A stretch of DNA of 64,000 bases from contig NZ_JAQNDL010000001.1 of the NCBI RefSeq assembly GCF_028368995.1, forward strand, positions 352,001 through 416,000, written 5' to 3'. How positions within the stretch are numbered: position 1 is the stretch's first letter; every line of letters starts with the position of its first letter. Positions 1 through 64,000 of this stretch are shown here, piece by piece. The notes beneath the pieces were generated by a model. That model worked only from the letters and a program-made list of their open reading frames with translations. It was not told where the DNA came from and ran no database searches. A program made the translations under genes and the position numbers. Origin of the DNA: Nannocystis bainbridge. Its GTDB lineage: Bacteria; Myxococcota_A; Polyangia; Nannocystales; Nannocystaceae.

Positions 1-75
1 GTCCCTTTCGCCATGTCCTTACAGGCATGCCCTAAAATACATGCCCGTAAGCACATGTCCTCCAGGGCATGCCCC
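1..75. repeat. 14-bp-phased tandem array of the TGYCY-N4-RGRCA palindrome (may extend beyond the window start)
   Basis: CATG cores at 12, 26, 40, 54, 68 (period 14), downstream of the CDS ending at 119. Confidence 0.9.
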
Positions 76-118
76 AAAGTTCTAGCCGCCGATCACCCGC
101 GGGCCGGCGGCCCCTTTT

Positions 119-1804
119 TTAAAGACCTTCGAGGTGGGCCCGCTGGACGATCCGCGCGTCGAGCGTCACATAGCCGCGCGGGCCGGCGCACAGGCGCACC
201 GGGCTGAGGTCGACCAGCTCGAGGCGGCCCTCGCTGTCGACGCTGGCGACCCCGAAGTGGCGGACCAGCGCGTCGAGGCGGAGGAACAGCCCCGCCAGCT
301 CGCGCAGCCCCGGGTCGTCCTTGCGGCGCAGCGGCACCCCCGCGACGATCGCCTGGGCGAACAGCATCGCCTCCGCCGGATCGAGCGGCGACAGCCGCAG
401 CACCACCTCGTGGTGGCCCGCCAGCGCGCGCCCGAACAGCGCCGTCTCGCCGCTCTGCAGCGCCACCGCCCCGCAGTGGATCTCGAGCCCCTCGCCGATC
501 TGCTCGGCCACCAGCACGCCGTCGAGGTGGGCCGTCGGCGCCCGCTCCTCGACGTTGGCCACGACCGTCGCGTAGGCCCGGCGGACCGCCGCCGAGGTCG
601 TGAGATCGAGGACCACCGCCCCGAGCTCCTGCTTGCGCCGCAGGTCGGGGCTGACCGCCTTGAGCACCACCGGGAACCCGATCTGCTCGGCGAACTGGGC
701 CGCGCCGCTGGCCGAGCCGGCCACCGCCTGGCGCGTCACCTCGATGCCGAAGCCGCGCAGCACCACCTTGCTCTCGTGCTCCGACAGCGCCTGCCCGGCC
801 GAGCGCAGCACCTCCTCCGCGCGGGCCAGCGCCGCCGGATCGATCACCGGCGTCGGTTCGTCGGCGGCCGCGCGGACCAGCGCCTCGGCGCGCTCGCGGC
901 GGAGCAATGCCCGCTGGGCCAGGAACGCGTCGGTCGTCGCGCTCGCCGGCCCGCGCAGGCGCAGGCCCGGGTGCGGCGCCGCCATCCCCGGGTCGTCGGC
1001 CTGCAGCGGCAGCGCCCGCTGCGCCTGGCGCCACAGCGCCGCCTGCGAGGCTGCCTCTTCGGACATGCCCTCGGCGACATGCCCCGAAGGACCTGTCCCC
1101 GGCGACATGCTCTGCGCGTCGAGCAGCAGCGCCAGCACCCCCGGGCTCGGGAACACCGGCCCCGTCAGCCGCTCGAGCGCGTGGGCGGCCGCCACCTGGC
1201 CGAGCGACGGGTGGCGCGGCTGATCGATCCGCGGCGCCTCGACCCCGAGCGGCACCACCACCTGGCGCGCCCCGGCGGTGCCGGCCCAGCGGGCCCAACC
1301 CGCGTGCAGGCTCGCCACTGGCACCATGCCCGCGACACGGCAGCCGGCCAGCTCGGGCGCCGCCAACCACTCGGACAGCCACGCCAGCGCCGGGCACAGC
1401 GACAGCCGCGGCTGCACCCCGGCGGCCACGAACGCGGCCCGCAGCCCCGCCAGCGCCCCCGCCTCGGGCCCGACCAGCACCAGCTCGCCGGCCTCCACCA
1501 TCACCTGCGCCGCCGGCCCGAGCACGCGCGACGTCAGCCCGACCGGCAGCTCCGGCCCCGTGATCACCAGCAGCGCCGGCGGCCGCTCGCGCAGCGCTCG
1601 CAGCAGCGTCGGCGACGGCTCGCGCGCGACCACCACCACCGCGCCCTGCTCGCGAACCCGCCGGGCCAGCGCCGCCTCGCCGAGCACCTCGCCGGCGCCG
1701 ACGAACGCGGCCCCGACGTCCTCGCCGACCAGCGCCTCGCCGGCCAGCAGCGCCCGCAGGGCCGACCTGGCCGGAGAGACAGATCGATCGGGAGCCGTCA
1801 CCAA
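119..1804 (-). CDS. Acetate--CoA ligase (ADP-forming) family protein with C-terminal ATP-grasp domain, diverged
   Basis: LSEHESKVVLRGFGIEV...IGFPVVLKAVSPD and GYVTLDARI resemble the ATP-grasp_5 domain; N-terminal CoA-ligase part is degenerate. Confidence 0.7.
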   Translation of the reverse strand: MVTAPDRSVSPARSALRALLAGEALVGEDVGAAFVGAGEVLGEAALARRVREQGAVVVVAREPSPTLLRALRERPPALLVITGPELPVGLTSRVLGPAAQVMVEAGELVLVGPEAGALAGLRAAFVAAGVQPRLSLCPALAWLSEWLAAPELAGCRVAGMVPVASLHAGWARWAGTAGARQVVVPLGVEAPRIDQPRHPSLGQVAAAHALERLTGPVFPSPGVLALLLDAQSMSPGTGPSGHVAEGMSEEAASQAALWRQAQRALPLQADDPGMAAPHPGLRLRGPASATTDAFLAQRALLRRERAEALVRAAADEPTPVIDPAALARAEEVLRSAGQALSEHESKVVLRGFGIEVTRQAVAGSASGAAQFAEQIGFPVVLKAVSPDLRRKQELGAVVLDLTTSAAVRRAYATVVANVEERAPTAHLDGVLVAEQIGEGLEIHCGAVALQSGETALFGRALAGHHEVVLRLSPLDPAEAMLFAQAIVAGVPLRRKDDPGLRELAGLFLRLDALVRHFGVASVDSEGRLELVDLSPVRLCAGPRGYVTLDARIVQRAHLEGL

Positions 1805-1814
1805 GGCGCGCCCG

Positions 1815-2621
1815 TCACACGATGACCGGCTTCCACAGCTCGCTGTGGAGCTGCTTGACCGCCTCCGGCCACGCGCCGGGCAGGACCCAATCGGCGCGGG
1901 TCCAGGTGGCGTCGATCTCGGCGTTCTCGCCGGGGAACAGGATCAAACGGGCGCCCGGGCCACGCGCGGCCAACGTCGGCGGCACCGGCTGGTCGGTCCC
2001 GCCGAGCCACAGCAGCGTGCCCGAGGTGTGCTGGTCGAGGTACTCCGGCCCGGCCGGCTTGGCGCCGATCGACGCCAGGGCCGCGCGCGCGGCCTGATCG
2101 AGGTCTTCGCGGGCGAAGTACCGCAGCGGGCCGCGGCCGCTGTGCTGCTCGAGGCGGGCGACCCACTCGGGCAGGTCGACCAGGCTCGCCTCGTTGTCGT
2201 ACTCGGCGTCGATGATCGCGGGCAGCTCGTACCACGGCAGCGCGCCGGCCACGATCGCCGTCACCGAAGCCAGCCGCTCCCACTCGACCTCGGGCTCTTG
2301 CAGCCACAGCGCCTCGGCCCCGCCGAGCGACTCCGCCGCGGCCAGGCCCTCGTCGGTGTGCGGCACGAACACCAGCAGCGGGTGCAGCCGGTCTTGCAGC
2401 GGCCGCAAGCCCGCCGGGCCGAGGAACGTCAGCCCGTCGGCGCCGAACCGGCTCACCGCGCCGATGACGAACTGGTCGGCGCGTCCGGCGTCGCCGGGGC
2501 AGACCGCGCTGACGGTGGCGCCGCGCTCGCTGCCGATGTCACGGGCGAGGCACAGGGCCGCGGCGCTGGCCGGATGGATCCCCTGCGGGGTGCGCTGGGC
2601 GTAGACCAGGATATGAGCCAT
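1815..2621 (-). CDS. Hypothetical protein resembling a highly diverged ETF alpha subunit
   Basis: N-terminus (MAHILVYAQRTPQGIHPASAAALCLARDI) and C-terminus (ADWVLPGAWPEAVKQL) align by eye with the EtfA at 23805; FAD-binding motifs not visible. Confidence 0.5.
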   Translation of the reverse strand: MAHILVYAQRTPQGIHPASAAALCLARDIGSERGATVSAVCPGDAGRADQFVIGAVSRFGADGLTFLGPAGLRPLQDRLHPLLVFVPHTDEGLAAAESLGGAEALWLQEPEVEWERLASVTAIVAGALPWYELPAIIDAEYDNEASLVDLPEWVARLEQHSGRGPLRYFAREDLDQAARAALASIGAKPAGPEYLDQHTSGTLLWLGGTDQPVPPTLAARGPGARLILFPGENAEIDATWTRADWVLPGAWPEAVKQLHSELWKPVIV

Positions 2622-3133
2622 TAGTCGAGACCGTGCTTCCGTTTGATGAGCTCGAGCTGCTTTTGGTACTCGATCTCGAACGTCGAGGTGTTCTCGGTGA
2701 GGTGCTTGAGGTGGCGCCGCACCTCGCGGTCGAGGTCATCGTCGGCCTGCATGTGGCGGCGGAGGATCTCTTTGAGCTTCTTCCGGATCACCGCATCGTC
2801 GGCGTAGATCTCGGACACGAACTTGCTCTGCATGAACAGCTCGAGCAGCTGGTTCGCGATCCAGTTCAACGCCTCTTCCCCGATCCCGAAGTCCTGCTCC
2901 TCCGCCATCGAGCGCTTGAGCTTGAACAGGTCGGAGTACGCCAGCTTCTTCCGCTCGAGCTCGTCCTTGGCGCGGTCGGTGAGCTCGCGGTCCTTGCGTA
3001 GGTACTCCTTGAGGATCGACTCGACATCGCGTTTGAACTCATCGCGGTCGCTGACCTCGAGGTCGCCCGCGTCGACCAGGGTCTTGTTCACGGCTTCGAC
3101 GATGGTCGAGATCTTACTTGCATAAAGACGCAT
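2621..3133 (-). CDS. DUF507 family protein
   Basis: MRLYASKI start, helical charged protein ending QKQLELIKRKHGL, typical of myxobacterial DUF507; high GC3. Confidence 0.7.
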   Translation of the reverse strand: MRLYASKISTIVEAVNKTLVDAGDLEVSDRDEFKRDVESILKEYLRKDRELTDRAKDELERKKLAYSDLFKLKRSMAEEQDFGIGEEALNWIANQLLELFMQSKFVSEIYADDAVIRKKLKEILRRHMQADDDLDREVRRHLKHLTENTSTFEIEYQKQLELIKRKHGLD

Positions 3134-3195
3134 GGGGTGAGGCGAGGATAGGCGCAGCTTTTCCGAGCGTCCAGGGTGCGGTACCAACCACGGGC

Positions 3196-3660
3196 GTGCA
3201 GCCCCGCCTCATCGTCGCCGCCGGCCTGGTCTGGCTCGGCCCCCACCGCCTCCTCGTCCAGCGCCGACCGGCCGGCGCCCGCCACGGCGCCGGCGCCCTC
3301 GAGCTCCCGGGCGGGAAAGTCGAGCCCGGTGAGCCCCCGCGCGCCGCGCTGCGGCGTGAGCTCGTCGAGGAATGGGGCCCTGCCGCCGCCGCGCTGGCGA
3401 TCGGCCCCGTCGCCGAGGTCCTGCACCACGTCTACCCCGGCCCTGGCCCGGAGGTCCTGCTGATCGTCTACCACGTCGACGCCAGCCCCTGGCTGGGCAC
3501 CGACTGGCACGCAGCGCTCCGCCTCGAGGCCGACGCCGCCGTCGTCGCCCACGAGCTCGCAGCCCTGCCCGTGCACGAATTCCTGGCCGCCGACCGCGAA
3601 TTCGTCACCGACGTGCGCGACGGCCGGGTCGAGCCCCCGACCCTCCCCATCCATCCCTGA
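3196..3660 (+). CDS. NUDIX hydrolase, MutT/NudG-like
   Basis: Nudix box ELPGGKVEPGEPPRAALRRELVEEWG; start uncertain (GTG 3196). Confidence 0.85.
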   Translation: MQPRLIVAAGLVWLGPHRLLVQRRPAGARHGAGALELPGGKVEPGEPPRAALRRELVEEWGPAAAALAIGPVAEVLHHVYPGPGPEVLLIVYHVDASPWLGTDWHAALRLEADAAVVAHELAALPVHEFLAADREFVTDVRDGRVEPPTLPIHP

Positions 3661-4138
3661 GCGACCTCTCGCTTCCCCCGGCGTCCCCGAGCCGGGCGCC
3701 CGGCGAATTCCGCCCGTACCCCCGCCGCAGGAGCTTCGCTCGGTCGCTCCCCGAAGCGTTCCGACGCGATCCCACGGGCCCGAGCGACCTGTCCGGAGAG
3801 ACAGCTTCATCGCGCGAAGCCCGCTCATCACCTGTCCTTGCGGCCATCCTCGCCGGGCCGGCCGCGGGCGAGCGGCGGAAGGCTCACAGGATCACCGTGC
3901 GTCGGCCGGCTGGCGATCCCTCGCCCGCCGGCGCGCGCCCCCACGAGCCCGCGCGAGGCCCGCCCCGAACCACGGTTCGCCGCCCGCCGCCCGCGCGAGG
4001 CCTCCGGCGATCTCGCTCACAACCTGTCTCTTCGGCCAGCCCCGCCTCGGCGCGTGACGGCGCCCGCTCGCCGCCTTTTCGCCCCGTCGCCGCCGCGGCG
4101 GGTGACGGCCGCCCGGCCGCGGCGTATGGTCGAAGGCG

Positions 4139-4504
4139 ATGCCCGCGCCCCGCGATTTCTCCGAGTTTTGGCCGTTCTACCTCGGCGAGCACCGCCACCC
4201 CGTCAACCGCGCGCTGCACTACGTCGGCACCAGCAGCGCCTGGCTCTTCGTGGCCTGGATGGCCTGGACGGGCCGCTGGAGCCTGTTCCCGCTGGCTCTG
4301 GTGATCGGCTACGGCCCGGCGTGGATCGGTCACTTCTTCATCGAGCACAACAAGCCGGCCAGCTTCAAGTATCCGCTGTGGTCCCTGTTCGGCGACATGA
4401 AGATGCTGCGCCTCCGCCTCACCGGCCGCATGCGCGGCGAGATGATCCGCCTGTTCGGCAGCACCGCCCCGGCCCCCGACGCCCCCCAGCGCGCCCGCAC
4501 CTGA
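4139..4504 (+). CDS. DUF962 (Mpo1-like) membrane protein
   Basis: FWPFYLGEH..NRALHYVG and AWIGHFFIEHNKPASFKYP His motifs. Confidence 0.85.
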   Translation: MPAPRDFSEFWPFYLGEHRHPVNRALHYVGTSSAWLFVAWMAWTGRWSLFPLALVIGYGPAWIGHFFIEHNKPASFKYPLWSLFGDMKMLRLRLTGRMRGEMIRLFGSTAPAPDAPQRART

Positions 4505-4515
4505 GCCCCTGCGTC

Positions 4516-4570
4516 CCTGTCCCGAAGGACAGGCGATCCGCGCCGTCAGGCACCTGTCCCGAAGGACAGC
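4516..4570. repeat. Two isolated copies of CCTGTCC-CGAA-GGACAG
   Basis: Perfect TGTCC-N4-GGACA at 4518-4531 and 4555-4568, just after the DUF962 stop. Confidence 0.85.
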
Positions 4571-4687
4571 CCGGGTATCACGCCCCGCTCCGGGGACCGC
4601 GGCTCGCTCGCCGCTGGCCCTCGCTCATCTCCCGCGCCTCTGTCCTTTGCGACACCTGATCCCCGCGCCCGCTCGCCCCCCGTCCTG

Positions 4688-5797
4688 ATGCCTTCGCTCC
4701 CGATCACCCTCGAGGCCGCCCTGCGCGACGCGCGGTCGCCCGATCCGACGTCTCGCAGCGTCGCCGTGCGTCACCTCGCCGCCGCCCTCCTGGCCGAGCT
4801 CGGCGACCCCTCGCCCGCCCTCGACCTGGCGCGTGGCCACGCGCTCGGCGAGGCCGTCGTCGCCGCCCTGACCGCCGCGCTCGACGATCCGCAGGTGCCC
4901 GTCCGGGCCATGGCCGCGACCGGCCTCGGTCAGCTCGGCGAGCCTGCCGTCATCGCCCGCATCGACCCCTGGCTGCAGGACCCCGACCCCGGGCCCGACG
5001 CTGGTTACCTGCGCGAGTGCGCCGCCATCACCTGCGTGCTCCTCGGCCTCGCCTCGGCCCCCGAGCACCTCGTCAGGGCCGACGACGGCGAGGGCACCCG
5101 CCCCACCGAGGCCCCGCCGGCCGCGCCGCATCCCTTGCGTCCTCCGGGACATGTCCCGAGCGACCTGTCCCGAGTCACCTACGAGGCCGCGCTCGCGCGC
5201 ATCACCGCGGCCCTCCGCGCCCCCGCGCCCGACCTGCGGTTCCAGGCCGCCGGTGGCCTCGTCGAGCTCGCCGGTCGCGCCGCCGAGCCGGCCCTGTGCG
5301 CCGCCCTCGACGGCGAGAGCCACCCGCACGTCCGCCTCGCCCTCGTCAGCGCCCTCGCCGAGCTCGACCCGCCGGGGTCCGAGGCCTGCGCCCGCCTCGC
5401 CGCCGTGGTCGCCGATCCCGGCGCCGCCGTCGAGCTCGCCTTCGCCGCCGCGCTCGGCCTCGCCGCCGCCCGCGACCCGAGCGGCGGCCCGCCCCTCGTG
5501 CTCGGTCTCCAGCGCTCCGGCGACCGCGCCCGCGCGCTCGAGGGCCTCGCCGCGCTCGGGCTCGCCGCCCCGCCGGCCGCCGTCCCGCTGGCCCTCAAGC
5601 TCGCCCGCGCCTGGCTCACCCCGTCCGTCATGCGCGTGCGCGCCGCCTACGCCCTGGTCCGCATGGCCCCCGAGACCGGCCAGCCGCTGTTGGACGAGTT
5701 CGCCCGCAGCCGCCGCCCCGCCGTCCAGGAGGCCGTCGCCGACGCCCGCGCCGCCCTCGCGCAGCTGACTCTTCAGGACATGTCCAAGCGGACATAG
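4688..5797 (+). CDS. HEAT/PBS-lyase repeat protein
   Basis: Repeated 'D..VRA.AA..LG.LG' helical repeats (ALDDPQVPVRAMAATGLGQLG, ESHPHVRLALVSALAEL). Confidence 0.75.
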   Translation: MPSLPITLEAALRDARSPDPTSRSVAVRHLAAALLAELGDPSPALDLARGHALGEAVVAALTAALDDPQVPVRAMAATGLGQLGEPAVIARIDPWLQDPDPGPDAGYLRECAAITCVLLGLASAPEHLVRADDGEGTRPTEAPPAAPHPLRPPGHVPSDLSRVTYEAALARITAALRAPAPDLRFQAAGGLVELAGRAAEPALCAALDGESHPHVRLALVSALAELDPPGSEACARLAAVVADPGAAVELAFAAALGLAAARDPSGGPPLVLGLQRSGDRARALEGLAALGLAAPPAAVPLALKLARAWLTPSVMRVRAAYALVRMAPETGQPLLDEFARSRRPAVQEAVADARAALAQLTLQDMSKRT

Positions 5798-5852
5798 TCT
5801 TTAATACATGTCCAAACGGGCATGCCTCGAAGGACATGCACGAGCGGACGAC
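5765..5852. repeat. 14-bp-phased palindrome array overlapping the HEAT gene stop
   Basis: Cores at 5779, 5793, 5807, 5821, 5835, 5849. Confidence 0.9.
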
Positions 5853-6010
5853 ACGCGGGGCTCCGACGCTCCCTCTCGAAGTTCTCACCATGAAGCGACG
5901 GAGCGACCCCGGGTCACGCTCGCTCGGTCCCCTCACAGCGCCCTCGCCGAGGCCATCGACCGCACGTGGCGCGCTCCCCCGCTGCGACTGAAACGCCCTC
6001 TCTCGCCCGG

Positions 6011-6092
6011 CGACGCCCCATCCCGATCCGCCTGCGCCCCGGCAGCTCCGAGCTGTACTTGATGACGCAGATCCGCGACGAGGCCCACCGCC
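6011..6092 (+). pseudogene. Short uvrC-like fragment
   Basis: Translates to PIRLRPGSSELYLMTQIRDEAHR, matching the UvrC 'LLQ-IRDEAHRFA' motif; the rest of the gene is absent. Confidence 0.65.
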
Positions 6093-6185
6093 CACCGCCC
6101 GCCGCGGGTTCGGCGCGTCCCTGCTGCGTTCGACCCTGCGATCCAGCGCACACCGCCCGGCCGCCCGCTTTGCGACCCTCGGCCC

Positions 6186-8180
6186 GTGACCCTGGCCACG
6201 GCACCCGATCCCCGCAGCGACCTCGCCCACGCCTACGAGCTCGCCGTGCAGCACCTCCGCGGCGTCCAGGCCAAGAAGGGCGCCGTCGGCGGCGAAGTCA
6301 TCTGGAACCCGATGCTCGTGTGCCAGTACGTGATGGCGTGTCACGTCCTCGGGCGCCCGATCGCCCCCGAGCGGCAGCGGCGGATCCGCCTCGCCCTCGA
6401 GCGCCAGGTGCGGGCCGACGGCGGCTGGGGCATGCACCCCGACAGCGACAGCTGGCTGTTCCACACCACTCTCGGCTACGTCACCCTGCGCCTGCTCGGC
6501 CACCCGCCCGAAGACCCGCTGGCCGCCGGCGCGCTGCGGTGGATCCGGGCCCACGGCGGCGTGACGAAGAACCCGACCTGGGGCCGGATCTGGCTGGCCC
6601 TGCTCGGCCTCTACCCGTGGCAGAGCGTGCAGCCGATCCTGCCCGAGATGTGGCTCCTGCCCGAGGCCACGCCGGTCCACCCGCGCCGCCTCTACTGCCA
6701 CATGCGCCTGATCTACCTCGGGCTCAGCTACCTCTACGGCGCCCGCGTCCAGGCCCCGATGTCACCTGTCCTTCGGGACATCCGCGACGAGCTCTACGAC
6801 GGCGCCTACGAGCGCGCCCCGTTCCGCGCCCACCGCGACGACATCGCCAGCACCGACCTCTACGAAGCGCCGGGCGCCGGCCTGCGCGTCGCCTTCGCCG
6901 CCATGCGGGCGCTCGACCGCGTCGCGCCCGGCGTCGTCCGCAAGAAGGCCCTCGCCCGCGCCATCGAGCACGTCCTGTTCGAGCTGCGCAGCACCGGCCA
7001 CGTATGCCTCAGCCCCGTCAACGGCCTGCTGTTCAACCTCGCCCTGCACCACCATGACCCGCGCCACCCCGACGCCGACCAGGCCTTCCGCGGCCTCGAG
7101 TACTGGTTCTGGGAGGACGACGTCGAGGGCGCGCGGATCTGCGGCGCCCGCAGCGACATCTGGGACACCTCCTTCCTGCTGCAGGCGCTGTGCGAGGGCC
7201 CGCAGAGCGCCACCGGCGAGGCGCTCGGCCGCGACGCCGCCGCCTGGCTGGCGACCGCGCAGATCCGCGGCGACATCCCCGGCGGCGCCGAGCACTTCCG
7301 CGAGCCCGCCGACGGCGGCTGGGGCTTCGCCGACGAGCGTCACCCGTGGCCCGTCAGCGACTGCACCGCCGAGGCGCTCGAGGCCCTGATCCACTGCGCC
7401 GACCACCGCCTCGCCGAGCCGCTCCCGCGCGAGCGCCAGCTGGCCGCCCTGCGGTTCGTCCTCCGCCGCCAGAACGAGGACGGCGGGTTCGGCTCGTACG
7501 AGCCGCGCCGCGGCAGCCTCGTGCTCAAGCACTTCAACCCCGCCGAGATCTACGGCAACTGCATGCTCGAGTACTCGTACTCCGAGTGCACCGCCAGCTG
7601 CGTCCGCGGCCTCGCCCTCGCCCGCGCGCGCCTCGGCGACGCCATCCCGCCCGGCCTGCTCGCCGACGTCGAGACCGCGATCGAGCGCGGCGTCTCGTTC
7701 CTGCTCGGCGCCCAGCACCCCGACGGCGGCTGGCTCGGCTTCTGGGGCATCAACTTCACCTACGGCACCTTCTTCGCGGTGCACGCCCTGCTCGCCGCCG
7801 GGCTGCCGCGCCACCACCCTGCGATCCGCCGCGCCGTCGCCTGGCTGGTGCGCCGCCAGCGGCCCGACGGCGGCTGGGGCGAGAGCTTCGAGGGCCTGCT
7901 CGACGGCCGCGACGTCCAGCTCCCGCCGCACGAGCCGAGCCTGGCCGCCCAGACCGCCTGGGCCGCCCTCACGCTCATGGCCGCCGAGACCCCCGACGAG
8001 GCCCCGGCGATCGAGCGCGCGATCGTTTACCTGCACGCCCGCCAGCAGCCCGACGGCAGCTGGCCGCACGAGCGCGCCAGCGGGGTCTTCTTTAATACGG
8101 CCGTGCTCGACTACGACCTCTACCGCCAGATCTTCCCCGCCTGGGCCCTGGCCCGCCGCCTCGGCCGCGCGGCCGAGTGA
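6186..8180 (+). CDS. osc: 2,3-oxidosqualene cyclase (sterol-type triterpene cyclase)
   Basis: Catalytic HPWPVSDCTAE (DCTAE, not the DxDD of squalene-hopene cyclases), YCHMRLIY, several QW motifs (QNEDGGF, QHPDGGW, QRPDGGWGE, QQPDGSW), SGVFFN..LDYDLYR.IFP C-terminus. Confidence 0.9.
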   Translation: MTLATAPDPRSDLAHAYELAVQHLRGVQAKKGAVGGEVIWNPMLVCQYVMACHVLGRPIAPERQRRIRLALERQVRADGGWGMHPDSDSWLFHTTLGYVTLRLLGHPPEDPLAAGALRWIRAHGGVTKNPTWGRIWLALLGLYPWQSVQPILPEMWLLPEATPVHPRRLYCHMRLIYLGLSYLYGARVQAPMSPVLRDIRDELYDGAYERAPFRAHRDDIASTDLYEAPGAGLRVAFAAMRALDRVAPGVVRKKALARAIEHVLFELRSTGHVCLSPVNGLLFNLALHHHDPRHPDADQAFRGLEYWFWEDDVEGARICGARSDIWDTSFLLQALCEGPQSATGEALGRDAAAWLATAQIRGDIPGGAEHFREPADGGWGFADERHPWPVSDCTAEALEALIHCADHRLAEPLPRERQLAALRFVLRRQNEDGGFGSYEPRRGSLVLKHFNPAEIYGNCMLEYSYSECTASCVRGLALARARLGDAIPPGLLADVETAIERGVSFLLGAQHPDGGWLGFWGINFTYGTFFAVHALLAAGLPRHHPAIRRAVAWLVRRQRPDGGWGESFEGLLDGRDVQLPPHEPSLAAQTAWAALTLMAAETPDEAPAIERAIVYLHARQQPDGSWPHERASGVFFNTAVLDYDLYRQIFPAWALARRLGRAAE

Positions 8181-8191
8181 GACCGCGCCGA

Positions 8192-8242
8192 CGAGCATGT
8201 CCATCAGGACATGCTCGTTTCGACATGTCCCTGAGGACCGCC
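8192..8242. repeat. 14-bp-phased palindrome array
   Basis: Cores at 8196, 8210, 8224, 8238; convergent osc/apt junction. Confidence 0.85.
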
Positions 8243-8386
8243 TGCATCTCGTCGCTCCCGCTGACGAAGCCGCGGCGGTCTGCCTCGAGAAAGCGAGCGA
8301 TCAGGCGACAACTGCTGCGCGTTCGACGGCATGGGGCTCGCACCGCAGCGCCGGTTCAAGCGAGTGGACCTCGCTCGGGCAGTCGC

Positions 8387-8470
8387 GTCACATGCTCGTT
8401 CGAACATGACCCTTCGGACATGCTCGTTCGAACATCCCCCGGCGAACATGCCCCCGCGGACATGTCCCCC
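8387..8470. repeat. 14-bp-phased palindrome array
   Basis: Cores at 8391, 8405, 8419, 8433, 8447, 8461. Confidence 0.9.
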
Positions 8471-8479
8471 CGCCCCGGC

Positions 8480-9052
8480 TCAGAACGCCAGCAGCGCCTC
8501 GACCCGCAGCGGCGCCAGCCGCTCGCGGCCCTTCAAGAAGGGCAGCTCGATCAGGAACAGGCTCGCCACCACCTCGCCGCCGAGCCCCGTGACCAGCCTC
8601 GCCGCCGCGCCCGCCGTGCCGCCCGTGGCCAGCAGGTCATCGATCAGCAGCACCCGGTCGCCGGGCTCGATCGCGTCGGCGTGCATGTGCAGCGTGCCTT
8701 CGCCGTACTCGAGCGCGTACGCCTGCGTCACCGTGGCGGCCGGCAGCTTGCCCGGCTTGCGCGCCGGCACGAAGCCGACCCCGAGCGCGTGCGCGATCGG
8801 CATGCCGAACAGGAACCCGCGCGACTCGACGCCGACGATTCGATCGATCGAGCCGGCCAGGTCGGCCACCGCGTCCAGATGGAGGCGCAGCGCCGCGGCC
8901 ATCGCCGCCGGCTCGCGCAGCACCGGGGTGATGTCGCGGAACAGGATCCCCGGCGACGGGAAGTCCGGCACCGCGCGGATCAGGCTGCCGACGTCGCGCA
9001 GCGCCGCCGCGCGCTCGGCCTCGGACATGCGAAAATCGGGGCTCTCGCGCAT
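8480..9052 (-). CDS. apt: Adenine phosphoribosyltransferase
   Basis: IRAVPDFPSPGILFRDITP, GVESRGF, RKPGKLP, YALEYG, VLLIDDLLATGGT; alternative start 9028. Confidence 0.95.
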   Translation of the reverse strand: MRESPDFRMSEAERAAALRDVGSLIRAVPDFPSPGILFRDITPVLREPAAMAAALRLHLDAVADLAGSIDRIVGVESRGFLFGMPIAHALGVGFVPARKPGKLPAATVTQAYALEYGEGTLHMHADAIEPGDRVLLIDDLLATGGTAGAAARLVTGLGGEVVASLFLIELPFLKGRERLAPLRVEALLAF

Positions 9053-9078
9053 CGTCTCGCTCTCCCTGCTCGCTCGCT

Positions 9079-9888
9079 CTACGGCTCGCCCCGCGGATCG
9101 ACCTTCACGGTCGCGCCGGACAGCATCGCTTGCCACGGTGAAAGGTCGGGCGCCGTGATGTCGAGGACCAGCGGGGTCACCGACACGAACCCGCGCTTGA
9201 CCGCCCACGTGTCCTCGCCCTCGTGCTCGCCGGCGTCGCGCGGCGGTCCGCCGATCCAGAAGTAGGCCATCCCGCGCGGGTCCTGGCGGCGCTCGACCTG
9301 CTCGACGTAGGGCCGCGCGCCGAGCCGCGTGACGACGATCGGCAGGCCCTCGGCGAGCGTCTCCGGCGGCCCCTCCGGCGGCGGCGCGCTGTGGGAGATC
9401 CACGGGATGTTGACGTTCAGCAGGCTCATCGACGGCTGCGCCAGCAGCTTGCGGGCCAGCGTGCGCACCACCGGGATCGCCACCCGCGGCGACTCGCGCG
9501 CGTGGACCGACACCGCCATCGCCGACGCCCCGCGGATGAACCCCTCGGCGGCGCCCCCGACCGTGCCCGAATAAAACACGTCGGAGCCGAGGTTGAAGCC
9601 CGGGTTCACCCCCGACACCACCAGCGCCGGCCGGCGCTCGCACAGGTGCAGCGACGCCAGGTACACGCAGTCGACCGGCGTGCCGTTGACGCGGTGCCAG
9701 CCCGGCCGGACCTCGTCGACGCGCAGGTGCGAGTGCAGCGTGATCGCGTGCGACGAGCCGCTGCGCTCGGTCTCCGGCGCGCACACCACGACGTCGCCGA
9801 GCGGCGCGACCGCCTCGGCCAGGGCCAAGATCCCCGGCGCGAGGATGCCGTCGTCGTTGGTGACCAGGATCAGCGGCCGTTCCGACAC
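9079..9888 (-). CDS. surE: 5'/3'-nucleotidase SurE
   Basis: [34 protein letters not shown]. Confidence 0.95.
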
Positions 9889-9962
9889 GCCGCGCCTTGT
9901 AGCACAGACGGGCCGCTCGCCCGGACGCGAAACCGCCGCGCCCCGGCCGCGAGCCCGCGCGG

Positions 9963-10001
9963 AAAAAATAAAGAGCCGGCAGGGAAACCCTGTCGGCTCT
10001 T
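9963..10001 (-). terminator. Intrinsic terminator after tRNA-Pro
   Basis: Hairpin AAGAGCCGACAGGG/CCCTGCCGGCTCTT (one internal mismatch) followed by TATTTTTT on the minus strand. Confidence 0.85.
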
Positions 10002-10008
10002 CTCGTTT

Positions 10009-10085
<77 letters not shown>

Positions 10086-10199
10086 ACGGAGCGCCGGTAT
10101 ACGCGCTTTGGACCGCCCGGGCAAGCCTTCTGTGACGCCGCCGCGCCCGGCAAACTCACGCGGGCCCGACCGCCGCCTTTTTCGCGGCGGATCTCGCAA

Positions 10200-10814
10200 T
10201 CATAGCGGCTCGCGGCCGGTGCGCTGCAGCAACGGCTGGGCCTCGCCGGCCGCCGCCGCCTCGTCGATGAGGGCCCGGGCGCCCCCGCGGGTGCGGATGA
10301 ACTCGACCGGGTCGGCCGCCGAGCTGACCGACTCCGTGTTCTCGACCCACGCGATCATCTCGTCGAGCGACTCCCGCAGCACCGCCAGCGACTGCGACGC
10401 CAGGTAGCGGCTCGACGGCGGCGCCATCTCGACCGCGTCGCCGCCGAGGCGCAGCTGCTGGCGCGCACCCGCGATCGTGAACTTCTTCGCGTACAGCAGG
10501 TGCTTGATCTTCAGCAGCGTCTCGACGTCGCGGCGCCGGTACACCCGCTGCTGCGTGCGCGACTTCTGCGGGCGGATGACCTTGAACTCCGTCTCCCAGT
10601 AGCGGAGCACGTAGGCCGGCACGCCGACGATCTGCGCCACCTCGCCGATCTTGAAGTAGAGCTTGTCCGAGCCCAGATCGGGCCCCGTCGCCGCGCCGGC
10701 CTTCTTGGCCCGCGCGCGCGGGCGCGTCGGCTTCGCCGGGGCCTCGCTCGCGCCGCCGCCCTCGCCCGCCTTGCGCCGGCCCGTCTGCCCCGCGTCCTCG
10801 TCTGCCTCGCTCAT
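10200..10814 (-). CDS. MerR family transcriptional regulator
   Basis: KLYFKIGEVAQIVGVPAYVLRYWETEF...RVYRRRDV; conserved ihfA-merR-tRNA-Pro order. Confidence 0.9.
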   Translation of the reverse strand: MSEADEDAGQTGRRKAGEGGGASEAPAKPTRPRARAKKAGAATGPDLGSDKLYFKIGEVAQIVGVPAYVLRYWETEFKVIRPQKSRTQQRVYRRRDVETLLKIKHLLYAKKFTIAGARQQLRLGGDAVEMAPPSSRYLASQSLAVLRESLDEMIAWVENTESVSSAADPVEFIRTRGGARALIDEAAAAGEAQPLLQRTGREPL

Positions 10815-10824
10815 CGCCGCCTCG

Positions 10825-11103
10825 CTACGCGTTGAGCGCGGCCTTCAGCACGTTGCTCGGCTTGAACGTCAGCACCCTGCGGGCATCGATCGTGATCTGC
10901 ACGCCGGTCTGCGGGTTGCGGCCCGGGCGGGGGTTCTTGGCGCGGACGACGAAGTTGCCGAACCCCGAGATCTTGATCTTCTCGCCCTCCGCGAGCGTGT
11001 TCTTCATCAGCTCGAACACCACCTCGACCACGTCGGCGGCCTCCTTCTTGGAGAAGCCGCCGACCTCTTCGCATACGCGCTCGATGATGTCCGCCTTCGT
11101 CAT
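10825..11103 (-). CDS. ihfA: Integration host factor alpha subunit
   Basis: MTKADIIE..KIKISGFGNF.VRAK..RPGRNPQTG...ARRVLTFKPS. Confidence 0.92.
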   Translation of the reverse strand: MTKADIIERVCEEVGGFSKKEAADVVEVVFELMKNTLAEGEKIKISGFGNFVVRAKNPRPGRNPQTGVQITIDARRVLTFKPSNVLKAALNA

Positions 11104-11593
11104 CGCCGCGGATCTTTGGCAAAATTCGGCCGCCGCGCAAGCCCGCCGGCCGCGCCTTGGACCTAGCTTTGCGCGCGAGAAAAACTCAACTGCCGCGCTT
11201 GTTTGCAGCATCACAGGTCGAGCAACACGGCCCTCGCTCGTGCCCCGGACCCGACCCGCCGTTCACGACGCGCCCCGTCCGACGCCTCGCAGAACACTGC
11301 TCACGCCGACAGTCTGTGGCGATCGCGGAATCCGAGCGCCGCGGCCTCACGCTACGCGCGCTGCCCCGGCCGACCTCCACGGGCCGCCGCGACCCTCGCC
11401 CTCGGCTCCGCGGCTCGTGTGGAGCGCCCCACGAACGCCCGCGACGTCAGGCCCACGCGATCCTGAACGCGCGACGACCGGCTGGTGTCGGCCTCGCGGG
11501 CCGTTGACGATCAGTGGTTATCGGCCGCGCGCCCCGGCGCTCCACGACCGATGCGGGTGTAGGCCGCGCGGCCTGGCGCTACACTCCCTCCAA

Positions 11594-12568
11594 TTGTCCC
11601 TCGCCTCGCTGCGCGCGCGTCCTTCGGCGATCGGCCTGCTCGTCTGGTCGCTCGTGGTCTGCGTGCGCCTCGGCGATCTCGGCGACGAGGCCACCCTCGC
11701 CGAGGTCATCGTCCTGTTCGTCGTCCTCGTCGCCGTCCCGCGGGCCCTGCTTTTTACTGCCTCGGAGGACATGTCCCCGAGGACATACGCCAATCCGACC
11801 CGCCTCGCTCGCATCGCCGGCCTCGCCGGCCTCGTCGCCGCCGTCCCGGCCCTCGCCCCTGACCTCGGACCTCGCGCCGCCGCCGGGCTCACCGCGCCCT
11901 GGCTGCTCGTGTGCGGCTTCGCGGCTCTTCACGGCCTCCTGCGCCTCCACGTCCGCCGCAGCCTCGCCCCCGCCGAGCTCGCCCTCGACCTCGCCCTCTT
12001 GCTGCTGCCCGTCGCCGCGGTGTGGTTGCTCGTCTACCGCGGCGACCTCGTCCTCGGCGGCTTCGGGGGCCTCGCCGCCGTGCTCACGGCCGGCCACTTT
12101 CACGCCGCCGGCTTCGGCGCGCTCGTCATGGTCGGCCTGCTCGGCCGCGGCCTCGGCGACCTGCGCGACTGGACCCGCCCCGTCTACCGCCTCGCCGCCG
12201 CCCTCCTTATTTTCGCCTTCCCCCTGCTCGCGGTCGGCATCGGCGCCGGCGCCCGGCCGATCGAGCTGGCCGGCTCCGGCCTCTACGTCCTCGGCCTCCC
12301 GCTGCTCGCCGGCCTGCAGCTCATCGCCGCCGTGCGCCTGCGCGACCGGCCGGCCTGGGCACGCGTTCTCCTGTGCGTGTCCTCCGGGGCGCTCCTGCTG
12401 AGCACCACCCTCGCCGGCATGTTCGCCGCCCAGGGCTTCTACGGCGCCGCCGTCCCGATCCTCACGATGCTGCGCGCCCACGGCCTCGTCAACGCGATCG
12501 GCTTCCTCGGCCTCGGCCTGCTCGCCTGGTCCGGCCTGCACCGCGCGACCGGCCCGCAACCCGCCTGA
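11594..12568 (+). CDS. YndJ-like integral membrane protein
   Basis: Many TM helices; LTAGHFHAAGF and HGLVNAIGF motifs; start uncertain. Confidence 0.65.
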   Translation: MSLASLRARPSAIGLLVWSLVVCVRLGDLGDEATLAEVIVLFVVLVAVPRALLFTASEDMSPRTYANPTRLARIAGLAGLVAAVPALAPDLGPRAAAGLTAPWLLVCGFAALHGLLRLHVRRSLAPAELALDLALLLLPVAAVWLLVYRGDLVLGGFGGLAAVLTAGHFHAAGFGALVMVGLLGRGLGDLRDWTRPVYRLAAALLIFAFPLLAVGIGAGARPIELAGSGLYVLGLPLLAGLQLIAAVRLRDRPAWARVLLCVSSGALLLSTTLAGMFAAQGFYGAAVPILTMLRAHGLVNAIGFLGLGLLAWSGLHRATGPQPA

Positions 12569-13085
12569 CCTGAAGGACATCCCGCCTGTCCACAAGGACA
12601 GATGGCGTGAACGTTCGAGTCCTGCCCGTCCTCGAGACGGATGGCACGGGCGCTCCAGTTATTCCTGTCCGCAAGGACAGGCGGCACGAGCGATCGAGCT
12701 CTGACGGTCCCCGAGATCAGGTGACACGGACGCTCCAGTGATTCCTGTCCGCAAGGACAGGCGGCACGGGCGCTCGAGTTCTGACGGTCCCCAAGATCAG
12801 GTGACACGACCACTCCAGTTATTCCTGTCTGAAAGGACGGGCTTCCCTGGCGCTCGTGCCGCCTATCCGTCAGGACAGGCAGCACGAGCACGATGCCGCC
12901 CGTCCCCGAGATCAGGTGACCAGTCGCTTCGTGGAAGTCACACCGGAATCGCTACAGCTACCCGATGGGCCGGGGCGCTCCAATTCTTCCTGTCCGAAAA
13001 GCACAGGCTATGCCGACGCTCAGTCTGCCTGTCCGCAAGGACAGGCAGCACGAGCGCTCGGCTTCTGCCTGTCCCCCGAGGACGT
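12565..13085. repeat. Composite tandem repeat (~80-bp unit of two ~40-bp halves) carrying CCTGTCCGCAAGGACAGG
   Basis: 12651-12730 and 12731-12810 are near-identical; degenerate copies flank them; convergent junction. Confidence 0.9.
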
Positions 13086-13095
13086 GCAGCGCCCC

Positions 13096-14637
13096 CTACT
13101 GCGGGATGATCGCCTTGCACACCCCCGCGTCGCACACGAGCGGCGGGCAGCAGTCGTCGTCGACCATGCACGGCCCGCAGGTCCCGTCGCCCGTGCACGC
13201 GGGCGTCGGGTTGGCGCAGTCGTGGCAGTCGCCGCAGCCCTCGCCGGGCGGATCGCAGCCCTCGAGGTCGAGGATCGCCTGGTCGTAGTGGACCACCAGC
13301 GGGCTCGCCAGCTGCAGCCCGCCGACGAACAGCGAGCCCCAGATCTCCGACATGTTGTTGGCCGTGAACACCGCGTTCGGCTGGTAGAGGTTGGCCCCGA
13401 GCGTGAAGTTGCTGGCGAACTTGAATGCCCCGCCGACGTAGATCCGCGTCGCCGCCGGCCGCTTCGGATCGCCGATCGTCGCCACATTATTAAAATTGGC
13501 GTTGCCGGCGATGAACAGGTCGAGCTCCGCCTCGGGCCCGAGCGTGATGTGGAACGCCCCCGCGTTCTGCACGTCGCCCGCGATCGCGATCACCGTGCGC
13601 CCGGTCAGCGTGATGTCGAGCGTGCTGTTGCTGTCGATCCCCGTGAAGAAGTAGCGGCCGCACGGCAGCTCGACCGATTTCGGCTGCGGCAGCCCGACCA
13701 GCTCGTCGGGCGCGATCGGCAGCGCGTCGTTGTCGTTGGCCTGCATGTAGCCGCCCACGATCGCCGGCACGTCGATCAGGTCCTCGCAGTCGCACGGCGT
13801 CTTGACCTCGACCTGCTCCTTGATCGTCGCCCCCAGCACCTTGGCCCCGTTGTTGGCCTTGTTGGGGCGGATGTGCAGGTCGCCGTCGATCGTCAGCGTC
13901 ATGTTCTGCGCGAACAGGTTGCCCTCGGTGAACAGGTCGGCGGCCACGTGCGACGGCGAGCCGGCCGTGAGGTCGTCGCTACACTTCAGCTGCTGCGCGA
14001 CCTCGTGGGCGTTGAAGGTCTGGATCTTGCCATCGACCCACAGCGACCCGCCGATGTCGACCATCGACGCCGCGCTGTACGGCCCGTTGACGCCGACCGA
14101 GCCGCCGTCCATCGGCACCATGTTCGGATCGTTGCTGTCGAACGAGTCGGTCTTCAGGCTGTTGTTCGCGGTCAGGCCGCTGCACGAGCAGATTGCGAAC
14201 AGGAACGTCTTCTTGCCGAGGTCGCCCGTGCACGTCACCTCGTCGCCCGGCAGCAAGATCCCGCCCTCGCCCGCGCAGAAGTCGACCGGCCCGGTCGTCC
14301 CGCTCGTGCTCGTCGACTCGCCCGTCGTCTCGCCCGTCGTCGCGCTCGTCGTGCCCGTCGTGCTCGTGCTCGTGCCTGGATCCGTCGAAGTCATCGGCTC
14401 GCCCGTGGTCGGCCCGGTCACCGAGGTCCCGGTCGACTCGCTGACGCCGCTCACCGTCGACCCCGTGGTCGGCACGTCCGTACTCGTGCTGCCGGTGCTG
14501 CCGGTCGCCGTGACGGTCGCGCCCATCATCGTCGTCCCCACGCTGAGCCCCGTCCCGGTCCCGCCGCTGTCCCCGTCGGAGCCTCCGCACGCCGCCAGCA
14601 CCATCGCCACCCACAACCTCGCGCCGCGTCTTGTCAT
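13096..14637 (-). CDS. Secreted lipoprotein with Thr/Gly/Ser-rich linker, beta-rich core and Cys-rich C-terminus
   Basis: Lipobox VLAAC, long T/S/G linker, C-terminal CxDCxDC..CC pattern. Confidence 0.7.
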   Translation of the reverse strand: MTRRGARLWVAMVLAACGGSDGDSGGTGTGLSVGTTMMGATVTATGSTGSTSTDVPTTGSTVSGVSESTGTSVTGPTTGEPMTSTDPGTSTSTTGTTSATTGETTGESTSTSGTTGPVDFCAGEGGILLPGDEVTCTGDLGKKTFLFAICSCSGLTANNSLKTDSFDSNDPNMVPMDGGSVGVNGPYSAASMVDIGGSLWVDGKIQTFNAHEVAQQLKCSDDLTAGSPSHVAADLFTEGNLFAQNMTLTIDGDLHIRPNKANNGAKVLGATIKEQVEVKTPCDCEDLIDVPAIVGGYMQANDNDALPIAPDELVGLPQPKSVELPCGRYFFTGIDSNSTLDITLTGRTVIAIAGDVQNAGAFHITLGPEAELDLFIAGNANFNNVATIGDPKRPAATRIYVGGAFKFASNFTLGANLYQPNAVFTANNMSEIWGSLFVGGLQLASPLVVHYDQAILDLEGCDPPGEGCGDCHDCANPTPACTGDGTCGPCMVDDDCCPPLVCDAGVCKAIIPQ

Positions 14638-15229
14638 CGGCGCCGAGACTATCGAGGCCTGCCGGCGCGCCGCAATGTAAGTCTCCGAGCCCGGCGTGCG
14701 ACACGTGGTCCTGTGAATGCCGCCATCGCAGCGCCCCGCTGCGGACCGGCCTGCCGCGGAGGAGTTCGCGCGCCGACCGCCCGACGTGCGCGCCCGGCAA
14801 CCCCGGAGAAACGCGTCAAACTGCGCGCTACGGCCGATTCGGTCGAACACGAGTCCCTTCCGCGGCAGCGCGACGCCAGCGAAGCGCCCGCGGCGAGGGC
14901 CGCAGATTGTGCAGAGTCGAACCCCTCGCTCGAGCGATTGCGCCGGGACCCGCGAATCATCGGTCTCGTGTCCTCGCCAGGCCAAAAATCATTCATCCAT
15001 CGCCACGAGCGAACGCCACCATACGAGCCCGCGCGCACAGTCCGACGCCGGTCGACGAAGCGTTCATGCTCCTCGCATACGGATCGCTACCTGCCCAGAT
15101 TTTTTCATCCGCTTCGACCACCCGGCGCCACGAGAGCGCCCCAGCCGGCGCCACCCTCGGCCGAGCTTCGCTGCGAGATCTGCAGCCTCACCACCTGCCT
15201 CCTTCGCCATGTCGCTTTCGACATGTCCT

Positions 15230-16957
15230 TCAAGGCAGACGAATTCGCTGGCTCGGCGCCGCCCCGCCCGCGCGCGGCGGCTCCCACACCTTCTGCACGT
15301 AGCGCAGGTTGGCGGCCGAGCGCGGGTGTCGCGGCAGCGCCTGCGTCGCGGCCACCAGCCCGAGCCCCGCGATCGTCCCGACCAGCGCCGCGATTCGGCC
15401 GCGCCGACCGAGCGCGCGCGGCGTCGCCAGCACCAGCAGCCCGACCAGCCCGGCGCCCACCACCCAGCCGATCCCGAGCCCCGGCAGCCCGAGCCACCCG
15501 GTCGCGGTGTACGGCGCCGCGCCGGCCCGCCACAGCGGCAGCAGCACCTCGGGCACAGGCTGATTCACGTTCGTCAGGTCGAAATGCGGCCACAGGTTGG
15601 CCGCCAGCCCGTTGACCACCAGCGACCAGCTCGCCAGCGCCGCCGCCACCCCGAGGCCCAGCGTGCCTGCCCAGCCGCGCGGCGGACCGGCCAGCGTGCG
15701 CGCGGCCACGGCGGCCCAGCCGAGCGCCAGCGCCGGCAGCACCACCACCATATACCGCGGCCCGACCCGCCAGCCGCCCTCGAAGTTGAGGCTCACGCAC
15801 GCCAGCAGCACCGCCGCGAGCGCCCCTCCTTCGACCCTGGCCTTCAGGACATGCTCCTTGTCCCATGTCCCGCGGGCCAGCTGCCACAGCCCCCACGCCG
15901 CCAGCGGCCACAGCGGCGCCCAGCCGCACAGCCCCGCCGACAGCGACAGCACATGCGTCTCGATCGCCCGCCAGCTCGGCCCGACCAGCCCGAGCAGGCC
16001 CTCGCCGTGCTTCGCGGCGAACTCCGCCGTCGCGCTGTGGTGGTAGCCGGTCTTGAGCGGCCCGCCGAACACCGCCGCGTGATAGGCCATCAGCAGCCCC
16101 GCCGGCACCGCCGCCCCGGCCGCCGCCCCGGCCGCCGTCGCCCACGCGCGCGCCCGCACCAGCCCGAACACCAGCCCAGCCGCCGCCAGCCCGGCGAACG
16201 CCGCCGTGTACTCGACCAGCACCGCCGCGCCCGCCAGCGCGCCGCCGAGCGCCGCCAGCCCCGGGCGCGTCTGCTCGCGCGCCCGCACCAGCAGCAGCAG
16301 CCCCGCCCACAGCAGGCACGCCGCCAGCTGATGCCCGTACAGCAGGTGCGCGTACGCGGCCGCCGGGGTCGCCAGCGCGTACAGCCCGATCGCCAGGGCG
16401 GCGGCTCGCGCCCCGTAGGCCGGCGCCAGCGAGCGCCACAGCAGCCCGCACAGCACCAGCGTCGGCGCCACCCCGCCCAGCAGCCGCGCCCACCAGGTCA
16501 CCGCCCGCAGCGTCGGCCCGCGCGCACCTGTCTCTTCGGACATGCTCGACCGACCGCGCGAGCCTGTCCCTTCGGCCACATCCTCCGCCCGCGAGCCTGT
16601 CCCTTCGGCCACGTCCTCGCCTGCCCCTGCCGTCGCCCGCGCGAGCGCATACCCGAGCGCCGCGACCACGCTGGTCCCGGGCGGCTTGTTGGGGTACAGC
16701 GCCCCGTCCGGCGCGCGCGCGGCGTCGGGCCCCGGGTCGAGGCCGAGGCCGTCGATCCGCCACGACCCGCGCTCGACCAGCGACGCCGCCTGCAGCAGGC
16801 GCGGGCGCTCGTTGGCGTTGCGGGTCGCCTGGGCGTAGGGGAACGCGGCCAGCAGCAGCAGCGCCAGCCCGGCCAGCAGCGCCGCCCCGCCTTCAGGACA
16901 TGTTTTCGGGGACATGTCCCCCGGGACCTGCCCCTTCAGACCTGGCCGATCGGGCAT
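15230..16957 (-). CDS. Polytopic membrane protein, probable GT-C fold glycosyltransferase
   Basis: NANERPRL first loop, YPNKPPG, EY, GGWRVGPRY (PRY) motifs, many TMs; 5' end overlaps a repeat array so start uncertain (16957 or 16915). Confidence 0.55.
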   Translation of the reverse strand: MPDRPGLKGQVPGDMSPKTCPEGGAALLAGLALLLLAAFPYAQATRNANERPRLLQAASLVERGSWRIDGLGLDPGPDAARAPDGALYPNKPPGTSVVAALGYALARATAGAGEDVAEGTGSRAEDVAEGTGSRGRSSMSEETGARGPTLRAVTWWARLLGGVAPTLVLCGLLWRSLAPAYGARAAALAIGLYALATPAAAYAHLLYGHQLAACLLWAGLLLLVRAREQTRPGLAALGGALAGAAVLVEYTAAFAGLAAAGLVFGLVRARAWATAAGAAAGAAVPAGLLMAYHAAVFGGPLKTGYHHSATAEFAAKHGEGLLGLVGPSWRAIETHVLSLSAGLCGWAPLWPLAAWGLWQLARGTWDKEHVLKARVEGGALAAVLLACVSLNFEGGWRVGPRYMVVVLPALALGWAAVAARTLAGPPRGWAGTLGLGVAAALASWSLVVNGLAANLWPHFDLTNVNQPVPEVLLPLWRAGAAPYTATGWLGLPGLGIGWVVGAGLVGLLVLATPRALGRRGRIAALVGTIAGLGLVAATQALPRHPRSAANLRYVQKVWEPPRAGGAAPSQRIRLP

Positions 16958-16962
16958 GCCCG
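16890..16962. repeat. 14-bp-phased palindrome array
   Basis: Cores at 16899, 16913, 16927, 16941, 16955, just after the pspA stop. Confidence 0.9.
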
Positions 16963-16972
16963 AAGCGCCCGC

Positions 16973-17674
16973 CTACTTCTTGCCCTCTTCGAGCTGCTTG
17001 GCCTGCATCTTGGCCTTGAGGGCCGCGAGCGCGTCGTCGAGCTCGTTCTTGGCGCCGAGGCCGTTCAGCTGGGCGTCGATCTGGGCCTCCTGGATCCGGC
17101 CGTCCATGTCCTCGGCGCTGACCTCGTTGAGGGCCTCGAGGCGGGCGATCTTGGTCTCGATCGCGTCCATGCGGGCGCCCGCGCCGGCGTCGCCGGGGAT
17201 CGTGCTGGTGCCGCCGCTCTGCTTGCTCGCGCGGGCCTGCGACATCAGCGTGCCGCGGCGGAGGTTCAGCGCCTTGAGCTTCGTCTTGGCCTCGCCGATG
17301 CCCTGGCGCAGGTCCTCGACCAGCTTGCGCTGCTGCACCAGCGCCTCGTCGGTGGCCGTCTTCTCCTGCGACAGCTCGCCCTTGCGCTGCAGCGCCGCGC
17401 GGGCCAGCGTCTCGTCGCCGATCGTGATCGCCTGCTCGGCCCGCCGCTGCCACGCCGCCTCGTCGCGCGTCAGCTGCTCGAGCTTCTTCTCCATCATCTT
17501 TTGGTCGACGATCGACTGCTTGAGGTCGAGCTCCGACTTGCGGATGTTCTCGGCCAGGTCGTCGAGCATCAGGGCCACTTCCTGGCCAGGGTCCGACACG
17601 GCCTCGACCGCGTCGTTCAGCGTGCTCTGGATGGCCTTCTTCAGGCGGCGGAACAGCCCCGGTTTCTCCGACAT
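16973..17674 (-). CDS. pspA: PspA/IM30 family protein
   Basis: GLFRRL..AI...LN..VE..SDP, coiled coil, WQRRAEQAI..GDETLARAAL, ELDDALAALKAKM. Confidence 0.85.
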   Translation of the reverse strand: MSEKPGLFRRLKKAIQSTLNDAVEAVSDPGQEVALMLDDLAENIRKSELDLKQSIVDQKMMEKKLEQLTRDEAAWQRRAEQAITIGDETLARAALQRKGELSQEKTATDEALVQQRKLVEDLRQGIGEAKTKLKALNLRRGTLMSQARASKQSGGTSTIPGDAGAGARMDAIETKIARLEALNEVSAEDMDGRIQEAQIDAQLNGLGAKNELDDALAALKAKMQAKQLEEGKK

Positions 17675-17789
17675 GCGCGTCCTCGCGGGCGCCTCGCCCG
17701 CCTTCGATCGTCCGAGTCTAGCGCGCGGCCCGTCGCCTGTCGCGTCCGACCTTGCAAGCGCGCGCGTAACGGCCTATCAAGGCGCGCGG

Positions 17790-18962
17790 ATGGCAGGCGA
17801 CCCTCCACCCACGCCGGGGGCCGAGCCCGGGCCCGGCCTCGTCGGAGTCCTCGGCCACGCGCAGGCCCAGGGCGCCGTGGTGCGCGCGCTCGGGCGCGGT
17901 CAGCTGCACCATGCGCTCGTGCTCGTCGGCCCGCGCGGGGTCGGCAAGGCGACCTTCGCCCGCGGCCTCGGCTGCGCCCTCCTGTGCCCGCAGCGCCCCG
18001 GCCTCGGCTGCGGCGCCTGCCCCACCTGTCAGCGCGTGCTCGCCGGCAACCACCCCGACGTCGACTGGCTGGTGCCCGACAGCAAGGCCGGCCTGATCTC
18101 CGTCGACGCCGCCCGCGCCTGCCACGTGCGCCAGACCCACGCCCCCTACGAGGGCCGCGCGTATCTGGTCGTCGTCGATCCGGCCGACGCGCTCGGCGAG
18201 GCCGCCGGCAACGCCCTGCTCAAGACCATCGAGGAGCCGCGCCCCGGGGTCCACTTCGCCCTGCTCACCACCAACCTGCAGGGCATGCTGCCGACGATCC
18301 TCAGCCGCTCGCTGCCGGTCCGCCTCGGCCGCCTCGACGACGACATCGTCCGCAGCATCGTCGACCGCCGCGCCGCCGACGCGCCGCGCGAGCGCCACGA
18401 CATGGCCGTGCTGCTGGCCGAGGGCAGCGCCGGCGTGGCCCTCGAGCTGGCGTCCGACCCGTCGCTCGCGCGCAGCCTCGAGCTGGTCAAGCAGGCCATC
18501 CTGGCCGTGCGCGCCGGGCCCTCGGCGATCTTCGGCGGCGACGTCCACCCGCTGTGGCAGGCGTGGGCCGCAGCCACCGCCCCGAGCGAAGCTGTCCCCG
18601 AGGACAGCCCCGCCGAGCCCGAGCCCGAGGTCCCCGGCGCCAAGAAGAAGAAGGCCAGCAAAAAGGCCGCCAAGTCCGGCGAGGACGGCGAGAAGGCCGC
18701 CAGCAAGAAGGACGCGCCGGCCCTGCAGCGGGCCGCGGTGCGCCGCCTGGTCGAGCTGTGGATCCTCCACGTCCGCGAGCAGCTGCGCGGCCGCGCCGGC
18801 CTGCCGGGCCTGCCCCCGCCGCCGAACGTCGCGCCCGGCACCCTGGTGGCCGCCATCACCGCCCTGCAGCGCCTCGGCGCCCGCGTCGAGCGCATGGGCA
18901 ACGTCCGCCTGATGCTCGAGCAGGGCCTGCTCGAGCAGAGCGCCCTGCTGTCCGCGCCCTAG
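17790..18962 (+). CDS. holB: DNA polymerase III delta' subunit
   Basis: HHALVLVGPRGVGK, Zn module C..GCGACPTC, HPD, AGNALLKTIEEP, LPTILSR. Confidence 0.88.
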   Translation: MAGDPPPTPGAEPGPGLVGVLGHAQAQGAVVRALGRGQLHHALVLVGPRGVGKATFARGLGCALLCPQRPGLGCGACPTCQRVLAGNHPDVDWLVPDSKAGLISVDAARACHVRQTHAPYEGRAYLVVVDPADALGEAAGNALLKTIEEPRPGVHFALLTTNLQGMLPTILSRSLPVRLGRLDDDIVRSIVDRRAADAPRERHDMAVLLAEGSAGVALELASDPSLARSLELVKQAILAVRAGPSAIFGGDVHPLWQAWAAATAPSEAVPEDSPAEPEPEVPGAKKKKASKKAAKSGEDGEKAASKKDAPALQRAAVRRLVELWILHVREQLRGRAGLPGLPPPPNVAPGTLVAAITALQRLGARVERMGNVRLMLEQGLLEQSALLSAP

Positions 18963-19025
18963 CCCCGAGGACATGTGCCCGGGGACATGCTCCCGGGGAC
19001 ATGCTCTCTACGACATGTCCTGAGA
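18962..19025. repeat. 14-bp-phased palindrome array
   Basis: Cores at 18972, 18986, 19000, 19014; convergent junction. Confidence 0.9.
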
Positions 19026-19141
19026 TGGAGACTGACCGCGGCACTGGCCGAGGCCTCGCCTCCGCGTCCTGACCGTTCATCCATGCCCTTTGCGGCGCCT
19101 CGCGCGGCCGCCGACCGCGAGCGGACGCCAACGCGCCAGCG

Positions 19142-20320
19142 TCAAAGGAACACCATCAGCGCCTGTTGCAGGAACCCGCGGACCGCCTTGGTGGTCGCCA
19201 CCAGCGGCAAGGCCGGGAGCACGCCGAGGATCACCAGCCCGAGCGCGCCGCGGCGGCCGAGCGGGACCAGCCGGAGGGCGCCCACGACCTGGTGGCTGGC
19301 GGCCAGGTCGGCCAGCGACTGCACGTCGGCGGTGCCGAGCAACGATTCGTCGCTCGGCCGCTCCCCCGCGACCCACTTTTCCTCGAAGCGCTGCGTGTAG
19401 CGGCAGCCCAGCGCGCCGTGCTCGAACAGGCTGCGCGACTTGAGGCGCACGAGCGCGGGCGCGACCGCGAACAGCGGCCCGATCACGATCAGCAGCGTGA
19501 GCACCAGCAGCGCCAGGTAGCTCGAGTGGTAAAGCTCGAGCGTGGCGCCCTCGAACAGGATCCGCGTGGCGATCGTGCCGGACACCGCCGCGCTCGCGGC
19601 GAACACGAGGAACCCGAGCGGCAGCAGACCATCGCCGAGGAACCCGAGCCCGCCGGCGCGATCGGGGTGCGTGGCGGTGAGCCGCAGATCGAGCCGCGCG
19701 ACCCGGCGCAAGAAGCCGCCCCAGACGAACAGCCGGTGGATCCAGCGGTACAGCAGGAAGTGAAACAGCGGCAACGAGACCAGCGCGTACCACTGCCCCG
19801 CCCGCCCGAGCGCGTGCCCCGGTGACGGGGCCTTCCACGTCCCTTCCGGGCCGACGCCGAGGAACACGACGGCGACGGTGGTGAGGTACGCGGCCGCGAG
19901 CACGACGGTGGCCGCGGCCCGCGAGTCCCGGGAGCGCTGCGCCGCGACGAGCAGACCGGCGAACACGGGGCGATCCTCGCTGCGCACGAGGTCGGCGGCG
20001 AGGAACTGCGCGGTGCAGCGGTCGAGCCAGGCGCCGATCGGCAGCTCGGCGAGGAGCAGCACCGGCACCGCGAACAGGCAGCGCACGTGGGCGCCGAGAT
20101 CGTGGAGGAACGGCAAGCGGACACCACCCGTCAGGACGCCCTCCGTGCTGGCGAGCACGAGCAGCGGCAGCCACGCAATCGCGGCCGCGCCCGCGGCCAC
20201 GGCGAACGCGTGGTCGTCCAGCGGCGCGAGCCCGAGCCGGCGCAGCACCCTGTGGCCGGGCCCGCCGTCGACCCAGAACAGCGCCGAGACCTCGCCGGGG
20301 ACCTGCCGCGCTTCCCTCAC
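19142..20320 (-). CDS. Conserved hypothetical membrane protein
   Basis: Multi-TM ORF with GGP..R, LRLTATHPDRAGGLGFL and LLGTADVQSLADL motifs; start uncertain (upstream ORF extension is repeat DNA). Confidence 0.7.
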   Translation of the reverse strand: MREARQVPGEVSALFWVDGGPGHRVLRRLGLAPLDDHAFAVAAGAAAIAWLPLLVLASTEGVLTGGVRLPFLHDLGAHVRCLFAVPVLLLAELPIGAWLDRCTAQFLAADLVRSEDRPVFAGLLVAAQRSRDSRAAATVVLAAAYLTTVAVVFLGVGPEGTWKAPSPGHALGRAGQWYALVSLPLFHFLLYRWIHRLFVWGGFLRRVARLDLRLTATHPDRAGGLGFLGDGLLPLGFLVFAASAAVSGTIATRILFEGATLELYHSSYLALLVLTLLIVIGPLFAVAPALVRLKSRSLFEHGALGCRYTQRFEEKWVAGERPSDESLLGTADVQSLADLAASHQVVGALRLVPLGRRGALGLVILGVLPALPLVATTKAVRGFLQQALMVFL

Positions 20321-20507
20321 CTCGCCACAGCGTGCGCGTCGGGGGCCGCCCCGCGCCACACCGCCATCCCGCGAGCGCCTCGCGGGGTCCCGGCGAGCCG
20401 CGCCTGGATCGCCCCCGAGCGTTCGCGGCCGGCGCCCTATCGTTTCGCAGCGGTCGCCGCCCGCGCCGCGCCCGCCGGTCGCGTCCGTGCCGCGCGTCGG
20501 CCCCCGC

Positions 20508-20745
20508 TCACGCATGCCCCTCGGGACATGTCGCCACGAACCTGCCCTTTCACGTCCGTGCCGCACCAGCTCGCTGGCGCCTGCCCCTCGGGACATGTCC
20601 CGACGAACCTGCCGCACGCACATGCCCTTTCGCGTCCGTGCCGCTCCGCTCGCGCCTGCCCATCGGGACATGTCCCAGCGCACCTGCCCCCACGGACATG
20701 CCCTTGAGAGCATGCCCGATCGGACATGCCCCATCGAACATGCTC
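20508..20745. repeat. Composite repeat ending in a 7-unit 14-bp-phased array
   Basis: Cores at 20655, 20669, 20683, 20697, 20711, 20725, 20739; block TGCCCCTCGGGACATGTC..CGAACCTGCC..CCTTTC.CGTCCGTGCCGC duplicated upstream. Confidence 0.88.
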
Positions 20746-21694
20746 AGTGCAGCAGCGTCGACACCACGCGCGCCCCTGGCCCGACCTGGTCGACCAGCCC
20801 GCTCCCGGGCACCCCGGCGTGCGTGAAGCTCTCCTCGAGGATGCCGAGCAGCGCCTCTGCGCGGCCGCGCGAGCCGGCCAGCGCGAACGTCGTCGGGCCC
20901 GAGCCGCTGATGCTGCAGGCCAGCGCGCCGGCCTCGCAGCAGGCGGCCTTGGCTTCGAGGTAGCCGGGGATGAGGCCGGCGCGGCACGGCTCGACCAACT
21001 CGTCGACGATCGCCTCGCCGAGCAGCGCCAGGTCGCCGACGTGCAGCGCGTGGACCAGCAGCCCGAGGCGGCTCGCCTGCTGCACCGTCGCCTGCAGCGG
21101 CACCTGGGCCGGCAGCACCGCGCGGGCCTCGGCCGTGCTGACCGAGCAGCCCGGGGTGTACACCGCCAGCCACAGGTCCGCGGGGCTCGGCAGCGCAATC
21201 AGGCGCAGCGGGTCGAGCTGCGGGATGAGCACCACGCCGCCGAGGATCGCCGGCGCCACGTTGTCGGGGTGGGCCGCGCCGCAGGCGACGCGCTCGCCCT
21301 CGCGGGCCAGGTCGACCAGCTGCGTCGGCTGCAGCCCGAGCCCGAGGGCCGCGTCGGCCGCCACCAGCGCCGCGCAGGCGCTCGCGCCCGACGATCCGAG
21401 CCCGCTGCCGAGCGGCAGGCCCTTGTGGACCTCGAGCTCGACCCCGGCGTCCGGCGCGTAGCGGCGCAGCAGCTCGGCCACGGCCACGCCCGCGGTGTTC
21501 TTGTCGGCGGTGCGCGGCAGCTTGCCGCCGTCGCCCTCGACCTTGACGATCGTCACGCCCGGCCCCTCGGCCCGGCGCGCGCGCACGCGGTCGCCGGGGC
21601 CGCGCAGGGCCAGGCCGAGGCAGTCGAAGCCGGGTCCGAGGTTCGACACCGTCGCGGGCGCGAACGCCTCGATCCATGGTCGCGGTCGTGACAT
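20744..21694 (-). CDS. thrB: Homoserine kinase
   Basis: APATVSNLGPGFDCLG, KGLPLGSGLGSSGAS, HPDNVAP, ISGSGPT. Confidence 0.95.
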   Translation of the reverse strand: MSRPRPWIEAFAPATVSNLGPGFDCLGLALRGPGDRVRARRAEGPGVTIVKVEGDGGKLPRTADKNTAGVAVAELLRRYAPDAGVELEVHKGLPLGSGLGSSGASACAALVAADAALGLGLQPTQLVDLAREGERVACGAAHPDNVAPAILGGVVLIPQLDPLRLIALPSPADLWLAVYTPGCSVSTAEARAVLPAQVPLQATVQQASRLGLLVHALHVGDLALLGEAIVDELVEPCRAGLIPGYLEAKAACCEAGALACSISGSGPTTFALAGSRGRAEALLGILEESFTHAGVPGSGLVDQVGPGARVVSTLLH

Positions 21695-21791
21695 GGCCAA
21701 AGAGTCAGGCTCAGGATCGGCGCCCAGTCAAGCGAGGTGGTTCAAGCCGAGGGGTGCAAGCGAGGTGGTTCGAGCCGCGCGCCGCGCTGGC

Positions 21792-22727
21792 TCAGCGGCG
21801 CAGCGCGTCGTCGATCCAGCCGACCACGGTGCCGCCGAACATGTACTCGTTGAAGTAGCGGCCGTTGACGAACACCGCCGGGGTGCCGGTGATCTCGAGC
21901 TTCTCGCCGTCGAGGCGGTCGGCCTCGACCAGGTCCTTGCCTTTGAGGGCGGCGAACTCGGTGTCGAACTGCTTCATGTCGAGGCCGATCTTCTGCGCGT
22001 ACTTGCGGATGTCGGCGTCGGACAGGGCCGTCTGGTTCTCGAACACGATGTCGTGCATCTCCCAGAACTTGCCCTGCGACTGGGCCGCGACCGTGGCGAT
22101 CGCGGCGACCTTGGCCCGCGGGTGGGCCGACAGCGGGAAGTGCTTGAACACCAGCTTGGCGCGGCCGCGGAACTGGTCGACCGCCTGGCGCAGCATCGGC
22201 GCCTCGGCGCGGCAGTGCGGGCACTCGAAGTCGGCGAACACCACCACCGTCACCGGCGCCCGCTCGTTGCCGTAGACCGGCCGGCCCTCGATGTCGATCT
22301 TGCGCGGCTGGAGCGCGCCGACGACGTACTCCATGTTGGCCTTGATGTCGCTCGGCGAGGCGCCCGAGGCCAGCGCGTCGGCGATGAACTGCGACACGCT
22401 GAGCGAGTCGCGGCAGGCGGCGTCGTCGCGCAGCGACACGGCCAGGCTGTGCGGCTTGCCGCAGGCCGACGGCTCGCTGTTCAGCAGCTGGAAGAAGCTG
22501 GTCTTCTGCGGCTCGGACAGGCGCGACAGGTCGACGCCCTTGGCCTCGGTGATCTCGCTGACGGGCGGCGGCGCGGCGTCGCTGGGCGGCGCGTCGGCCT
22601 TGGTGGTCGCGGCGACCGGCCCGCCCTTGTTCTCGGGGGTGCCCGCCTCGGGCACCGAGGTGCAGGCCGGGCTACAGGCCGAGAGGATGAAGAGCAGGGG
22701 TGCGAGCGAGCACTTGGAGCGGGTCAT
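21792..22727 (-). CDS. DsbA-like thioredoxin-domain lipoprotein
   Basis: FADFECPHC, FKHFPL..H, GTPAVFVNG; N-terminal lipobox LSAC. Confidence 0.88.
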   Translation of the reverse strand: MTRSKCSLAPLLFILSACSPACTSVPEAGTPENKGGPVAATTKADAPPSDAAPPPVSEITEAKGVDLSRLSEPQKTSFFQLLNSEPSACGKPHSLAVSLRDDAACRDSLSVSQFIADALASGASPSDIKANMEYVVGALQPRKIDIEGRPVYGNERAPVTVVVFADFECPHCRAEAPMLRQAVDQFRGRAKLVFKHFPLSAHPRAKVAAIATVAAQSQGKFWEMHDIVFENQTALSDADIRKYAQKIGLDMKQFDTEFAALKGKDLVEADRLDGEKLEITGTPAVFVNGRYFNEYMFGGTVVGWIDDALRR

Positions 22728-22984
22728 CGCGGACGATCCTGGCGGGCGCAGCCGGCGAGTTCGCCGCAAGGTCGCAGCGTCCGGCAGAATTGATCGCGCA
22801 ACGCTAACGCACGCATCGCGGGCCTGCAAGCGTCCCCGAGCGCCGCGGCCTTTTGTCCGGACATTTCGGACGGCGGCGGATGACCGCGGAGAAAGCTCCA
22901 CGTTCGGGGAAAAACTCACTCGTACGGACGCATTGACACGGTTCTCGGCCCGGGCGATACAGCCTCGCGCAGGAGGAGTCCCTT

Positions 22985-23803
22985 TTGAAAATTTTGGTCT
23001 GTGTCAAGCGGATCCCGGATCCCGACGAGAGCCTGAAATTCGCCGGCGGCGGGCTCGACTACTCTGCCTCGAAGTGGGTCCCGAACGCCTTCGACGAGTA
23101 CGCCATCGAGACCGCCCTCCGTCTCGCCGAAGTCGTCGGCGGCACGCAGCGGCTGGCCGAGGTGATCGTCCTGGGGATCGGCCCCGAGAGCCAGCGGCAG
23201 CAGCTCACGCAGTTCCTCGCCATGGGCGCCGACCGCGGCATCATCGTCGACGCCGACCCGGACAAGCTCGACACCGCCACCGTGTCCAAGCTGATCGCCG
23301 CGGTGTTCAAGAAGGAGGCCTGTGACCTCCTCGTCGCCGGCAAGCTGTCGCAGGACAACGAGGGCGGCCAGGTCCCGCAGCGCGTCGCCGGGCTGCTCGA
23401 TGTCCCGCAGGCCAGCTTCGCCGCGACCATCGAGTGGGACCAGGGCGCCAAGGTGCTGACGGTCGGCCGCGAGGTCGACGACGGCGTCGAGGTCAAGCGC
23501 GTGCCGCTGCCGGCGGTCGTCTCGGTCGACCTCCGCATCGTCCTGCCGAAGAGCGTCAAGAACGGCTCGACCCCGGCGACCCACGCCTACCAGGAGGGCC
23601 CGCGGCTCGCCTCGCTCAAGGGCATCACCATGGCCAAGCGCAAGCCGGTCGCCGTGCTGAAGCCGGCCGACCTCGGCGTCGCCGTCGGCGGCAACGAGCA
23701 GGTCGTCGGCATCGCCGCCCCGCCGGCGCGCAAGGCCGGTCAGAAGGTCAAGACGGTCGAGGAGCTGTTCGAGAAGCTCACGAAGGAAGCGAAGGTCATC
23801 TAA
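22985..23803 (+). CDS. etfB: Electron transfer flavoprotein beta subunit
   Basis: KILVCVKRIPD, NAFDEYAIE.AL, AMGADRGI, REVDDG; GGAGGAG RBS before TTG. Confidence 0.95.
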   Translation: MKILVCVKRIPDPDESLKFAGGGLDYSASKWVPNAFDEYAIETALRLAEVVGGTQRLAEVIVLGIGPESQRQQLTQFLAMGADRGIIVDADPDKLDTATVSKLIAAVFKKEACDLLVAGKLSQDNEGGQVPQRVAGLLDVPQASFAATIEWDQGAKVLTVGREVDDGVEVKRVPLPAVVSVDLRIVLPKSVKNGSTPATHAYQEGPRLASLKGITMAKRKPVAVLKPADLGVAVGGNEQVVGIAAPPARKAGQKVKTVEELFEKLTKEAKVI

Positions 23804-23804
23804 C

Positions 23805-24779
23805 ATGAGCAACGTCCTCGTCATCCTCGAAACCGCCGGCGGACAGATCCGCCCGCACAGCCTGCCCGGCATCACCTGCGCGGCCGAGATCGCCCGCGCC
23901 ACGGGCAAGCCGCTGCACCTGCTGGTGCTCGGCGCCCAGCCCGACGCCGCCGCCCAGGCGATCGCCGCCGCCGGCTACGGCGCGGCCGCCGTCCACACCC
24001 TCGCCGCGCCGGCGCTCGAGCCGTTCACGGCCGAGGCGTGGGCCGACGCCATCGTCCACGCCGCGCGCACGCTCGGCGCCAGCATCATCGGCGGCACCGC
24101 CTCCTCGACGCTGCGCGACGCCCTGCCCCGCGCCGCCGCGATCCTCGACGCGCCGCTCGTCTCCGAGGTCGTCAAGGTCAAGTCGGGTGACACCTTCGTC
24201 CGCCCGATCTCGGCCGGCCGCGCCCTCCAGGACCAGAAGGTCAACGCCGGCACGTTCTTCTTCACCGCCCGCGGCACCGAGTTCGAGCACGCTCAGCCGA
24301 GCGGCGCCGTGCCCGTCCAGGCCGTCGCCCCCGCCGCGGTCAACGCCCGCGGCGCCGTCGTCCAGGGCGTGCAGAAGACCGAGTCGTCGCGCCCGCAGTT
24401 GACCGAGGCCAAGGTCATCGTGTCCGGCGGCCGCGGCATGCGCGAGGGCGCCAACTTCAAGTCCCTCGAGCAGCTCACCGACCTGCTCGGCGGCGCTCTC
24501 GGTGCCAGCCGCGCCGCGACCGACGCCGGCATGGTCCCCGCCGACCTGCAGGTCGGTCAGACCGGCAAGATCGTCGCCCCGGACCTCTACTTCGCAGTGG
24601 CGATCTCCGGCGCGATCCAGCACCTCGCCGGCATGAAGGGCTCGAAGACGATCGTCGCCATCAACAAGGACGCCGAGGCCCCGATCTTCCAGGTCGCCGA
24701 CTACGGCCTGGTCGGCAAGTGGGAAGAGGCGGTCCCGCGGCTCATCGAGCTGATCAAGGCCCGCAAGGGCGCGGCCTGA
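23805..24779 (+). CDS. etfA: Electron transfer flavoprotein alpha subunit
   Basis: [52 protein letters not shown]. Confidence 0.95.
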
Positions 24780-24925
24780 GCTCGCAGCCTCGCTTCGACC
24801 GGCGCGGCCTCGCTCCTCACCCCTGCGGGTGAGGGCCGAGGCCGCCGGCGTTTCGGCGGCTCGCGGCGCCCCCGGGCGGCCTGCGTCCGGCCAGGACGCG
24901 AAGGGTGTTACGCTCCCGGCCCGCA

Positions 24926-26545
24926 ATGGGCAGCCAGACCGCATCGCGGCGGCAGACCGTGTACGCCCTCGCGATCGCCCTGGTCGCCGGCATCGTCCTG
25001 CTCGTCGTCTCGCAGGTCGCGCTGGCGTGGATGACCGGTGAGCCGCTGCAGCGGACCGCCGCCGTGGTCGCCGGCCTGGTCGCGCTGGTCCAGGTGCTCG
25101 CGGTCTACATGTCCGCGAGGACAGGCCTGGTCGAGACCGCCGGGCGCGACGCCGTGCGGGTGTTCGTCATCGCCCCGCCGGCCGCCCTCGTGGTCGCCGT
25201 CCCGCTGCTGTGGGGCAGCGTCTTGCAGACCACCAGCGTGCCGGCGCTGCTGCCCTCGCTCGGCCCGGTGCTCGCCGCCGTGTGGGGCGTCGCGCTCGCG
25301 CTCGCGCCCGCCTGCATGGCCGCCTACCAGCACCTCGGCGGCGACCCGCGGCCCGCCTCGCGCGACGAGTACCAGACTGCCCTCGCCGCCTGGTGCTCGC
25401 TGTTCGCCAGCGCAGTCAGCTCCGCGGGCGTCCTGGCGACCGGGCGGATCCTCGCCGCCGCCGCCCCCGAGGCCACCTCGCGCGAGCTGTGGCCCGCGCT
25501 CGGCCTCGCCGTCCTCACCGGTCTGTTCGCCCGCGCCGGCGGTCTGTTCGCCCGCGACACCGGCGGCGAGGTCCTCGCGCTCGCGCGCCGGCTCGACCGC
25601 GTCAACATCGACACCGCCGCCGGCAGCCGCCCGCTGGTCATCACCCGCGTCGATCGCCTCGGCGCCCTCCAGGCCGAGCTCGAGCGCCTGCGCCGCGACC
25701 TCGTCGGCGAGCACCGCCTCTACAAGGAGACCCTGCTGCAGACGCGCGAGGCCGCCGAGGCCAAGGCCGAATTTTTGGCCGCCGTCAGCCACGAGCTGCG
25801 GACCCCGCTCAACTCGATCTGCGGCTTCTCGCAGCTGCTGCTCGAGGGCCTCTCGACCCCGCTGTCCGACGAGCAGCGCGAGGACATCCGCCTGATCCGC
25901 ACCAGCGGCATGCAGCTGCTCGGCCTCATCAACGACATCCTCGACATCTCGATGATCGAGTCCGGCGAGCTGCGCCTCTACTTCGCCTCCGAAGATCCCG
26001 CCGACATGATCGACGAGGTCTGGCGCCAGCACCGGCCGCTCGTGCAGGAGACCGGCCTGGAGCTGCGCACCGAGGTCCCCGGCGACCTCCCGCGGGTCGT
26101 GTGCGACCGCCGGCGGATCTGCCAGATCTTGAACAACCTGCTGTCGAACGCCACCAAGTTCACCGAGAAGGGCTCGATCATCATCGCCGCCGCGTTCGAG
26201 CCGCTGCACGGGCGCGTGCTGATCCGCGTCACCGACACCGGCATCGGCATCGCCCCCGAGGACATGGAGAAGATCTTCCAGGAGTACCGCCAGGTCGGCA
26301 ACCTCGCCCAGCGCAAGAAGGGCACCGGCCTCGGCCTGGCGATCGCCCGCAGCATCGCCAACCACCACTCCGGCTCGCTCGAGGTCAGCTCCAGCCCCGG
26401 CCGCGGCTCGACCTTCACCCTCTCGCTGCCGCTGACCCCCCCGCGCAAGCCGACCTCGATCGACATGACCGAGGAGGCCGTGCGCGCCAGCCAGCGGTTC
26501 TGGAACCCGCGCAGCTCGTCGCAGAACGGGGAGGCCGACGCGTGA
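24926..26545 (+). CDS. Membrane sensor histidine kinase (intact HisKA + HATPase)
   Basis: [34 protein letters not shown]. Confidence 0.92.
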
Positions 26546-26629
26546 GTCCGGCCGCGAGGACGGCGCCCCTGCCCCGTGGGGCCCGGCGAGCCGCAACCGG
26601 CCCGGCGCGTCGCGCGGACCTCGCTCGCT

Positions 26630-26736
26630 CGATGTTCCACCTGTCCGAAGAGACATCCACCACGTCGCCCGCGGCGAATCACATGTCCTCCGAGACATGT
26701 CCCTTCTCGCACCTCGACATGTCCGCAAAGACAGCC
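26630..26736. repeat. Degenerate palindrome cluster between the two kinases
   Basis: Cores at 26640, 26654, 26682, 26696, then 26718, 26732. Confidence 0.75.
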
Positions 26737-26750
26737 GCGGAGGCCCGCCC

Positions 26751-28850
26751 GTGACCGACCGCAGCGGCTCCGGCTCGCAGTGGGAGGGCAGCACCGAGGA
26801 CCTCGTCGGGTTCGCCCGCGAGCTCGACAGCCTCGCGCCCGGCTACCCGCGGGCCGGCCAGCCGACGCGGCTGCGAGCCGAGCGCGACGTGCTCGCCGGC
26901 GTCGCCGCGGCCTACACCATCGCCGTCGGCCTCGACCTCGCCTGGTCGCTGATCGTCTGGGACAGCCGCGGCGCCGCCGCTCCGTGGCCGCTGTTCGCCC
27001 TGCTCGTCCCCCACCTCTTCATCCTCACCGCCGCCCTCCTCACCGTCTACGGCGCCCTGCCGGCCGCCCGCTGGCTGCGGCCCGAGGAGCTCGGGCGCCC
27101 GGTCGCGATCAGCGGCGCCTGGCTGGTGCGCGGCTTCGGCTTCCTCGCCGTCCCGCTCTACCCCTTGCTCGACGCCCGCGAGCGCAACGAGCTGCTGCGC
27201 GTCGCCCCGCGCGCCGAGGTCGAACAGGCCGCGCTCGCGCTGCAGCGAGTCCCGCGGATCGTCGCGCGCGCGGTCTTCAGCGGCCTCCTCGTCATCGCCC
27301 TCAGCGACGCGCTGATCGCCCGCAACCCGCTGCAGTGGACCTGGTCGACCACGCTCGCGCACGCCTGCCTGTGGGCCGCGATCGCCGCTCCGCTGGCCGC
27401 CCTCGCCGCCAATTGGGCCCGCCGCTCGGTCCGCGGCGACATCCTCGCCTGCCCGCTGGCCCAGCTGCCGATCGCCGATCGCCCGCCCGCCATGACCCGG
27501 CGCCTGATCGGCTGGGCCGGCCTGTTGCTGCTCGCCGGCGTCACCGCCCCGCTGCTCGGCGCTCACCTGTGGCTGCACGCCCACGCCCGCGCCGACGCCA
27601 TCACCGCCGCCCAGCGCACCGCCGAGGCCCTGATCGAGGTCGCCGGGCCGGCCGACGAGGAGGACCTCGGCCGCCGCCTCGCCCAGGCCCCCGGCGCCAC
27701 CGTCTTCACCGCGCGCGGCGCCGCCTACGGCCCCGACCTGTCCATCAAGCCAGGTGACGACGGCCTCTTCGACGCCGACGGCGACGGCGAGTTCGACCGC
27801 TACGCCGTGCAGCGCGGCGGCGCCCGGGCGATCGTGCGGATGCGCAGCGCCAACGTCACCGACGTCGTCCCGTTCGCCCTCGCCGGCGGCCTCGCCCTGC
27901 TCGCCGGCCTGGTCGCCATCGGCCTGCACGCGCGCCGCAGCGAACGCGACCTCGCCCGCGTGCGCGCCCAGGTCGCCGAGGAGCCGGCCCCCGCACCTCA
28001 GGGCCCCGAGTGGCAGGCGCTCGCGCAGGCGATCGAGGCCCTGGTCGCGCGCATGAACGAGGCCACCATCGCCCGCTTCGTCGCGCTCGAAAAGGCCGAG
28101 GAGACCGACCGCCTGCGCAGCCAGTTCCTCGCCAACATGAGCCACGACCTGCGCTCGCCGCTCAACTCGATCCTCGGCTTCTCCTCGCTGCTCCTGCGCG
28201 GCGTCGACGGCACCCTCGACGGCGAGACCCGCGAGATGGTCGAGACCATCGCCGCCGCCGGCCGCGACCTCCTGCAGCAGATCGACGCCATCCTCGACAT
28301 GGCCCGCATCGAGGCGCGGCGGATCGAGAAGCAGGCCGAGCCCGTGCCGCTGGCCCCGCTGATCTCCAAGGCCGTGCAGCGGGCCCGCAACCGCGGCGGC
28401 GACCACGTCAACTACACCGTCGAGGCCGTGCCCGGCCTGCCGACCGCGTACATCGACCCGCGCCACCTCGTGCAGGCGCTCGAGAACCTGCTGCTGTTCG
28501 CCGGCAAGCGCCTCACCGGCGGCTCGCTCAACATCAAGCTGCGCCGCGGCGACCCCGACGCCCCGCTCGGCCTCCAGCTCCACGTCACCACCCCGCTCAA
28601 GCCCGCCAGCGAGCAGCAGATGGGACTCGCGCGCAAGGGCTTCCACCGCCTCCCCGGCCACCGCGGCCTCGGCCTCGAGCTGCCGATCGCCGACGCCCTG
28701 CTCAAGATCGAGGGCTGCCGCCTCGACGTCCGCGAGGTCGGTCAGGCCATGGTGTTCAAGATCCACCTGCCCGCCGCCGAGGCCCGCAGCCGCGTGCCGC
28801 TGATCGAGCGCGCCCAGCCAGCCGCCGACAGCACCGCCCCGCCGCAGTGA
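26751..28850 (+). CDS. Membrane histidine kinase-like protein with degenerate ATPase domain
   Basis: H-box SHDLRSPL intact; N box NLLLFAGKR, no DxGxG, G2-like GLGLELPIA. Confidence 0.8.
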   Translation: MTDRSGSGSQWEGSTEDLVGFARELDSLAPGYPRAGQPTRLRAERDVLAGVAAAYTIAVGLDLAWSLIVWDSRGAAAPWPLFALLVPHLFILTAALLTVYGALPAARWLRPEELGRPVAISGAWLVRGFGFLAVPLYPLLDARERNELLRVAPRAEVEQAALALQRVPRIVARAVFSGLLVIALSDALIARNPLQWTWSTTLAHACLWAAIAAPLAALAANWARRSVRGDILACPLAQLPIADRPPAMTRRLIGWAGLLLLAGVTAPLLGAHLWLHAHARADAITAAQRTAEALIEVAGPADEEDLGRRLAQAPGATVFTARGAAYGPDLSIKPGDDGLFDADGDGEFDRYAVQRGGARAIVRMRSANVTDVVPFALAGGLALLAGLVAIGLHARRSERDLARVRAQVAEEPAPAPQGPEWQALAQAIEALVARMNEATIARFVALEKAEETDRLRSQFLANMSHDLRSPLNSILGFSSLLLRGVDGTLDGETREMVETIAAAGRDLLQQIDAILDMARIEARRIEKQAEPVPLAPLISKAVQRARNRGGDHVNYTVEAVPGLPTAYIDPRHLVQALENLLLFAGKRLTGGSLNIKLRRGDPDAPLGLQLHVTTPLKPASEQQMGLARKGFHRLPGHRGLGLELPIADALLKIEGCRLDVREVGQAMVFKIHLPAAEARSRVPLIERAQPAADSTAPPQ

Positions 28851-29089
28851 CATGTCCCAGCGCGCGCAACGGTCTCCGCTGCACGGCGGAGCCCACCGCG
28901 GCGAAGAGAACGGTCCCCACGCCCGCGACGGAGTGCACCGGCCCGGCGGAGCCCACCGCGGGCACGTCGGAGCCCACCGCGAGCACGACGGTGCTCTCCG
29001 AGGGCCCGTTCGCGTCACCGACTGCCTGCCGCAGCCGGGCACTCGCCCGCACGCCCTCTCACGAGCTGCCGCGGCTCGACACTGAGCCT

Positions 29090-29168
29090 TTGGAAATGCT
29101 CTAAAGGACATGTCCAAAAGATAATGTTCATTTCGACATGCCCTTCACGACATGCCCCAAGGGCCATC
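29090..29168. repeat. 14-bp-phased palindrome array
   Basis: Cores at 29095, 29109, 29123, 29137, 29151, 29165. Confidence 0.85.
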
Positions 29169-29337
29169 TCATTCCGTCCGCGCCGCGCGCCGCGCGGACG
29201 GCCGTCCGTCTCGGACACATCTCCGCGCGCCCGCGCGCACGCTCGCGCGATCACGCGCCGGAAATCGGCGCAGGCTTGCGCGTTGAGCCGCGCAGCGGCC
29301 CGCCTCTATACTGACCGGCGCTGTCTCGGCGAGGCCC

Positions 29338-30408
29338 GTGTCCCAGGAACACCCGCACACTGCCATCGCCCTTCACGCTGTCGGCCAGGAGCTGCGGCGT
29401 CAGGGCAAGTTCGAAGAGGCCCTCGATCACTACCATCGGGCGCTCGCGCTGCAGCGGACCGTCCTCGGGACCAAGCACCCGTACACCGCCAGCACCCTGT
29501 CGGCGATCGGCCAGATCCTGTTCACCCAGGGTCAGCACGTCGCCGCCCTCGATCACCACCGCCAGGCCTTCTCGATCAAGCGCGAGCTGCTCGGCGCGGG
29601 CCACATCTTCACCGCCAACTCCCTGTTCGACCTCGGCCTCGCGCTGTTCGCCGCCGGCCAGCGTGAAGAGGCGCTGGCCGCCTACACCCGGGCCCTCGCC
29701 GTCCAGCTGCGCGCCCTCGGGCCCGGCCACGCGCGCACGATCAGCACCCAGCAGGCGATCGGCGAGCTCCTGCTCGCCGAGGGTCACTTCGCCGACGCGC
29801 TCAGCCACCTCCACGCCGCGCTCACCGGCCTCGAGCAGATGCGCGCCGCCGCCGATCCTGCCGACATCGATCGCCGGCTGATCCCCGTGATCGTCGGCGT
29901 CGGTCAGGTGCTGTTCCAGCAGAACCAGTACGCCGAGTCGCTGGTCCACTACCAGCGCGCGCTCGGCCTCGCCGAGACCCATCGCGGGCCCAACCACGAG
30001 GACACTCTCGGCGTTCTCCACGACCTCGGCCGCGCCCGCGGTCGCGCCGGCGACGTCGAAGGCGCCCTCGATGCCTTCCAGCGCAACCTCGCCGGCCTGC
30101 GCGCGCTCTACGGCGAGAACCACGCCCGCGTCGCCGCCACCCTCAACGCCATCGGCCAGATCCACTACGGCCGCGGCGAGCACCGGGCCGCCCTCGACCA
30201 TTACCGCCAGGCCCTCGAGATCCGCCACCGCGTCCTCGGCTCCGAGCACTGGCTGACCGTCAGCTCGCGCTTCAACTGCGGCACCGCCCTGCGCGAGCTC
30301 GGCGACCCCGTCGGCGCCGTCGAGATGGGCCGCGCCGCCGAGGCCCTCGAGCGCCTCCTCGGCTCCGAGCACCCGCACGTGCAGTCGACCCGCTCCTGGC
30401 TGCGCTGA
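29338..30408 (+). CDS. Tetratricopeptide repeat protein (kinesin-light-chain-type repeats)
   Basis: Repeated 42-aa units 'LG..HP.TA.TL..IG......G....AL.HY..AL'. Confidence 0.85.
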   Translation: MSQEHPHTAIALHAVGQELRRQGKFEEALDHYHRALALQRTVLGTKHPYTASTLSAIGQILFTQGQHVAALDHHRQAFSIKRELLGAGHIFTANSLFDLGLALFAAGQREEALAAYTRALAVQLRALGPGHARTISTQQAIGELLLAEGHFADALSHLHAALTGLEQMRAAADPADIDRRLIPVIVGVGQVLFQQNQYAESLVHYQRALGLAETHRGPNHEDTLGVLHDLGRARGRAGDVEGALDAFQRNLAGLRALYGENHARVAATLNAIGQIHYGRGEHRAALDHYRQALEIRHRVLGSEHWLTVSSRFNCGTALRELGDPVGAVEMGRAAEALERLLGSEHPHVQSTRSWLR

Positions 30409-30720
30409 GCCGGCCGCGCCCCGATGCACGGGGGTTCCGCCGACCTGTCCCGAGGGACACTCGGATCGCTGGCCGCGCCGTCGTGCTCCGCCTCGGCTTC
30501 ACCAGCCTCACTCCCCTCGCCGCTGACATGTCCCGGAGGACAGATTCATCCTCGCACCGCGCAGTTACTTCATTCGTAACCTCGCCAGACACCCGATCGC
30601 GTCGAGATGCTCTTCGAGACAGGTTGGTCGCGCCGAGCGCTCCTCCACTTCGAATCGCGCCGGCAGCCGGCCTACCGGCCCGCGGTTGACCCGCTCACCC
30701 GCGCGAAGTATCACCGGCAC

Positions 30721-31875
30721 ATGCCCCGCGTCCTGCGCCCGCTCTGCCTGCCGGTCCTGGTCGCGCTCGCGTCGGCCTGCTCGCGCCCGGCCGCGCCGGC
30801 CCGGCCCGACCCGCTGACCTTGCTGCCCGGCGACGCCAGCCTGGTCGCCCACGTCGACCTCGCGGCCCTGCGCGCCGCCCCGCTGTGGCAGCAGAACCGC
30901 GCCCTCCTCGACGCCGACCCCGACGCCCGCAAGACCCTCGACGCCCTCGCCGCCTGCCGCGTCCCGTTCGACGGCCTGCGCAGCCTCGACCTGGCCGTCG
31001 CCGCCAACGGGGTCGACGTCGCCGCCGTCGTCATCGGCGACGGCGTCGGCGACCGCGAGCGCATCACCTGTCTCGAAGGGCAGCTCCCCGATCGCGGCCT
31101 GCGGCTCGACGTCAGCGGCCCCGAGCCGGTCGTCGTCCTCGGCAGCGCGCGCGGACGGATCGTCGGCCCCGACGTCCTCGTGCTCGGCACGGCCGGCTGG
31201 GCGCAGCAGCTCGACGCCCTGCGCGCCGGCACCGGCACCAGCGCGGCCGCCGGCCCGCTGCAGCCGCTGCTCGCCCGCGTCGCCGCCGACCGCCCGATCT
31301 GGTTCGCCGGCCAGGTCCCCACCCGCGCCGCCGTCTCGCTCGCGCCGGCCCTGTCCGGCCTCGAGCAGGTCCGCGGCGCCCTCGACCTGCGCGATGGCCT
31401 CGGCGTCGAGCTCGCCCTCGGCATGCACAGCGAGGATGTCGCCGGCGCCACGCTGGCCGGGCTCAAGAAGCAATTCGAGGCCCTGCGCGGCGCCGGCCTC
31501 CCGCCCGCGATCCTGGACCGCGTCGGCCTCGGCCAGACGGGCCGCGAGGTCACGGTCGAGGTCCGCCTGGGCATGGCCGAGATCGCCGCCCTGCACACCC
31601 TCGCCGAGGCCCTGCGCCCCGCGCCCGCGCCCTCGCCGACGCCCGCCTCGTCGACCTCGCCGGCGCCCACGCCCTCGTCCGCTTCGTCGCCCTCGCCCGC
31701 GCCAACGCCCGCGCCCGCCGCATCGCCCTCGTCCGCACCCACGCCCTCGCCCGCGCCAACGCCCGCGCCCGCCATGCCGCCCGCGCCCGCCGCATCGCCC
31801 TCGCCCGCGCCCTCGTCCGCCCCGGCTCTCACGCGCGAGCCTCCAGTCACGCCCGCCCCGGCGCCCGCGCCCTGA
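30721..31875 (+). CDS. Hypothetical lipoprotein with Pro/Ala/Ser low-complexity tail
   Basis: Lipobox ASAC; C-terminal SPAPTPAPAA repeats. Confidence 0.65.
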   Translation: MPRVLRPLCLPVLVALASACSRPAAPARPDPLTLLPGDASLVAHVDLAALRAAPLWQQNRALLDADPDARKTLDALAACRVPFDGLRSLDLAVAANGVDVAAVVIGDGVGDRERITCLEGQLPDRGLRLDVSGPEPVVVLGSARGRIVGPDVLVLGTAGWAQQLDALRAGTGTSAAAGPLQPLLARVAADRPIWFAGQVPTRAAVSLAPALSGLEQVRGALDLRDGLGVELALGMHSEDVAGATLAGLKKQFEALRGAGLPPAILDRVGLGQTGREVTVEVRLGMAEIAALHTLAEALRPAPAPSPTPASSTSPAPTPSSASSPSPAPTPAPAASPSSAPTPSPAPTPAPAMPPAPAASPSPAPSSAPALTREPPVTPAPAPAP

Positions 31876-31988
31876 AGCGTCCGTCTCGCTTACCGCGGCT
31901 CCAGGGCTCGCCTGTCGCGCGCGCAAGCCTTCGCCCTCGCTGCGCCGCGCCCGTCGACGCCCGCGCACCTTCGCGCCATACTCGCGAC

Positions 31989-33050
31989 GTGCACGTCCGC
32001 CCTCTCGCTTCTGCCAGCGTTCTCGGCCTGTTCCTCGCCTGCGGCGACGCCACCCAGACCACCAGCGAGGCCGGCGATCCGAGCGGTCCGGCGAGCACCG
32101 GCGGCATGACCACCGGCATCGTCATCCCGCCGACCAGCAGCACCACTGGCAGCACCAGCGCCGCCGTCACCAGCGAGGGCCCCGAGAAGTACGACCTCCC
32201 GCCCAGCGACACCGAGGAAGATCCGGTCGGCTGCGGCGCCGTCGACGTCCTGTTCGTCGTCGACAACTCGAAGTCCATGGCGCAGTACCAGGCCGCCCTC
32301 GCCGACGCCTTCCCGCAGTTCGTCGACGCCATGATCGACAACCTGCCGAAGGGCGTCGACCTCCACGTCGGCATCACCACCACCGACTTCTACTGCACCG
32401 GCCCCGGCCAGGCCTGTTGCCCCGACAACTGCCCGGTCGGCAACACCCAGTGCCAGATCGGCACCACCCCCGAAGAGGTCGAGACCATCGACGAGTACTA
32501 CGTCCCGCCGACCAGCGGGGACAACGGGGCCAACGGCGCGCAGGGCCGCCTGTTCGTCCACGACGGCATGGCCTACTTCGGCATCAACACCAACGCCGAC
32601 CCGGCCCCGCTCAAGGCGTGGTTCACCGGCGCCGCCACGGCCGCCGGCGAGCAGGGCTCCTCGCTCGAGATGCCGGTCGCCGCCGCCGCCTACGCCACCA
32701 GCACCACCAACGCCGGCGCCAACGAGGGCTTCTTGCGCGACAAGGACGCCGTCCTCCTGGTCTTCTTCCTCACCAATGATCCTGACGCCTCGGTCGAGGT
32801 GCTCTCGACCTACACCGCCATGGTCCGCGAGGCCAAGGCCGACTGCGGCGGCGACGCCTGCATCCTCACCGCCGGCCTGCTCAAGAAATGCGTCCCGGCC
32901 GAGAACCAGAAGCTGTGGCAGTTCATGAAGGCCTTCGGCGAGGAGCCGATCTGGGGCGACATCGAGGACAAGGCCGGCTACGTCGAGGTGGTCGGCGAGG
33001 CCCTCGCCGCCACCCTCGGCGACGCCTGCATCCACATCCCCATCGGCTGA
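31989..33050 (+). CDS. Secreted lipoprotein with vWA-like domain
   Basis: Lipobox FLAC, Thr-rich linker, VDVLFVVDNSKSM (MIDAS-like DxSxS), GFLRDKDAVLLVFFLT. Confidence 0.72.
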   Translation: MHVRPLASASVLGLFLACGDATQTTSEAGDPSGPASTGGMTTGIVIPPTSSTTGSTSAAVTSEGPEKYDLPPSDTEEDPVGCGAVDVLFVVDNSKSMAQYQAALADAFPQFVDAMIDNLPKGVDLHVGITTTDFYCTGPGQACCPDNCPVGNTQCQIGTTPEEVETIDEYYVPPTSGDNGANGAQGRLFVHDGMAYFGINTNADPAPLKAWFTGAATAAGEQGSSLEMPVAAAAYATSTTNAGANEGFLRDKDAVLLVFFLTNDPDASVEVLSTYTAMVREAKADCGGDACILTAGLLKKCVPAENQKLWQFMKAFGEEPIWGDIEDKAGYVEVVGEALAATLGDACIHIPIG

Positions 33051-33126
33051 TGCCTGTCCGCGAGGACATGCTCCGGCAGACATGCCCCCGCGAGCATGTC
33101 CCTGAGAACATGTCCTCGAGGTCCTC
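33050..33126. repeat. 14-bp-phased palindrome array
   Basis: Cores at 33053, 33067, 33081, 33095, 33109, 33123; convergent junction. Confidence 0.9.
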
Positions 33127-33181
33127 CCGCTCCTCGACCTCGCCGCCGCCTTGACCCACAAAGGCCCGGGCGGCCGCCGCC

Positions 33182-34333
33182 TCAGCGGTACAGCTCGCCC
33201 TTGAGCGCGAACACCCCGGACACCGCCACCCGCTCGTCGAGCTGGAGCCCGGCCTTGACCTCGACGCGCTCGAAGTCGCCGACCCCGAGCGTCACCTTGC
33301 GCATCTCGAACGTGCGCTCGCCGCTCGCCACGAACACGATCGGCGCCCCCTCGATCTGGATCACCGCCTGCCGCGGCACCACCACCGCGCGGCGCTGGGC
33401 CGACGCCGGGCGGATGTTGGCGTGGACCGCCTGGCCCGCGCGCAGCATGCCCGACGAGTTGTCGACGACCACCCGGACCTCGGCGCTGCGCGTCATCGGG
33501 TCGAGCGCCACGGCCACGAACTCGACCACCCCGGCGAACGCCTGGTCGGGGCGGAGCGTCGGCGTCAGCTCGACCGGGTCGCCGGGCTGCACGTGCAGCA
33601 GCTCGCCCTCGAACACCGCCAGTCGGACCCACAGGCTGCTGCGGTCCGCGATCATGAAGGCCGTGTGGCTCGGCACCACCGCCTGCCCGCGCGACACCTG
33701 CACCTCGACCACGTCGCCCGCGATCGGGCTCGTCAGCGCATTGGTCCCGAGCTTGTGCTTGCCCGGCGCGCCCGCCAGGGCCGCGACCCGCTGCCTGGCC
33801 GCCCGCAGCTGCGCCTCGGCGATCGCGGCCGCCGAGACCGCCATGTCGAGCTCGCGCTGCGACGTGATGCCCTCGGCCAACAGGCTCTGCTTGCGCTCGA
33901 CGTCGCGTCTGGCCGCGATCAGCCGCGCCTCCATCGCCGCGATGTCCGCCTGGGCCGTGCCGAGCTCCGCGCTGACCAGCGTGCCCAGCACCTGCCCCAC
34001 CTCGACCTTGCTGCCCTCGATGACCGCGACGTCGGCCACCCGCCCGGCGATCCGCGAGCCCACCGCGGCCAGCCGCTGGGCGTCGAACTCGAGCACGCCC
34101 GTCACGTGGACCACGGGGGTTACGTCCTCGTAATGCGCCGACACCACCGAGATCCCCACCCGCTCCGCGTACCCGTCCGGCAGCTCCACCACGCCCTCGC
34201 GGATCAGCGGCAGCTCCGGCGGCGCCATCCGGACGCGCCCAGCGGCCTCGCCGCCGCCGCAGCCCATCACCGCCGACAGCCCGAGCAGCAAGCCGGCGGT
34301 CCATCGTGCAGTTCGGGCGCAGATCGCTGGCAT
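33182..34333 (-). CDS. RND efflux membrane fusion protein (CzcB/CusB-like)
   Basis: VGSRIAGRV, LTSPIAG.V, LDPMTRSAEVRV, LRAGQ, VVVPRQAV, GVFALKGEL. Confidence 0.88.
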   Translation of the reverse strand: MPAICARTARWTAGLLLGLSAVMGCGGGEAAGRVRMAPPELPLIREGVVELPDGYAERVGISVVSAHYEDVTPVVHVTGVLEFDAQRLAAVGSRIAGRVADVAVIEGSKVEVGQVLGTLVSAELGTAQADIAAMEARLIAARRDVERKQSLLAEGITSQRELDMAVSAAAIAEAQLRAARQRVAALAGAPGKHKLGTNALTSPIAGDVVEVQVSRGQAVVPSHTAFMIADRSSLWVRLAVFEGELLHVQPGDPVELTPTLRPDQAFAGVVEFVAVALDPMTRSAEVRVVVDNSSGMLRAGQAVHANIRPASAQRRAVVVPRQAVIQIEGAPIVFVASGERTFEMRKVTLGVGDFERVEVKAGLQLDERVAVSGVFALKGELYR

Positions 34334-34379
34334 ACGGTGCTCGCAGCTACTGTGGATCGCCGGCCGCCTGTTCCGCCGT

Positions 34380-35534
34380 TTAAGAAACGGTAAAGCCCGG
34401 ATCGCGCGAGGTCGTCAACCGGATCGTGAACCTGGCCCCGCCGCCCGGCGCCTCGCCCACGGCCAGCGTACCGGCGTGCCCCTCGACGATCCGGCGGGTG
34501 ATCGCCAGACCGAGCCCGAGGCCCGCGCGCCCCGGCGTACGGTCGGCCGTGGGGGCCGTCGCGCGCACGAACGGGGCGAAGATCCGCTCACGCTCGGCCG
34601 CGGGGATCCCCGGTCCCTGATCGTCGACGGTGACCACCAGCGCCTCGGCCTCCGCCTGCATCCGCAGCGTCACCGTCCCGCCGGGCGGCGAGTACGCGAT
34701 CGCGTTGCTCACCAGGTTGCCGATGGCGATCTCGAGCGCGTCGGCGTCGACCTGCGCCACCAGCTCCTCCGGCCCCGCGAACACCAGCTTCACCTCGGCC
34801 CGCCCCGCCGCCTCGGTCCAGCGCTGCACCGGCCCGTCGAGCCGCGCCATCAGCTCGACGCGCGCGCGCTTCACCGCTCCGCTCGCGCGCGCCAGCTGCA
34901 GCAGCGCCTCGACCAGCCCCGACATGCGCCGCACCTCGTCGAGCGTCTGGTCGGCCAGGCCCTCCCACTCGCCCGGCGAACGCGGTCGTCGGCGGGCCAC
35001 CTCGAGCGTGCTCGAGAGCACCGTCAGCGGCGAGCGCAGCTCGTGCGAGGCGTCGGCCGCGAATTGCCGCTGGGCCGCGATCCCGCCGTCGATGCGCGCG
35101 AACAGGGCGTTGAGCGCCGACGCCAGCGCGTCCAGCTCGTCGCCGGCGCCCGTCACCGGCAGCCGCTCGCGCAGGTCCTCCGCGCTCATGCGCGACGCCG
35201 CGGCGATCACCGCGTCGATCCGCGACGTCGCCCGGTGCGTCAGCCACCGCGCCCCCGCGATCGCCAGCACCAGCCCGATCGGCGCCGCGATCGCGAACGC
35301 CACCATCACCTGGGTCAGCAGCGTCTCGGTCGGGAACTCGACGGCCTCGATGCCGTCGTCGTCTTCCTCGCCCGGCTCGCCGTCGTCGTCGTCGATCTCC
35401 GCCGCGTCGCGCAGCTCGTCGAGGTACAGCACCAGCGCCGCCGTGGCCGTGAACACCAGCAGGCTGAGCCCCGTGGAGGCGCCGATCCAGAAGCCCAGCC
35501 AGCGGCCGAGCGAGCGCCGGCGCGGCGCCGTCAT
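34380..35534 (-). CDS. HAMP-domain sensor histidine kinase (CzcS/CusS-like)
   Basis: FAADASHELRSPL, NLVSNAI, DQGPGI, GLGLGLAI. Confidence 0.9.
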   Translation of the reverse strand: MTAPRRRSLGRWLGFWIGASTGLSLLVFTATAALVLYLDELRDAAEIDDDDGEPGEEDDDGIEAVEFPTETLLTQVMVAFAIAAPIGLVLAIAGARWLTHRATSRIDAVIAAASRMSAEDLRERLPVTGAGDELDALASALNALFARIDGGIAAQRQFAADASHELRSPLTVLSSTLEVARRRPRSPGEWEGLADQTLDEVRRMSGLVEALLQLARASGAVKRARVELMARLDGPVQRWTEAAGRAEVKLVFAGPEELVAQVDADALEIAIGNLVSNAIAYSPPGGTVTLRMQAEAEALVVTVDDQGPGIPAAERERIFAPFVRATAPTADRTPGRAGLGLGLAITRRIVEGHAGTLAVGEAPGGGARFTIRLTTSRDPGFTVS

Positions 35535-36199
35535 GCCTCCGTCACCCGCGCGCGGAACCCGGCCCCGCGCACCGTCTCGAGCGTGATCGGCAGGTCGGCC
35601 AGCTTGCGCCGCAGGTGCGCCAGGTGGACATCGATCGCATTGGTCCCGGGGTCGTGCATGTAGCCGAACACCTCGCGGAGGATATCGATGCGCGGCACCA
35701 CCTCGGAGCGGCGACGCAGCAGGTACGCCAGCAGCGCGTGCTCCCGCGGCGTCAGCACCACGCGCACCTCGCCGTGACGGACCCCGAACTCGTCGTCGAG
35801 CGCCACCTCGCCCTCCTCCACCGCCGCCCAGCGCGGCCCCCCGGCGCGGCGGGTCAGCGCCCGCAAGCGCGCCAGCAGCTCCGCGAACTCGAACGGTTTA
35901 ATTAAATAATCATCGGCACCGGCGTCGAGGGCCGCCACTCGCGACTCGACCGCGTCGCGGGCCGTCAGCACCAGCAGCGGGATATGCGTCCGCTCGCCGC
36001 GGAGCAGCCCCAGCAGCTCCATCCCGTCCATGTCGGGCAGACCGAGGTCGAGCACGATCGCGTCGATGCTGGTCGCGCGCGACAGCTCGAGGGCCCGCGC
36101 CGCCGTGCCCGCAGCGACCGCCGCGATCCCCTCCTCCGAGAAGCCCTGCGCGAGCGCGCGCACAAGCCGCTCGTTGTCTTCGATGAGCAAGATCCGCAT
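35531..36199 (-). CDS. OmpR-family response regulator
   Basis: ILLIED, LDLGLPDMDG, LTARD, GADDYLIKPF, LTPRE, ETVRGAGF. Confidence 0.93.
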   Translation of the reverse strand: MRILLIEDNERLVRALAQGFSEEGIAAVAAGTAARALELSRATSIDAIVLDLGLPDMDGMELLGLLRGERTHIPLLVLTARDAVESRVAALDAGADDYLIKPFEFAELLARLRALTRRAGGPRWAAVEEGEVALDDEFGVRHGEVRVVLTPREHALLAYLLRRRSEVVPRIDILREVFGYMHDPGTNAIDVHLAHLRRKLADLPITLETVRGAGFRARVTEA

Positions 36200-36522
36200 G
36201 TGCTCCCGCAGTGTACCGCCGGATCTGGCGCGGGCTGCGACCACCCGATTAAGACCCCGTTAATCCGCCCGTACGCACGCATCGCGGACCTTCGTGCTGT
36301 CCCGATCAGGTCAGCTCGCGCAGGCCGTCCTCGCCGTCAAAATAAACTGTCCCAAAGGACATCTCCGTCCTGCCGCGGCCGGAGCCCGCGCATGAGCTCG
36401 TCCAGGGTTCGAGCAGCGCTGTTTCCAGAAAGTTTCCAGAAACTGCGGCCATGCGAGCTCGTGCGACCCCTGCCGCCCGGCCCTCGACCTGTCCTCGAGG
36501 ACATCTCAAGCATCGCGCCGGC

Positions 36523-38520
36523 TCACCCCCCGCAGCCGATCGGATAGCCCCCGCGCGGCCCCGCTGCGACCTCCGTCGCCGTGAACCCCGAGGTCCCGTC
36601 GCAGCGCGCCCGCCACAGCTGCGGCCTCGTCGCGGGCGCGTGCCACAGCACATCGTCGCAGCCGTCGCCGTCGAAGTCGCCCACGCACGTCGTCGCCTCG
36701 CCCGGCGGCGTCGGCACCGGCACGCGCTCGATCGCTGGCCCTCGCATCCGCCACAGCCATGCGCGCTCCGGCTCTGCCGACCACCACAGCGCCTCGTCTG
36801 CCCCGTCGCCGTCGAAATCGCCGACCTCCATCCGCGCCAGCAGGTCGCCCGCGCCCTCGCTGCGCGACCACCCGGACGCCACGCAATTGCCGTCCTCGCC
36901 CCACAGCCGGTCCGGATGCCAGCGCACCGTCGCCTGCGCCCGCGGGTCCCACCACAGCGCCTCGTCCACCCCGTCGCCGTCGAAATCGCCGACGCGACCG
37001 ACCTGCTCTTCGCCCGGGCGCAGCCCGCACGCCGGCAGACCTGACCGTTGCAACATGTCCCTCGAGTCATCTCCGAACGCCCACAGATCGACCGCGAACC
37101 GCTGCGCGTCGAGCCACAGCACCTGGCTGCGGCGCGCCCCCGATCCGCGACCCGGCGTCCACAGCCCCACCAGCGGCCAGCCGTAGCCGGCCGCGAAGCG
37201 GTCGTCGAGCGGCTCGTCCTCCACCCCGCCCGCGCGCCAGACCCACCGCGCGTCGACCTCCGCGCCTGGCCGCCACCACCACACCGCGTCGCCGCCGTCG
37301 CCCGCGAACGCCCCCACGATCGGCGCCGCGCTGCCCGGCGCCGCCACCCGCGTGCGCACGAAGCCCCCGCGACCCTGCGCCGGCGGCTGCCACAGCTCGT
37401 CCGTGATCTCCTCCGGCCCGAACATCAGCACCTCGGTCCGCCCGTCCGCGCCTGCCAGCGCCACCGGCCGCCACGAGCGCGGCGCCCGGCTCGGGCACGG
37501 CCCGTCGCGCATGCAAAGGCTGAACGTGCGCCGCGCGAACCGCCCCGCCGGCCCGCCGTACCACACCTCGTACGTCTCGCCCCCCGGCTGAAACCACACC
37601 ACGTCCTCGCGCCCGTCGCCGTCGACATCCACGCGCGAGCGCGGCAGCGCGTAGAGGATCGCCGCGCCCAGGCGATCGCCGCGCGACAGCCGGCCCTGCT
37701 TGCTGGCCGCCGAGATGCCCGGGCAGCGCGCGTCGCCCATCACCGACGCCGGATCGGGGTACGTCAGCCCGCGGAACTCGGTCGAGGCCGCGTCGACGCA
37801 GATCTCCCGCGACTGCTCGAACCGCGAGTGCTCGTGCACGAACCCCAGCAGGTGCCCGAGCTCGTGCAGCACCACCATCTCGGGCGAGTACATCTCGCTC
37901 ACCAGCGCCTCCGGCCACACCAGCAGCCGCGCCCCCTCGTCCTCCGGCGCCGTCGCCGGGAACGACGCCGACGCCAGCGGGCACCCGCTCGCCCCGCACT
38001 CCGCCGCCGCCCCCTGGCGCACCGTGAACGCCACCTGCTCCGGCGCTGCGCAGGCCGGAGTCCCGTCGAGCTCGGCGCGGTGGATGAAGTTCACCCCTGA
38101 CGCCCGCTCCCACTGCGCCGTCGCCAGCGTCAGCGCCGCGCGCGTGCGGGCCAGCAGCGCCCGGTCGGCGAACTCGCCCAGGCAGTACGCCAGGTCGAGC
38201 TTGCGCCCCACGTCCCACGCGCGGTCGAGCGTCCCGCGGCACTTGACCGCGCTGCGGTACGCTGTCTCTTCCGACATGTCCGAAAAACCATGTCCCGACG
38301 GCAGCAGGATGTCGCCCTCGATCCGCAGCCCGCCGCCGACCAGCACCTCGGGCGCCTCGCCGCCGCAGACCCCGTCGTCGGCCACCAGCGCCGCGCCCTC
38401 GCAGCCGCCGGCGAGCGCCCCCAGAGCCAGCGCCAGGGCCCGCCCCGCGCGCCAGCGGCCGCGCGCCAGCGCCAGCGCGGCGACCTCTGCCAGCAGCGCG
38501 CCCCGGTCCGACCGCTCCAC
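36523..38520 (-). CDS. Secreted zinc metalloprotease (metzincin) with FG-GAP repeats
   Basis: HELGHLLGFVHEH zinc motif, SVM Met-turn, EGDI pro-region, GDFDGDG.DE repeats; start uncertain. Confidence 0.8.
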   Translation of the reverse strand: MERSDRGALLAEVAALALARGRWRAGRALALALGALAGGCEGAALVADDGVCGGEAPEVLVGGGLRIEGDILLPSGHGFSDMSEETAYRSAVKCRGTLDRAWDVGRKLDLAYCLGEFADRALLARTRAALTLATAQWERASGVNFIHRAELDGTPACAAPEQVAFTVRQGAAAECGASGCPLASASFPATAPEDEGARLLVWPEALVSEMYSPEMVVLHELGHLLGFVHEHSRFEQSREICVDAASTEFRGLTYPDPASVMGDARCPGISAASKQGRLSRGDRLGAAILYALPRSRVDVDGDGREDVVWFQPGGETYEVWYGGPAGRFARRTFSLCMRDGPCPSRAPRSWRPVALAGADGRTEVLMFGPEEITDELWQPPAQGRGGFVRTRVAAPGSAAPIVGAFAGDGGDAVWWWRPGAEVDARWVWRAGGVEDEPLDDRFAAGYGWPLVGLWTPGRGSGARRSQVLWLDAQRFAVDLWAFGDDSRDMLQRSGLPACGLRPGEEQVGRVGDFDGDGVDEALWWDPRAQATVRWHPDRLWGEDGNCVASGWSRSEGAGDLLARMEVGDFDGDGADEALWWSAEPERAWLWRMRGPAIERVPVPTPPGEATTCVGDFDGDGCDDVLWHAPATRPQLWRARCDGTSGFTATEVAAGPRGGYPIGCGG

Positions 38521-38777
38521 TCGCCTTGCGATGCCCGACCCGGGGCACCCGTGCAACCCGTCGCCGTCACGCTCCCCGCGGCCCACCCTCCAGGTCCCCG
38601 GCCGCCCGCGCGCCCGCGAGCGCCGAGATCTCGGGCCCGCCTCTCCACCTGTCCTGAACGACCTGTCCCATCCGCCAGCCGACGCGAATTCGGCGCCGCG
38701 CCGACGCCCCTATCGAGCCCTCCGCCCGCGCGCCCGCGGCACGCGAACAGGCGGCCCGCGCTCGCGCCGGCCGCCCG

Positions 38778-38868
38778 ACCTTTCGGACCTGCCCCTTCGG
38801 GCCTGTCCCTTCAGACCTGCCCCCGGAGACCTGCCCTTTCGGACCTGTCCCCTGGGACCTGCCCGAAC
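38778..38868. repeat. 14-bp-phased array, directional variant (RGACCTGYCC)
   Basis: CCTG cores at 38788, 38802, 38816, 38830, 38844, 38858. Confidence 0.88.
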
Positions 38869-38871
38869 GCG

Positions 38872-40683
<1,812 letters not shown>

Positions 40684-40756
40684 GGCCGCAGGGTAAACCC
40701 ACCTCGGCTCGCAGTACAACGCGCCGCGCGGCCTCTCCCTTGTCTCGGCCAGACCC

Positions 40757-41968
40757 GTGCTGCACACTGCCGCCGTGCCCGGTCTCGACGCCGCCCGCGC
40801 AGCCGCCCTCCTGGCGGACCTCGGCCCGCTGCTGCCGGGCCTCGCCTCGCCGGCGCTGGTCGTCGACCTCGACGCCGTCGACCACAACATCGCCGCCGTG
40901 CTGCGCCGCTGCGGCGACGACCTCGGCGGCCGCGCGGCCGATCGCTGGCGCCCGCACGTCAAGACCCTCAAGGCCGCCGCGCTGGTCCGCCGCCTGTGGG
41001 CCGCGGGGGTCTTCCGTTGCAAGTGTGCGACCCTCGACGAGCTGCAGCTGCTCCTGGAGGCCGCCGCCGAAGATGGCCGCGAAGACAGCCTCGACGTCCT
41101 CCTCGCCTACCCGCTGCACGAGGCCGCCTTTCACGCCGCGCAGCGCCTCGCCGCCGCCCACCCGGCCGCCCGCGTGCATCTGCTCGCCGACAGCCCCGAC
41201 CACGCCCTCGCCCTCGATCGCTGGGCCGGCCCGGGCCGCCCGCTCGACCTCCACCTCGACGTCGATCTCGGCATGGCCCGCACCGGCAGCCCGCCCGCGA
41301 TCTGGAGCGACGCCGTCGCCCGGCTTTCGTCGCTGTCACATCTGCGGATCGTCGGCCTTCATGGTTACGAGGGTCACCTCGCCTGGAGCCAGACAGACGA
41401 AGCCGCGGCCGCCTACGATCGCCTGTGCGATCTGGCCGCCGCGTTTGCTTGCATCGGCACCGAACCACTCGAGCTCGTCACCTCGGGCACCCACAGCTTC
41501 TCGGCCGCCCTCGATCATCCGCGCTTGAACGGCGGCTCCTGGCGCCACCGGATCTCCCCCGGCACCGTCGTCCTCAGCGACCTGCGCTCGCAGCCCGCCG
41601 CCGCGCTCCTCGGGCTGCAGCAGGCCGCCTACGTGCTCGCCCGCGTCATCAGCCGCGGCAGCGACCGCGTCACCCTCGACGCCGGCAGCAAGGCGATCGC
41701 CCCCGACCGGCCGGCCCCGAATTGTCGCCTGCCCGCCTGGCCGGGCCTCGTCGCCCTGTCGCCGTCCGAGGAGCACCTGCCGCTGCGGCGCGAGCACGGC
41801 GCGCTCCCTGAGCCCGGCGCGGCGGTCCTCCTCGTCCCCGACCACGTCTGCACCACCGTCAACCTCTACCGCGAGTGCCTGCTCTTTCGGTCAGGTCACA
41901 GCCCCGCCCGCGCGCCCGTCGGCGCCTCCGGCCACCGCCTCTTCTCCGCCCAGGACCTCCTCGCATGA
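40757..41968 (+). CDS. PLP-dependent D-threonine aldolase / D-serine dehydratase family protein
   Basis: SPALVVDLD, RPHVKT (PLP Lys), GMARTG, GYEGH, LDAGSKA, SEEH, PDHVCTTVNL. Confidence 0.88.
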   Translation: MLHTAAVPGLDAARAAALLADLGPLLPGLASPALVVDLDAVDHNIAAVLRRCGDDLGGRAADRWRPHVKTLKAAALVRRLWAAGVFRCKCATLDELQLLLEAAAEDGREDSLDVLLAYPLHEAAFHAAQRLAAAHPAARVHLLADSPDHALALDRWAGPGRPLDLHLDVDLGMARTGSPPAIWSDAVARLSSLSHLRIVGLHGYEGHLAWSQTDEAAAAYDRLCDLAAAFACIGTEPLELVTSGTHSFSAALDHPRLNGGSWRHRISPGTVVLSDLRSQPAAALLGLQQAAYVLARVISRGSDRVTLDAGSKAIAPDRPAPNCRLPAWPGLVALSPSEEHLPLRREHGALPEPGAAVLLVPDHVCTTVNLYRECLLFRSGHSPARAPVGASGHRLFSAQDLLA

Positions 41969-43626
41969 GCGTTTCGCCTCCCTCGCCCGGCCCCGTCCGC
42001 GATCACGCCCGCGGCTGCGAGCTCGAAGTCCTGGTCGCCCCGCGGGCCGCTCGCAGCCAGCTCGTCGGCCTCCACGACGGTCGCCTCAAGGTCCAGCTCG
42101 CGGCCCCGCCGGTCGACGGCGCCGCCAACGAGGCCCTGCGCGCCCTGCTGGCGGATCGCCTCGACCTCCCCGCCAGCGCGCTCGAAATTGCCCGCGGCGC
42201 CACCGGCCGGCGCAAGACCGTGCGCGTCGCCGGCCTGAGCGCAGCCGTTGCGCGCGGCCGCCTCGGCCTCGCCGCCCTCGCTCTCGGCCTCGTCGCCCTC
42301 TCTCTTGGCCTCGTCGCCTGCACCGTCGAGGTCCCGTTCGCGGTCCGCGTCGTCCTGCCCGACGACTCGACCGACCTCAACCGCGCCGACAACCTCGCGC
42401 TCGAGCTCGGGCCTGACGCCTACTTCGCCAGCTACCCGGTCCGCGGCACCGACTTCGAGGTCGAGCTCGAGTTCGAGCCCGACGCCGTCGAGCGCACCCT
42501 CGCCCTCTACCTGGCCGATGGGACAGAATTGCTCGCCTGGGGCCGCAGCGTCCCGTTCGTGACCCTCGCGCCGCCCGGCGACCTGGCCGTGCTGATGGCC
42601 CGGCCCGGCGTCCTCTCCGTCTATCCCGGCGAGGTCGCCGAGCCCGACCCTGACCTCCTGGCCGTCCACGCGCCTGGCCGCGGCCTCGTCCTGATGAGCG
42701 GCTCCGGCGACCTCGCCCTGCTCAACGAGACCAGCTACGACATCGAGCTCGGCGCTCGCCTCTCGAACCCGCCCGAGCCTGGTGACGGCGCCTTCGTCGC
42801 CGACGCGCGCGGTCGCTTGTGGCGGGTCGGCGTCGCCGACGAGGTCGGCGCTGCCATGTACGATCCCGGCGACGACGTGTGGGCGGTCGCCACCGTCACC
42901 GGCGACGACATCGGCCCCCGGCCTGGCGCCGCCACCGTCGTCGGCGCCGCCCGCGATCGTCTCTACCTCGCCGGCGGCGGCGATCACACCGACCTCGTCG
43001 CGCTCTCGCTCGAGCCTGATGACAAAGGCGTCATCACCCTCGCGCCGGTGGCCGCGCTCGACGGCCCGCGCAGCGGGGCCCGTCTCCTCGGCATGCGGCG
43101 CGGCGACGACGAGATCGTGCTGCTGGTCGGCGGCGCCGGGGCCGACGCATCGGTCGTCTATTTCCCCGAGGGTGGCCACGCATTCGGGCCTGTCGGCGAC
43201 TGGACGAACATCCAGTGCATCCGCCTCGACGCCGACGAAGATGACGAAAAAGCAACCGTTCGCCTGCTCTGCCTCGGCGGTCTGCGCGGCGGACAGCCCA
43301 CCGGCGACGCGCTCCTGCTGCACGTGCCGCCGGCGATCGAGGCCACCGAAGTCGAGGAGCGGCCGGCCTTCCTCAGCGCCCCGCTCGCAGATCCCCGGCT
43401 CTTCGCGGATGATCTGGCCGTGTACGCTCAGGGCGCCGCCCAGTGGTGGCGGGTCGATCGCAAGGACTTCGCCGTCGAGCTCACCGACACCACGGCGACC
43501 CGCGTGAACGGCGGCCATTCCATCACCCTGGCGACCGGTGTTACCTTCCTGGTTGGCGGCCGAGACCTGGACGATCGCGCTGTCGATCGCTGGTGGATCT
43601 TCGCTCCCAGCTTGGCTCCCATGTAG
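41965..43626 (+). CDS. DUF167/YggU domain fused to a hydrophobic segment and beta-propeller-like domain
   Basis: VAPRAARS..LKVQLAAPPVDGAANEAL..GATGRRKTV then LVAC and Kelch-like GG motifs. Confidence 0.75.
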   Translation: MSVSPPSPGPVRDHARGCELEVLVAPRAARSQLVGLHDGRLKVQLAAPPVDGAANEALRALLADRLDLPASALEIARGATGRRKTVRVAGLSAAVARGRLGLAALALGLVALSLGLVACTVEVPFAVRVVLPDDSTDLNRADNLALELGPDAYFASYPVRGTDFEVELEFEPDAVERTLALYLADGTELLAWGRSVPFVTLAPPGDLAVLMARPGVLSVYPGEVAEPDPDLLAVHAPGRGLVLMSGSGDLALLNETSYDIELGARLSNPPEPGDGAFVADARGRLWRVGVADEVGAAMYDPGDDVWAVATVTGDDIGPRPGAATVVGAARDRLYLAGGGDHTDLVALSLEPDDKGVITLAPVAALDGPRSGARLLGMRRGDDEIVLLVGGAGADASVVYFPEGGHAFGPVGDWTNIQCIRLDADEDDEKATVRLLCLGGLRGGQPTGDALLLHVPPAIEATEVEERPAFLSAPLADPRLFADDLAVYAQGAAQWWRVDRKDFAVELTDTTATRVNGGHSITLATGVTFLVGGRDLDDRAVDRWWIFAPSLAPM

Positions 43627-43661
43627 CCGTCCCTGCAGGCGGCGTCTCCCGGAGGCTCTCC

Positions 43662-44963
43662 ATGGCCGACACTCTGACGATCACCGACAACCGAACCGGC
43701 AAGACCTACGAAGTCGACATCAAGGACGGAACGATCCGCGCCGACGCGCTGCGCAAGATCAAGACGTCCGACGACGACTTCGGCCTGATGACCTACGACC
43801 CGGCCTTCATGAACACCGCGTCGTGCCGGTCCGCGATCACCTTGATCGACGGCGACAAGGGCATCCTGCGCTACCGCGGCTACGCCATCGAGGACCTGGC
43901 CGAGCAGTCGTCCTACCTCGAAGTCGCGTTCCTCCTGCTCCACGGCGAGCTGCCCAACGAGGCTCAGCTGCGCAAGTGGTCCCACGAGGTCACGCACCAC
44001 ACCTTCGTCCACGAGTTCCTGCGCAAGTCGATGGAGGGCTTCCGCTTCGACGCCCACCCGATGGGCAAGCTGGTCAGCATGCTGGGCGCGCTGTCCACCT
44101 TCTACCCCGAGGCGAAGAAGGTCCGCGACGACAAGACCCGGCGCGAGCAGATCGTCCGCATCATCGCCAAGATGCCGACGCTGTCGGCCTGGGCGTTCCG
44201 CCACAGCGTCGGCCGGCCGTACGTCTACCCGGACAACGAGCTGTCGTACTGCGGCAACTTCCTCAACATGATCTTCCGGATGGCCGAGCCGCGGTTCGAG
44301 CCGCACCCGGTGCTCGAGCGGGCGCTCGACATCCTGTTCATCCTCCACGCCGATCACGAGCAGAACTGCTCGGCCAACGCCGCCCGCGCCGTCGGTTCGG
44401 CCGAGACCGACCCGTACTGCAGCCTCGCCGCCGCCTCGGCGGCCCTCTACGGCCCGCTCCACGGCGGCGCCAACGAGGCCGTGCTGCACATGCTCAAGCA
44501 GATCGGCAGCGTCAGCGCCGTGCCGGAGTTCATCGCCGGCGTGAAGAACGGCAGCGGCCGCCTGATGGGCTTCGGCCACCGCGTCTACAAGAACTACGAC
44601 CCGCGGGCCAAGGTCATCAAGAAGCTCGCGCACGAGGTCTTCGAGGTCACGGGCAAGAACCCGCTCCTCGAGATCGCCCTCGAGCTCGAGAAGATCGCGC
44701 TCAGCGACGACTACTTCGTCAAGCGCAAGCTCTACCCGAACGTCGACTTCTACTCGGGCATGATCTACCAGGCCATGGGCTTCCCGGTCGAGATGTTCCC
44801 GGTCCTGTTCGCCATCCCGCGCGCCTCCGGCTGGCTGGCCCAGTGGCAAGAGATGCTGCAGGACCCCGAGCAGAAGATCGCCCGGCCGCGCCAGATCTAC
44901 ACCGGCGCCGACCTCCGCCCCTACGTGCCGATGAGCAATCGCGCCACCAAGCCGGCGACCTGA
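43662..44963 (+). CDS. gltA: Citrate synthase
   Basis: YDPAFMNTASC, ILHADHEQN, GPLHGGANEAV, GFGHRVYKNYDPRA, YPNVDFYSG; GGAGG RBS. Confidence 0.97.
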   Translation: MADTLTITDNRTGKTYEVDIKDGTIRADALRKIKTSDDDFGLMTYDPAFMNTASCRSAITLIDGDKGILRYRGYAIEDLAEQSSYLEVAFLLLHGELPNEAQLRKWSHEVTHHTFVHEFLRKSMEGFRFDAHPMGKLVSMLGALSTFYPEAKKVRDDKTRREQIVRIIAKMPTLSAWAFRHSVGRPYVYPDNELSYCGNFLNMIFRMAEPRFEPHPVLERALDILFILHADHEQNCSANAARAVGSAETDPYCSLAAASAALYGPLHGGANEAVLHMLKQIGSVSAVPEFIAGVKNGSGRLMGFGHRVYKNYDPRAKVIKKLAHEVFEVTGKNPLLEIALELEKIALSDDYFVKRKLYPNVDFYSGMIYQAMGFPVEMFPVLFAIPRASGWLAQWQEMLQDPEQKIARPRQIYTGADLRPYVPMSNRATKPAT

Positions 44964-44985
44964 TCGCCAGCCGCTGAGTATCGCC

Positions 44986-45020
44986 GAAGGGCCCCGCCGC
45001 ACCGCGCCGGGGCCCTTTCT
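44986..45020 (+). terminator. Possible terminator hairpin after gltA
   Basis: GAAGGGCCCCG...CGGGGCCCTTTC inverted repeat; short U tract. Confidence 0.55.
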
Positions 45021-45094
45021 GCGTCCGCCCGCCGGCACCGCGGGCTCGCTTCATCCCACTGGCGAACGAGTTCCGCAGGCGGGAGAGCGCCCCA

Positions 45095-45130
45095 AAGCCT
45101 GTCCTATCGGACATGTACTCAAGAACATTC
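45095..45130. repeat. Short 14-bp-phased palindrome array
   Basis: Cores at 45098, 45112, 45126; convergent junction. Confidence 0.75.
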
Positions 45131-45163
45131 GCCCATCGCTCGAGACTCTGTGCGAGCCCCCTG

Positions 45164-45577
45164 TCAGGGGTGCGACTCGCAGGCGAACTCGATCGTGATG
45201 AACGCTCCGCCGGTGCGGCGATCGATCTGCGACGCGATCGTCCCCCAGTCCAGCTTCGTCACCGGACCCAGCCCGAACGCCTCGTGCAGCCAGAGATCGT
45301 TGCCGCGCTTGTCGGCCGTCAGCGTCGCGTCCGTCACCTCGTCCCACGACGCCGCCCCGCCTGCCGGTGCCAGCCGGACCACGCGTAGCGCCTCCTCGAC
45401 GAAACCCACGTGCGCGTAGAACACTCGGCCCTGCACCGCGCTCGGCCCGAGCTGGTAGGTCCGATGCGGCGGGTTGCCCGTCACCAGGCGCGCCGACGGG
45501 TGCATTTCGAGGAACCGCGCCCGCGTCGTGCGGGCGTCGATCGCTCCTTCTGCGAATCCGATCGTCCCGTCGCGCAT
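45164..45577 (-). CDS. Hypothetical protein
   Basis: ORF translationally coupled to the methyltransferase stop; ends WGTIASQIDRRTGGAFITIEF. Confidence 0.6.
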   Translation of the reverse strand: MRDGTIGFAEGAIDARTTRARFLEMHPSARLVTGNPPHRTYQLGPSAVQGRVFYAHVGFVEEALRVVRLAPAGGAASWDEVTDATLTADKRGNDLWLHEAFGLGPVTKLDWGTIASQIDRRTGGAFITIEFACESHP

Positions 45578-46260
45578 CAGCCTCGCCGCGCCAGGAAGTA
45601 GGCCCGCTGGCTCGCGAACTCGCGCGGCGAGCTCGGCCCGCGCTCGAGCTTCGCCGCGATCGTGAAGCCCACCGCCTCGAGCCCGGCGCTCACCTCGTCC
45701 GCGGCGATGAAGTGCCCGTCGACGCCGACGCGCTTGCCCCACCACTCTTCAAGGCGGCGCATCGACCCGGCGGGGAATCCCGCGGCCGACGTGTGCACCG
45801 ACAGCAGCAGCGCCCCGCCCGGCCGCACCACCCGGGCCATCTCCGCGTACGCCTTCGCCCGCGCCGCCGCCTCGAGGTGGATCACCGAATAGATCGCCAC
45901 TGCTCCTGCGAGCGACGCATCGCCGAACGGCAGCGCCAGCAGCGACGCGCGCACGAACTCGAGGCCGGGCACGCCTGCGTGACGGCGCTGGGCCTCGGCG
46001 ATCATCTGCGCCGAAAGATCGACGCCGACCACCGACAGCCCGAGCTCCGTCAGCAAGCGCGCCTCGAACCCGGGCCCGCAGCCGAGGTCCGCGACCTTCG
46101 CCGCGCGCCCGACCGTCTCCGCGAACGCCGTGATCAACGCCCGGTCGACGATCTTCTCCGCCAGGTCGTCGGCGAACTCGGCGGCGTATTGCTGCGCGAC
46201 CGCGTCGTAGGTCGCCTCGATGTCCGCCTCGCCACGATCCGCGGTGCCCGTCATCGCCAC
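45577..46260 (-). CDS. Class I SAM-dependent methyltransferase
   Basis: VADLGCGPG, GVDLSAQM, RVVRPGGALLL. Confidence 0.9.
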   Translation of the reverse strand: MAMTGTADRGEADIEATYDAVAQQYAAEFADDLAEKIVDRALITAFAETVGRAAKVADLGCGPGFEARLLTELGLSVVGVDLSAQMIAEAQRRHAGVPGLEFVRASLLALPFGDASLAGAVAIYSVIHLEAAARAKAYAEMARVVRPGGALLLSVHTSAAGFPAGSMRRLEEWWGKRVGVDGHFIAADEVSAGLEAVGFTIAAKLERGPSSPREFASQRAYFLARRG

Positions 46261-46342
46261 CGTCTCTCGTTACCACGTTCGCGGCGCACCGTCTGGCCAC
46301 GCCTGGCGGTTCCCATCACCCGCCTCGCCATGAGGATGCGCG

Positions 46343-46927
46343 TCAGTCCTCGGATGCCTCGGGCGGCTCGGGCATGAACAGGTCGGCGAGCACCAGCTCG
46401 ATCGCCTCGAACGGTGGCACGCGAGCGACAGCGCTGCGGTCGTATGTCCCCGTCAGCACCCAGCGCCCACGCTCGAGCGCGAACGCCTCGAGCACGCCGG
46501 CGACCGGATCGATCAGCCAGTAGAACGGCACGCCATGCCTGGCATACAGCTCTCGCTTGACCACGCGGTCGCGTCGCACGCCGTGGGGCGACAGCACCTC
46601 GCAGATCCAGTCGGGCACCACGTCGATGGGCCGCTGGCCCCAGGGCGACGGCAACCTTTCGCGCCGCCATCCGACCACATCGGGGCGGACCACGTCATGG
46701 TCCGTGAACCTGACATCGATCTCGACCACGATCCACCACCCGCCCGGCCCCCCGCGCCCGCGGTCGAACGGCCCGCGCAGCCCGTCCACGATCCCGCTCT
46801 GCGCGTAGCTGTGCTCGAACAGCCCGCTCGGCTGGGTCACCAGCTCGCCGCCGAGGATCTCCGCCTTCACGTCCTCGGGCGTGGCGAGCAGCTCCGCGTA
46901 GGTGGCGAGCTTCGGCGCGGCGGTCAT
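46343..46927 (-). CDS. Uma2 family (DUF820) endonuclease-fold protein
   Basis: EILGGEL, RPDV, PDWICEVLSP..DRVVKRELYARHGVPFYWLIDP. Confidence 0.9.
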   Translation of the reverse strand: MTAAPKLATYAELLATPEDVKAEILGGELVTQPSGLFEHSYAQSGIVDGLRGPFDRGRGGPGGWWIVVEIDVRFTDHDVVRPDVVGWRRERLPSPWGQRPIDVVPDWICEVLSPHGVRRDRVVKRELYARHGVPFYWLIDPVAGVLEAFALERGRWVLTGTYDRSAVARVPPFEAIELVLADLFMPEPPEASED

Positions 46928-46998
46928 GTTCGCCAGCATACACCATCCTCCAGGACCCGCGCGCTTGCCCGCCCGCGCGCGCCTGATAGCCTGCAGGG

Positions 46999-48141
46999 GT
47001 GGCACAACGGCTCGTCGTCCTCGCCCTCGGCGCCGCGTTCGCAACGACCGGCTGCAGCGACGACTGCGGCGACAGCGAGTACCACGACGCCGAGATCTGT
47101 TTTAAGGAACATGTCCTCGAGGTCCAGTCCGAGGCCGCCAGTCCCCTCGCCTTGCGCGCGGCCGACTTCGACGGCGACGGCCTCGACGACCTCCTTATCG
47201 TCGGCGCCGCTGCCGGCACCATCACCACCGACTTGCGGCGCGGCGACGGCGACGGCGGCCTCGGCGAGCCGCGCGACGTCGGCGTCGCCGGCTGCAGCGC
47301 CTATCCAGTGGTCGGCGACCTCGACCTCGACGGCGCCGCCGACCTCCTGTTCCCCAGCTGCGACGGCGGCGTGTTCGTCTACCGGGCCGACGGCGCCGGC
47401 GGCTTCGCGGCGCCCGTCGAGGTCCCTGTCGGCCTCAAGATCCGCACCACCGCCGTCACCGACGTCGACGGCGACGGCCGCCGCGACCTGCTTGTCCTCG
47501 GGGACATGTCCGAAAAGCCAGCCATCAGCCTCGTCCGGGCCGACGCCGCTGGCGGCTTCGCCCCGCCGGAGGTCCAGCCCCTGTTCGTGCCCGGCCTCGA
47601 AGACCTCGATCCTGGCGGCTTCGTCGCCGGTCGCCTGCGCCGCGACGGCCCGGTCGAGCTTGTCCTCGCCGAGTGGGACCGCAGCGACGGCCTCGCGCGC
47701 GCCACCATCACCGCCGGCGCCATCGGGCCGTTCGTCGCCATGACCACCGGCCTGCGCCCCGGCGCCCTCCACCTGCGCGACCTCGACGACGACGACATCC
47801 TCGACGTCCTCGTCCTCGACACCGCCCCGGTCGCCCTCGCCCCGCTGCTCGGGCCCGACCTGTCCGAAGGGCCACGTACCGCCCTCGGCTCGCGCCCCGG
47901 CCCGATCGCCCTCGCCCACCTCGACGGCGACGGCAGCCTCGACGCCGTGCTGTTCCACGGCGACCGCCTCGGCCTGTGGCGCGGCGTCGGCGACGGTCGC
48001 TTCACCGCCGCGATCCAGCTCGAGTTCTCGACCGACGTCGTCGAGGTCGTGCTGCCCGATCTCAACGCCGATGGCCGGGCCGACATCGTCGCCGGCCTGT
48101 TCCCCGACGGCGGCCTCGCCATCCGCCTCAGCGGCCCCTGA
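46999..48141 (+). CDS. FG-GAP/VCBS repeat lipoprotein
   Basis: ADFDGDGLDDL, GDLDLDGAADL, DVDGDGRRDL, DLNADGRADI. Confidence 0.82.
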   Translation: MAQRLVVLALGAAFATTGCSDDCGDSEYHDAEICFKEHVLEVQSEAASPLALRAADFDGDGLDDLLIVGAAAGTITTDLRRGDGDGGLGEPRDVGVAGCSAYPVVGDLDLDGAADLLFPSCDGGVFVYRADGAGGFAAPVEVPVGLKIRTTAVTDVDGDGRRDLLVLGDMSEKPAISLVRADAAGGFAPPEVQPLFVPGLEDLDPGGFVAGRLRRDGPVELVLAEWDRSDGLARATITAGAIGPFVAMTTGLRPGALHLRDLDDDDILDVLVLDTAPVALAPLLGPDLSEGPRTALGSRPGPIALAHLDGDGSLDAVLFHGDRLGLWRGVGDGRFTAAIQLEFSTDVVEVVLPDLNADGRADIVAGLFPDGGLAIRLSGP

Positions 48142-48425
48142 CCCACCAGCCCGCCGGACGACCGCCTGCACTGCAGCGCCCCGCGAGCAGCGTTCCAGGC
48201 GTTCGTGGTCGCCGCCCCGCACGCCTCGGTGCCCGGAGCCCACGCGTTCCGTTCGACCGCTCCGCTCGCCGCGCCCGTCCGGCGCGCCGCGCCCGGCCCT
48301 CCCGCCTCCGTCGCCGCGACCCTGCCTCTCCCGCGCCGGATCGGCTCGCTGCACCGCCTGGGCTCGCTCGCCGGCCGCCCGCTAATTTCGCCCCTCGGTG
48401 CGCCGCTGATACCCTTCGCGGCGCC

Positions 48426-48836
48426 ATGCCCCCCACCAGCACCCCCCGCAACTACGAGTTCTCGGGCCCGGAGAACATCATCATCCGCCAGTTGGTCGAC
48501 GCCATGCGGTTCGTCGCCGCGGCCTCGCTGGCGGTGGGCGCCTTTGTCCTGATCCTCGGGATCGCCGGCCTCGTCACCCAGGGCCGCGCCGCCATCGGCC
48601 CCGCGCTCGGCGACTTCGCCGAGGCCGTCGTGTTCGTGCTGATCGGCCTGTGGCTGCAGCGGGCCGTCGACGCCTTCAGCCGCGTCATCGACACCAGCGG
48701 CGACGACATCACCCACCTGCTCGACGCCCTGCGCGAGCTGACCCGCGTGTTCTCGCTGCAGCGCACCGTCCTGGTCCTGGCCGCGATCGTCATCGTCATG
48801 GCGATCGGTATCCACGGCGTGCTCTCGCTCGGCTGA
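48426..48836 (+). CDS. Small membrane protein
   Basis: YEFS..EN..IRQL start, three TMs, IDTSGDDITHLLDAL. Confidence 0.7.
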   Translation: MPPTSTPRNYEFSGPENIIIRQLVDAMRFVAAASLAVGAFVLILGIAGLVTQGRAAIGPALGDFAEAVVFVLIGLWLQRAVDAFSRVIDTSGDDITHLLDALRELTRVFSLQRTVLVLAAIVIVMAIGIHGVLSLG

Positions 48837-48839
48837 GCG

Positions 48840-48905
48840 TTCGGACATGCCCCCGGGGACATGCCCCCGGGGACATGCCCGCCGGGGCATGTCCTCCGGG
48901 ACACC
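48840..48905. repeat. 14-bp-phased array filling the convergent intergenic gap
   Basis: Cores at 48846, 48860, 48874, 48888, 48902. Confidence 0.92.
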
Positions 48906-49730
48906 CTAGCGGCGGGCGAACCGGCTGAAGTAGCGCGGCACCAGCTTCTGGTAGAACCGCTCCGGCGCCAGCCGCTTGAGCCGCCACAGCCACGACCCGT
49001 CGGCGTGGGGCAGCGCGTAGAGGGTCCCGGCGGCGGCGGCGTCGAGGGCGAAGCGGGCCACCTCGGGCGCCTGCATCTTGGCCCGGTCCATCAGCTTCGA
49101 CGCCGCCCGCGAGGCCCCGTTCTCGCCGTGGTGGCGGCCGGCGTCGATGATGCGGGTGCGGAAGAACGTCGGGCACAGCACCGTCACGCCGATGTTGGCC
49201 GGCGCCAGCTCGGCGGCCATCGTCTCCGACAGCGCCACCACGCCGGCCTTCGTCACGTTGTAGGGCGCCATCATCGGCGTGCACAGCAGGCCCGCCGACG
49301 AGGCGACGTTGATCACGTGGCCGCCGCCCTGCGCCCGCATGTGCGGCACGAACTGCTCGCAGCCGTAGATCACGCCCCACAGGTTGACGCCCATGATCCA
49401 CTCCCAGTCGGCCTGCGGGATGGCGTCGACCGGTCCGCTGGTGGCCACGCCGGCGTTGTTGATCAGCAGATCGACCCCGCCGAGCAGCGACGCCGCCGAC
49501 GACGCCAGCTCGGCCACCGCCGACCGCTGGGCCACGTCGCACGCCAGCGCGTGGACCCGGGAGCCGAGCTTCTCGACCATCGACGCCGTCTCCTGCGCGC
49601 CCGCGAGGTCGATGTCGGCGGCCACGATCCGGGCGTTGCGCCGCGCCAGCTCGAGACAAAGCGCGCGGCCGAGGCCACCACCCGCGCCGGTGACCACCGC
49701 GCGCACCGGCTTGTCGAAGGAGAGCGTCAT
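48906..49730 (-). CDS. SDR family oxidoreductase
   Basis: TGAGGGLG, NNAG, YNVTK. Confidence 0.92.
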   Translation of the reverse strand: MTLSFDKPVRAVVTGAGGGLGRALCLELARRNARIVAADIDLAGAQETASMVEKLGSRVHALACDVAQRSAVAELASSAASLLGGVDLLINNAGVATSGPVDAIPQADWEWIMGVNLWGVIYGCEQFVPHMRAQGGGHVINVASSAGLLCTPMMAPYNVTKAGVVALSETMAAELAPANIGVTVLCPTFFRTRIIDAGRHHGENGASRAASKLMDRAKMQAPEVARFALDAAAAGTLYALPHADGSWLWRLKRLAPERFYQKLVPRYFSRFARR

Positions 49731-49740
49731 GCGCGGCACG

Positions 49741-50613
49741 CTACACCAGATCGGCGGGCGGCTGCGGCGGGTCGTCCGGAGGGCGCGCGCGCGTCTGCCA
49801 GTCGTCTGGCGGCCACGGCTCGGGCCAGTGGACCTCGACCAGCGTCAGCCCCTGCGGCGGCGCGGTGCGCCCGGACCGGCTGCGATCGGGCCGCGCCAGC
49901 AGCTCGGCGATCTGCGCCGGCGGCCGACGCCCGAGCCCGACCTCGACCAGCGTGCCGACCATGATGCGCACCATGTTCTGCAAGAACGCCTCGCCGCGGA
50001 CCGTGACCGTGACGACCGCCGGCACGTCGCGCGCGGCCACCGTGCTGAGCGCCGCCGGCTCCTCCGCCGCCGCCGCCGCCACCTCGACCGCCAGCATCTT
50101 CCGCACCGTCGTCGGCGCCTGACACATGCTGGCGCGGAAGCCGGCGAAATCGTGCTCGCCGACGAACGCCGCCGCCGCCGCCTGCATCGCCGCCACGTCG
50201 AGCGGGCGGGTCAAGTGCCACTCGCCGCGATCGGTGGTCGGCACGCGATGCGGCGTGCAGCGGATCCGGTAGCGGTAGGTCTTGCCGTCGTTGAAGAACC
50301 GCGGGTCGACCGCGCGGCCGTCGGGCAGCTCGCACGCCCACGCGCCCAGGACCCCGACGTCGCGCGGCAGCTTGCTCGTGAGTCCCAACACCACGCCGCG
50401 CGCGGGGATCGGGAGCGTGGGCTCGAACCCCACCAGCTGGCCCAGCGCATGAACGCCGGCGTCGGTGCGGCTGGCGGCCCGCGTCCGCGTCGGCCCGCGA
50501 TACAGCTCCGACAGCGCCGCCTCGAGCGCGCCCTGCACCGTCCGGATGCCCTCCTGGCGGGCAAATCCGTGGAAATCGGTGCCGTCGTAGGCGACCCGCA
50601 GGAGCAGCGTCAT
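49741..50613 (-). CDS. truA: tRNA pseudouridine(38-40) synthase
   Basis: YDGTDFHGF, SRTDAGVHA, GEHDFAGF, FLQNMVRIMVG, TAPPQGL. Confidence 0.95.
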   Translation of the reverse strand: MTLLLRVAYDGTDFHGFARQEGIRTVQGALEAALSELYRGPTRTRAASRTDAGVHALGQLVGFEPTLPIPARGVVLGLTSKLPRDVGVLGAWACELPDGRAVDPRFFNDGKTYRYRIRCTPHRVPTTDRGEWHLTRPLDVAAMQAAAAAFVGEHDFAGFRASMCQAPTTVRKMLAVEVAAAAAEEPAALSTVAARDVPAVVTVTVRGEAFLQNMVRIMVGTLVEVGLGRRPPAQIAELLARPDRSRSGRTAPPQGLTLVEVHWPEPWPPDDWQTRARPPDDPPQPPADLV

Positions 50614-50725
50614 GAGCGCGGCCGACCATCGACCGCGCCCGCCGACCTGTCAACCAAAGTCCGCAATCTGCCGACAAAGCAGCGCCCCGCGCGCGATTTC
50701 TTGCTACCCTCCGAGGCCCCCGGCG

Positions 50726-51625
50726 ATGGACTTCCGCAAGACCTATTTCCTGCTGCCGAACCTGTTCACCCTCACCGGCCTGTTCTGCGGTTTCTACGCG
50801 ATCTCCGTGTGCGCAAGGCTGAGCGACGAGGGTGGGGGCAGCGACGCGCTCTACAAGGCCTCGCTGGCGATCATGCTCGGCCTGTTCTTCGACGCGGCCG
50901 ACGGCCGGATCGCCCGCCTCACCCGCACGCAGTCGGAGCTCGGCCTCCACCTCGACAGCCTGAGCGACCTCGTCACTTTCGGCGTCGCCCCCGGGCTCGT
51001 CATCTACCGCTGGGGCCTCGAGGGCTTCGGCCGCGCGGGCCTCTTCATCGCCTTCCTGTTCGTCGCCGGCGGGGCGTTCCGCCTGGCCCGCTTCAACGTG
51101 CTGTCGCTGCGCGCCATCGACGAGAAGCCCGGCAAGTACATGCTCGGCCTGCCGATCCCGGTGGCGGCGACGGTGCTGATCTCGACGGTGATGGCGTTCC
51201 ACGCGATCGGCATCAACCAGACGACAAACCACATCCTGGTGGCGAGCCTGGTGATCGTGCTGTCGTACTTGATGATCAGCCGGGTCCGCTTCCGCTCGAT
51301 GAAGGACCTGAAGATGACGAAGCGGACCACGGCGGTGGTCGGCCTGCTGCTGGCCAGCGGGGTGCTGGTGGCAGTGCGGATCTCGCGGCCGGCGGTTCTT
51401 ATCCTGCTGGTGGGCTGCTACATCACGCTGGGCCTCATCGAGGAGATGTATCTGCTGCGCAAGGGCCGGGTGGAGCGCCTGCGAGCTGCCCGCGCGCTGG
51501 CGCTGGCGCCGGCGCCGACCGAGGAGGTGGCGAGCGAGTCCGAGGTGCTGGCCGAGCTCGGCATCGATGACGACGCGAGCGCACGCGCGGCTTCGCCGGT
51601 CGAGGGCGCCATCTCGTCGGTCTGA
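50726..51625 (+). CDS. pssA: CDP-diacylglycerol--serine O-phosphatidyltransferase
   Basis: LLPNLFT, FFDAADGRIAR...G..LDSLSDLVTFGVAP, RLARFN, GLPIP. Confidence 0.92.
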   Translation: MDFRKTYFLLPNLFTLTGLFCGFYAISVCARLSDEGGGSDALYKASLAIMLGLFFDAADGRIARLTRTQSELGLHLDSLSDLVTFGVAPGLVIYRWGLEGFGRAGLFIAFLFVAGGAFRLARFNVLSLRAIDEKPGKYMLGLPIPVAATVLISTVMAFHAIGINQTTNHILVASLVIVLSYLMISRVRFRSMKDLKMTKRTTAVVGLLLASGVLVAVRISRPAVLILLVGCYITLGLIEEMYLLRKGRVERLRAARALALAPAPTEEVASESEVLAELGIDDDASARAASPVEGAISSV

Positions 51626-52043
51626 CCTTTCGGCCAGCTCCGCGCTGAGCTCGCGCGGCGTTGGCTCGCTCGGGGGTTCGGCGTCCGGGGTCCTGGGGGC
51701 GCTTGCTTCGCGAATTGCCGACTGCGCCTCGCTGGGGGCCCGAGGAAGGGTCGCCCGCGAGTTCAGCGCCTGGTGAGCGCTCGTACCTCGCGCTCACCCT
51801 GTCTCGTATTCGCGGGCGACCCTTCCTCGGACCCCCGGCACGGCTGCCGCCGTGAGAGGCCGACCCGCCGCCCGGGCTTCGCTGCAGGCTGTCCCTCGGG
51901 GCAGATCGTCGGGCGCCCGTTCGACGGCCAGGTCTGGCCGCCGAACGGACGCCTCTTCACGTCCTCGAGCGGCGTGCCCGCTCCCGCGGCGAGCCTCCCG
52001 GCGGCTCCGACGAGCACGTCCAAGCAGGCGAATCGCTTAGCGG

Positions 52044-52093
52044 TCAGCTGTCCTTACGGACAGACTCATTGCTCAGCTGTCCTTCCGGACAGC
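52044..52093. repeat. Duplicated TCAGCTGTCC-TTNC-GGACAG sites
   Basis: Perfect TGTCC-N4-GGACA at 52049-52062 and 52078-52091. Confidence 0.8.
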
Positions 52094-52675
52094 CGCAGTA
52101 GTCAAACCCGTTCGACCCGATCCTCGTCCGACCCGCAGTCCGATCGCCAGCAGCAGCGCGTAGAGCAGCAGCTCGAGCAGCTCCTGCGCCGCGCGCTCCC
52201 ACGCCGCTGACATGTTGCCGGCCACGAACAGCCCCGCGATCGCCACGAACGCCCACCGCTCGTCGCGGCTCGGTGCGAGTCCGCCGAGCCACCGCCGCGG
52301 GGCCGCGAAGTAGCCGATCAGCGGCAGCGCGAACAGCAGGTACGACGACCCGCGGGCGGCGTTGTGCATGTTGCGGTGGCCGAACGCCCCGGCCATGCGC
52401 TCGCCGATGGTCGTCCAGCCGTACACGCTGCCCCAGTCGACCTCCTCGACCAGCACCAGCGCCAGGAACCCCGCCATCGCCAGCGCCACCGCTCGCCTGT
52501 CCGCCCGCCGGCCCGCCAGCGCCCACGCCACCACCGCCGCCGCCAGTACCGCGTGCGACGCGTGCTCCGCCGGGCCCTCCTTCGCCAGCAGCGCGGCGGT
52601 CCACGCCGGGCTCGTCAGGGCCGCCGTCACGGCCACGGCCGCGATCGTCAGCGCCGTGATCGTCCGCGGGAGCAC
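52073..52675 (-). CDS. Hypothetical membrane protein
   Basis: KEGPAEH, EEVDWG, NMHN, QELLE motifs between TMs; start uncertain. Confidence 0.6.
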   Translation of the reverse strand: MLPRTITALTIAAVAVTAALTSPAWTAALLAKEGPAEHASHAVLAAAVVAWALAGRRADRRAVALAMAGFLALVLVEEVDWGSVYGWTTIGERMAGAFGHRNMHNAARGSSYLLFALPLIGYFAAPRRWLGGLAPSRDERWAFVAIAGLFVAGNMSAAWERAAQELLELLLYALLLAIGLRVGRGSGRTGLTTAAVRKDS

Positions 52676-53049
52676 GACCGGAGCATAGAGGATCTCGAGG
52701 CGGCTGGGCCTGGTCCTCGCGGCGCCGTCGCGTTCGAAGTCGCCGCGGAGGTTCGCGCACCCGCTCGCTGGCGCCCCGTCGCGACCGGGCCCACAAGCAA
52801 GGCGATTTCCCACCCGGGCCGCGGACCACGCGCCGCAGCGGCCCGGTTGGCAGCGAGGCAAGCACGATGCGCAAGCTCGGCACCCCACCTCCGTCCAGCG
52901 CCCTGCTGCTCGAGCGACGGACCCTGCACCTCACCTACGAGCGTCCGCCCGCCCGCGTGCCGTGGCTGACCCCCGTCGTCATCCCCGCGATGGTGGTGCT
53001 GCTGGTCGCCACCGTCCTTATCTACGTGTTCGCCGCGCAGTGATCGACA

Positions 53050-55050
53050 ATGACGACCCCGCCGAAAAGACCTGTCCCCGAGGACAGCGAAGCGACGAGC
53101 CCCGCCGGCCCGCCGTCTTCGCCTGTCCCGGAGGACAGCCTAAGCGCGGTCGTCGCGGAGGACAGCCTCGGCGCGGTGGTCCCCCGCGCGCACGGACCCG
53201 AGGCGCCGCCGCCACCTGTCCCCGAGGCCAGTCGCGCGAGCCCCTCTTCGTCATCACCTGTCCCCGAGGACAGCCACGGCGCCGCGCTGCCCTCATCACA
53301 TGTCCCCGAGGACAGCCCACGCGAGGCTCCCGCGGAGGCCCGTGCGGCCGCTCCCGACGCGCCATCTGTCCCCGAGGACAGCCCCGCTTCGCCTCGCGAG
53401 ATCGTCATCCCTCGGCTCGAGGAGCGGCTGAGCGTCGGCGCTCGCGTGCGCGAGCAGGGCCGCGTGCGCGTCGACAAGACCGTCGACGCCCGCGACCAGC
53501 AGGTCGAGCTCGCCAGCGTCGAGGAGCACGTGGTCAGCTGGCGGGTCCCGATCGGTCGCCCGGTCGAGGCCCCGGCGCCGGTCCGCCGCGAGGGCGACAC
53601 CTTGATCCTGCCGGTCCACGAGGAGGTCGTGGTCGTGCAGAAGCAACTCGTCCTCCGCGAGGAGCTGCACATCCGCGTGCATCGCGTGCCCCTCCACGAG
53701 CAGCAGACGCTGCGGCTCCGCGCCGAGGCGATCTCTGTCACCCACAACCGAACCACCCCAGGAGAAGCCGCCATGAAAACCGTCATCGGTCTGTTCGACG
53801 ATTTTACCGACGCGCAGGCCGTCGTCACCGCCCTGCTCAAGCGCAACATCGATCGCGCGGACGTGAGCGTCGTCGCCAACAACCTCGAGAACATCCCGAT
53901 CAACCTCGACAAAGATCCGTCCGAGGGGCGCCACGAGGCGATGGCCGAGAGCGCCAAGACCGGCGCCGGCACCGGCGCGATCGTCGGCACCGGCGTCGGC
54001 GGTGTGCTCGGCTTCCTCGCCGGCATCGGCTCGATCTTCATCCCCGGCGTCGGCCCGATCGTCGCCGCCGGCCCGCTGCTCGCGGCCCTCACCGGCGCCG
54101 GCGTCGGGGCTGCCGCCGGCGCCGCGCTCGGCGGCCTCGTCGGCGCGCTGACCCAGGCCGGCGTGCCCGAGCACGACGCCCACTTCTACGCCGAGGCCGT
54201 GCGCCGCGGCGGCACCCTCGTGCTCGTGCAGTCCGCGGACGAGCGCGCCTCCGACGTCGCCTCGATGATGAGCGGCGCGGGCGCGGTCGACGTCGATCGC
54301 CGCCGCGAACACTTCCACGCCACCGGCTACAAGGGCTACGAGCCGACGACCAAGCCGTACACGATGGAGCAGGTGTCGCGCGAGCGTCAGACCTACCGCG
54401 CCCAGCCGGCCGCCACCGGGGCGACCATGCGGACGCAGCAACCGGCGCCCTCGCAGGGTCAGCGGCCGACCGAGGCGTCGGGCACGATCGGCGCCAAGGG
54501 CACGACCGGCGCGGCGCAGAAGATGGAGCAGCCGCACTTCAAGGACGCCTCGATGGAGATGAAGGTCGTCGAGGAGGACCTGCTGGTCGGCAAGCGCGTC
54601 GTCGAACACGGCCGCGTCCGCGTCTACGCGCGGGTCACCGAGCGCCCGGTCGAGGAGCAGGTCAGCCTGCGCGAGGAGCACGTGACGGTGAAGCGCCGGC
54701 CCGTCGACCGCCCGGCCACCGGCGAGGACATGGGCGCCTTCCGCGAGTCCTCCATGGAGATGACCGAGTACGCCGAGGAGGCCGTGGTCGCCAAGGAGGC
54801 GCGCGTGGTCGAGGAGGTCGTGGTCGGCCGCGAGGTCGAGACGCGCACCGAGACCGTGCGCGACAAGGTGCGGCGCACCGACGTCGAGGTCGTCGAGGAG
54901 CCGACGCCGGCCACGACGGTCTCGACCACGCCGATGCACAAGGTCGCCGGCACCGCCCAGCCCGCCCAGCCCGCCCAGCCCGCCGCCACCAACCGGCCGA
55001 TGCCGCCGCCGCCGCCGCAGGGGCAGAAGCGACGCGCCTCCGGCAGTTGA
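53050..55050 (+). CDS. YsnF/AvaK (DUF2382) general-stress-like protein; probable fusion with an internal start at 53773
   Basis: Two DUF2382-like segments (LEERLSVG.., [30 protein letters not shown]) flanking a Gly-zipper domain ([12 protein letters not shown]). Confidence 0.8.
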
Positions 55051-55171
55051 ACCGCTTACCCGCGAGGGTTTCGGCGATAGGCCGGGCCCTCGCCGGACAT
55101 GCCCGTAAGAACATGTCCGCTCCCGCCGCGTCCCGCCAGGGACGCGGATTTTTTCGCTATCCTCGCGCGCG

Positions 55172-58100
55172 GTGCCGCCCGTGATCGCCTTCGCCGCCGT
55201 GCTCGTCGCGTTCGCGCGGCGCTGGCACGTGCGCTGCGGCCCGCTCGCCTGCGCCGAGTCGCTCGCCCTCGTCGCCGCCGTCGCGCTCGGCGGGCTCGGC
55301 CTGCTCGCCGCGCTGCTGGCCGTCGCCGGCATCTTCTCGGCCCCGTCGTTCTCGTTCACCGCGTTCGCCCTGGCGGTCCTCGCCTGGCCTTGGGGACAGC
55401 GAGCGCCCGCGCGCCGCACCGCCCGCGACCTGCCGCGCGCCGCCGGCCTGCTCGCGCTGCTGCTCGTCGCCGCCGCCCTGCGCTGGCCGCCGATCCCCGC
55501 CGACCTCGGCGGCCGCGATCAGGGCACCTACGTGCTCCGCGCCCGCCACACCCTGCGCACCGGCCGGACCGGCCACACCGACCCGGTCCTCGCCCGCGCC
55601 GGCGCCGAGGCCGAGCTGCGACCTGGCCCCGGGGACATCCTCGGCCTCTACCACGCCGATCGCAGCCCCGCCCGCGTCGGCCGCTACGAGGGCGCCTATC
55701 GCCCCGGCTTTTACCTCACCCGCCGCGACGACGGCGAGGTCGTGCCGCAGTTCCTGCACCTCCACCCGTCGCTGCTGGCGCTGTTCGGCCTGGTCTTTGG
55801 GCCATGGTCGATGGGACTGGTCGCACCGCTCGCCGGCGTGCTCTCGGCGCTCGCGCTGTGGGCCCTCGGCGAGCGCCTGTGGCCGCGCGCCGGCGCCTCG
55901 TGGCTGGCCGCCGGCCTGTTCACGCTGTCGCCGATCGCCGTGTGGACCGCCCGCACCCCGCTCACCGAGTCACTCACCGGCCTGCTGCTGCTCGCCGCCG
56001 CCCTCGCGGTCGCCCGCGGCCTCGCATCACGCGACCCCCCCCGCGAAGCTGCCGACGCCAGCAGCGGCTCACGCACCTCCCTCCCCACGTCGGCCGCCCG
56101 CAGCTCCGATCCCGCCGCCAGCTCCGTCCCCGACGCCGCACCGCGCTCCGACCCCGCGCACGGCCTCGAGCTCACCGCCGCCCTGCTGCTCGGCCTCGCC
56201 GGCTTCGTGCGCGGCAACCTGTGGCTGTCCGCCCCGGCCCTGCTCGCCGTCCTGTGGCTGCGCCCCGGACCTGGCCCTCGCCGCATGTCCGCGCCGACCT
56301 TGCTGCTCGGTCTGCTGCTCGCCAGCCTCGCGCTCCACCTCGCCACCGGGTACCCGTACCTTCACGACGAGTTCAAGCGCCAGCTCGGCCCCGTCGCCGC
56401 GCTCTCGGCCGGCGGCGCCCTCGTCCTCGGCGCCGTGGCGATCGCCATCTACCTCGCCCTCGACGCCGCCCTCGATCGCCTCCGCGGCCGCGTGCGCCGG
56501 CTCCCGCTCGTGCTCGCCGTGCTCGCCGCCCTCGGCGCTCTCGCCTGGCTGCTCCTGCGCGCCCCCGGCCCGCCGTGGAGCCGCCTCGACCCGGCGCTGC
56601 CGCTGCTCGGTGTCCCGCTCCTGCTCGCCGCCGGCCTCGGCCTGGTCGTGTTCGCCCGCCTGCGCCCCGTCGCCACCACGCCGATCGTCTGGCTGCTCGC
56701 GCTCGCCACCCTCCCCGTCACCGCCCTCGCCCTCTACGCCCAGCGCAACCTGCCCCAGGTCGGCCTCTACTACTACGGCCGCTACCTCGTGCCCGAGCTG
56801 CTGCCGGCCGCCTGCCTGCTGGCCGCACTCGCGCTCATGCATGTCCATCGGGCCATGTCCCGAAGGACCGGTCTCTCGCGACATGCGCGAAAGGTCAGCC
56901 TCGTCCTCGGCCTCGGCCTGCTGGTCGCCCAGGCCCTGCCTTACCTGCGCCACCCGGCCACCCGCCTGCAGGAGTTCGCCGGCGCCGAGCGGCTGATCGA
57001 CGACCTCGCCGCCGAGCTGCCCGAGCGCGCCGTCGTGCTCGCCGGCGGCGAGGGCTGGCACCACGTCCACGTGTTCAGCCAGCTGGGCGGCGCGCTCGCC
57101 TTCGGCCACGGCCGCACCGTCCTGCCCTACCGCAGCCGCGAGGCCGCCTACGCCGCGCTTCACGAGCTCCTCGTCGCCGGGCCCGCCGCCAGCGGCGACG
57201 ATCCGCCGCCCGTCTACCTCCTGCTGGGCGAGGCCACCCACCCGCTGCGCCTGCCCGGCCAGGCCGCCCCGCTCGCGCTCGTCGACGACCTCCTGCCGCC
57301 GCCGTTCGTCGCCCGTCCTGTCGCCTTCGCCGAGCTCTACCTCGACCGCCTCACCCCCGTCGATGACCGGCTCCCCGACCGCGTCACCCGCACCGACCTG
57401 CGCGTCGGCCTGCTCGAGGTCCGCGTCGACCCGGCCCGGCGCGCCGCCGTCCGCAGCTGGCGGATCGACGCCGGCCGCGCCGTCGGACCTGGCCCTTTGA
57501 ACCTGTCCTCTTATTACTTGCCCGACGGACAGACCTGCCTCGACCTCGAGCACCCGCTGGTCCTCGACCTCCCGCCCGGCGACGGCCCCGGCTCGCTCGT
57601 GCTCGTCGCCCAGCCCGGCGGCGACACCCCCGCCTGGCGGATCGTCGTCGACGGTCAGCCCGTCGCCCTCGATCCGCCTGGCCCCGGCCCCGCGCGCGCC
57701 CGCGACACTCTCGGCCCGATCGCCTTCGCTGCGCCCCCGCGCCGCGTCGAGCTGTGGGGCAGCCCCCGCCCGCGCGACGACCTCGCCTGCCCTCACGGCG
57801 GTCTCGCCGAGGTCCGCCTGCTCGGCCCCGATCGCGGCCCCGACGAACCCACCCCGGCCTGGGCCCGCACCTACAGCCCGCCGCACGACCTCGGCCACCG
57901 CGTCACCCCGGCCCGCTTCGCCCCCGGCCGGGCCCTCACGCGCCTGCGCTCCGGCCTGGACCGCGCCCGCGAGCTCGACGGCCCCTCGCTGGTGGTCCGC
58001 GCCGGCGACCCGCTGACCTTCCCCATCGAACATGTCCCGAGCGCCAGCTCGATCAGCCTCGCCGTGACCCTCCGCGGCACTCGCCTGAGCCCGTCCGGCC

Positions 58101-58300
58101 GCGTGCGCGTGCTCGCCGACGACGCGCTGCTGCTCGAGCTCGACCCCCCCGACGAGCAGCCCGGCGTGTGGCACTCGCCGCCGACGAGCGTCGCCCTGCC
58201 TGGCCCGGCCCCGCGGCTGCGGGTGGAAGTCCACGATCCCGAGCGCCCCGACGCCCACGTCGCCGTCCGCGACCTGGTGCTGTTCGCCACGCCCGACTGA
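55172..58300 (+). CDS. Large polytopic membrane protein, probable GT-C glycosyltransferase with C-terminal extracytoplasmic domains
   Basis: GGRDQGTY first loop, VPQFLHLHP, ARTPLTES, YYYGRYLVP; many TMs. Confidence 0.6.
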   Translation: MPPVIAFAAVLVAFARRWHVRCGPLACAESLALVAAVALGGLGLLAALLAVAGIFSAPSFSFTAFALAVLAWPWGQRAPARRTARDLPRAAGLLALLLVAAALRWPPIPADLGGRDQGTYVLRARHTLRTGRTGHTDPVLARAGAEAELRPGPGDILGLYHADRSPARVGRYEGAYRPGFYLTRRDDGEVVPQFLHLHPSLLALFGLVFGPWSMGLVAPLAGVLSALALWALGERLWPRAGASWLAAGLFTLSPIAVWTARTPLTESLTGLLLLAAALAVARGLASRDPPREAADASSGSRTSLPTSAARSSDPAASSVPDAAPRSDPAHGLELTAALLLGLAGFVRGNLWLSAPALLAVLWLRPGPGPRRMSAPTLLLGLLLASLALHLATGYPYLHDEFKRQLGPVAALSAGGALVLGAVAIAIYLALDAALDRLRGRVRRLPLVLAVLAALGALAWLLLRAPGPPWSRLDPALPLLGVPLLLAAGLGLVVFARLRPVATTPIVWLLALATLPVTALALYAQRNLPQVGLYYYGRYLVPELLPAACLLAALALMHVHRAMSRRTGLSRHARKVSLVLGLGLLVAQALPYLRHPATRLQEFAGAERLIDDLAAELPERAVVLAGGEGWHHVHVFSQLGGALAFGHGRTVLPYRSREAAYAALHELLVAGPAASGDDPPPVYLLLGEATHPLRLPGQAAPLALVDDLLPPPFVARPVAFAELYLDRLTPVDDRLPDRVTRTDLRVGLLEVRVDPARRAAVRSWRIDAGRAVGPGPLNLSSYYLPDGQTCLDLEHPLVLDLPPGDGPGSLVLVAQPGGDTPAWRIVVDGQPVALDPPGPGPARARDTLGPIAFAAPPRRVELWGSPRPRDDLACPHGGLAEVRLLGPDRGPDEPTPAWARTYSPPHDLGHRVTPARFAPGRALTRLRSGLDRARELDGPSLVVRAGDPLTFPIEHVPSASSISLAVTLRGTRLSPSGRVRVLADDALLLELDPPDEQPGVWHSPPTSVALPGPAPRLRVEVHDPERPDAHVAVRDLVLFATPD

Positions 58301-58374
58301 ACATCGTTACCTGTCGTCAGGGACATCCGCCCTGCGCTTGACCCGCCGCCGACCGCCGCGGTACCCCGGGTGCG

Positions 58375-58677
58375 ATGTTCCGCCCGACCCCCCTCAAGCT
58401 GATCCTCGGCCTCGTGCTGGTCGGCGCCACCTACTTCGTGGCCGCCAACTCGCACATGGACATCTTCCCCTGCAAGAAGACCCGCGAGGACCTGGTAACC
58501 CGTCGCCTCGTGACCGACGAGTCCACCTGCAGCATCCTGCAGACCCACGGCGACTACTACCAGCCGCCGGAGAGCGCCAAGCTCACCGAGGCCGGCTGGG
58601 CCACCGCCGTGGTCGTGATCGGCCTGGTCCCCCTGCTGCTCGGCTTCGCCATCGGCTCCCGCTTCTCGAAGAAGTGA
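58375..58677 (+). CDS. Small membrane protein
   Basis: Two TMs, two Cys, high GC3. Confidence 0.65.
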   Translation: MFRPTPLKLILGLVLVGATYFVAANSHMDIFPCKKTREDLVTRRLVTDESTCSILQTHGDYYQPPESAKLTEAGWATAVVVIGLVPLLLGFAIGSRFSKK

Positions 58678-58752
58678 GCCTGCCCTCGAGGACATGCCTG
58701 AACGGACATGTCCCCTTCGCCATGCCCGATCGGGCATGTCCCTTCAGACATC
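58676..58752. repeat. 14-bp-phased palindrome array
   Basis: Cores at 58679, 58693, 58707, 58721, 58735, 58749; convergent junction. Confidence 0.92.
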
Positions 58753-58784
58753 GGTGGCGAGCGCTGCCCCGCCGCGCTCGCCGC

Positions 58785-60113
58785 TCACTCCCCGCCAGGC
58801 GAGCGGTTGAGCCAGAAGAACACCCGGCCCTCGCTGCCGACCTTCAGCACCGCGCCGATGTCGATGCGGCCGTCGCCGTCGTAGTCGAGCGGCTCGAGGT
58901 CGACGATCTCGCCGCTGACCTCGCCTGCGGGCGCCAGCGCGTACTCGACCTGTCCGGGCGTCAGATCGGGGGTGCGGACCAGCACGCTGATCGCGTTGAG
59001 GCCGGTGCCGTCGACGTCGTGGGCCACCGCGACATCGACCTCGCCGTCGCCGGTGAAGTCGCCGAGCACCGCGTCGCGGATCTCCTGGCCGACCTCGAAG
59101 AACTGCGGCGCTTCGAACAAGAGCGGCTCGCTGCGGCGCTGGCGGACCACCGAGATCCCGCGGGCCGTCGGGTGCACCGCGACCAGGTCGACATCGCCGT
59201 CGCCGTCGAGGTCGTCGAGCAGAACCCGGCGGATCTCGTAGTGTGACAGCGGGATGTCGAGGCGCTCGGCCTCGTCGGCCTTCATGGTGAACGCGTCCTT
59301 GCTCACCAGGTAGATCGCCAGCGACTCGTGCTCGCTGTCCTTCGGCCTGTGCGCGGCCACGATGTCCTCGAACCCGAGCCCGTCGAGCTGGGCGACGTTG
59401 ACCGCGTGGATCCCGGTGAGCTCCGGGATCTGCAGCCCCACCCGGCGCTGCAGCGCGAACAGGGCCCCGTCGTCGGCCGCGACCACGATCCCGTCGAGCG
59501 GCTCCTCGTCGGGCTTGTCCTTCGGCGCCGGTCCGCTCTCGCAGCCGATCGCCAGGCCGGTCGTCTTCTCCACCCCGACCACGTCGAGCGTCTCGATGCT
59601 GTTCGGCGCCGGGCAGTTGCCCCACGGCACCAGCGTCGCCGCGTCGAACTGCTCCGGCGACGTGCGCGCGAACATGTCGCCGCCGTTGTGGAACCCGAAC
59701 ACCTTGCCGGCCGTGCCGGTCGCCGGCGTGCCCGCGGTCACCCCGAGCAGGTCGTCGCCGTGGCCCTCGCCGAAGAAGCGGGCCGCCGCGATCGCCTCGA
59801 TGCGGCCCGCCATCTCGAGCTCGGCGCTGAGCTCGGTCTTCTGCGCGCGCGTCGTGTGGATCTGGATGCGCCCGAGGTCGAGCAGCACCGCGAAGTCGTT
59901 GTCCACGCCCTCGTCGTCGAAGTCGCCGCGCAGCAGCCGACGCGGCGCGATCGGCAGCTCCAGCGGCGCCCCGGCGCGCGGCATGCACACGTGATGCGGC
60001 GTGTGCAGCCCGCCCTCGCCCGCGTTCGCCCCGCAGTCGGGCAGCGGTTCGACCTGAAAGCAGCTGGCCGCCGCGATCGCGGCGACGGGGAGCGAACTGA
60101 GACGCGCGCGCAT
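58785..60113 (-). CDS. FG-GAP repeat lipoprotein
   Basis: Lipobox AASC; DLDGDGDVDL, GDFTGDGEVDV, DYDGDGRIDI. Confidence 0.8.
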   Translation of the reverse strand: MRARLSSLPVAAIAAASCFQVEPLPDCGANAGEGGLHTPHHVCMPRAGAPLELPIAPRRLLRGDFDDEGVDNDFAVLLDLGRIQIHTTRAQKTELSAELEMAGRIEAIAAARFFGEGHGDDLLGVTAGTPATGTAGKVFGFHNGGDMFARTSPEQFDAATLVPWGNCPAPNSIETLDVVGVEKTTGLAIGCESGPAPKDKPDEEPLDGIVVAADDGALFALQRRVGLQIPELTGIHAVNVAQLDGLGFEDIVAAHRPKDSEHESLAIYLVSKDAFTMKADEAERLDIPLSHYEIRRVLLDDLDGDGDVDLVAVHPTARGISVVRQRRSEPLLFEAPQFFEVGQEIRDAVLGDFTGDGEVDVAVAHDVDGTGLNAISVLVRTPDLTPGQVEYALAPAGEVSGEIVDLEPLDYDGDGRIDIGAVLKVGSEGRVFFWLNRSPGGE

Positions 60114-60122
60114 GGACCTCCG

Positions 60123-60989
60123 CTAGAACGCCACCGCCAGGCCACCCGGCCGCACCTGGGCGCGCCGCGGCCCGGCCCGGTCGCCGCGCACCGCGTCGAC
60201 CACCACCAGCGCCACGCCTGCCAGCGCCAGCGCCCCGCCGACCCCGATGCCCACGAACGCCAGCGTGCGCGCCGATTGATAGTGATCGGCATACAGCTGC
60301 TCGCGCCCCGAGGGCAGCGGCACGTACTGACCCTCCTCGCGCCGCTGATCGTCGATGCGCCCGGCGCTGACCAGCCCGGCCGCGCCGAGACCTGTCCCGA
60401 GGGCCAGGCCCGCGCCGATCAGCGCGTAGCCGGCGATCCCGGGCGCGCGCGGGCGATACGGCTGCGCCTGCTTCGACTCGAGCTCCGGCCCCGGCGCCGG
60501 CCTTTCGGGCTGCGTCGCGCCCCCCGCCGGCGGCATCGCGGCCAGCTGGGCGTCGATCGCCGCCACCCGGGCGCGCGCGTCGCGGGCGTCGCTGCCGGCC
60601 GCCTCGCTGATCTTGGCGAAGTTGAGGAACAGCACCCGCGCTCGCCGCAGGTACGCCGGATCGGGCTCGACCTCGTGGCGCTTGCTGTACGCCTGACCGA
60701 GGTTGTAGAGCAGCGCCTCGGCGCGGCTCAGCTCGTACGCCGCCTCGAACTTCTCGAGCGCCACCTCGAACTTGCCGAGGTTGTAGGCCTGCGAGCCCTC
60801 CTCGAACAGCCGCTGCGCCTCCGCCTCATCGGTGCTCGCCGCTGGCCCCTGGCGCGCCGCCGCCGGCCCCGGGGCGGCCGCCGCGAGGCTCAGGGCGATC
60901 GCCGCGACCAGCCGAAAAAACCGCGTCTGCGCGAGGATTCGGCCGTTCTGACGCCTCCGTCCGCGCGAGAGCACGCCCGACGCTACCAC
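60123..60989 (-). CDS. Secreted TPR protein with C-terminal hydrophobic segments
   Basis: AQRLFEEGSQAYNLGKFEVALEKFEAAYELS..LLYNLGQ; start uncertain. Confidence 0.75.
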   Translation of the reverse strand: MVASGVLSRGRRRQNGRILAQTRFFRLVAAIALSLAAAAPGPAAARQGPAASTDEAEAQRLFEEGSQAYNLGKFEVALEKFEAAYELSRAEALLYNLGQAYSKRHEVEPDPAYLRRARVLFLNFAKISEAAGSDARDARARVAAIDAQLAAMPPAGGATQPERPAPGPELESKQAQPYRPRAPGIAGYALIGAGLALGTGLGAAGLVSAGRIDDQRREEGQYVPLPSGREQLYADHYQSARTLAFVGIGVGGALALAGVALVVVDAVRGDRAGPRRAQVRPGGLAVAF

Positions 60990-61132
60990 CTCCGGCGAAG
61001 CAGCGACAAGCGGGCTGCGTCCGCCCCGCGCGTTATCGACCGCACGCGCGCACCGGCGCCGCCCGACCTTCACGGCCGCGGGCCGACAGTGCCACACTGC
61101 ACCTCCGGCGCCCGTGCGCGCACGGAGCCGCG

Positions 61133-62821
<1,689 letters not shown>

Positions 62822-62868
62822 GCGCGGTGATGACACGCGCGCTCGGCCGGGCGGTTACACTGCCCCGC

Positions 62869-63645
62869 ATGTCGAACGCACCGCTCGCGCTCATCACCGG
62901 GGCTGGCCGCGGCATCGGTCGCGCCGTCGCCGAGGCGCTCGCGCCGAACCACACCCTCCTGCTCGCCGGCCGCGACCGCGACGTCCTCGCGCGCACCGCC
63001 GCCGAGCTCGGCGCTCCGCACGGCGCCCACGTCCTCGGCGTCGACCTCGGCGAACCGGCCGCTCGCCGCTCCTTCCTGTCCGAAGTGACAGGTCTCGAAG
63101 GCCAGCTCGGCGCGCGGGTCCAGGTCCTCGTCAACAACGCCGGCGCCGCCCACTCCGCCCCGCTCGCGCGCACCGGCGACGACGACTGGGCCCGCCTGTT
63201 CGAGCTCAACTGCACCGCCCCGTTCGTCCTGACCCGCGCCCTCGTGCCCGGCATGATCGCCGGCGGCTGGGGCCGGATCGTCAACGTCGCCTCGACCGCC
63301 GCCCTCAAGGGCTACGCGTACACGGCCGCCTACTCGGCCAGCAAGGCCGGTCTGCTCGGCTGGACCCGCGCCCTCGCCGTCGAGCTGGCGGCCAAGGAAG
63401 TCACCGTCAACGCCGTCTGCCCCGGCTTCACCGACACCGACATCGTCGCCGACGCCGCCCGCAACATCCAGGCCACCACCGGCCGCAGCGAGGACGACGC
63501 CCGCAAGGCGCTGGCCCGCTTCTCGCCGCAGGGCCGGCTGCGCAGCCCGGCCGAGGTCGCCGACCTGATCGCCTGGCTCGTGCGCCCGGGCGCCGGCGGC
63601 GTCACCGGTCAGGCGCTGGCGATCGACGGCGGCGAGACGGCCTGA
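62869..63645 (+). CDS. SDR family oxidoreductase
   Basis: TGAGRGIG, NNAG, YSASK, NAVCPGFTDT. Confidence 0.92.
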   Translation: MSNAPLALITGAGRGIGRAVAEALAPNHTLLLAGRDRDVLARTAAELGAPHGAHVLGVDLGEPAARRSFLSEVTGLEGQLGARVQVLVNNAGAAHSAPLARTGDDDWARLFELNCTAPFVLTRALVPGMIAGGWGRIVNVASTAALKGYAYTAAYSASKAGLLGWTRALAVELAAKEVTVNAVCPGFTDTDIVADAARNIQATTGRSEDDARKALARFSPQGRLRSPAEVADLIAWLVRPGAGGVTGQALAIDGGETA

Positions 63646-63724
63646 CCGAAGGGCCAGGTCTCGGCCGCAGCCCGTGCCCGCCGCGCCAACGGCAGCTCTG
63701 CCCGCGCCTGCCGGCGCACCAGCG

Positions 63725-63818
63725 GGCGCCTGTACGATCGCACATGCACGAAGGGGCAGGTCCCGAAGTACCTGCCCCTTTCGCCATGGCCCGAGGGACA
63801 TGCCCTCGCGGACAGCCG
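63725..63818. repeat. 7-unit 14-bp-phased palindrome array
   Basis: Cores at 63729, 63743, 63757, 63771, 63785, 63799, 63813; convergent junction. Confidence 0.88.
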
Positions 63819-63831
63819 CGATCAGCCGCGA

Positions 63832-64000
63832 TCAGCCGACCTTGTCCCAGCCCTTCTTGATGTTCTCGCCGACCATCTCGTCGCCGATCTTGAGCGCCTC
63901 GCCGAGCGTCGGCGCCAGCCGGACCTCGCGCTCGAGCGGCGTCTTGCGGCCGGCCGAGAAGTCGGTCCAGTGGACCACGAAGGCCGGGTAGTTGGGGTCG
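63832..64000 (-). CDS. 3' end of a CDS (truncated by the window), possibly an ATP-dependent DNA ligase-family protein C-terminus
   Basis: Translates ..DPNYPAFVVHWTDFSAGRKTPLEREVRLA..ENIKKGWDKVG*; high GC3; product call from recollection only. Confidence 0.5.
   Translation of the reverse strand, partial: DPNYPAFVVHWTDFSAGRKTPLEREVRLAPTLGEALKIGDEMVGENIKKGWDKVG

Follow-up and report, generated by a model that had tools for sequence, protein, structure and literature searches.

The 64,000-nt stretch analyzed here (the window), from the genome of the soil myxobacterium Nannocystis bainbridge, carries 27 perfect copies of the palindrome TGTCC-N4-GGACA, against 0.05 expected (100 dinucleotide-preserving shuffles; mean 0.05, maximum 2 sites). 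The palindrome occurs both as single sites and as head-to-tail arrays with a 14-bp period. Gene coordinates are those of our own codon-statistics caller and not of a curated annotation. The first array (1-75, five units with CATGYCC every 14 bp) is followed by a hairpin with a T-run on the forward strand (84-118) that reads as a terminator. The next one (1062-1111, four units) lies within the minus-strand ORF 119-1801, where it occupies a variable linker between domains; the G001 ortholog retains it. Five units at 5777-5850 overlap the stop codon of gene 4688-5797 (+), three units at 8193-8238 begin 13 nt past the stop of gene 6186-8180 (+), and six units at 8390-8473 lie a few nucleotides from the stop of gene 8480-9052 (-). 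The five-unit array 16896-16961 lies 11 nt past the stop codon of gene 16973-17674 (-); the called start of the gene next to this array probably extends too far upstream. Four units at 18964-19020 begin about 6 nt past the stop of gene 17790-18962 (+). A composite element (20534-20743) joins a unit-containing segmental repeat of 75 bp to a six-unit array (20659-20743) abutting the stop of gene 20744-21649 (-).

In the second half of the window, the array 29095-29170 (four to five units, spacer 28851-29337) has a counterpart in four relatives, and the five-unit array 33053-33123, located in a convergent spacer and beginning 3 nt past the stop of gene 31989-33050, is matched by about 3-5 units at the corresponding spacer of five relatives. 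Near the stop of gene 38872-40665 (-), the array 38782-38864 has six units of the variant GGACCTGYCC (CCTG core), common to three relatives. Four to five units at 48843-48905 fill a convergent spacer of 69 bp; the phase is unchanged in five relatives, where the spacer measures 62-82 bp and the unit spacers differ. The two-unit array 55095-55118, kept in 5/5 relatives with one or two core changes each, is followed by a canonical hairpin with a T-run (55128-55154) that is also conserved in 5/5 relatives. The array 58690-58750 (four to five units) lies in a convergent spacer past the stop of gene 58375-58677, and a degenerate six-unit array (63740-63814) lies 17 nt from the stop of the minus-strand gene starting at 63832. 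The ten arrays listed in the original prediction were thus all present with the 14-bp period, with refined limits; five others had been missed (1062-1111, 8193-8238, 18964-19020, 38782-38864, and 55095-55118).

The ten single sites listed earlier were likewise all perfect, the one given as 30530 beginning at 30529. Pairs of perfect sites were found in a tandem spacer just past the stop of gene 4139-4504 (4518-4531 and 4555-4568), past the stop of gene 29338-30408 (30446-30542), in spacer 36200-36522 (36348-36503), and near the stop of gene 52073-52675 (-) (52049-52091), and one perfect site lies in the convergent spacer 44964-45163 (45100-45113). A tandem spacer contains three near-perfect sites, TGTCC-N4-AGACA (26642-26733), and five perfect and several imperfect sites lie upstream of gene 53446-55050 (53073-53380), the outer two being conserved in relatives. 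Four perfect and several degenerate sites cluster in a convergent spacer (12587-13043) inside local 40/80-bp tandem repeats, of which we found no copies dispersed elsewhere in the genome. Within genes, the site in the squalene-hopene cyclase gene 6186-8180 (6767-6780) is perfect in 4/5 relatives and that of the DNA polymerase III delta-prime-like gene (18593-18606) is identical in 5/5. The site GGACATGTCC-ccga-GGACA (11767-11785, gene 11594-12568) is kept perfect in 3/4 relatives with a hit there, and at 25110-25123 (codons AGG and ACA) the arms are kept in 3/5 relatives despite a different spacer. The site TGTCC-tcgg-GGACATGTCC (47493-47511) is perfect in 0/5 relatives and was therefore probably gained by point changes in the Nannocystis bainbridge lineage.

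The whole 11-Mb genome contains 1,987 TGTCC-N4-GGACA sites (about 0.18 per kb). When all spacings from N0 to N30 were scanned, every spacing other than N4 gave 0-32 sites except N18 (379), the echo of the 14-bp period; the N3 and N5 versions had at most 16 sites each. Distances between cores (GNCATGNC) were 14 bp in 1,102 cases, 13 bp in three and 15 bp in two. About 700 head-to-tail arrays of 3-7 units share this exact period. The spacing of 1-3 kb initially proposed held for all occurrences of the motif (about one per 2.4 kb) but not for arrays alone (about one per 4-5 kb). The dyad consensus with its flanks was [A/C]TGTCC-N4-GGACA[T/G], and no conserved sequence was detected around the motif beyond the 14-mer. 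The claim that arms are conserved while spacers differ was largely borne out, except that adjacent spacers were identical in 3.9% of 1,821 pairs, compared with 1.1% among random pairs, so that a small fraction of units do resemble recent duplicates, as exemplified by the ccgg/ccgg repeats in arrays 48843-48905 and 18964-19020. In agreement with the original prediction, the motif had no match among the repeats and regulator sites described in the literature searched, and it seems to be undescribed.

Motif density was even along all five contigs, including two GC-skew switch points, with no ori/ter pattern. Together with sites numbering in the thousands rather than tens, this speaks against the suggestion of an organizer of the parS, NBS, SBS, or matS type that covers or avoids a region. 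Density climbed with GC content, from 2.7-4 sites per 50 kb below 70% GC to 8.7-11.2 above.

A total of 702 arrays were distributed between convergent (364), tandem (235), and divergent (19) spacers and called genes (84); at least two phased units occurred at 3.02, 0.50, and 0.07 per kb in the three kinds of spacers, respectively. The distance from stop to array had a median of 12 nt and did not exceed 24 nt in 75% of arrays; even when a spacer contained 300 nt or more of other sequence, the median was still 20 nt. Array-bearing tandem spacers with at most 40 nt of other sequence made up 9%, compared with 35% of all tandem gaps, and arrays thus avoid operon-internal junctions. Following 7,227 gene 3' ends, we found arrays at 841 and U-tract terminator-like sites at 467. 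Genes with an array behind them had higher codon scores (p = 9e-19). The 68 arrays deep inside called ORFs, one of which was verified, are awkward for any transcription-blocking element, and the 3'-end preference could partly reflect where insertions are tolerated.

The motif was also abundant in genes, with 798 sites in called coding sequence (about 40% of perfect sites) compared with 18-31 after synonymous shuffling, an enrichment of about 30-fold. In a sample of only 24 intragenic sites, 17 were conserved, compared with 11.0 expected (p = 0.011). Over 524 kb aligned with one relative, identity was 88% at strict core positions, 77% at weak ones, 57% in spacers, and 85% at third codon positions, and at least two in-register units were kept in 18 of 24 assessable arrays. 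Five relatives, with about 83-94% gene identity across aligned blocks, carry arrays at the same orthologous spacers with different unit spacers. The motif was present in 11/11 Nannocystis genomes searched. The sister genera g2 and g4 have 67-169 sites, a single-site density roughly tenfold below that of Nannocystis, and almost no arrays (2-10 phased pairs), and the single-site layer would accordingly be older than the arrays. The proximity to stop codons, the 798 coding-sequence sites, and the array-less single sites of sister genera had all escaped the original prediction.

These conserved positions bear on the possibility that the palindrome is a selfish element, similar to REP/REPINs or MITEs, that a transposase has mobilized. 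A short palindrome in hundreds of copies enriched at gene 3' ends is what such an element would leave, but conservation stops at the 14-mer, core sequence persists as unit spacers diverge, orthologous spacers of these species have kept their arrays, the larger local repeats are not dispersed, and no larger mobile unit containing the motif was found in the genome. The Y1 transposase (RAYT) family was detected in 0/11 Nannocystis genomes by a search positive in 6/14 control genomes. The REP-like family proposed earlier is thus not supported, and we regard a mobile origin in general as very improbable. The REP/BIME elements of Escherichia coli and other proteobacteria are similar in being short palindromic units in hundreds of copies, clustered in extragenic locations close behind stops and between convergent genes, with proposed roles as terminator, mRNA stabilizer, or gyrase site (PMC12306157; bioRxiv 10.64898/2026.03.23.713779). 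The Nannocystis element differs by a unit of only 14 bp, an exact tiling period, RAYT detected in 0/11 genomes, stems not kept by compensatory change, about 40% of perfect sites in called coding sequence, and array positions stable across species.

The resemblance to REP/BIME clusters also raises a purely RNA-based explanation, which we consider rather unlikely. Arrays would be transcribed as 3' UTRs forming long hairpins, in which the 10-bp palindromic units pair together and the 4-nt spacers form internal loops, and would act as bidirectional terminators lacking a U-tract or as 3' exonuclease blocks, with no dedicated protein. The stop proximity, the avoidance of operon-internal junctions, and the rarity of U-tract terminators all fit. 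The median z for array RNA folding was -4.4, with z below -2 in 90% of 70 sampled array-bearing convergent spacers, and the predicted folds of ten window arrays pair unit with unit (z -1.0 to -5.7 over both strands); with such strong predicted folding, a hairpin alone could do the job, no protein being needed. Motif-free convergent spacers were also structured (41% with z below -2, compared with 10% of divergent spacers), and the convergent-end niche is thus real. Within 150 nt past the stops in tandem spacers, the G·U-compatible GGGCATGTCC exceeded GGACATGCCC by 62:11 when the sense strand was G-rich, compared with 38:41 when it was C-rich, and a REP cluster reported to act as both terminator and stabilizer provides a precedent (bioRxiv 10.64898/2026.03.23.713779). 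However, the pooled G·U-compatible bias on the sense strand was weak, at 1.35-fold for spacers and 0.8-fold for coding sequence, many units would have A·C mismatches on the C-rich strand, and sense-strand loops showed no UUCG or GNRA preference. A hairpin would tolerate loops of 3, 5, or 6 nt, yet these are essentially absent; nor would it account for the coding-sequence enrichment of the same 14-mer or for single sites in sister genera without arrays. Structure-only constraint should also produce compensatory drift, whereas half-sites vary independently, with G2 and C4 almost invariant, and mirrored or adjacent units in 822 arrays were no more complementary to each other than to units from other arrays (difference about 0, SE 0.04-0.11). 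What is maintained is therefore the sequence itself and not a fold, which, with the strict N4 and 14-bp spacing, agrees with the initial proposal that the dyad is recognized as sequence.

A sequence could also be maintained by molecular drive (a DNA-uptake receptor, biased repair, or a methylation-linked system), the palindrome accumulating where tolerated with no site-by-site function, an idea discussed for DUS/USS and for cyanobacterial HIP1. A motif that is lineage-specific, found in every genome of the genus searched and in coding as well as non-coding DNA, its reading frames (410/221/58) reflecting codon usage, would be expected, as would an intragenic array located in a hypervariable linker (1062-1111); the rise with GC content fits if acquired DNA lacks the motif, and the density order convergent > tandem > divergent > coding fits tolerance. 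HIP1 (GCGATCGC) is comparable: according to PMC5861425, this palindrome is hyper-abundant in coding as well as non-coding DNA, exceeds codon-aware expectation by far, has sites conserved between genomes, and lacks a proven function. It belongs to a different phylum and is a contiguous octamer of different sequence, whereas the Nannocystis motif is a spaced dyad (5-4-5) with phased gene-end arrays as its second layer. The DNA uptake sequences of Neisseria are likewise short and genus-specific, lying in genes and spacers, often as inverted repeats immediately past gene ends; in Nannocystis, however, the unit itself is a strictly spaced palindrome, tiled, at about 0.18 per kb. The uptake signals known so far are asymmetric (9-12-mers) and not built as spaced dyads. 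Since drive predicts neither exact 14-bp tiling, stop proximity in long spacers, nor operon-junction avoidance, and orthologous sites are conserved rather than continually replaced, we find it improbable.

A protein reading the dyad could serve DNA topology or chromosome structure rather than RNA polymerase stopping, as the original prediction suggested: an abundant nucleoid-associated dimer would act, for example, by recruiting gyrase or topoisomerase IV, or by holding overtwisted DNA at the positive supercoils of convergent transcription. The dyad symmetry and strict spacing, the thousands of sites evenly spread along all contigs, and the concentration of arrays in convergent spacers and downstream of genes whose codon bias is stronger are in line with this, as would be a 14-bp step placing three units per four helical turns. 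Precedents are gyrase, which binds E. coli BIMEs, and GapR, which is located at 3' ends in Caulobacter. This possibility nevertheless appears doubtful to us: there is no regional ori/ter pattern, topology does not alone explain arrays within about 12 nt of stops even in long spacers, and it leaves the avoidance of operon-internal junctions unexplained. The candidate search yielded no binding protein in the two families examined: the motif was upstream of 0/8 inspected CRP-family hits, 7 of which have a called gene, and no PadR-family gene was detected. The likeness to metboxes, 8-bp sites in a few promoters where MetJ dimers bind cooperatively in tandem, is mechanistic only: short palindromes abut with a fixed period so that neighboring dimers could touch, but the Nannocystis box is 14 bp long and forms about 700 arrays behind genes.

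The explanation that we favor, with a likelihood that we place a little short of even, is that a putative dimeric factor recognizes the palindrome, which Nannocystis tiles as gene-end punctuation limiting read-through; from the sequence patterns we infer both the existence of such a protein and an effect of arrays on transcription. The motif would be a two-layer cis-element specific to one lineage. Its first layer would be the 14-bp dyad, read as sequence, in the simplest case by a symmetric dimer bound to double-stranded DNA, at sites scattered through the genes and spacers of Nannocystis and sparser in two sister genera. The second layer, seen in Nannocystis only, would be the head-to-tail tiling in which neighbors abut as GGACA|TGTCC, placed 0-25 nt past stops at putative transcription-unit ends, above all between convergent genes. 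Through coating by the bound factor, an encoded long hairpin, or both, the arrays most likely serve as bidirectional gene-end punctuation that limits read-through, the genome being poor in U-tract terminators.

The palindrome TGTCC-N4-GGACA occurred 27 times in perfect form in the window, against 0.05 expected from dinucleotide-preserving shuffles, and it was abundant throughout the Nannocystis bainbridge assembly (five contigs, 11.05 Mb, 71.5% GC). When spacings of 0-30 nt were compared over the whole genome, N4 yielded 1,987 sites and, apart from an echo at N18 (379), every other spacing yielded 0-32. TGTCC ranked first among all 5-nt arms at spacer 4 in the genome, despite its two T's in GC-rich DNA. 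The inverse reading, GGACA-Nx-TGTCC, was found 956 times at N0, 638 times at N14 and 275 times at N28. Perfect cores (GNCATGNC) lay 14 bp apart in 1,102 cases, compared with 3 at 13 bp and 2 at 15 bp, and distances of 28, 42 and 56 bp were recovered 509, 457 and 218 times. The N4 spacing and the 14-bp period of the original prediction therefore hold across the genome; its ten single sites and ten arrays were all confirmed in the window, together with five further arrays. The abundant, spaced palindrome is real.

An array consists of the 14-bp dyad tiled head to tail, the CATG core being merely the junction of GGACA and TGTCC. Over 3,225 units, the unit read GGACATGYCC followed by 4 nt, with frequencies of 0.82 for G at position 2, 0.98 for C at position 4, 0.95 for both A at position 5 and T at position 6, 0.97 for G at position 7 and 0.86 for C at position 9; the soft positions were 3 (A, 0.60) and 8 (T, 0.56). 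The 4-nt spacers inside the units contained 41-58% A+T, versus 28.5% for the genome background. The bases flanking the motif were C...G outside arrays, as against A...T, each flank being chosen independently of the other. We counted 702 arrays of at least three units in the genome, and 14-bp chains extended from a perfect core comprised three, four, five, six, seven, eight and nine units in 362, 268, 185, 101, 29, 4 and 1 cases, respectively. Conservation of the flanks ended about 3 nt from the motif on either side, and the larger motif-bearing local repeats of the window (the 80-bp repeat at 12640-12725 and the clusters at 53044-53445 and 4505-4600) had no dispersed copies in the genome, so that the repeated entity is the 14-mer itself.

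Two local peculiarities were observed in the window. The stretch 12585-12842 is a tandem repeat with a period of 80 bp (3.2 copies, 83% matches) that contains the palindrome in every copy and is absent elsewhere in the genome and from the same spot in the relatives. In some arrays, at 38782-38864 and 16924-16947, a CCTG core (GGACCTGYCC) replaces CATG; it is present in 6/6 units of the array 38782-38864 and likewise in the orthologous arrays of three relatives, which suggests concerted evolution inside this array.

The placement of the arrays relative to genes was strongly biased, all counts being governed by the gene coordinates of our codon-statistics caller (8,197 genes, 84% coding). Phased unit pairs reached 3.02 per kb in convergent intergenic spacers, 0.50 in tandem and 0.07 in divergent ones, and of the 702 arrays, 84 fell within called genes, the convergent, tandem and divergent spacers accounting for 364, 235 and 19. 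For 85% of the arrays the overlap with called genes was below 20%, and these are thus extragenic in the REP sense. Measured from the stop codon, the array edge lay at a median of 12 nt (75th percentile 24 nt). Of 599 arrays in convergent or tandem spacers, 90 began before the stop, and the median was still 20 nt for those 112 whose intergenic spacer included 300 nt or more of additional sequence. Among convergent spacers between 60 and 500 bp long, about 30% held an array, a single one in 341 of 351. In tandem spacers, the arrays stood close behind the upstream stop and left a median of 184 nt to the next start. At most 40 nt of other sequence remained in 9% of array-bearing tandem spacers versus 35% of all tandem gaps, indicating that arrays avoid operon-internal junctions. 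Genes with an array behind them had a higher codon score (0.541 vs 0.494, p = 9e-19), and the ten array-followed genes examined in the window had housekeeping functions unrelated to one another.

Among 7,227 gene 3' ends, 841 were followed by an array and 467 (about 6%) by a hairpin plus T-run. We rejected the arrays as intrinsic (Rho-independent) terminators, since a hairpin with a T-run lay near only 85 of the 841 array-bearing 3' ends; it was placed before or within the array in 62 of these 85, and in two cases in the window a separate canonical terminator stood behind the array.

REPs are described as short imperfect palindromes, highly repeated and extragenic (PMC12306157). The arrays share with REP/BIME elements a location at the 3' ends of genes and in convergent spacers (PMC12306157; bioRxiv 10.64898/2026.03.23.713779), but the element is not a member of that group. 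Single sites are not extragenic in the REP sense, because 798 of the 1,987 perfect sites fell in called coding sequence. Only 18-31 were obtained there in five synonymous-codon shuffles preserving both protein and codon usage, and the abundance thus withstands a codon-aware null. Deep inside genes, 689 intragenic sites were evenly distributed over gene length and occupied frames 2, 1 and 0 in 410, 221 and 58 cases, the order favoured by codon usage. Sixty-eight arrays also lay deep in our called ORFs. The one checked, at 1062-1111, is in the middle of an ORF of 561 aa, within a linker that differs in both length and sequence across 19 family orthologs, and it is retained in the ortholog of G001, one of the relatives compared. 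At the intragenic site 25110-25123, the AGG and ACA codons, which are presumably rare in GC-rich genomes, were kept in 5/5 relatives and the full site in 3/5, with a variable 4-nt spacer; this pattern hints at selection on DNA, not on protein. The one deeply conserved cross-genus site that we followed was inside long ORFs and had no promoter location.

In their genome-wide behaviour the single sites are similar to HIP1 (PMC5861425). They are over-represented in coding and non-coding DNA beyond codon usage, and conserved between genomes above background, with 17 of 24 intragenic sites kept in G001 where phase-matched windows predicted 11.0 (p = 0.011), a small sample. HIP1 of cyanobacteria is, however, GCGATCGC with cognate orphan methyltransferases; the Nannocystis motif has another sequence in another phylum and is therefore an analogue, not a member. 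The likeness to DNA uptake sequences is limited to the lineage-specific distribution of the motif and its spread over coding and non-coding DNA. We consider it very unlikely that an uptake- or HIP1-like drive produced the element.

The phylogenetic range of the motif was narrow. In a search of one genome per bacterial or archaeal species, 75 of 78 exact two-unit matches came from Nannocystis, Nannocystaceae or Myxococcales, and the 11/11 Nannocystis genomes searched contained 114-2,090 sites versus 1-6 for a reversed control pattern. Our survey of 46 genomes of the family gave 87-169 sites in all four genomes of one sister genus (g2) and 67-161 in all three of another (g4), compared with 6-20 in the genus g28 (controls 2-7) and 1-10, near the controls of 0-6, in ten other genera. 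The motif was enriched in 18/18 searched genomes of Nannocystis and the two sister genera, and stood at or near control level in 32/32 genomes from the 12 genera, among 16 other Nannocystaceae genera, in which it was counted. Phased pairs were nearly absent from the sister genera (2-10, vs 1,102 in N. bainbridge), and all 15 sites inspected in one genome, G013, were single, eight falling within called genes and the other seven between genes. Carriage of the motif by phages was set aside, as just one viral contig among some 2.9 million had a two-unit match (L144, 8925-8948). This match, apparently within a coding region of a contig with 66% GC over the 9.1 kb examined, is probably due to chance.

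Five relatives syntenic with the window (about 79-94% identity over aligned blocks) had arrays in the same intergenic spacers and in the same phase, with variable unit numbers and 4-nt spacers, and the remainder of these intergenic spacers was often unalignable. Over the 524 kb compared with G001, at least two in-register units were kept in 18 of 24 assessable arrays, with a changed unit number in 13 of the 18. Identity was 0.88 for the strict core, 0.77 for weak positions and 0.57 for the 4-nt spacers, compared with 0.85 for third codon positions; the low spacer value is probably explained by a register shift following unit gain or loss. Adjacent unit spacers were identical in 3.9% of pairs versus 1.1% of random pairs, a slight likeness implying that recent slippage accounts for few units. 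The claim that the units are not recent slippage duplicates thus holds for most of them, but not without exception. In the window, the gene at 19142-20320 (minus strand) was non-syntenic in the five relatives, with best matches of 74-79% identity elsewhere in their genomes, and was probably inserted or replaced locally. Repeats with periods of 18, 36 and 54 bp (CCCTCGCCCGCGCC...) at 31618-31812, inside the called gene 30607-31875, probably encode a low-complexity protein segment.

The orthology of the arrays across species, the lack of flank conservation beyond about 3 nt and the absence of dispersed 80-bp repeats led us to reject a MITE/REPIN-type mobile element. The proposal of a new REP-like family was not borne out as far as an associated RAYT is concerned, since this IS200/IS605-type Y1 transposase (PF01797) was detected in 0/11 Nannocystis genomes, N. 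bainbridge included (marker completeness 64-91%), and in 6/14 controls. A selfish mobile repeat, with which the REP-like placement of the arrays would agree, appears extremely improbable.

The case for an element acting purely as an RNA hairpin comes partly from predicted folds. In the ten arrays of the window analysed on both strands, these paired unit with unit with z of -1.0 to -5.7, and z was below -2 in 90% of array-bearing convergent spacers, the share being 41% for convergent spacers that lack the motif and 10% for divergent ones (70 sampled spacers per class). On our reading of these folds, the gene 3' end would be a real niche for hairpin-forming sequence. G·U-compatible forms, pooled over five positions, showed a sense-strand preference of 1.35-fold (tandem spacers) and 0.8-fold (coding sequence), and of about 2-fold at the middle position alone; GGACATGCCC and GGGCATGTCC, the common variants, followed GC skew for the most part, about threefold according to our log-odds estimate from counts. 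The half-site matrices showed that the two arms vary near-independently: G2 and C4 were nearly invariant, and at the soft middle position C-G pairs were 1.7-fold over expectation, with G-C and A-T at 0.9-1.0. Compensatory pairing was examined in 822 arrays of 3-6 units, each unit being paired with the mirrored unit (one long hairpin) or the adjacent unit (local hairpins) with the same-index unit of other arrays, matched in size and replication strand, as the reference; complementarity exceeded this reference by about 0 (SE 0.04-0.11). Given independent arms and no excess in 822 arrays, the stem-loop kept by compensatory change that characterizes REPs was not recovered. No UUCG or GNRA loop preference was seen on the sense strand. 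A fold into one long hairpin predicts a degenerate centre unit in odd-numbered arrays, and no such parity effect was seen, in a test biased by the array definition. The window's sole match to known RNA families in Rfam was the tRNA gene at 10010-10083 (minus strand). We regard a pure RNA hairpin as unlikely. In our reading of the sequences, the consensus itself appears to be preserved in arrays, and in that case something must read it.

The genome has a strong GC skew (absolute value about 0.05-0.10) that switches sign near 1.5 Mb on contig C3 and 4.3-4.5 Mb on contig C1, candidate origin and terminus regions, and a slight gene strand bias. Site density increased with local GC content and was even along the contigs, full 250-kb bins holding 12-79 sites each with no shift at C3 ~1.5 Mb or C1 ~4.3-4.5 Mb. 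A distribution linked to the origin or terminus, as one might look for in a chromosome organiser, was thus not observed. The comparison with parS, NBS, SBS, matS or ram sites did not survive either, as the motif is neither confined to nor excluded from any region and has thousands of sites, not tens. The broader view that the element is a nucleoid or topoisomerase site fits the strict spacing of the dyad, and it has to accommodate this flat profile; we judge it as improbable as the pure hairpin. Two families of regulators were also considered. The 4-6-4 geometry of the site presumably fits a CRP/FNR-type regulator, a candidate that we dropped because 0/7 PF13545 genes had even a relaxed motif within 350 nt upstream (20 matches at E ≤ 0.01 in the genome, of which the top 8 were examined, one having no called gene). 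A PadR regulator, whose consensus ATGT-N8-ACAT is compatible with the site, was discarded since a search of the genome gave no PF03551 match.

Searches of the literature, supplementary files aside, covered several notations of the motif as well as repeats of Nannocystis and REPs of myxobacteria, and found no description; term searches within two Nannocystis genome papers gave no passage on such a repeat. In line with the original prediction, the motif seems to have no prior description among Nannocystis or other myxobacterial repeats.

We tentatively favour an element made of two layers. In the first, the dyad would be read as sequence by a putative symmetric factor, and this layer would be old enough to be common to Nannocystis and the two sister genera. 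In the second, specific to Nannocystis, tiling of the dyad would produce arrays at gene ends that restrict read-through both ways. A bolder version, possible but rather doubtful, is that many Nannocystis transcription units are ended by a protein lattice instead of an RNA signal: a dedicated sequence-specific dimer would polymerise on 14-bp tilings just 3' of stops and act in both directions as a roadblock or insulator where genes converge, a system built from an older HIP-like palindrome that occurs as single sites in the sister genera.

Transcription ending and the separation of convergent genes are poorly understood in GC-rich bacteria with few U-tract terminators. The N. bainbridge genome provides some 700 near-identical candidate elements at gene ends, whose simple design can be altered in unit number, spacer length and core sequence, with a natural comparison in the sister genera, where the site is present and the arrays are absent. 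If no protein reads the site, the motif would be a clean case of a selected hyper-abundant palindrome and could inform the long-standing questions raised by HIP1 and REPs. If a protein does, it would give a handle on a new mechanism of termination or topology and would serve as a compact insulator part when myxobacterial gene clusters are engineered, and the protein lattice, if true, would be a new kind of bacterial gene-end punctuation.
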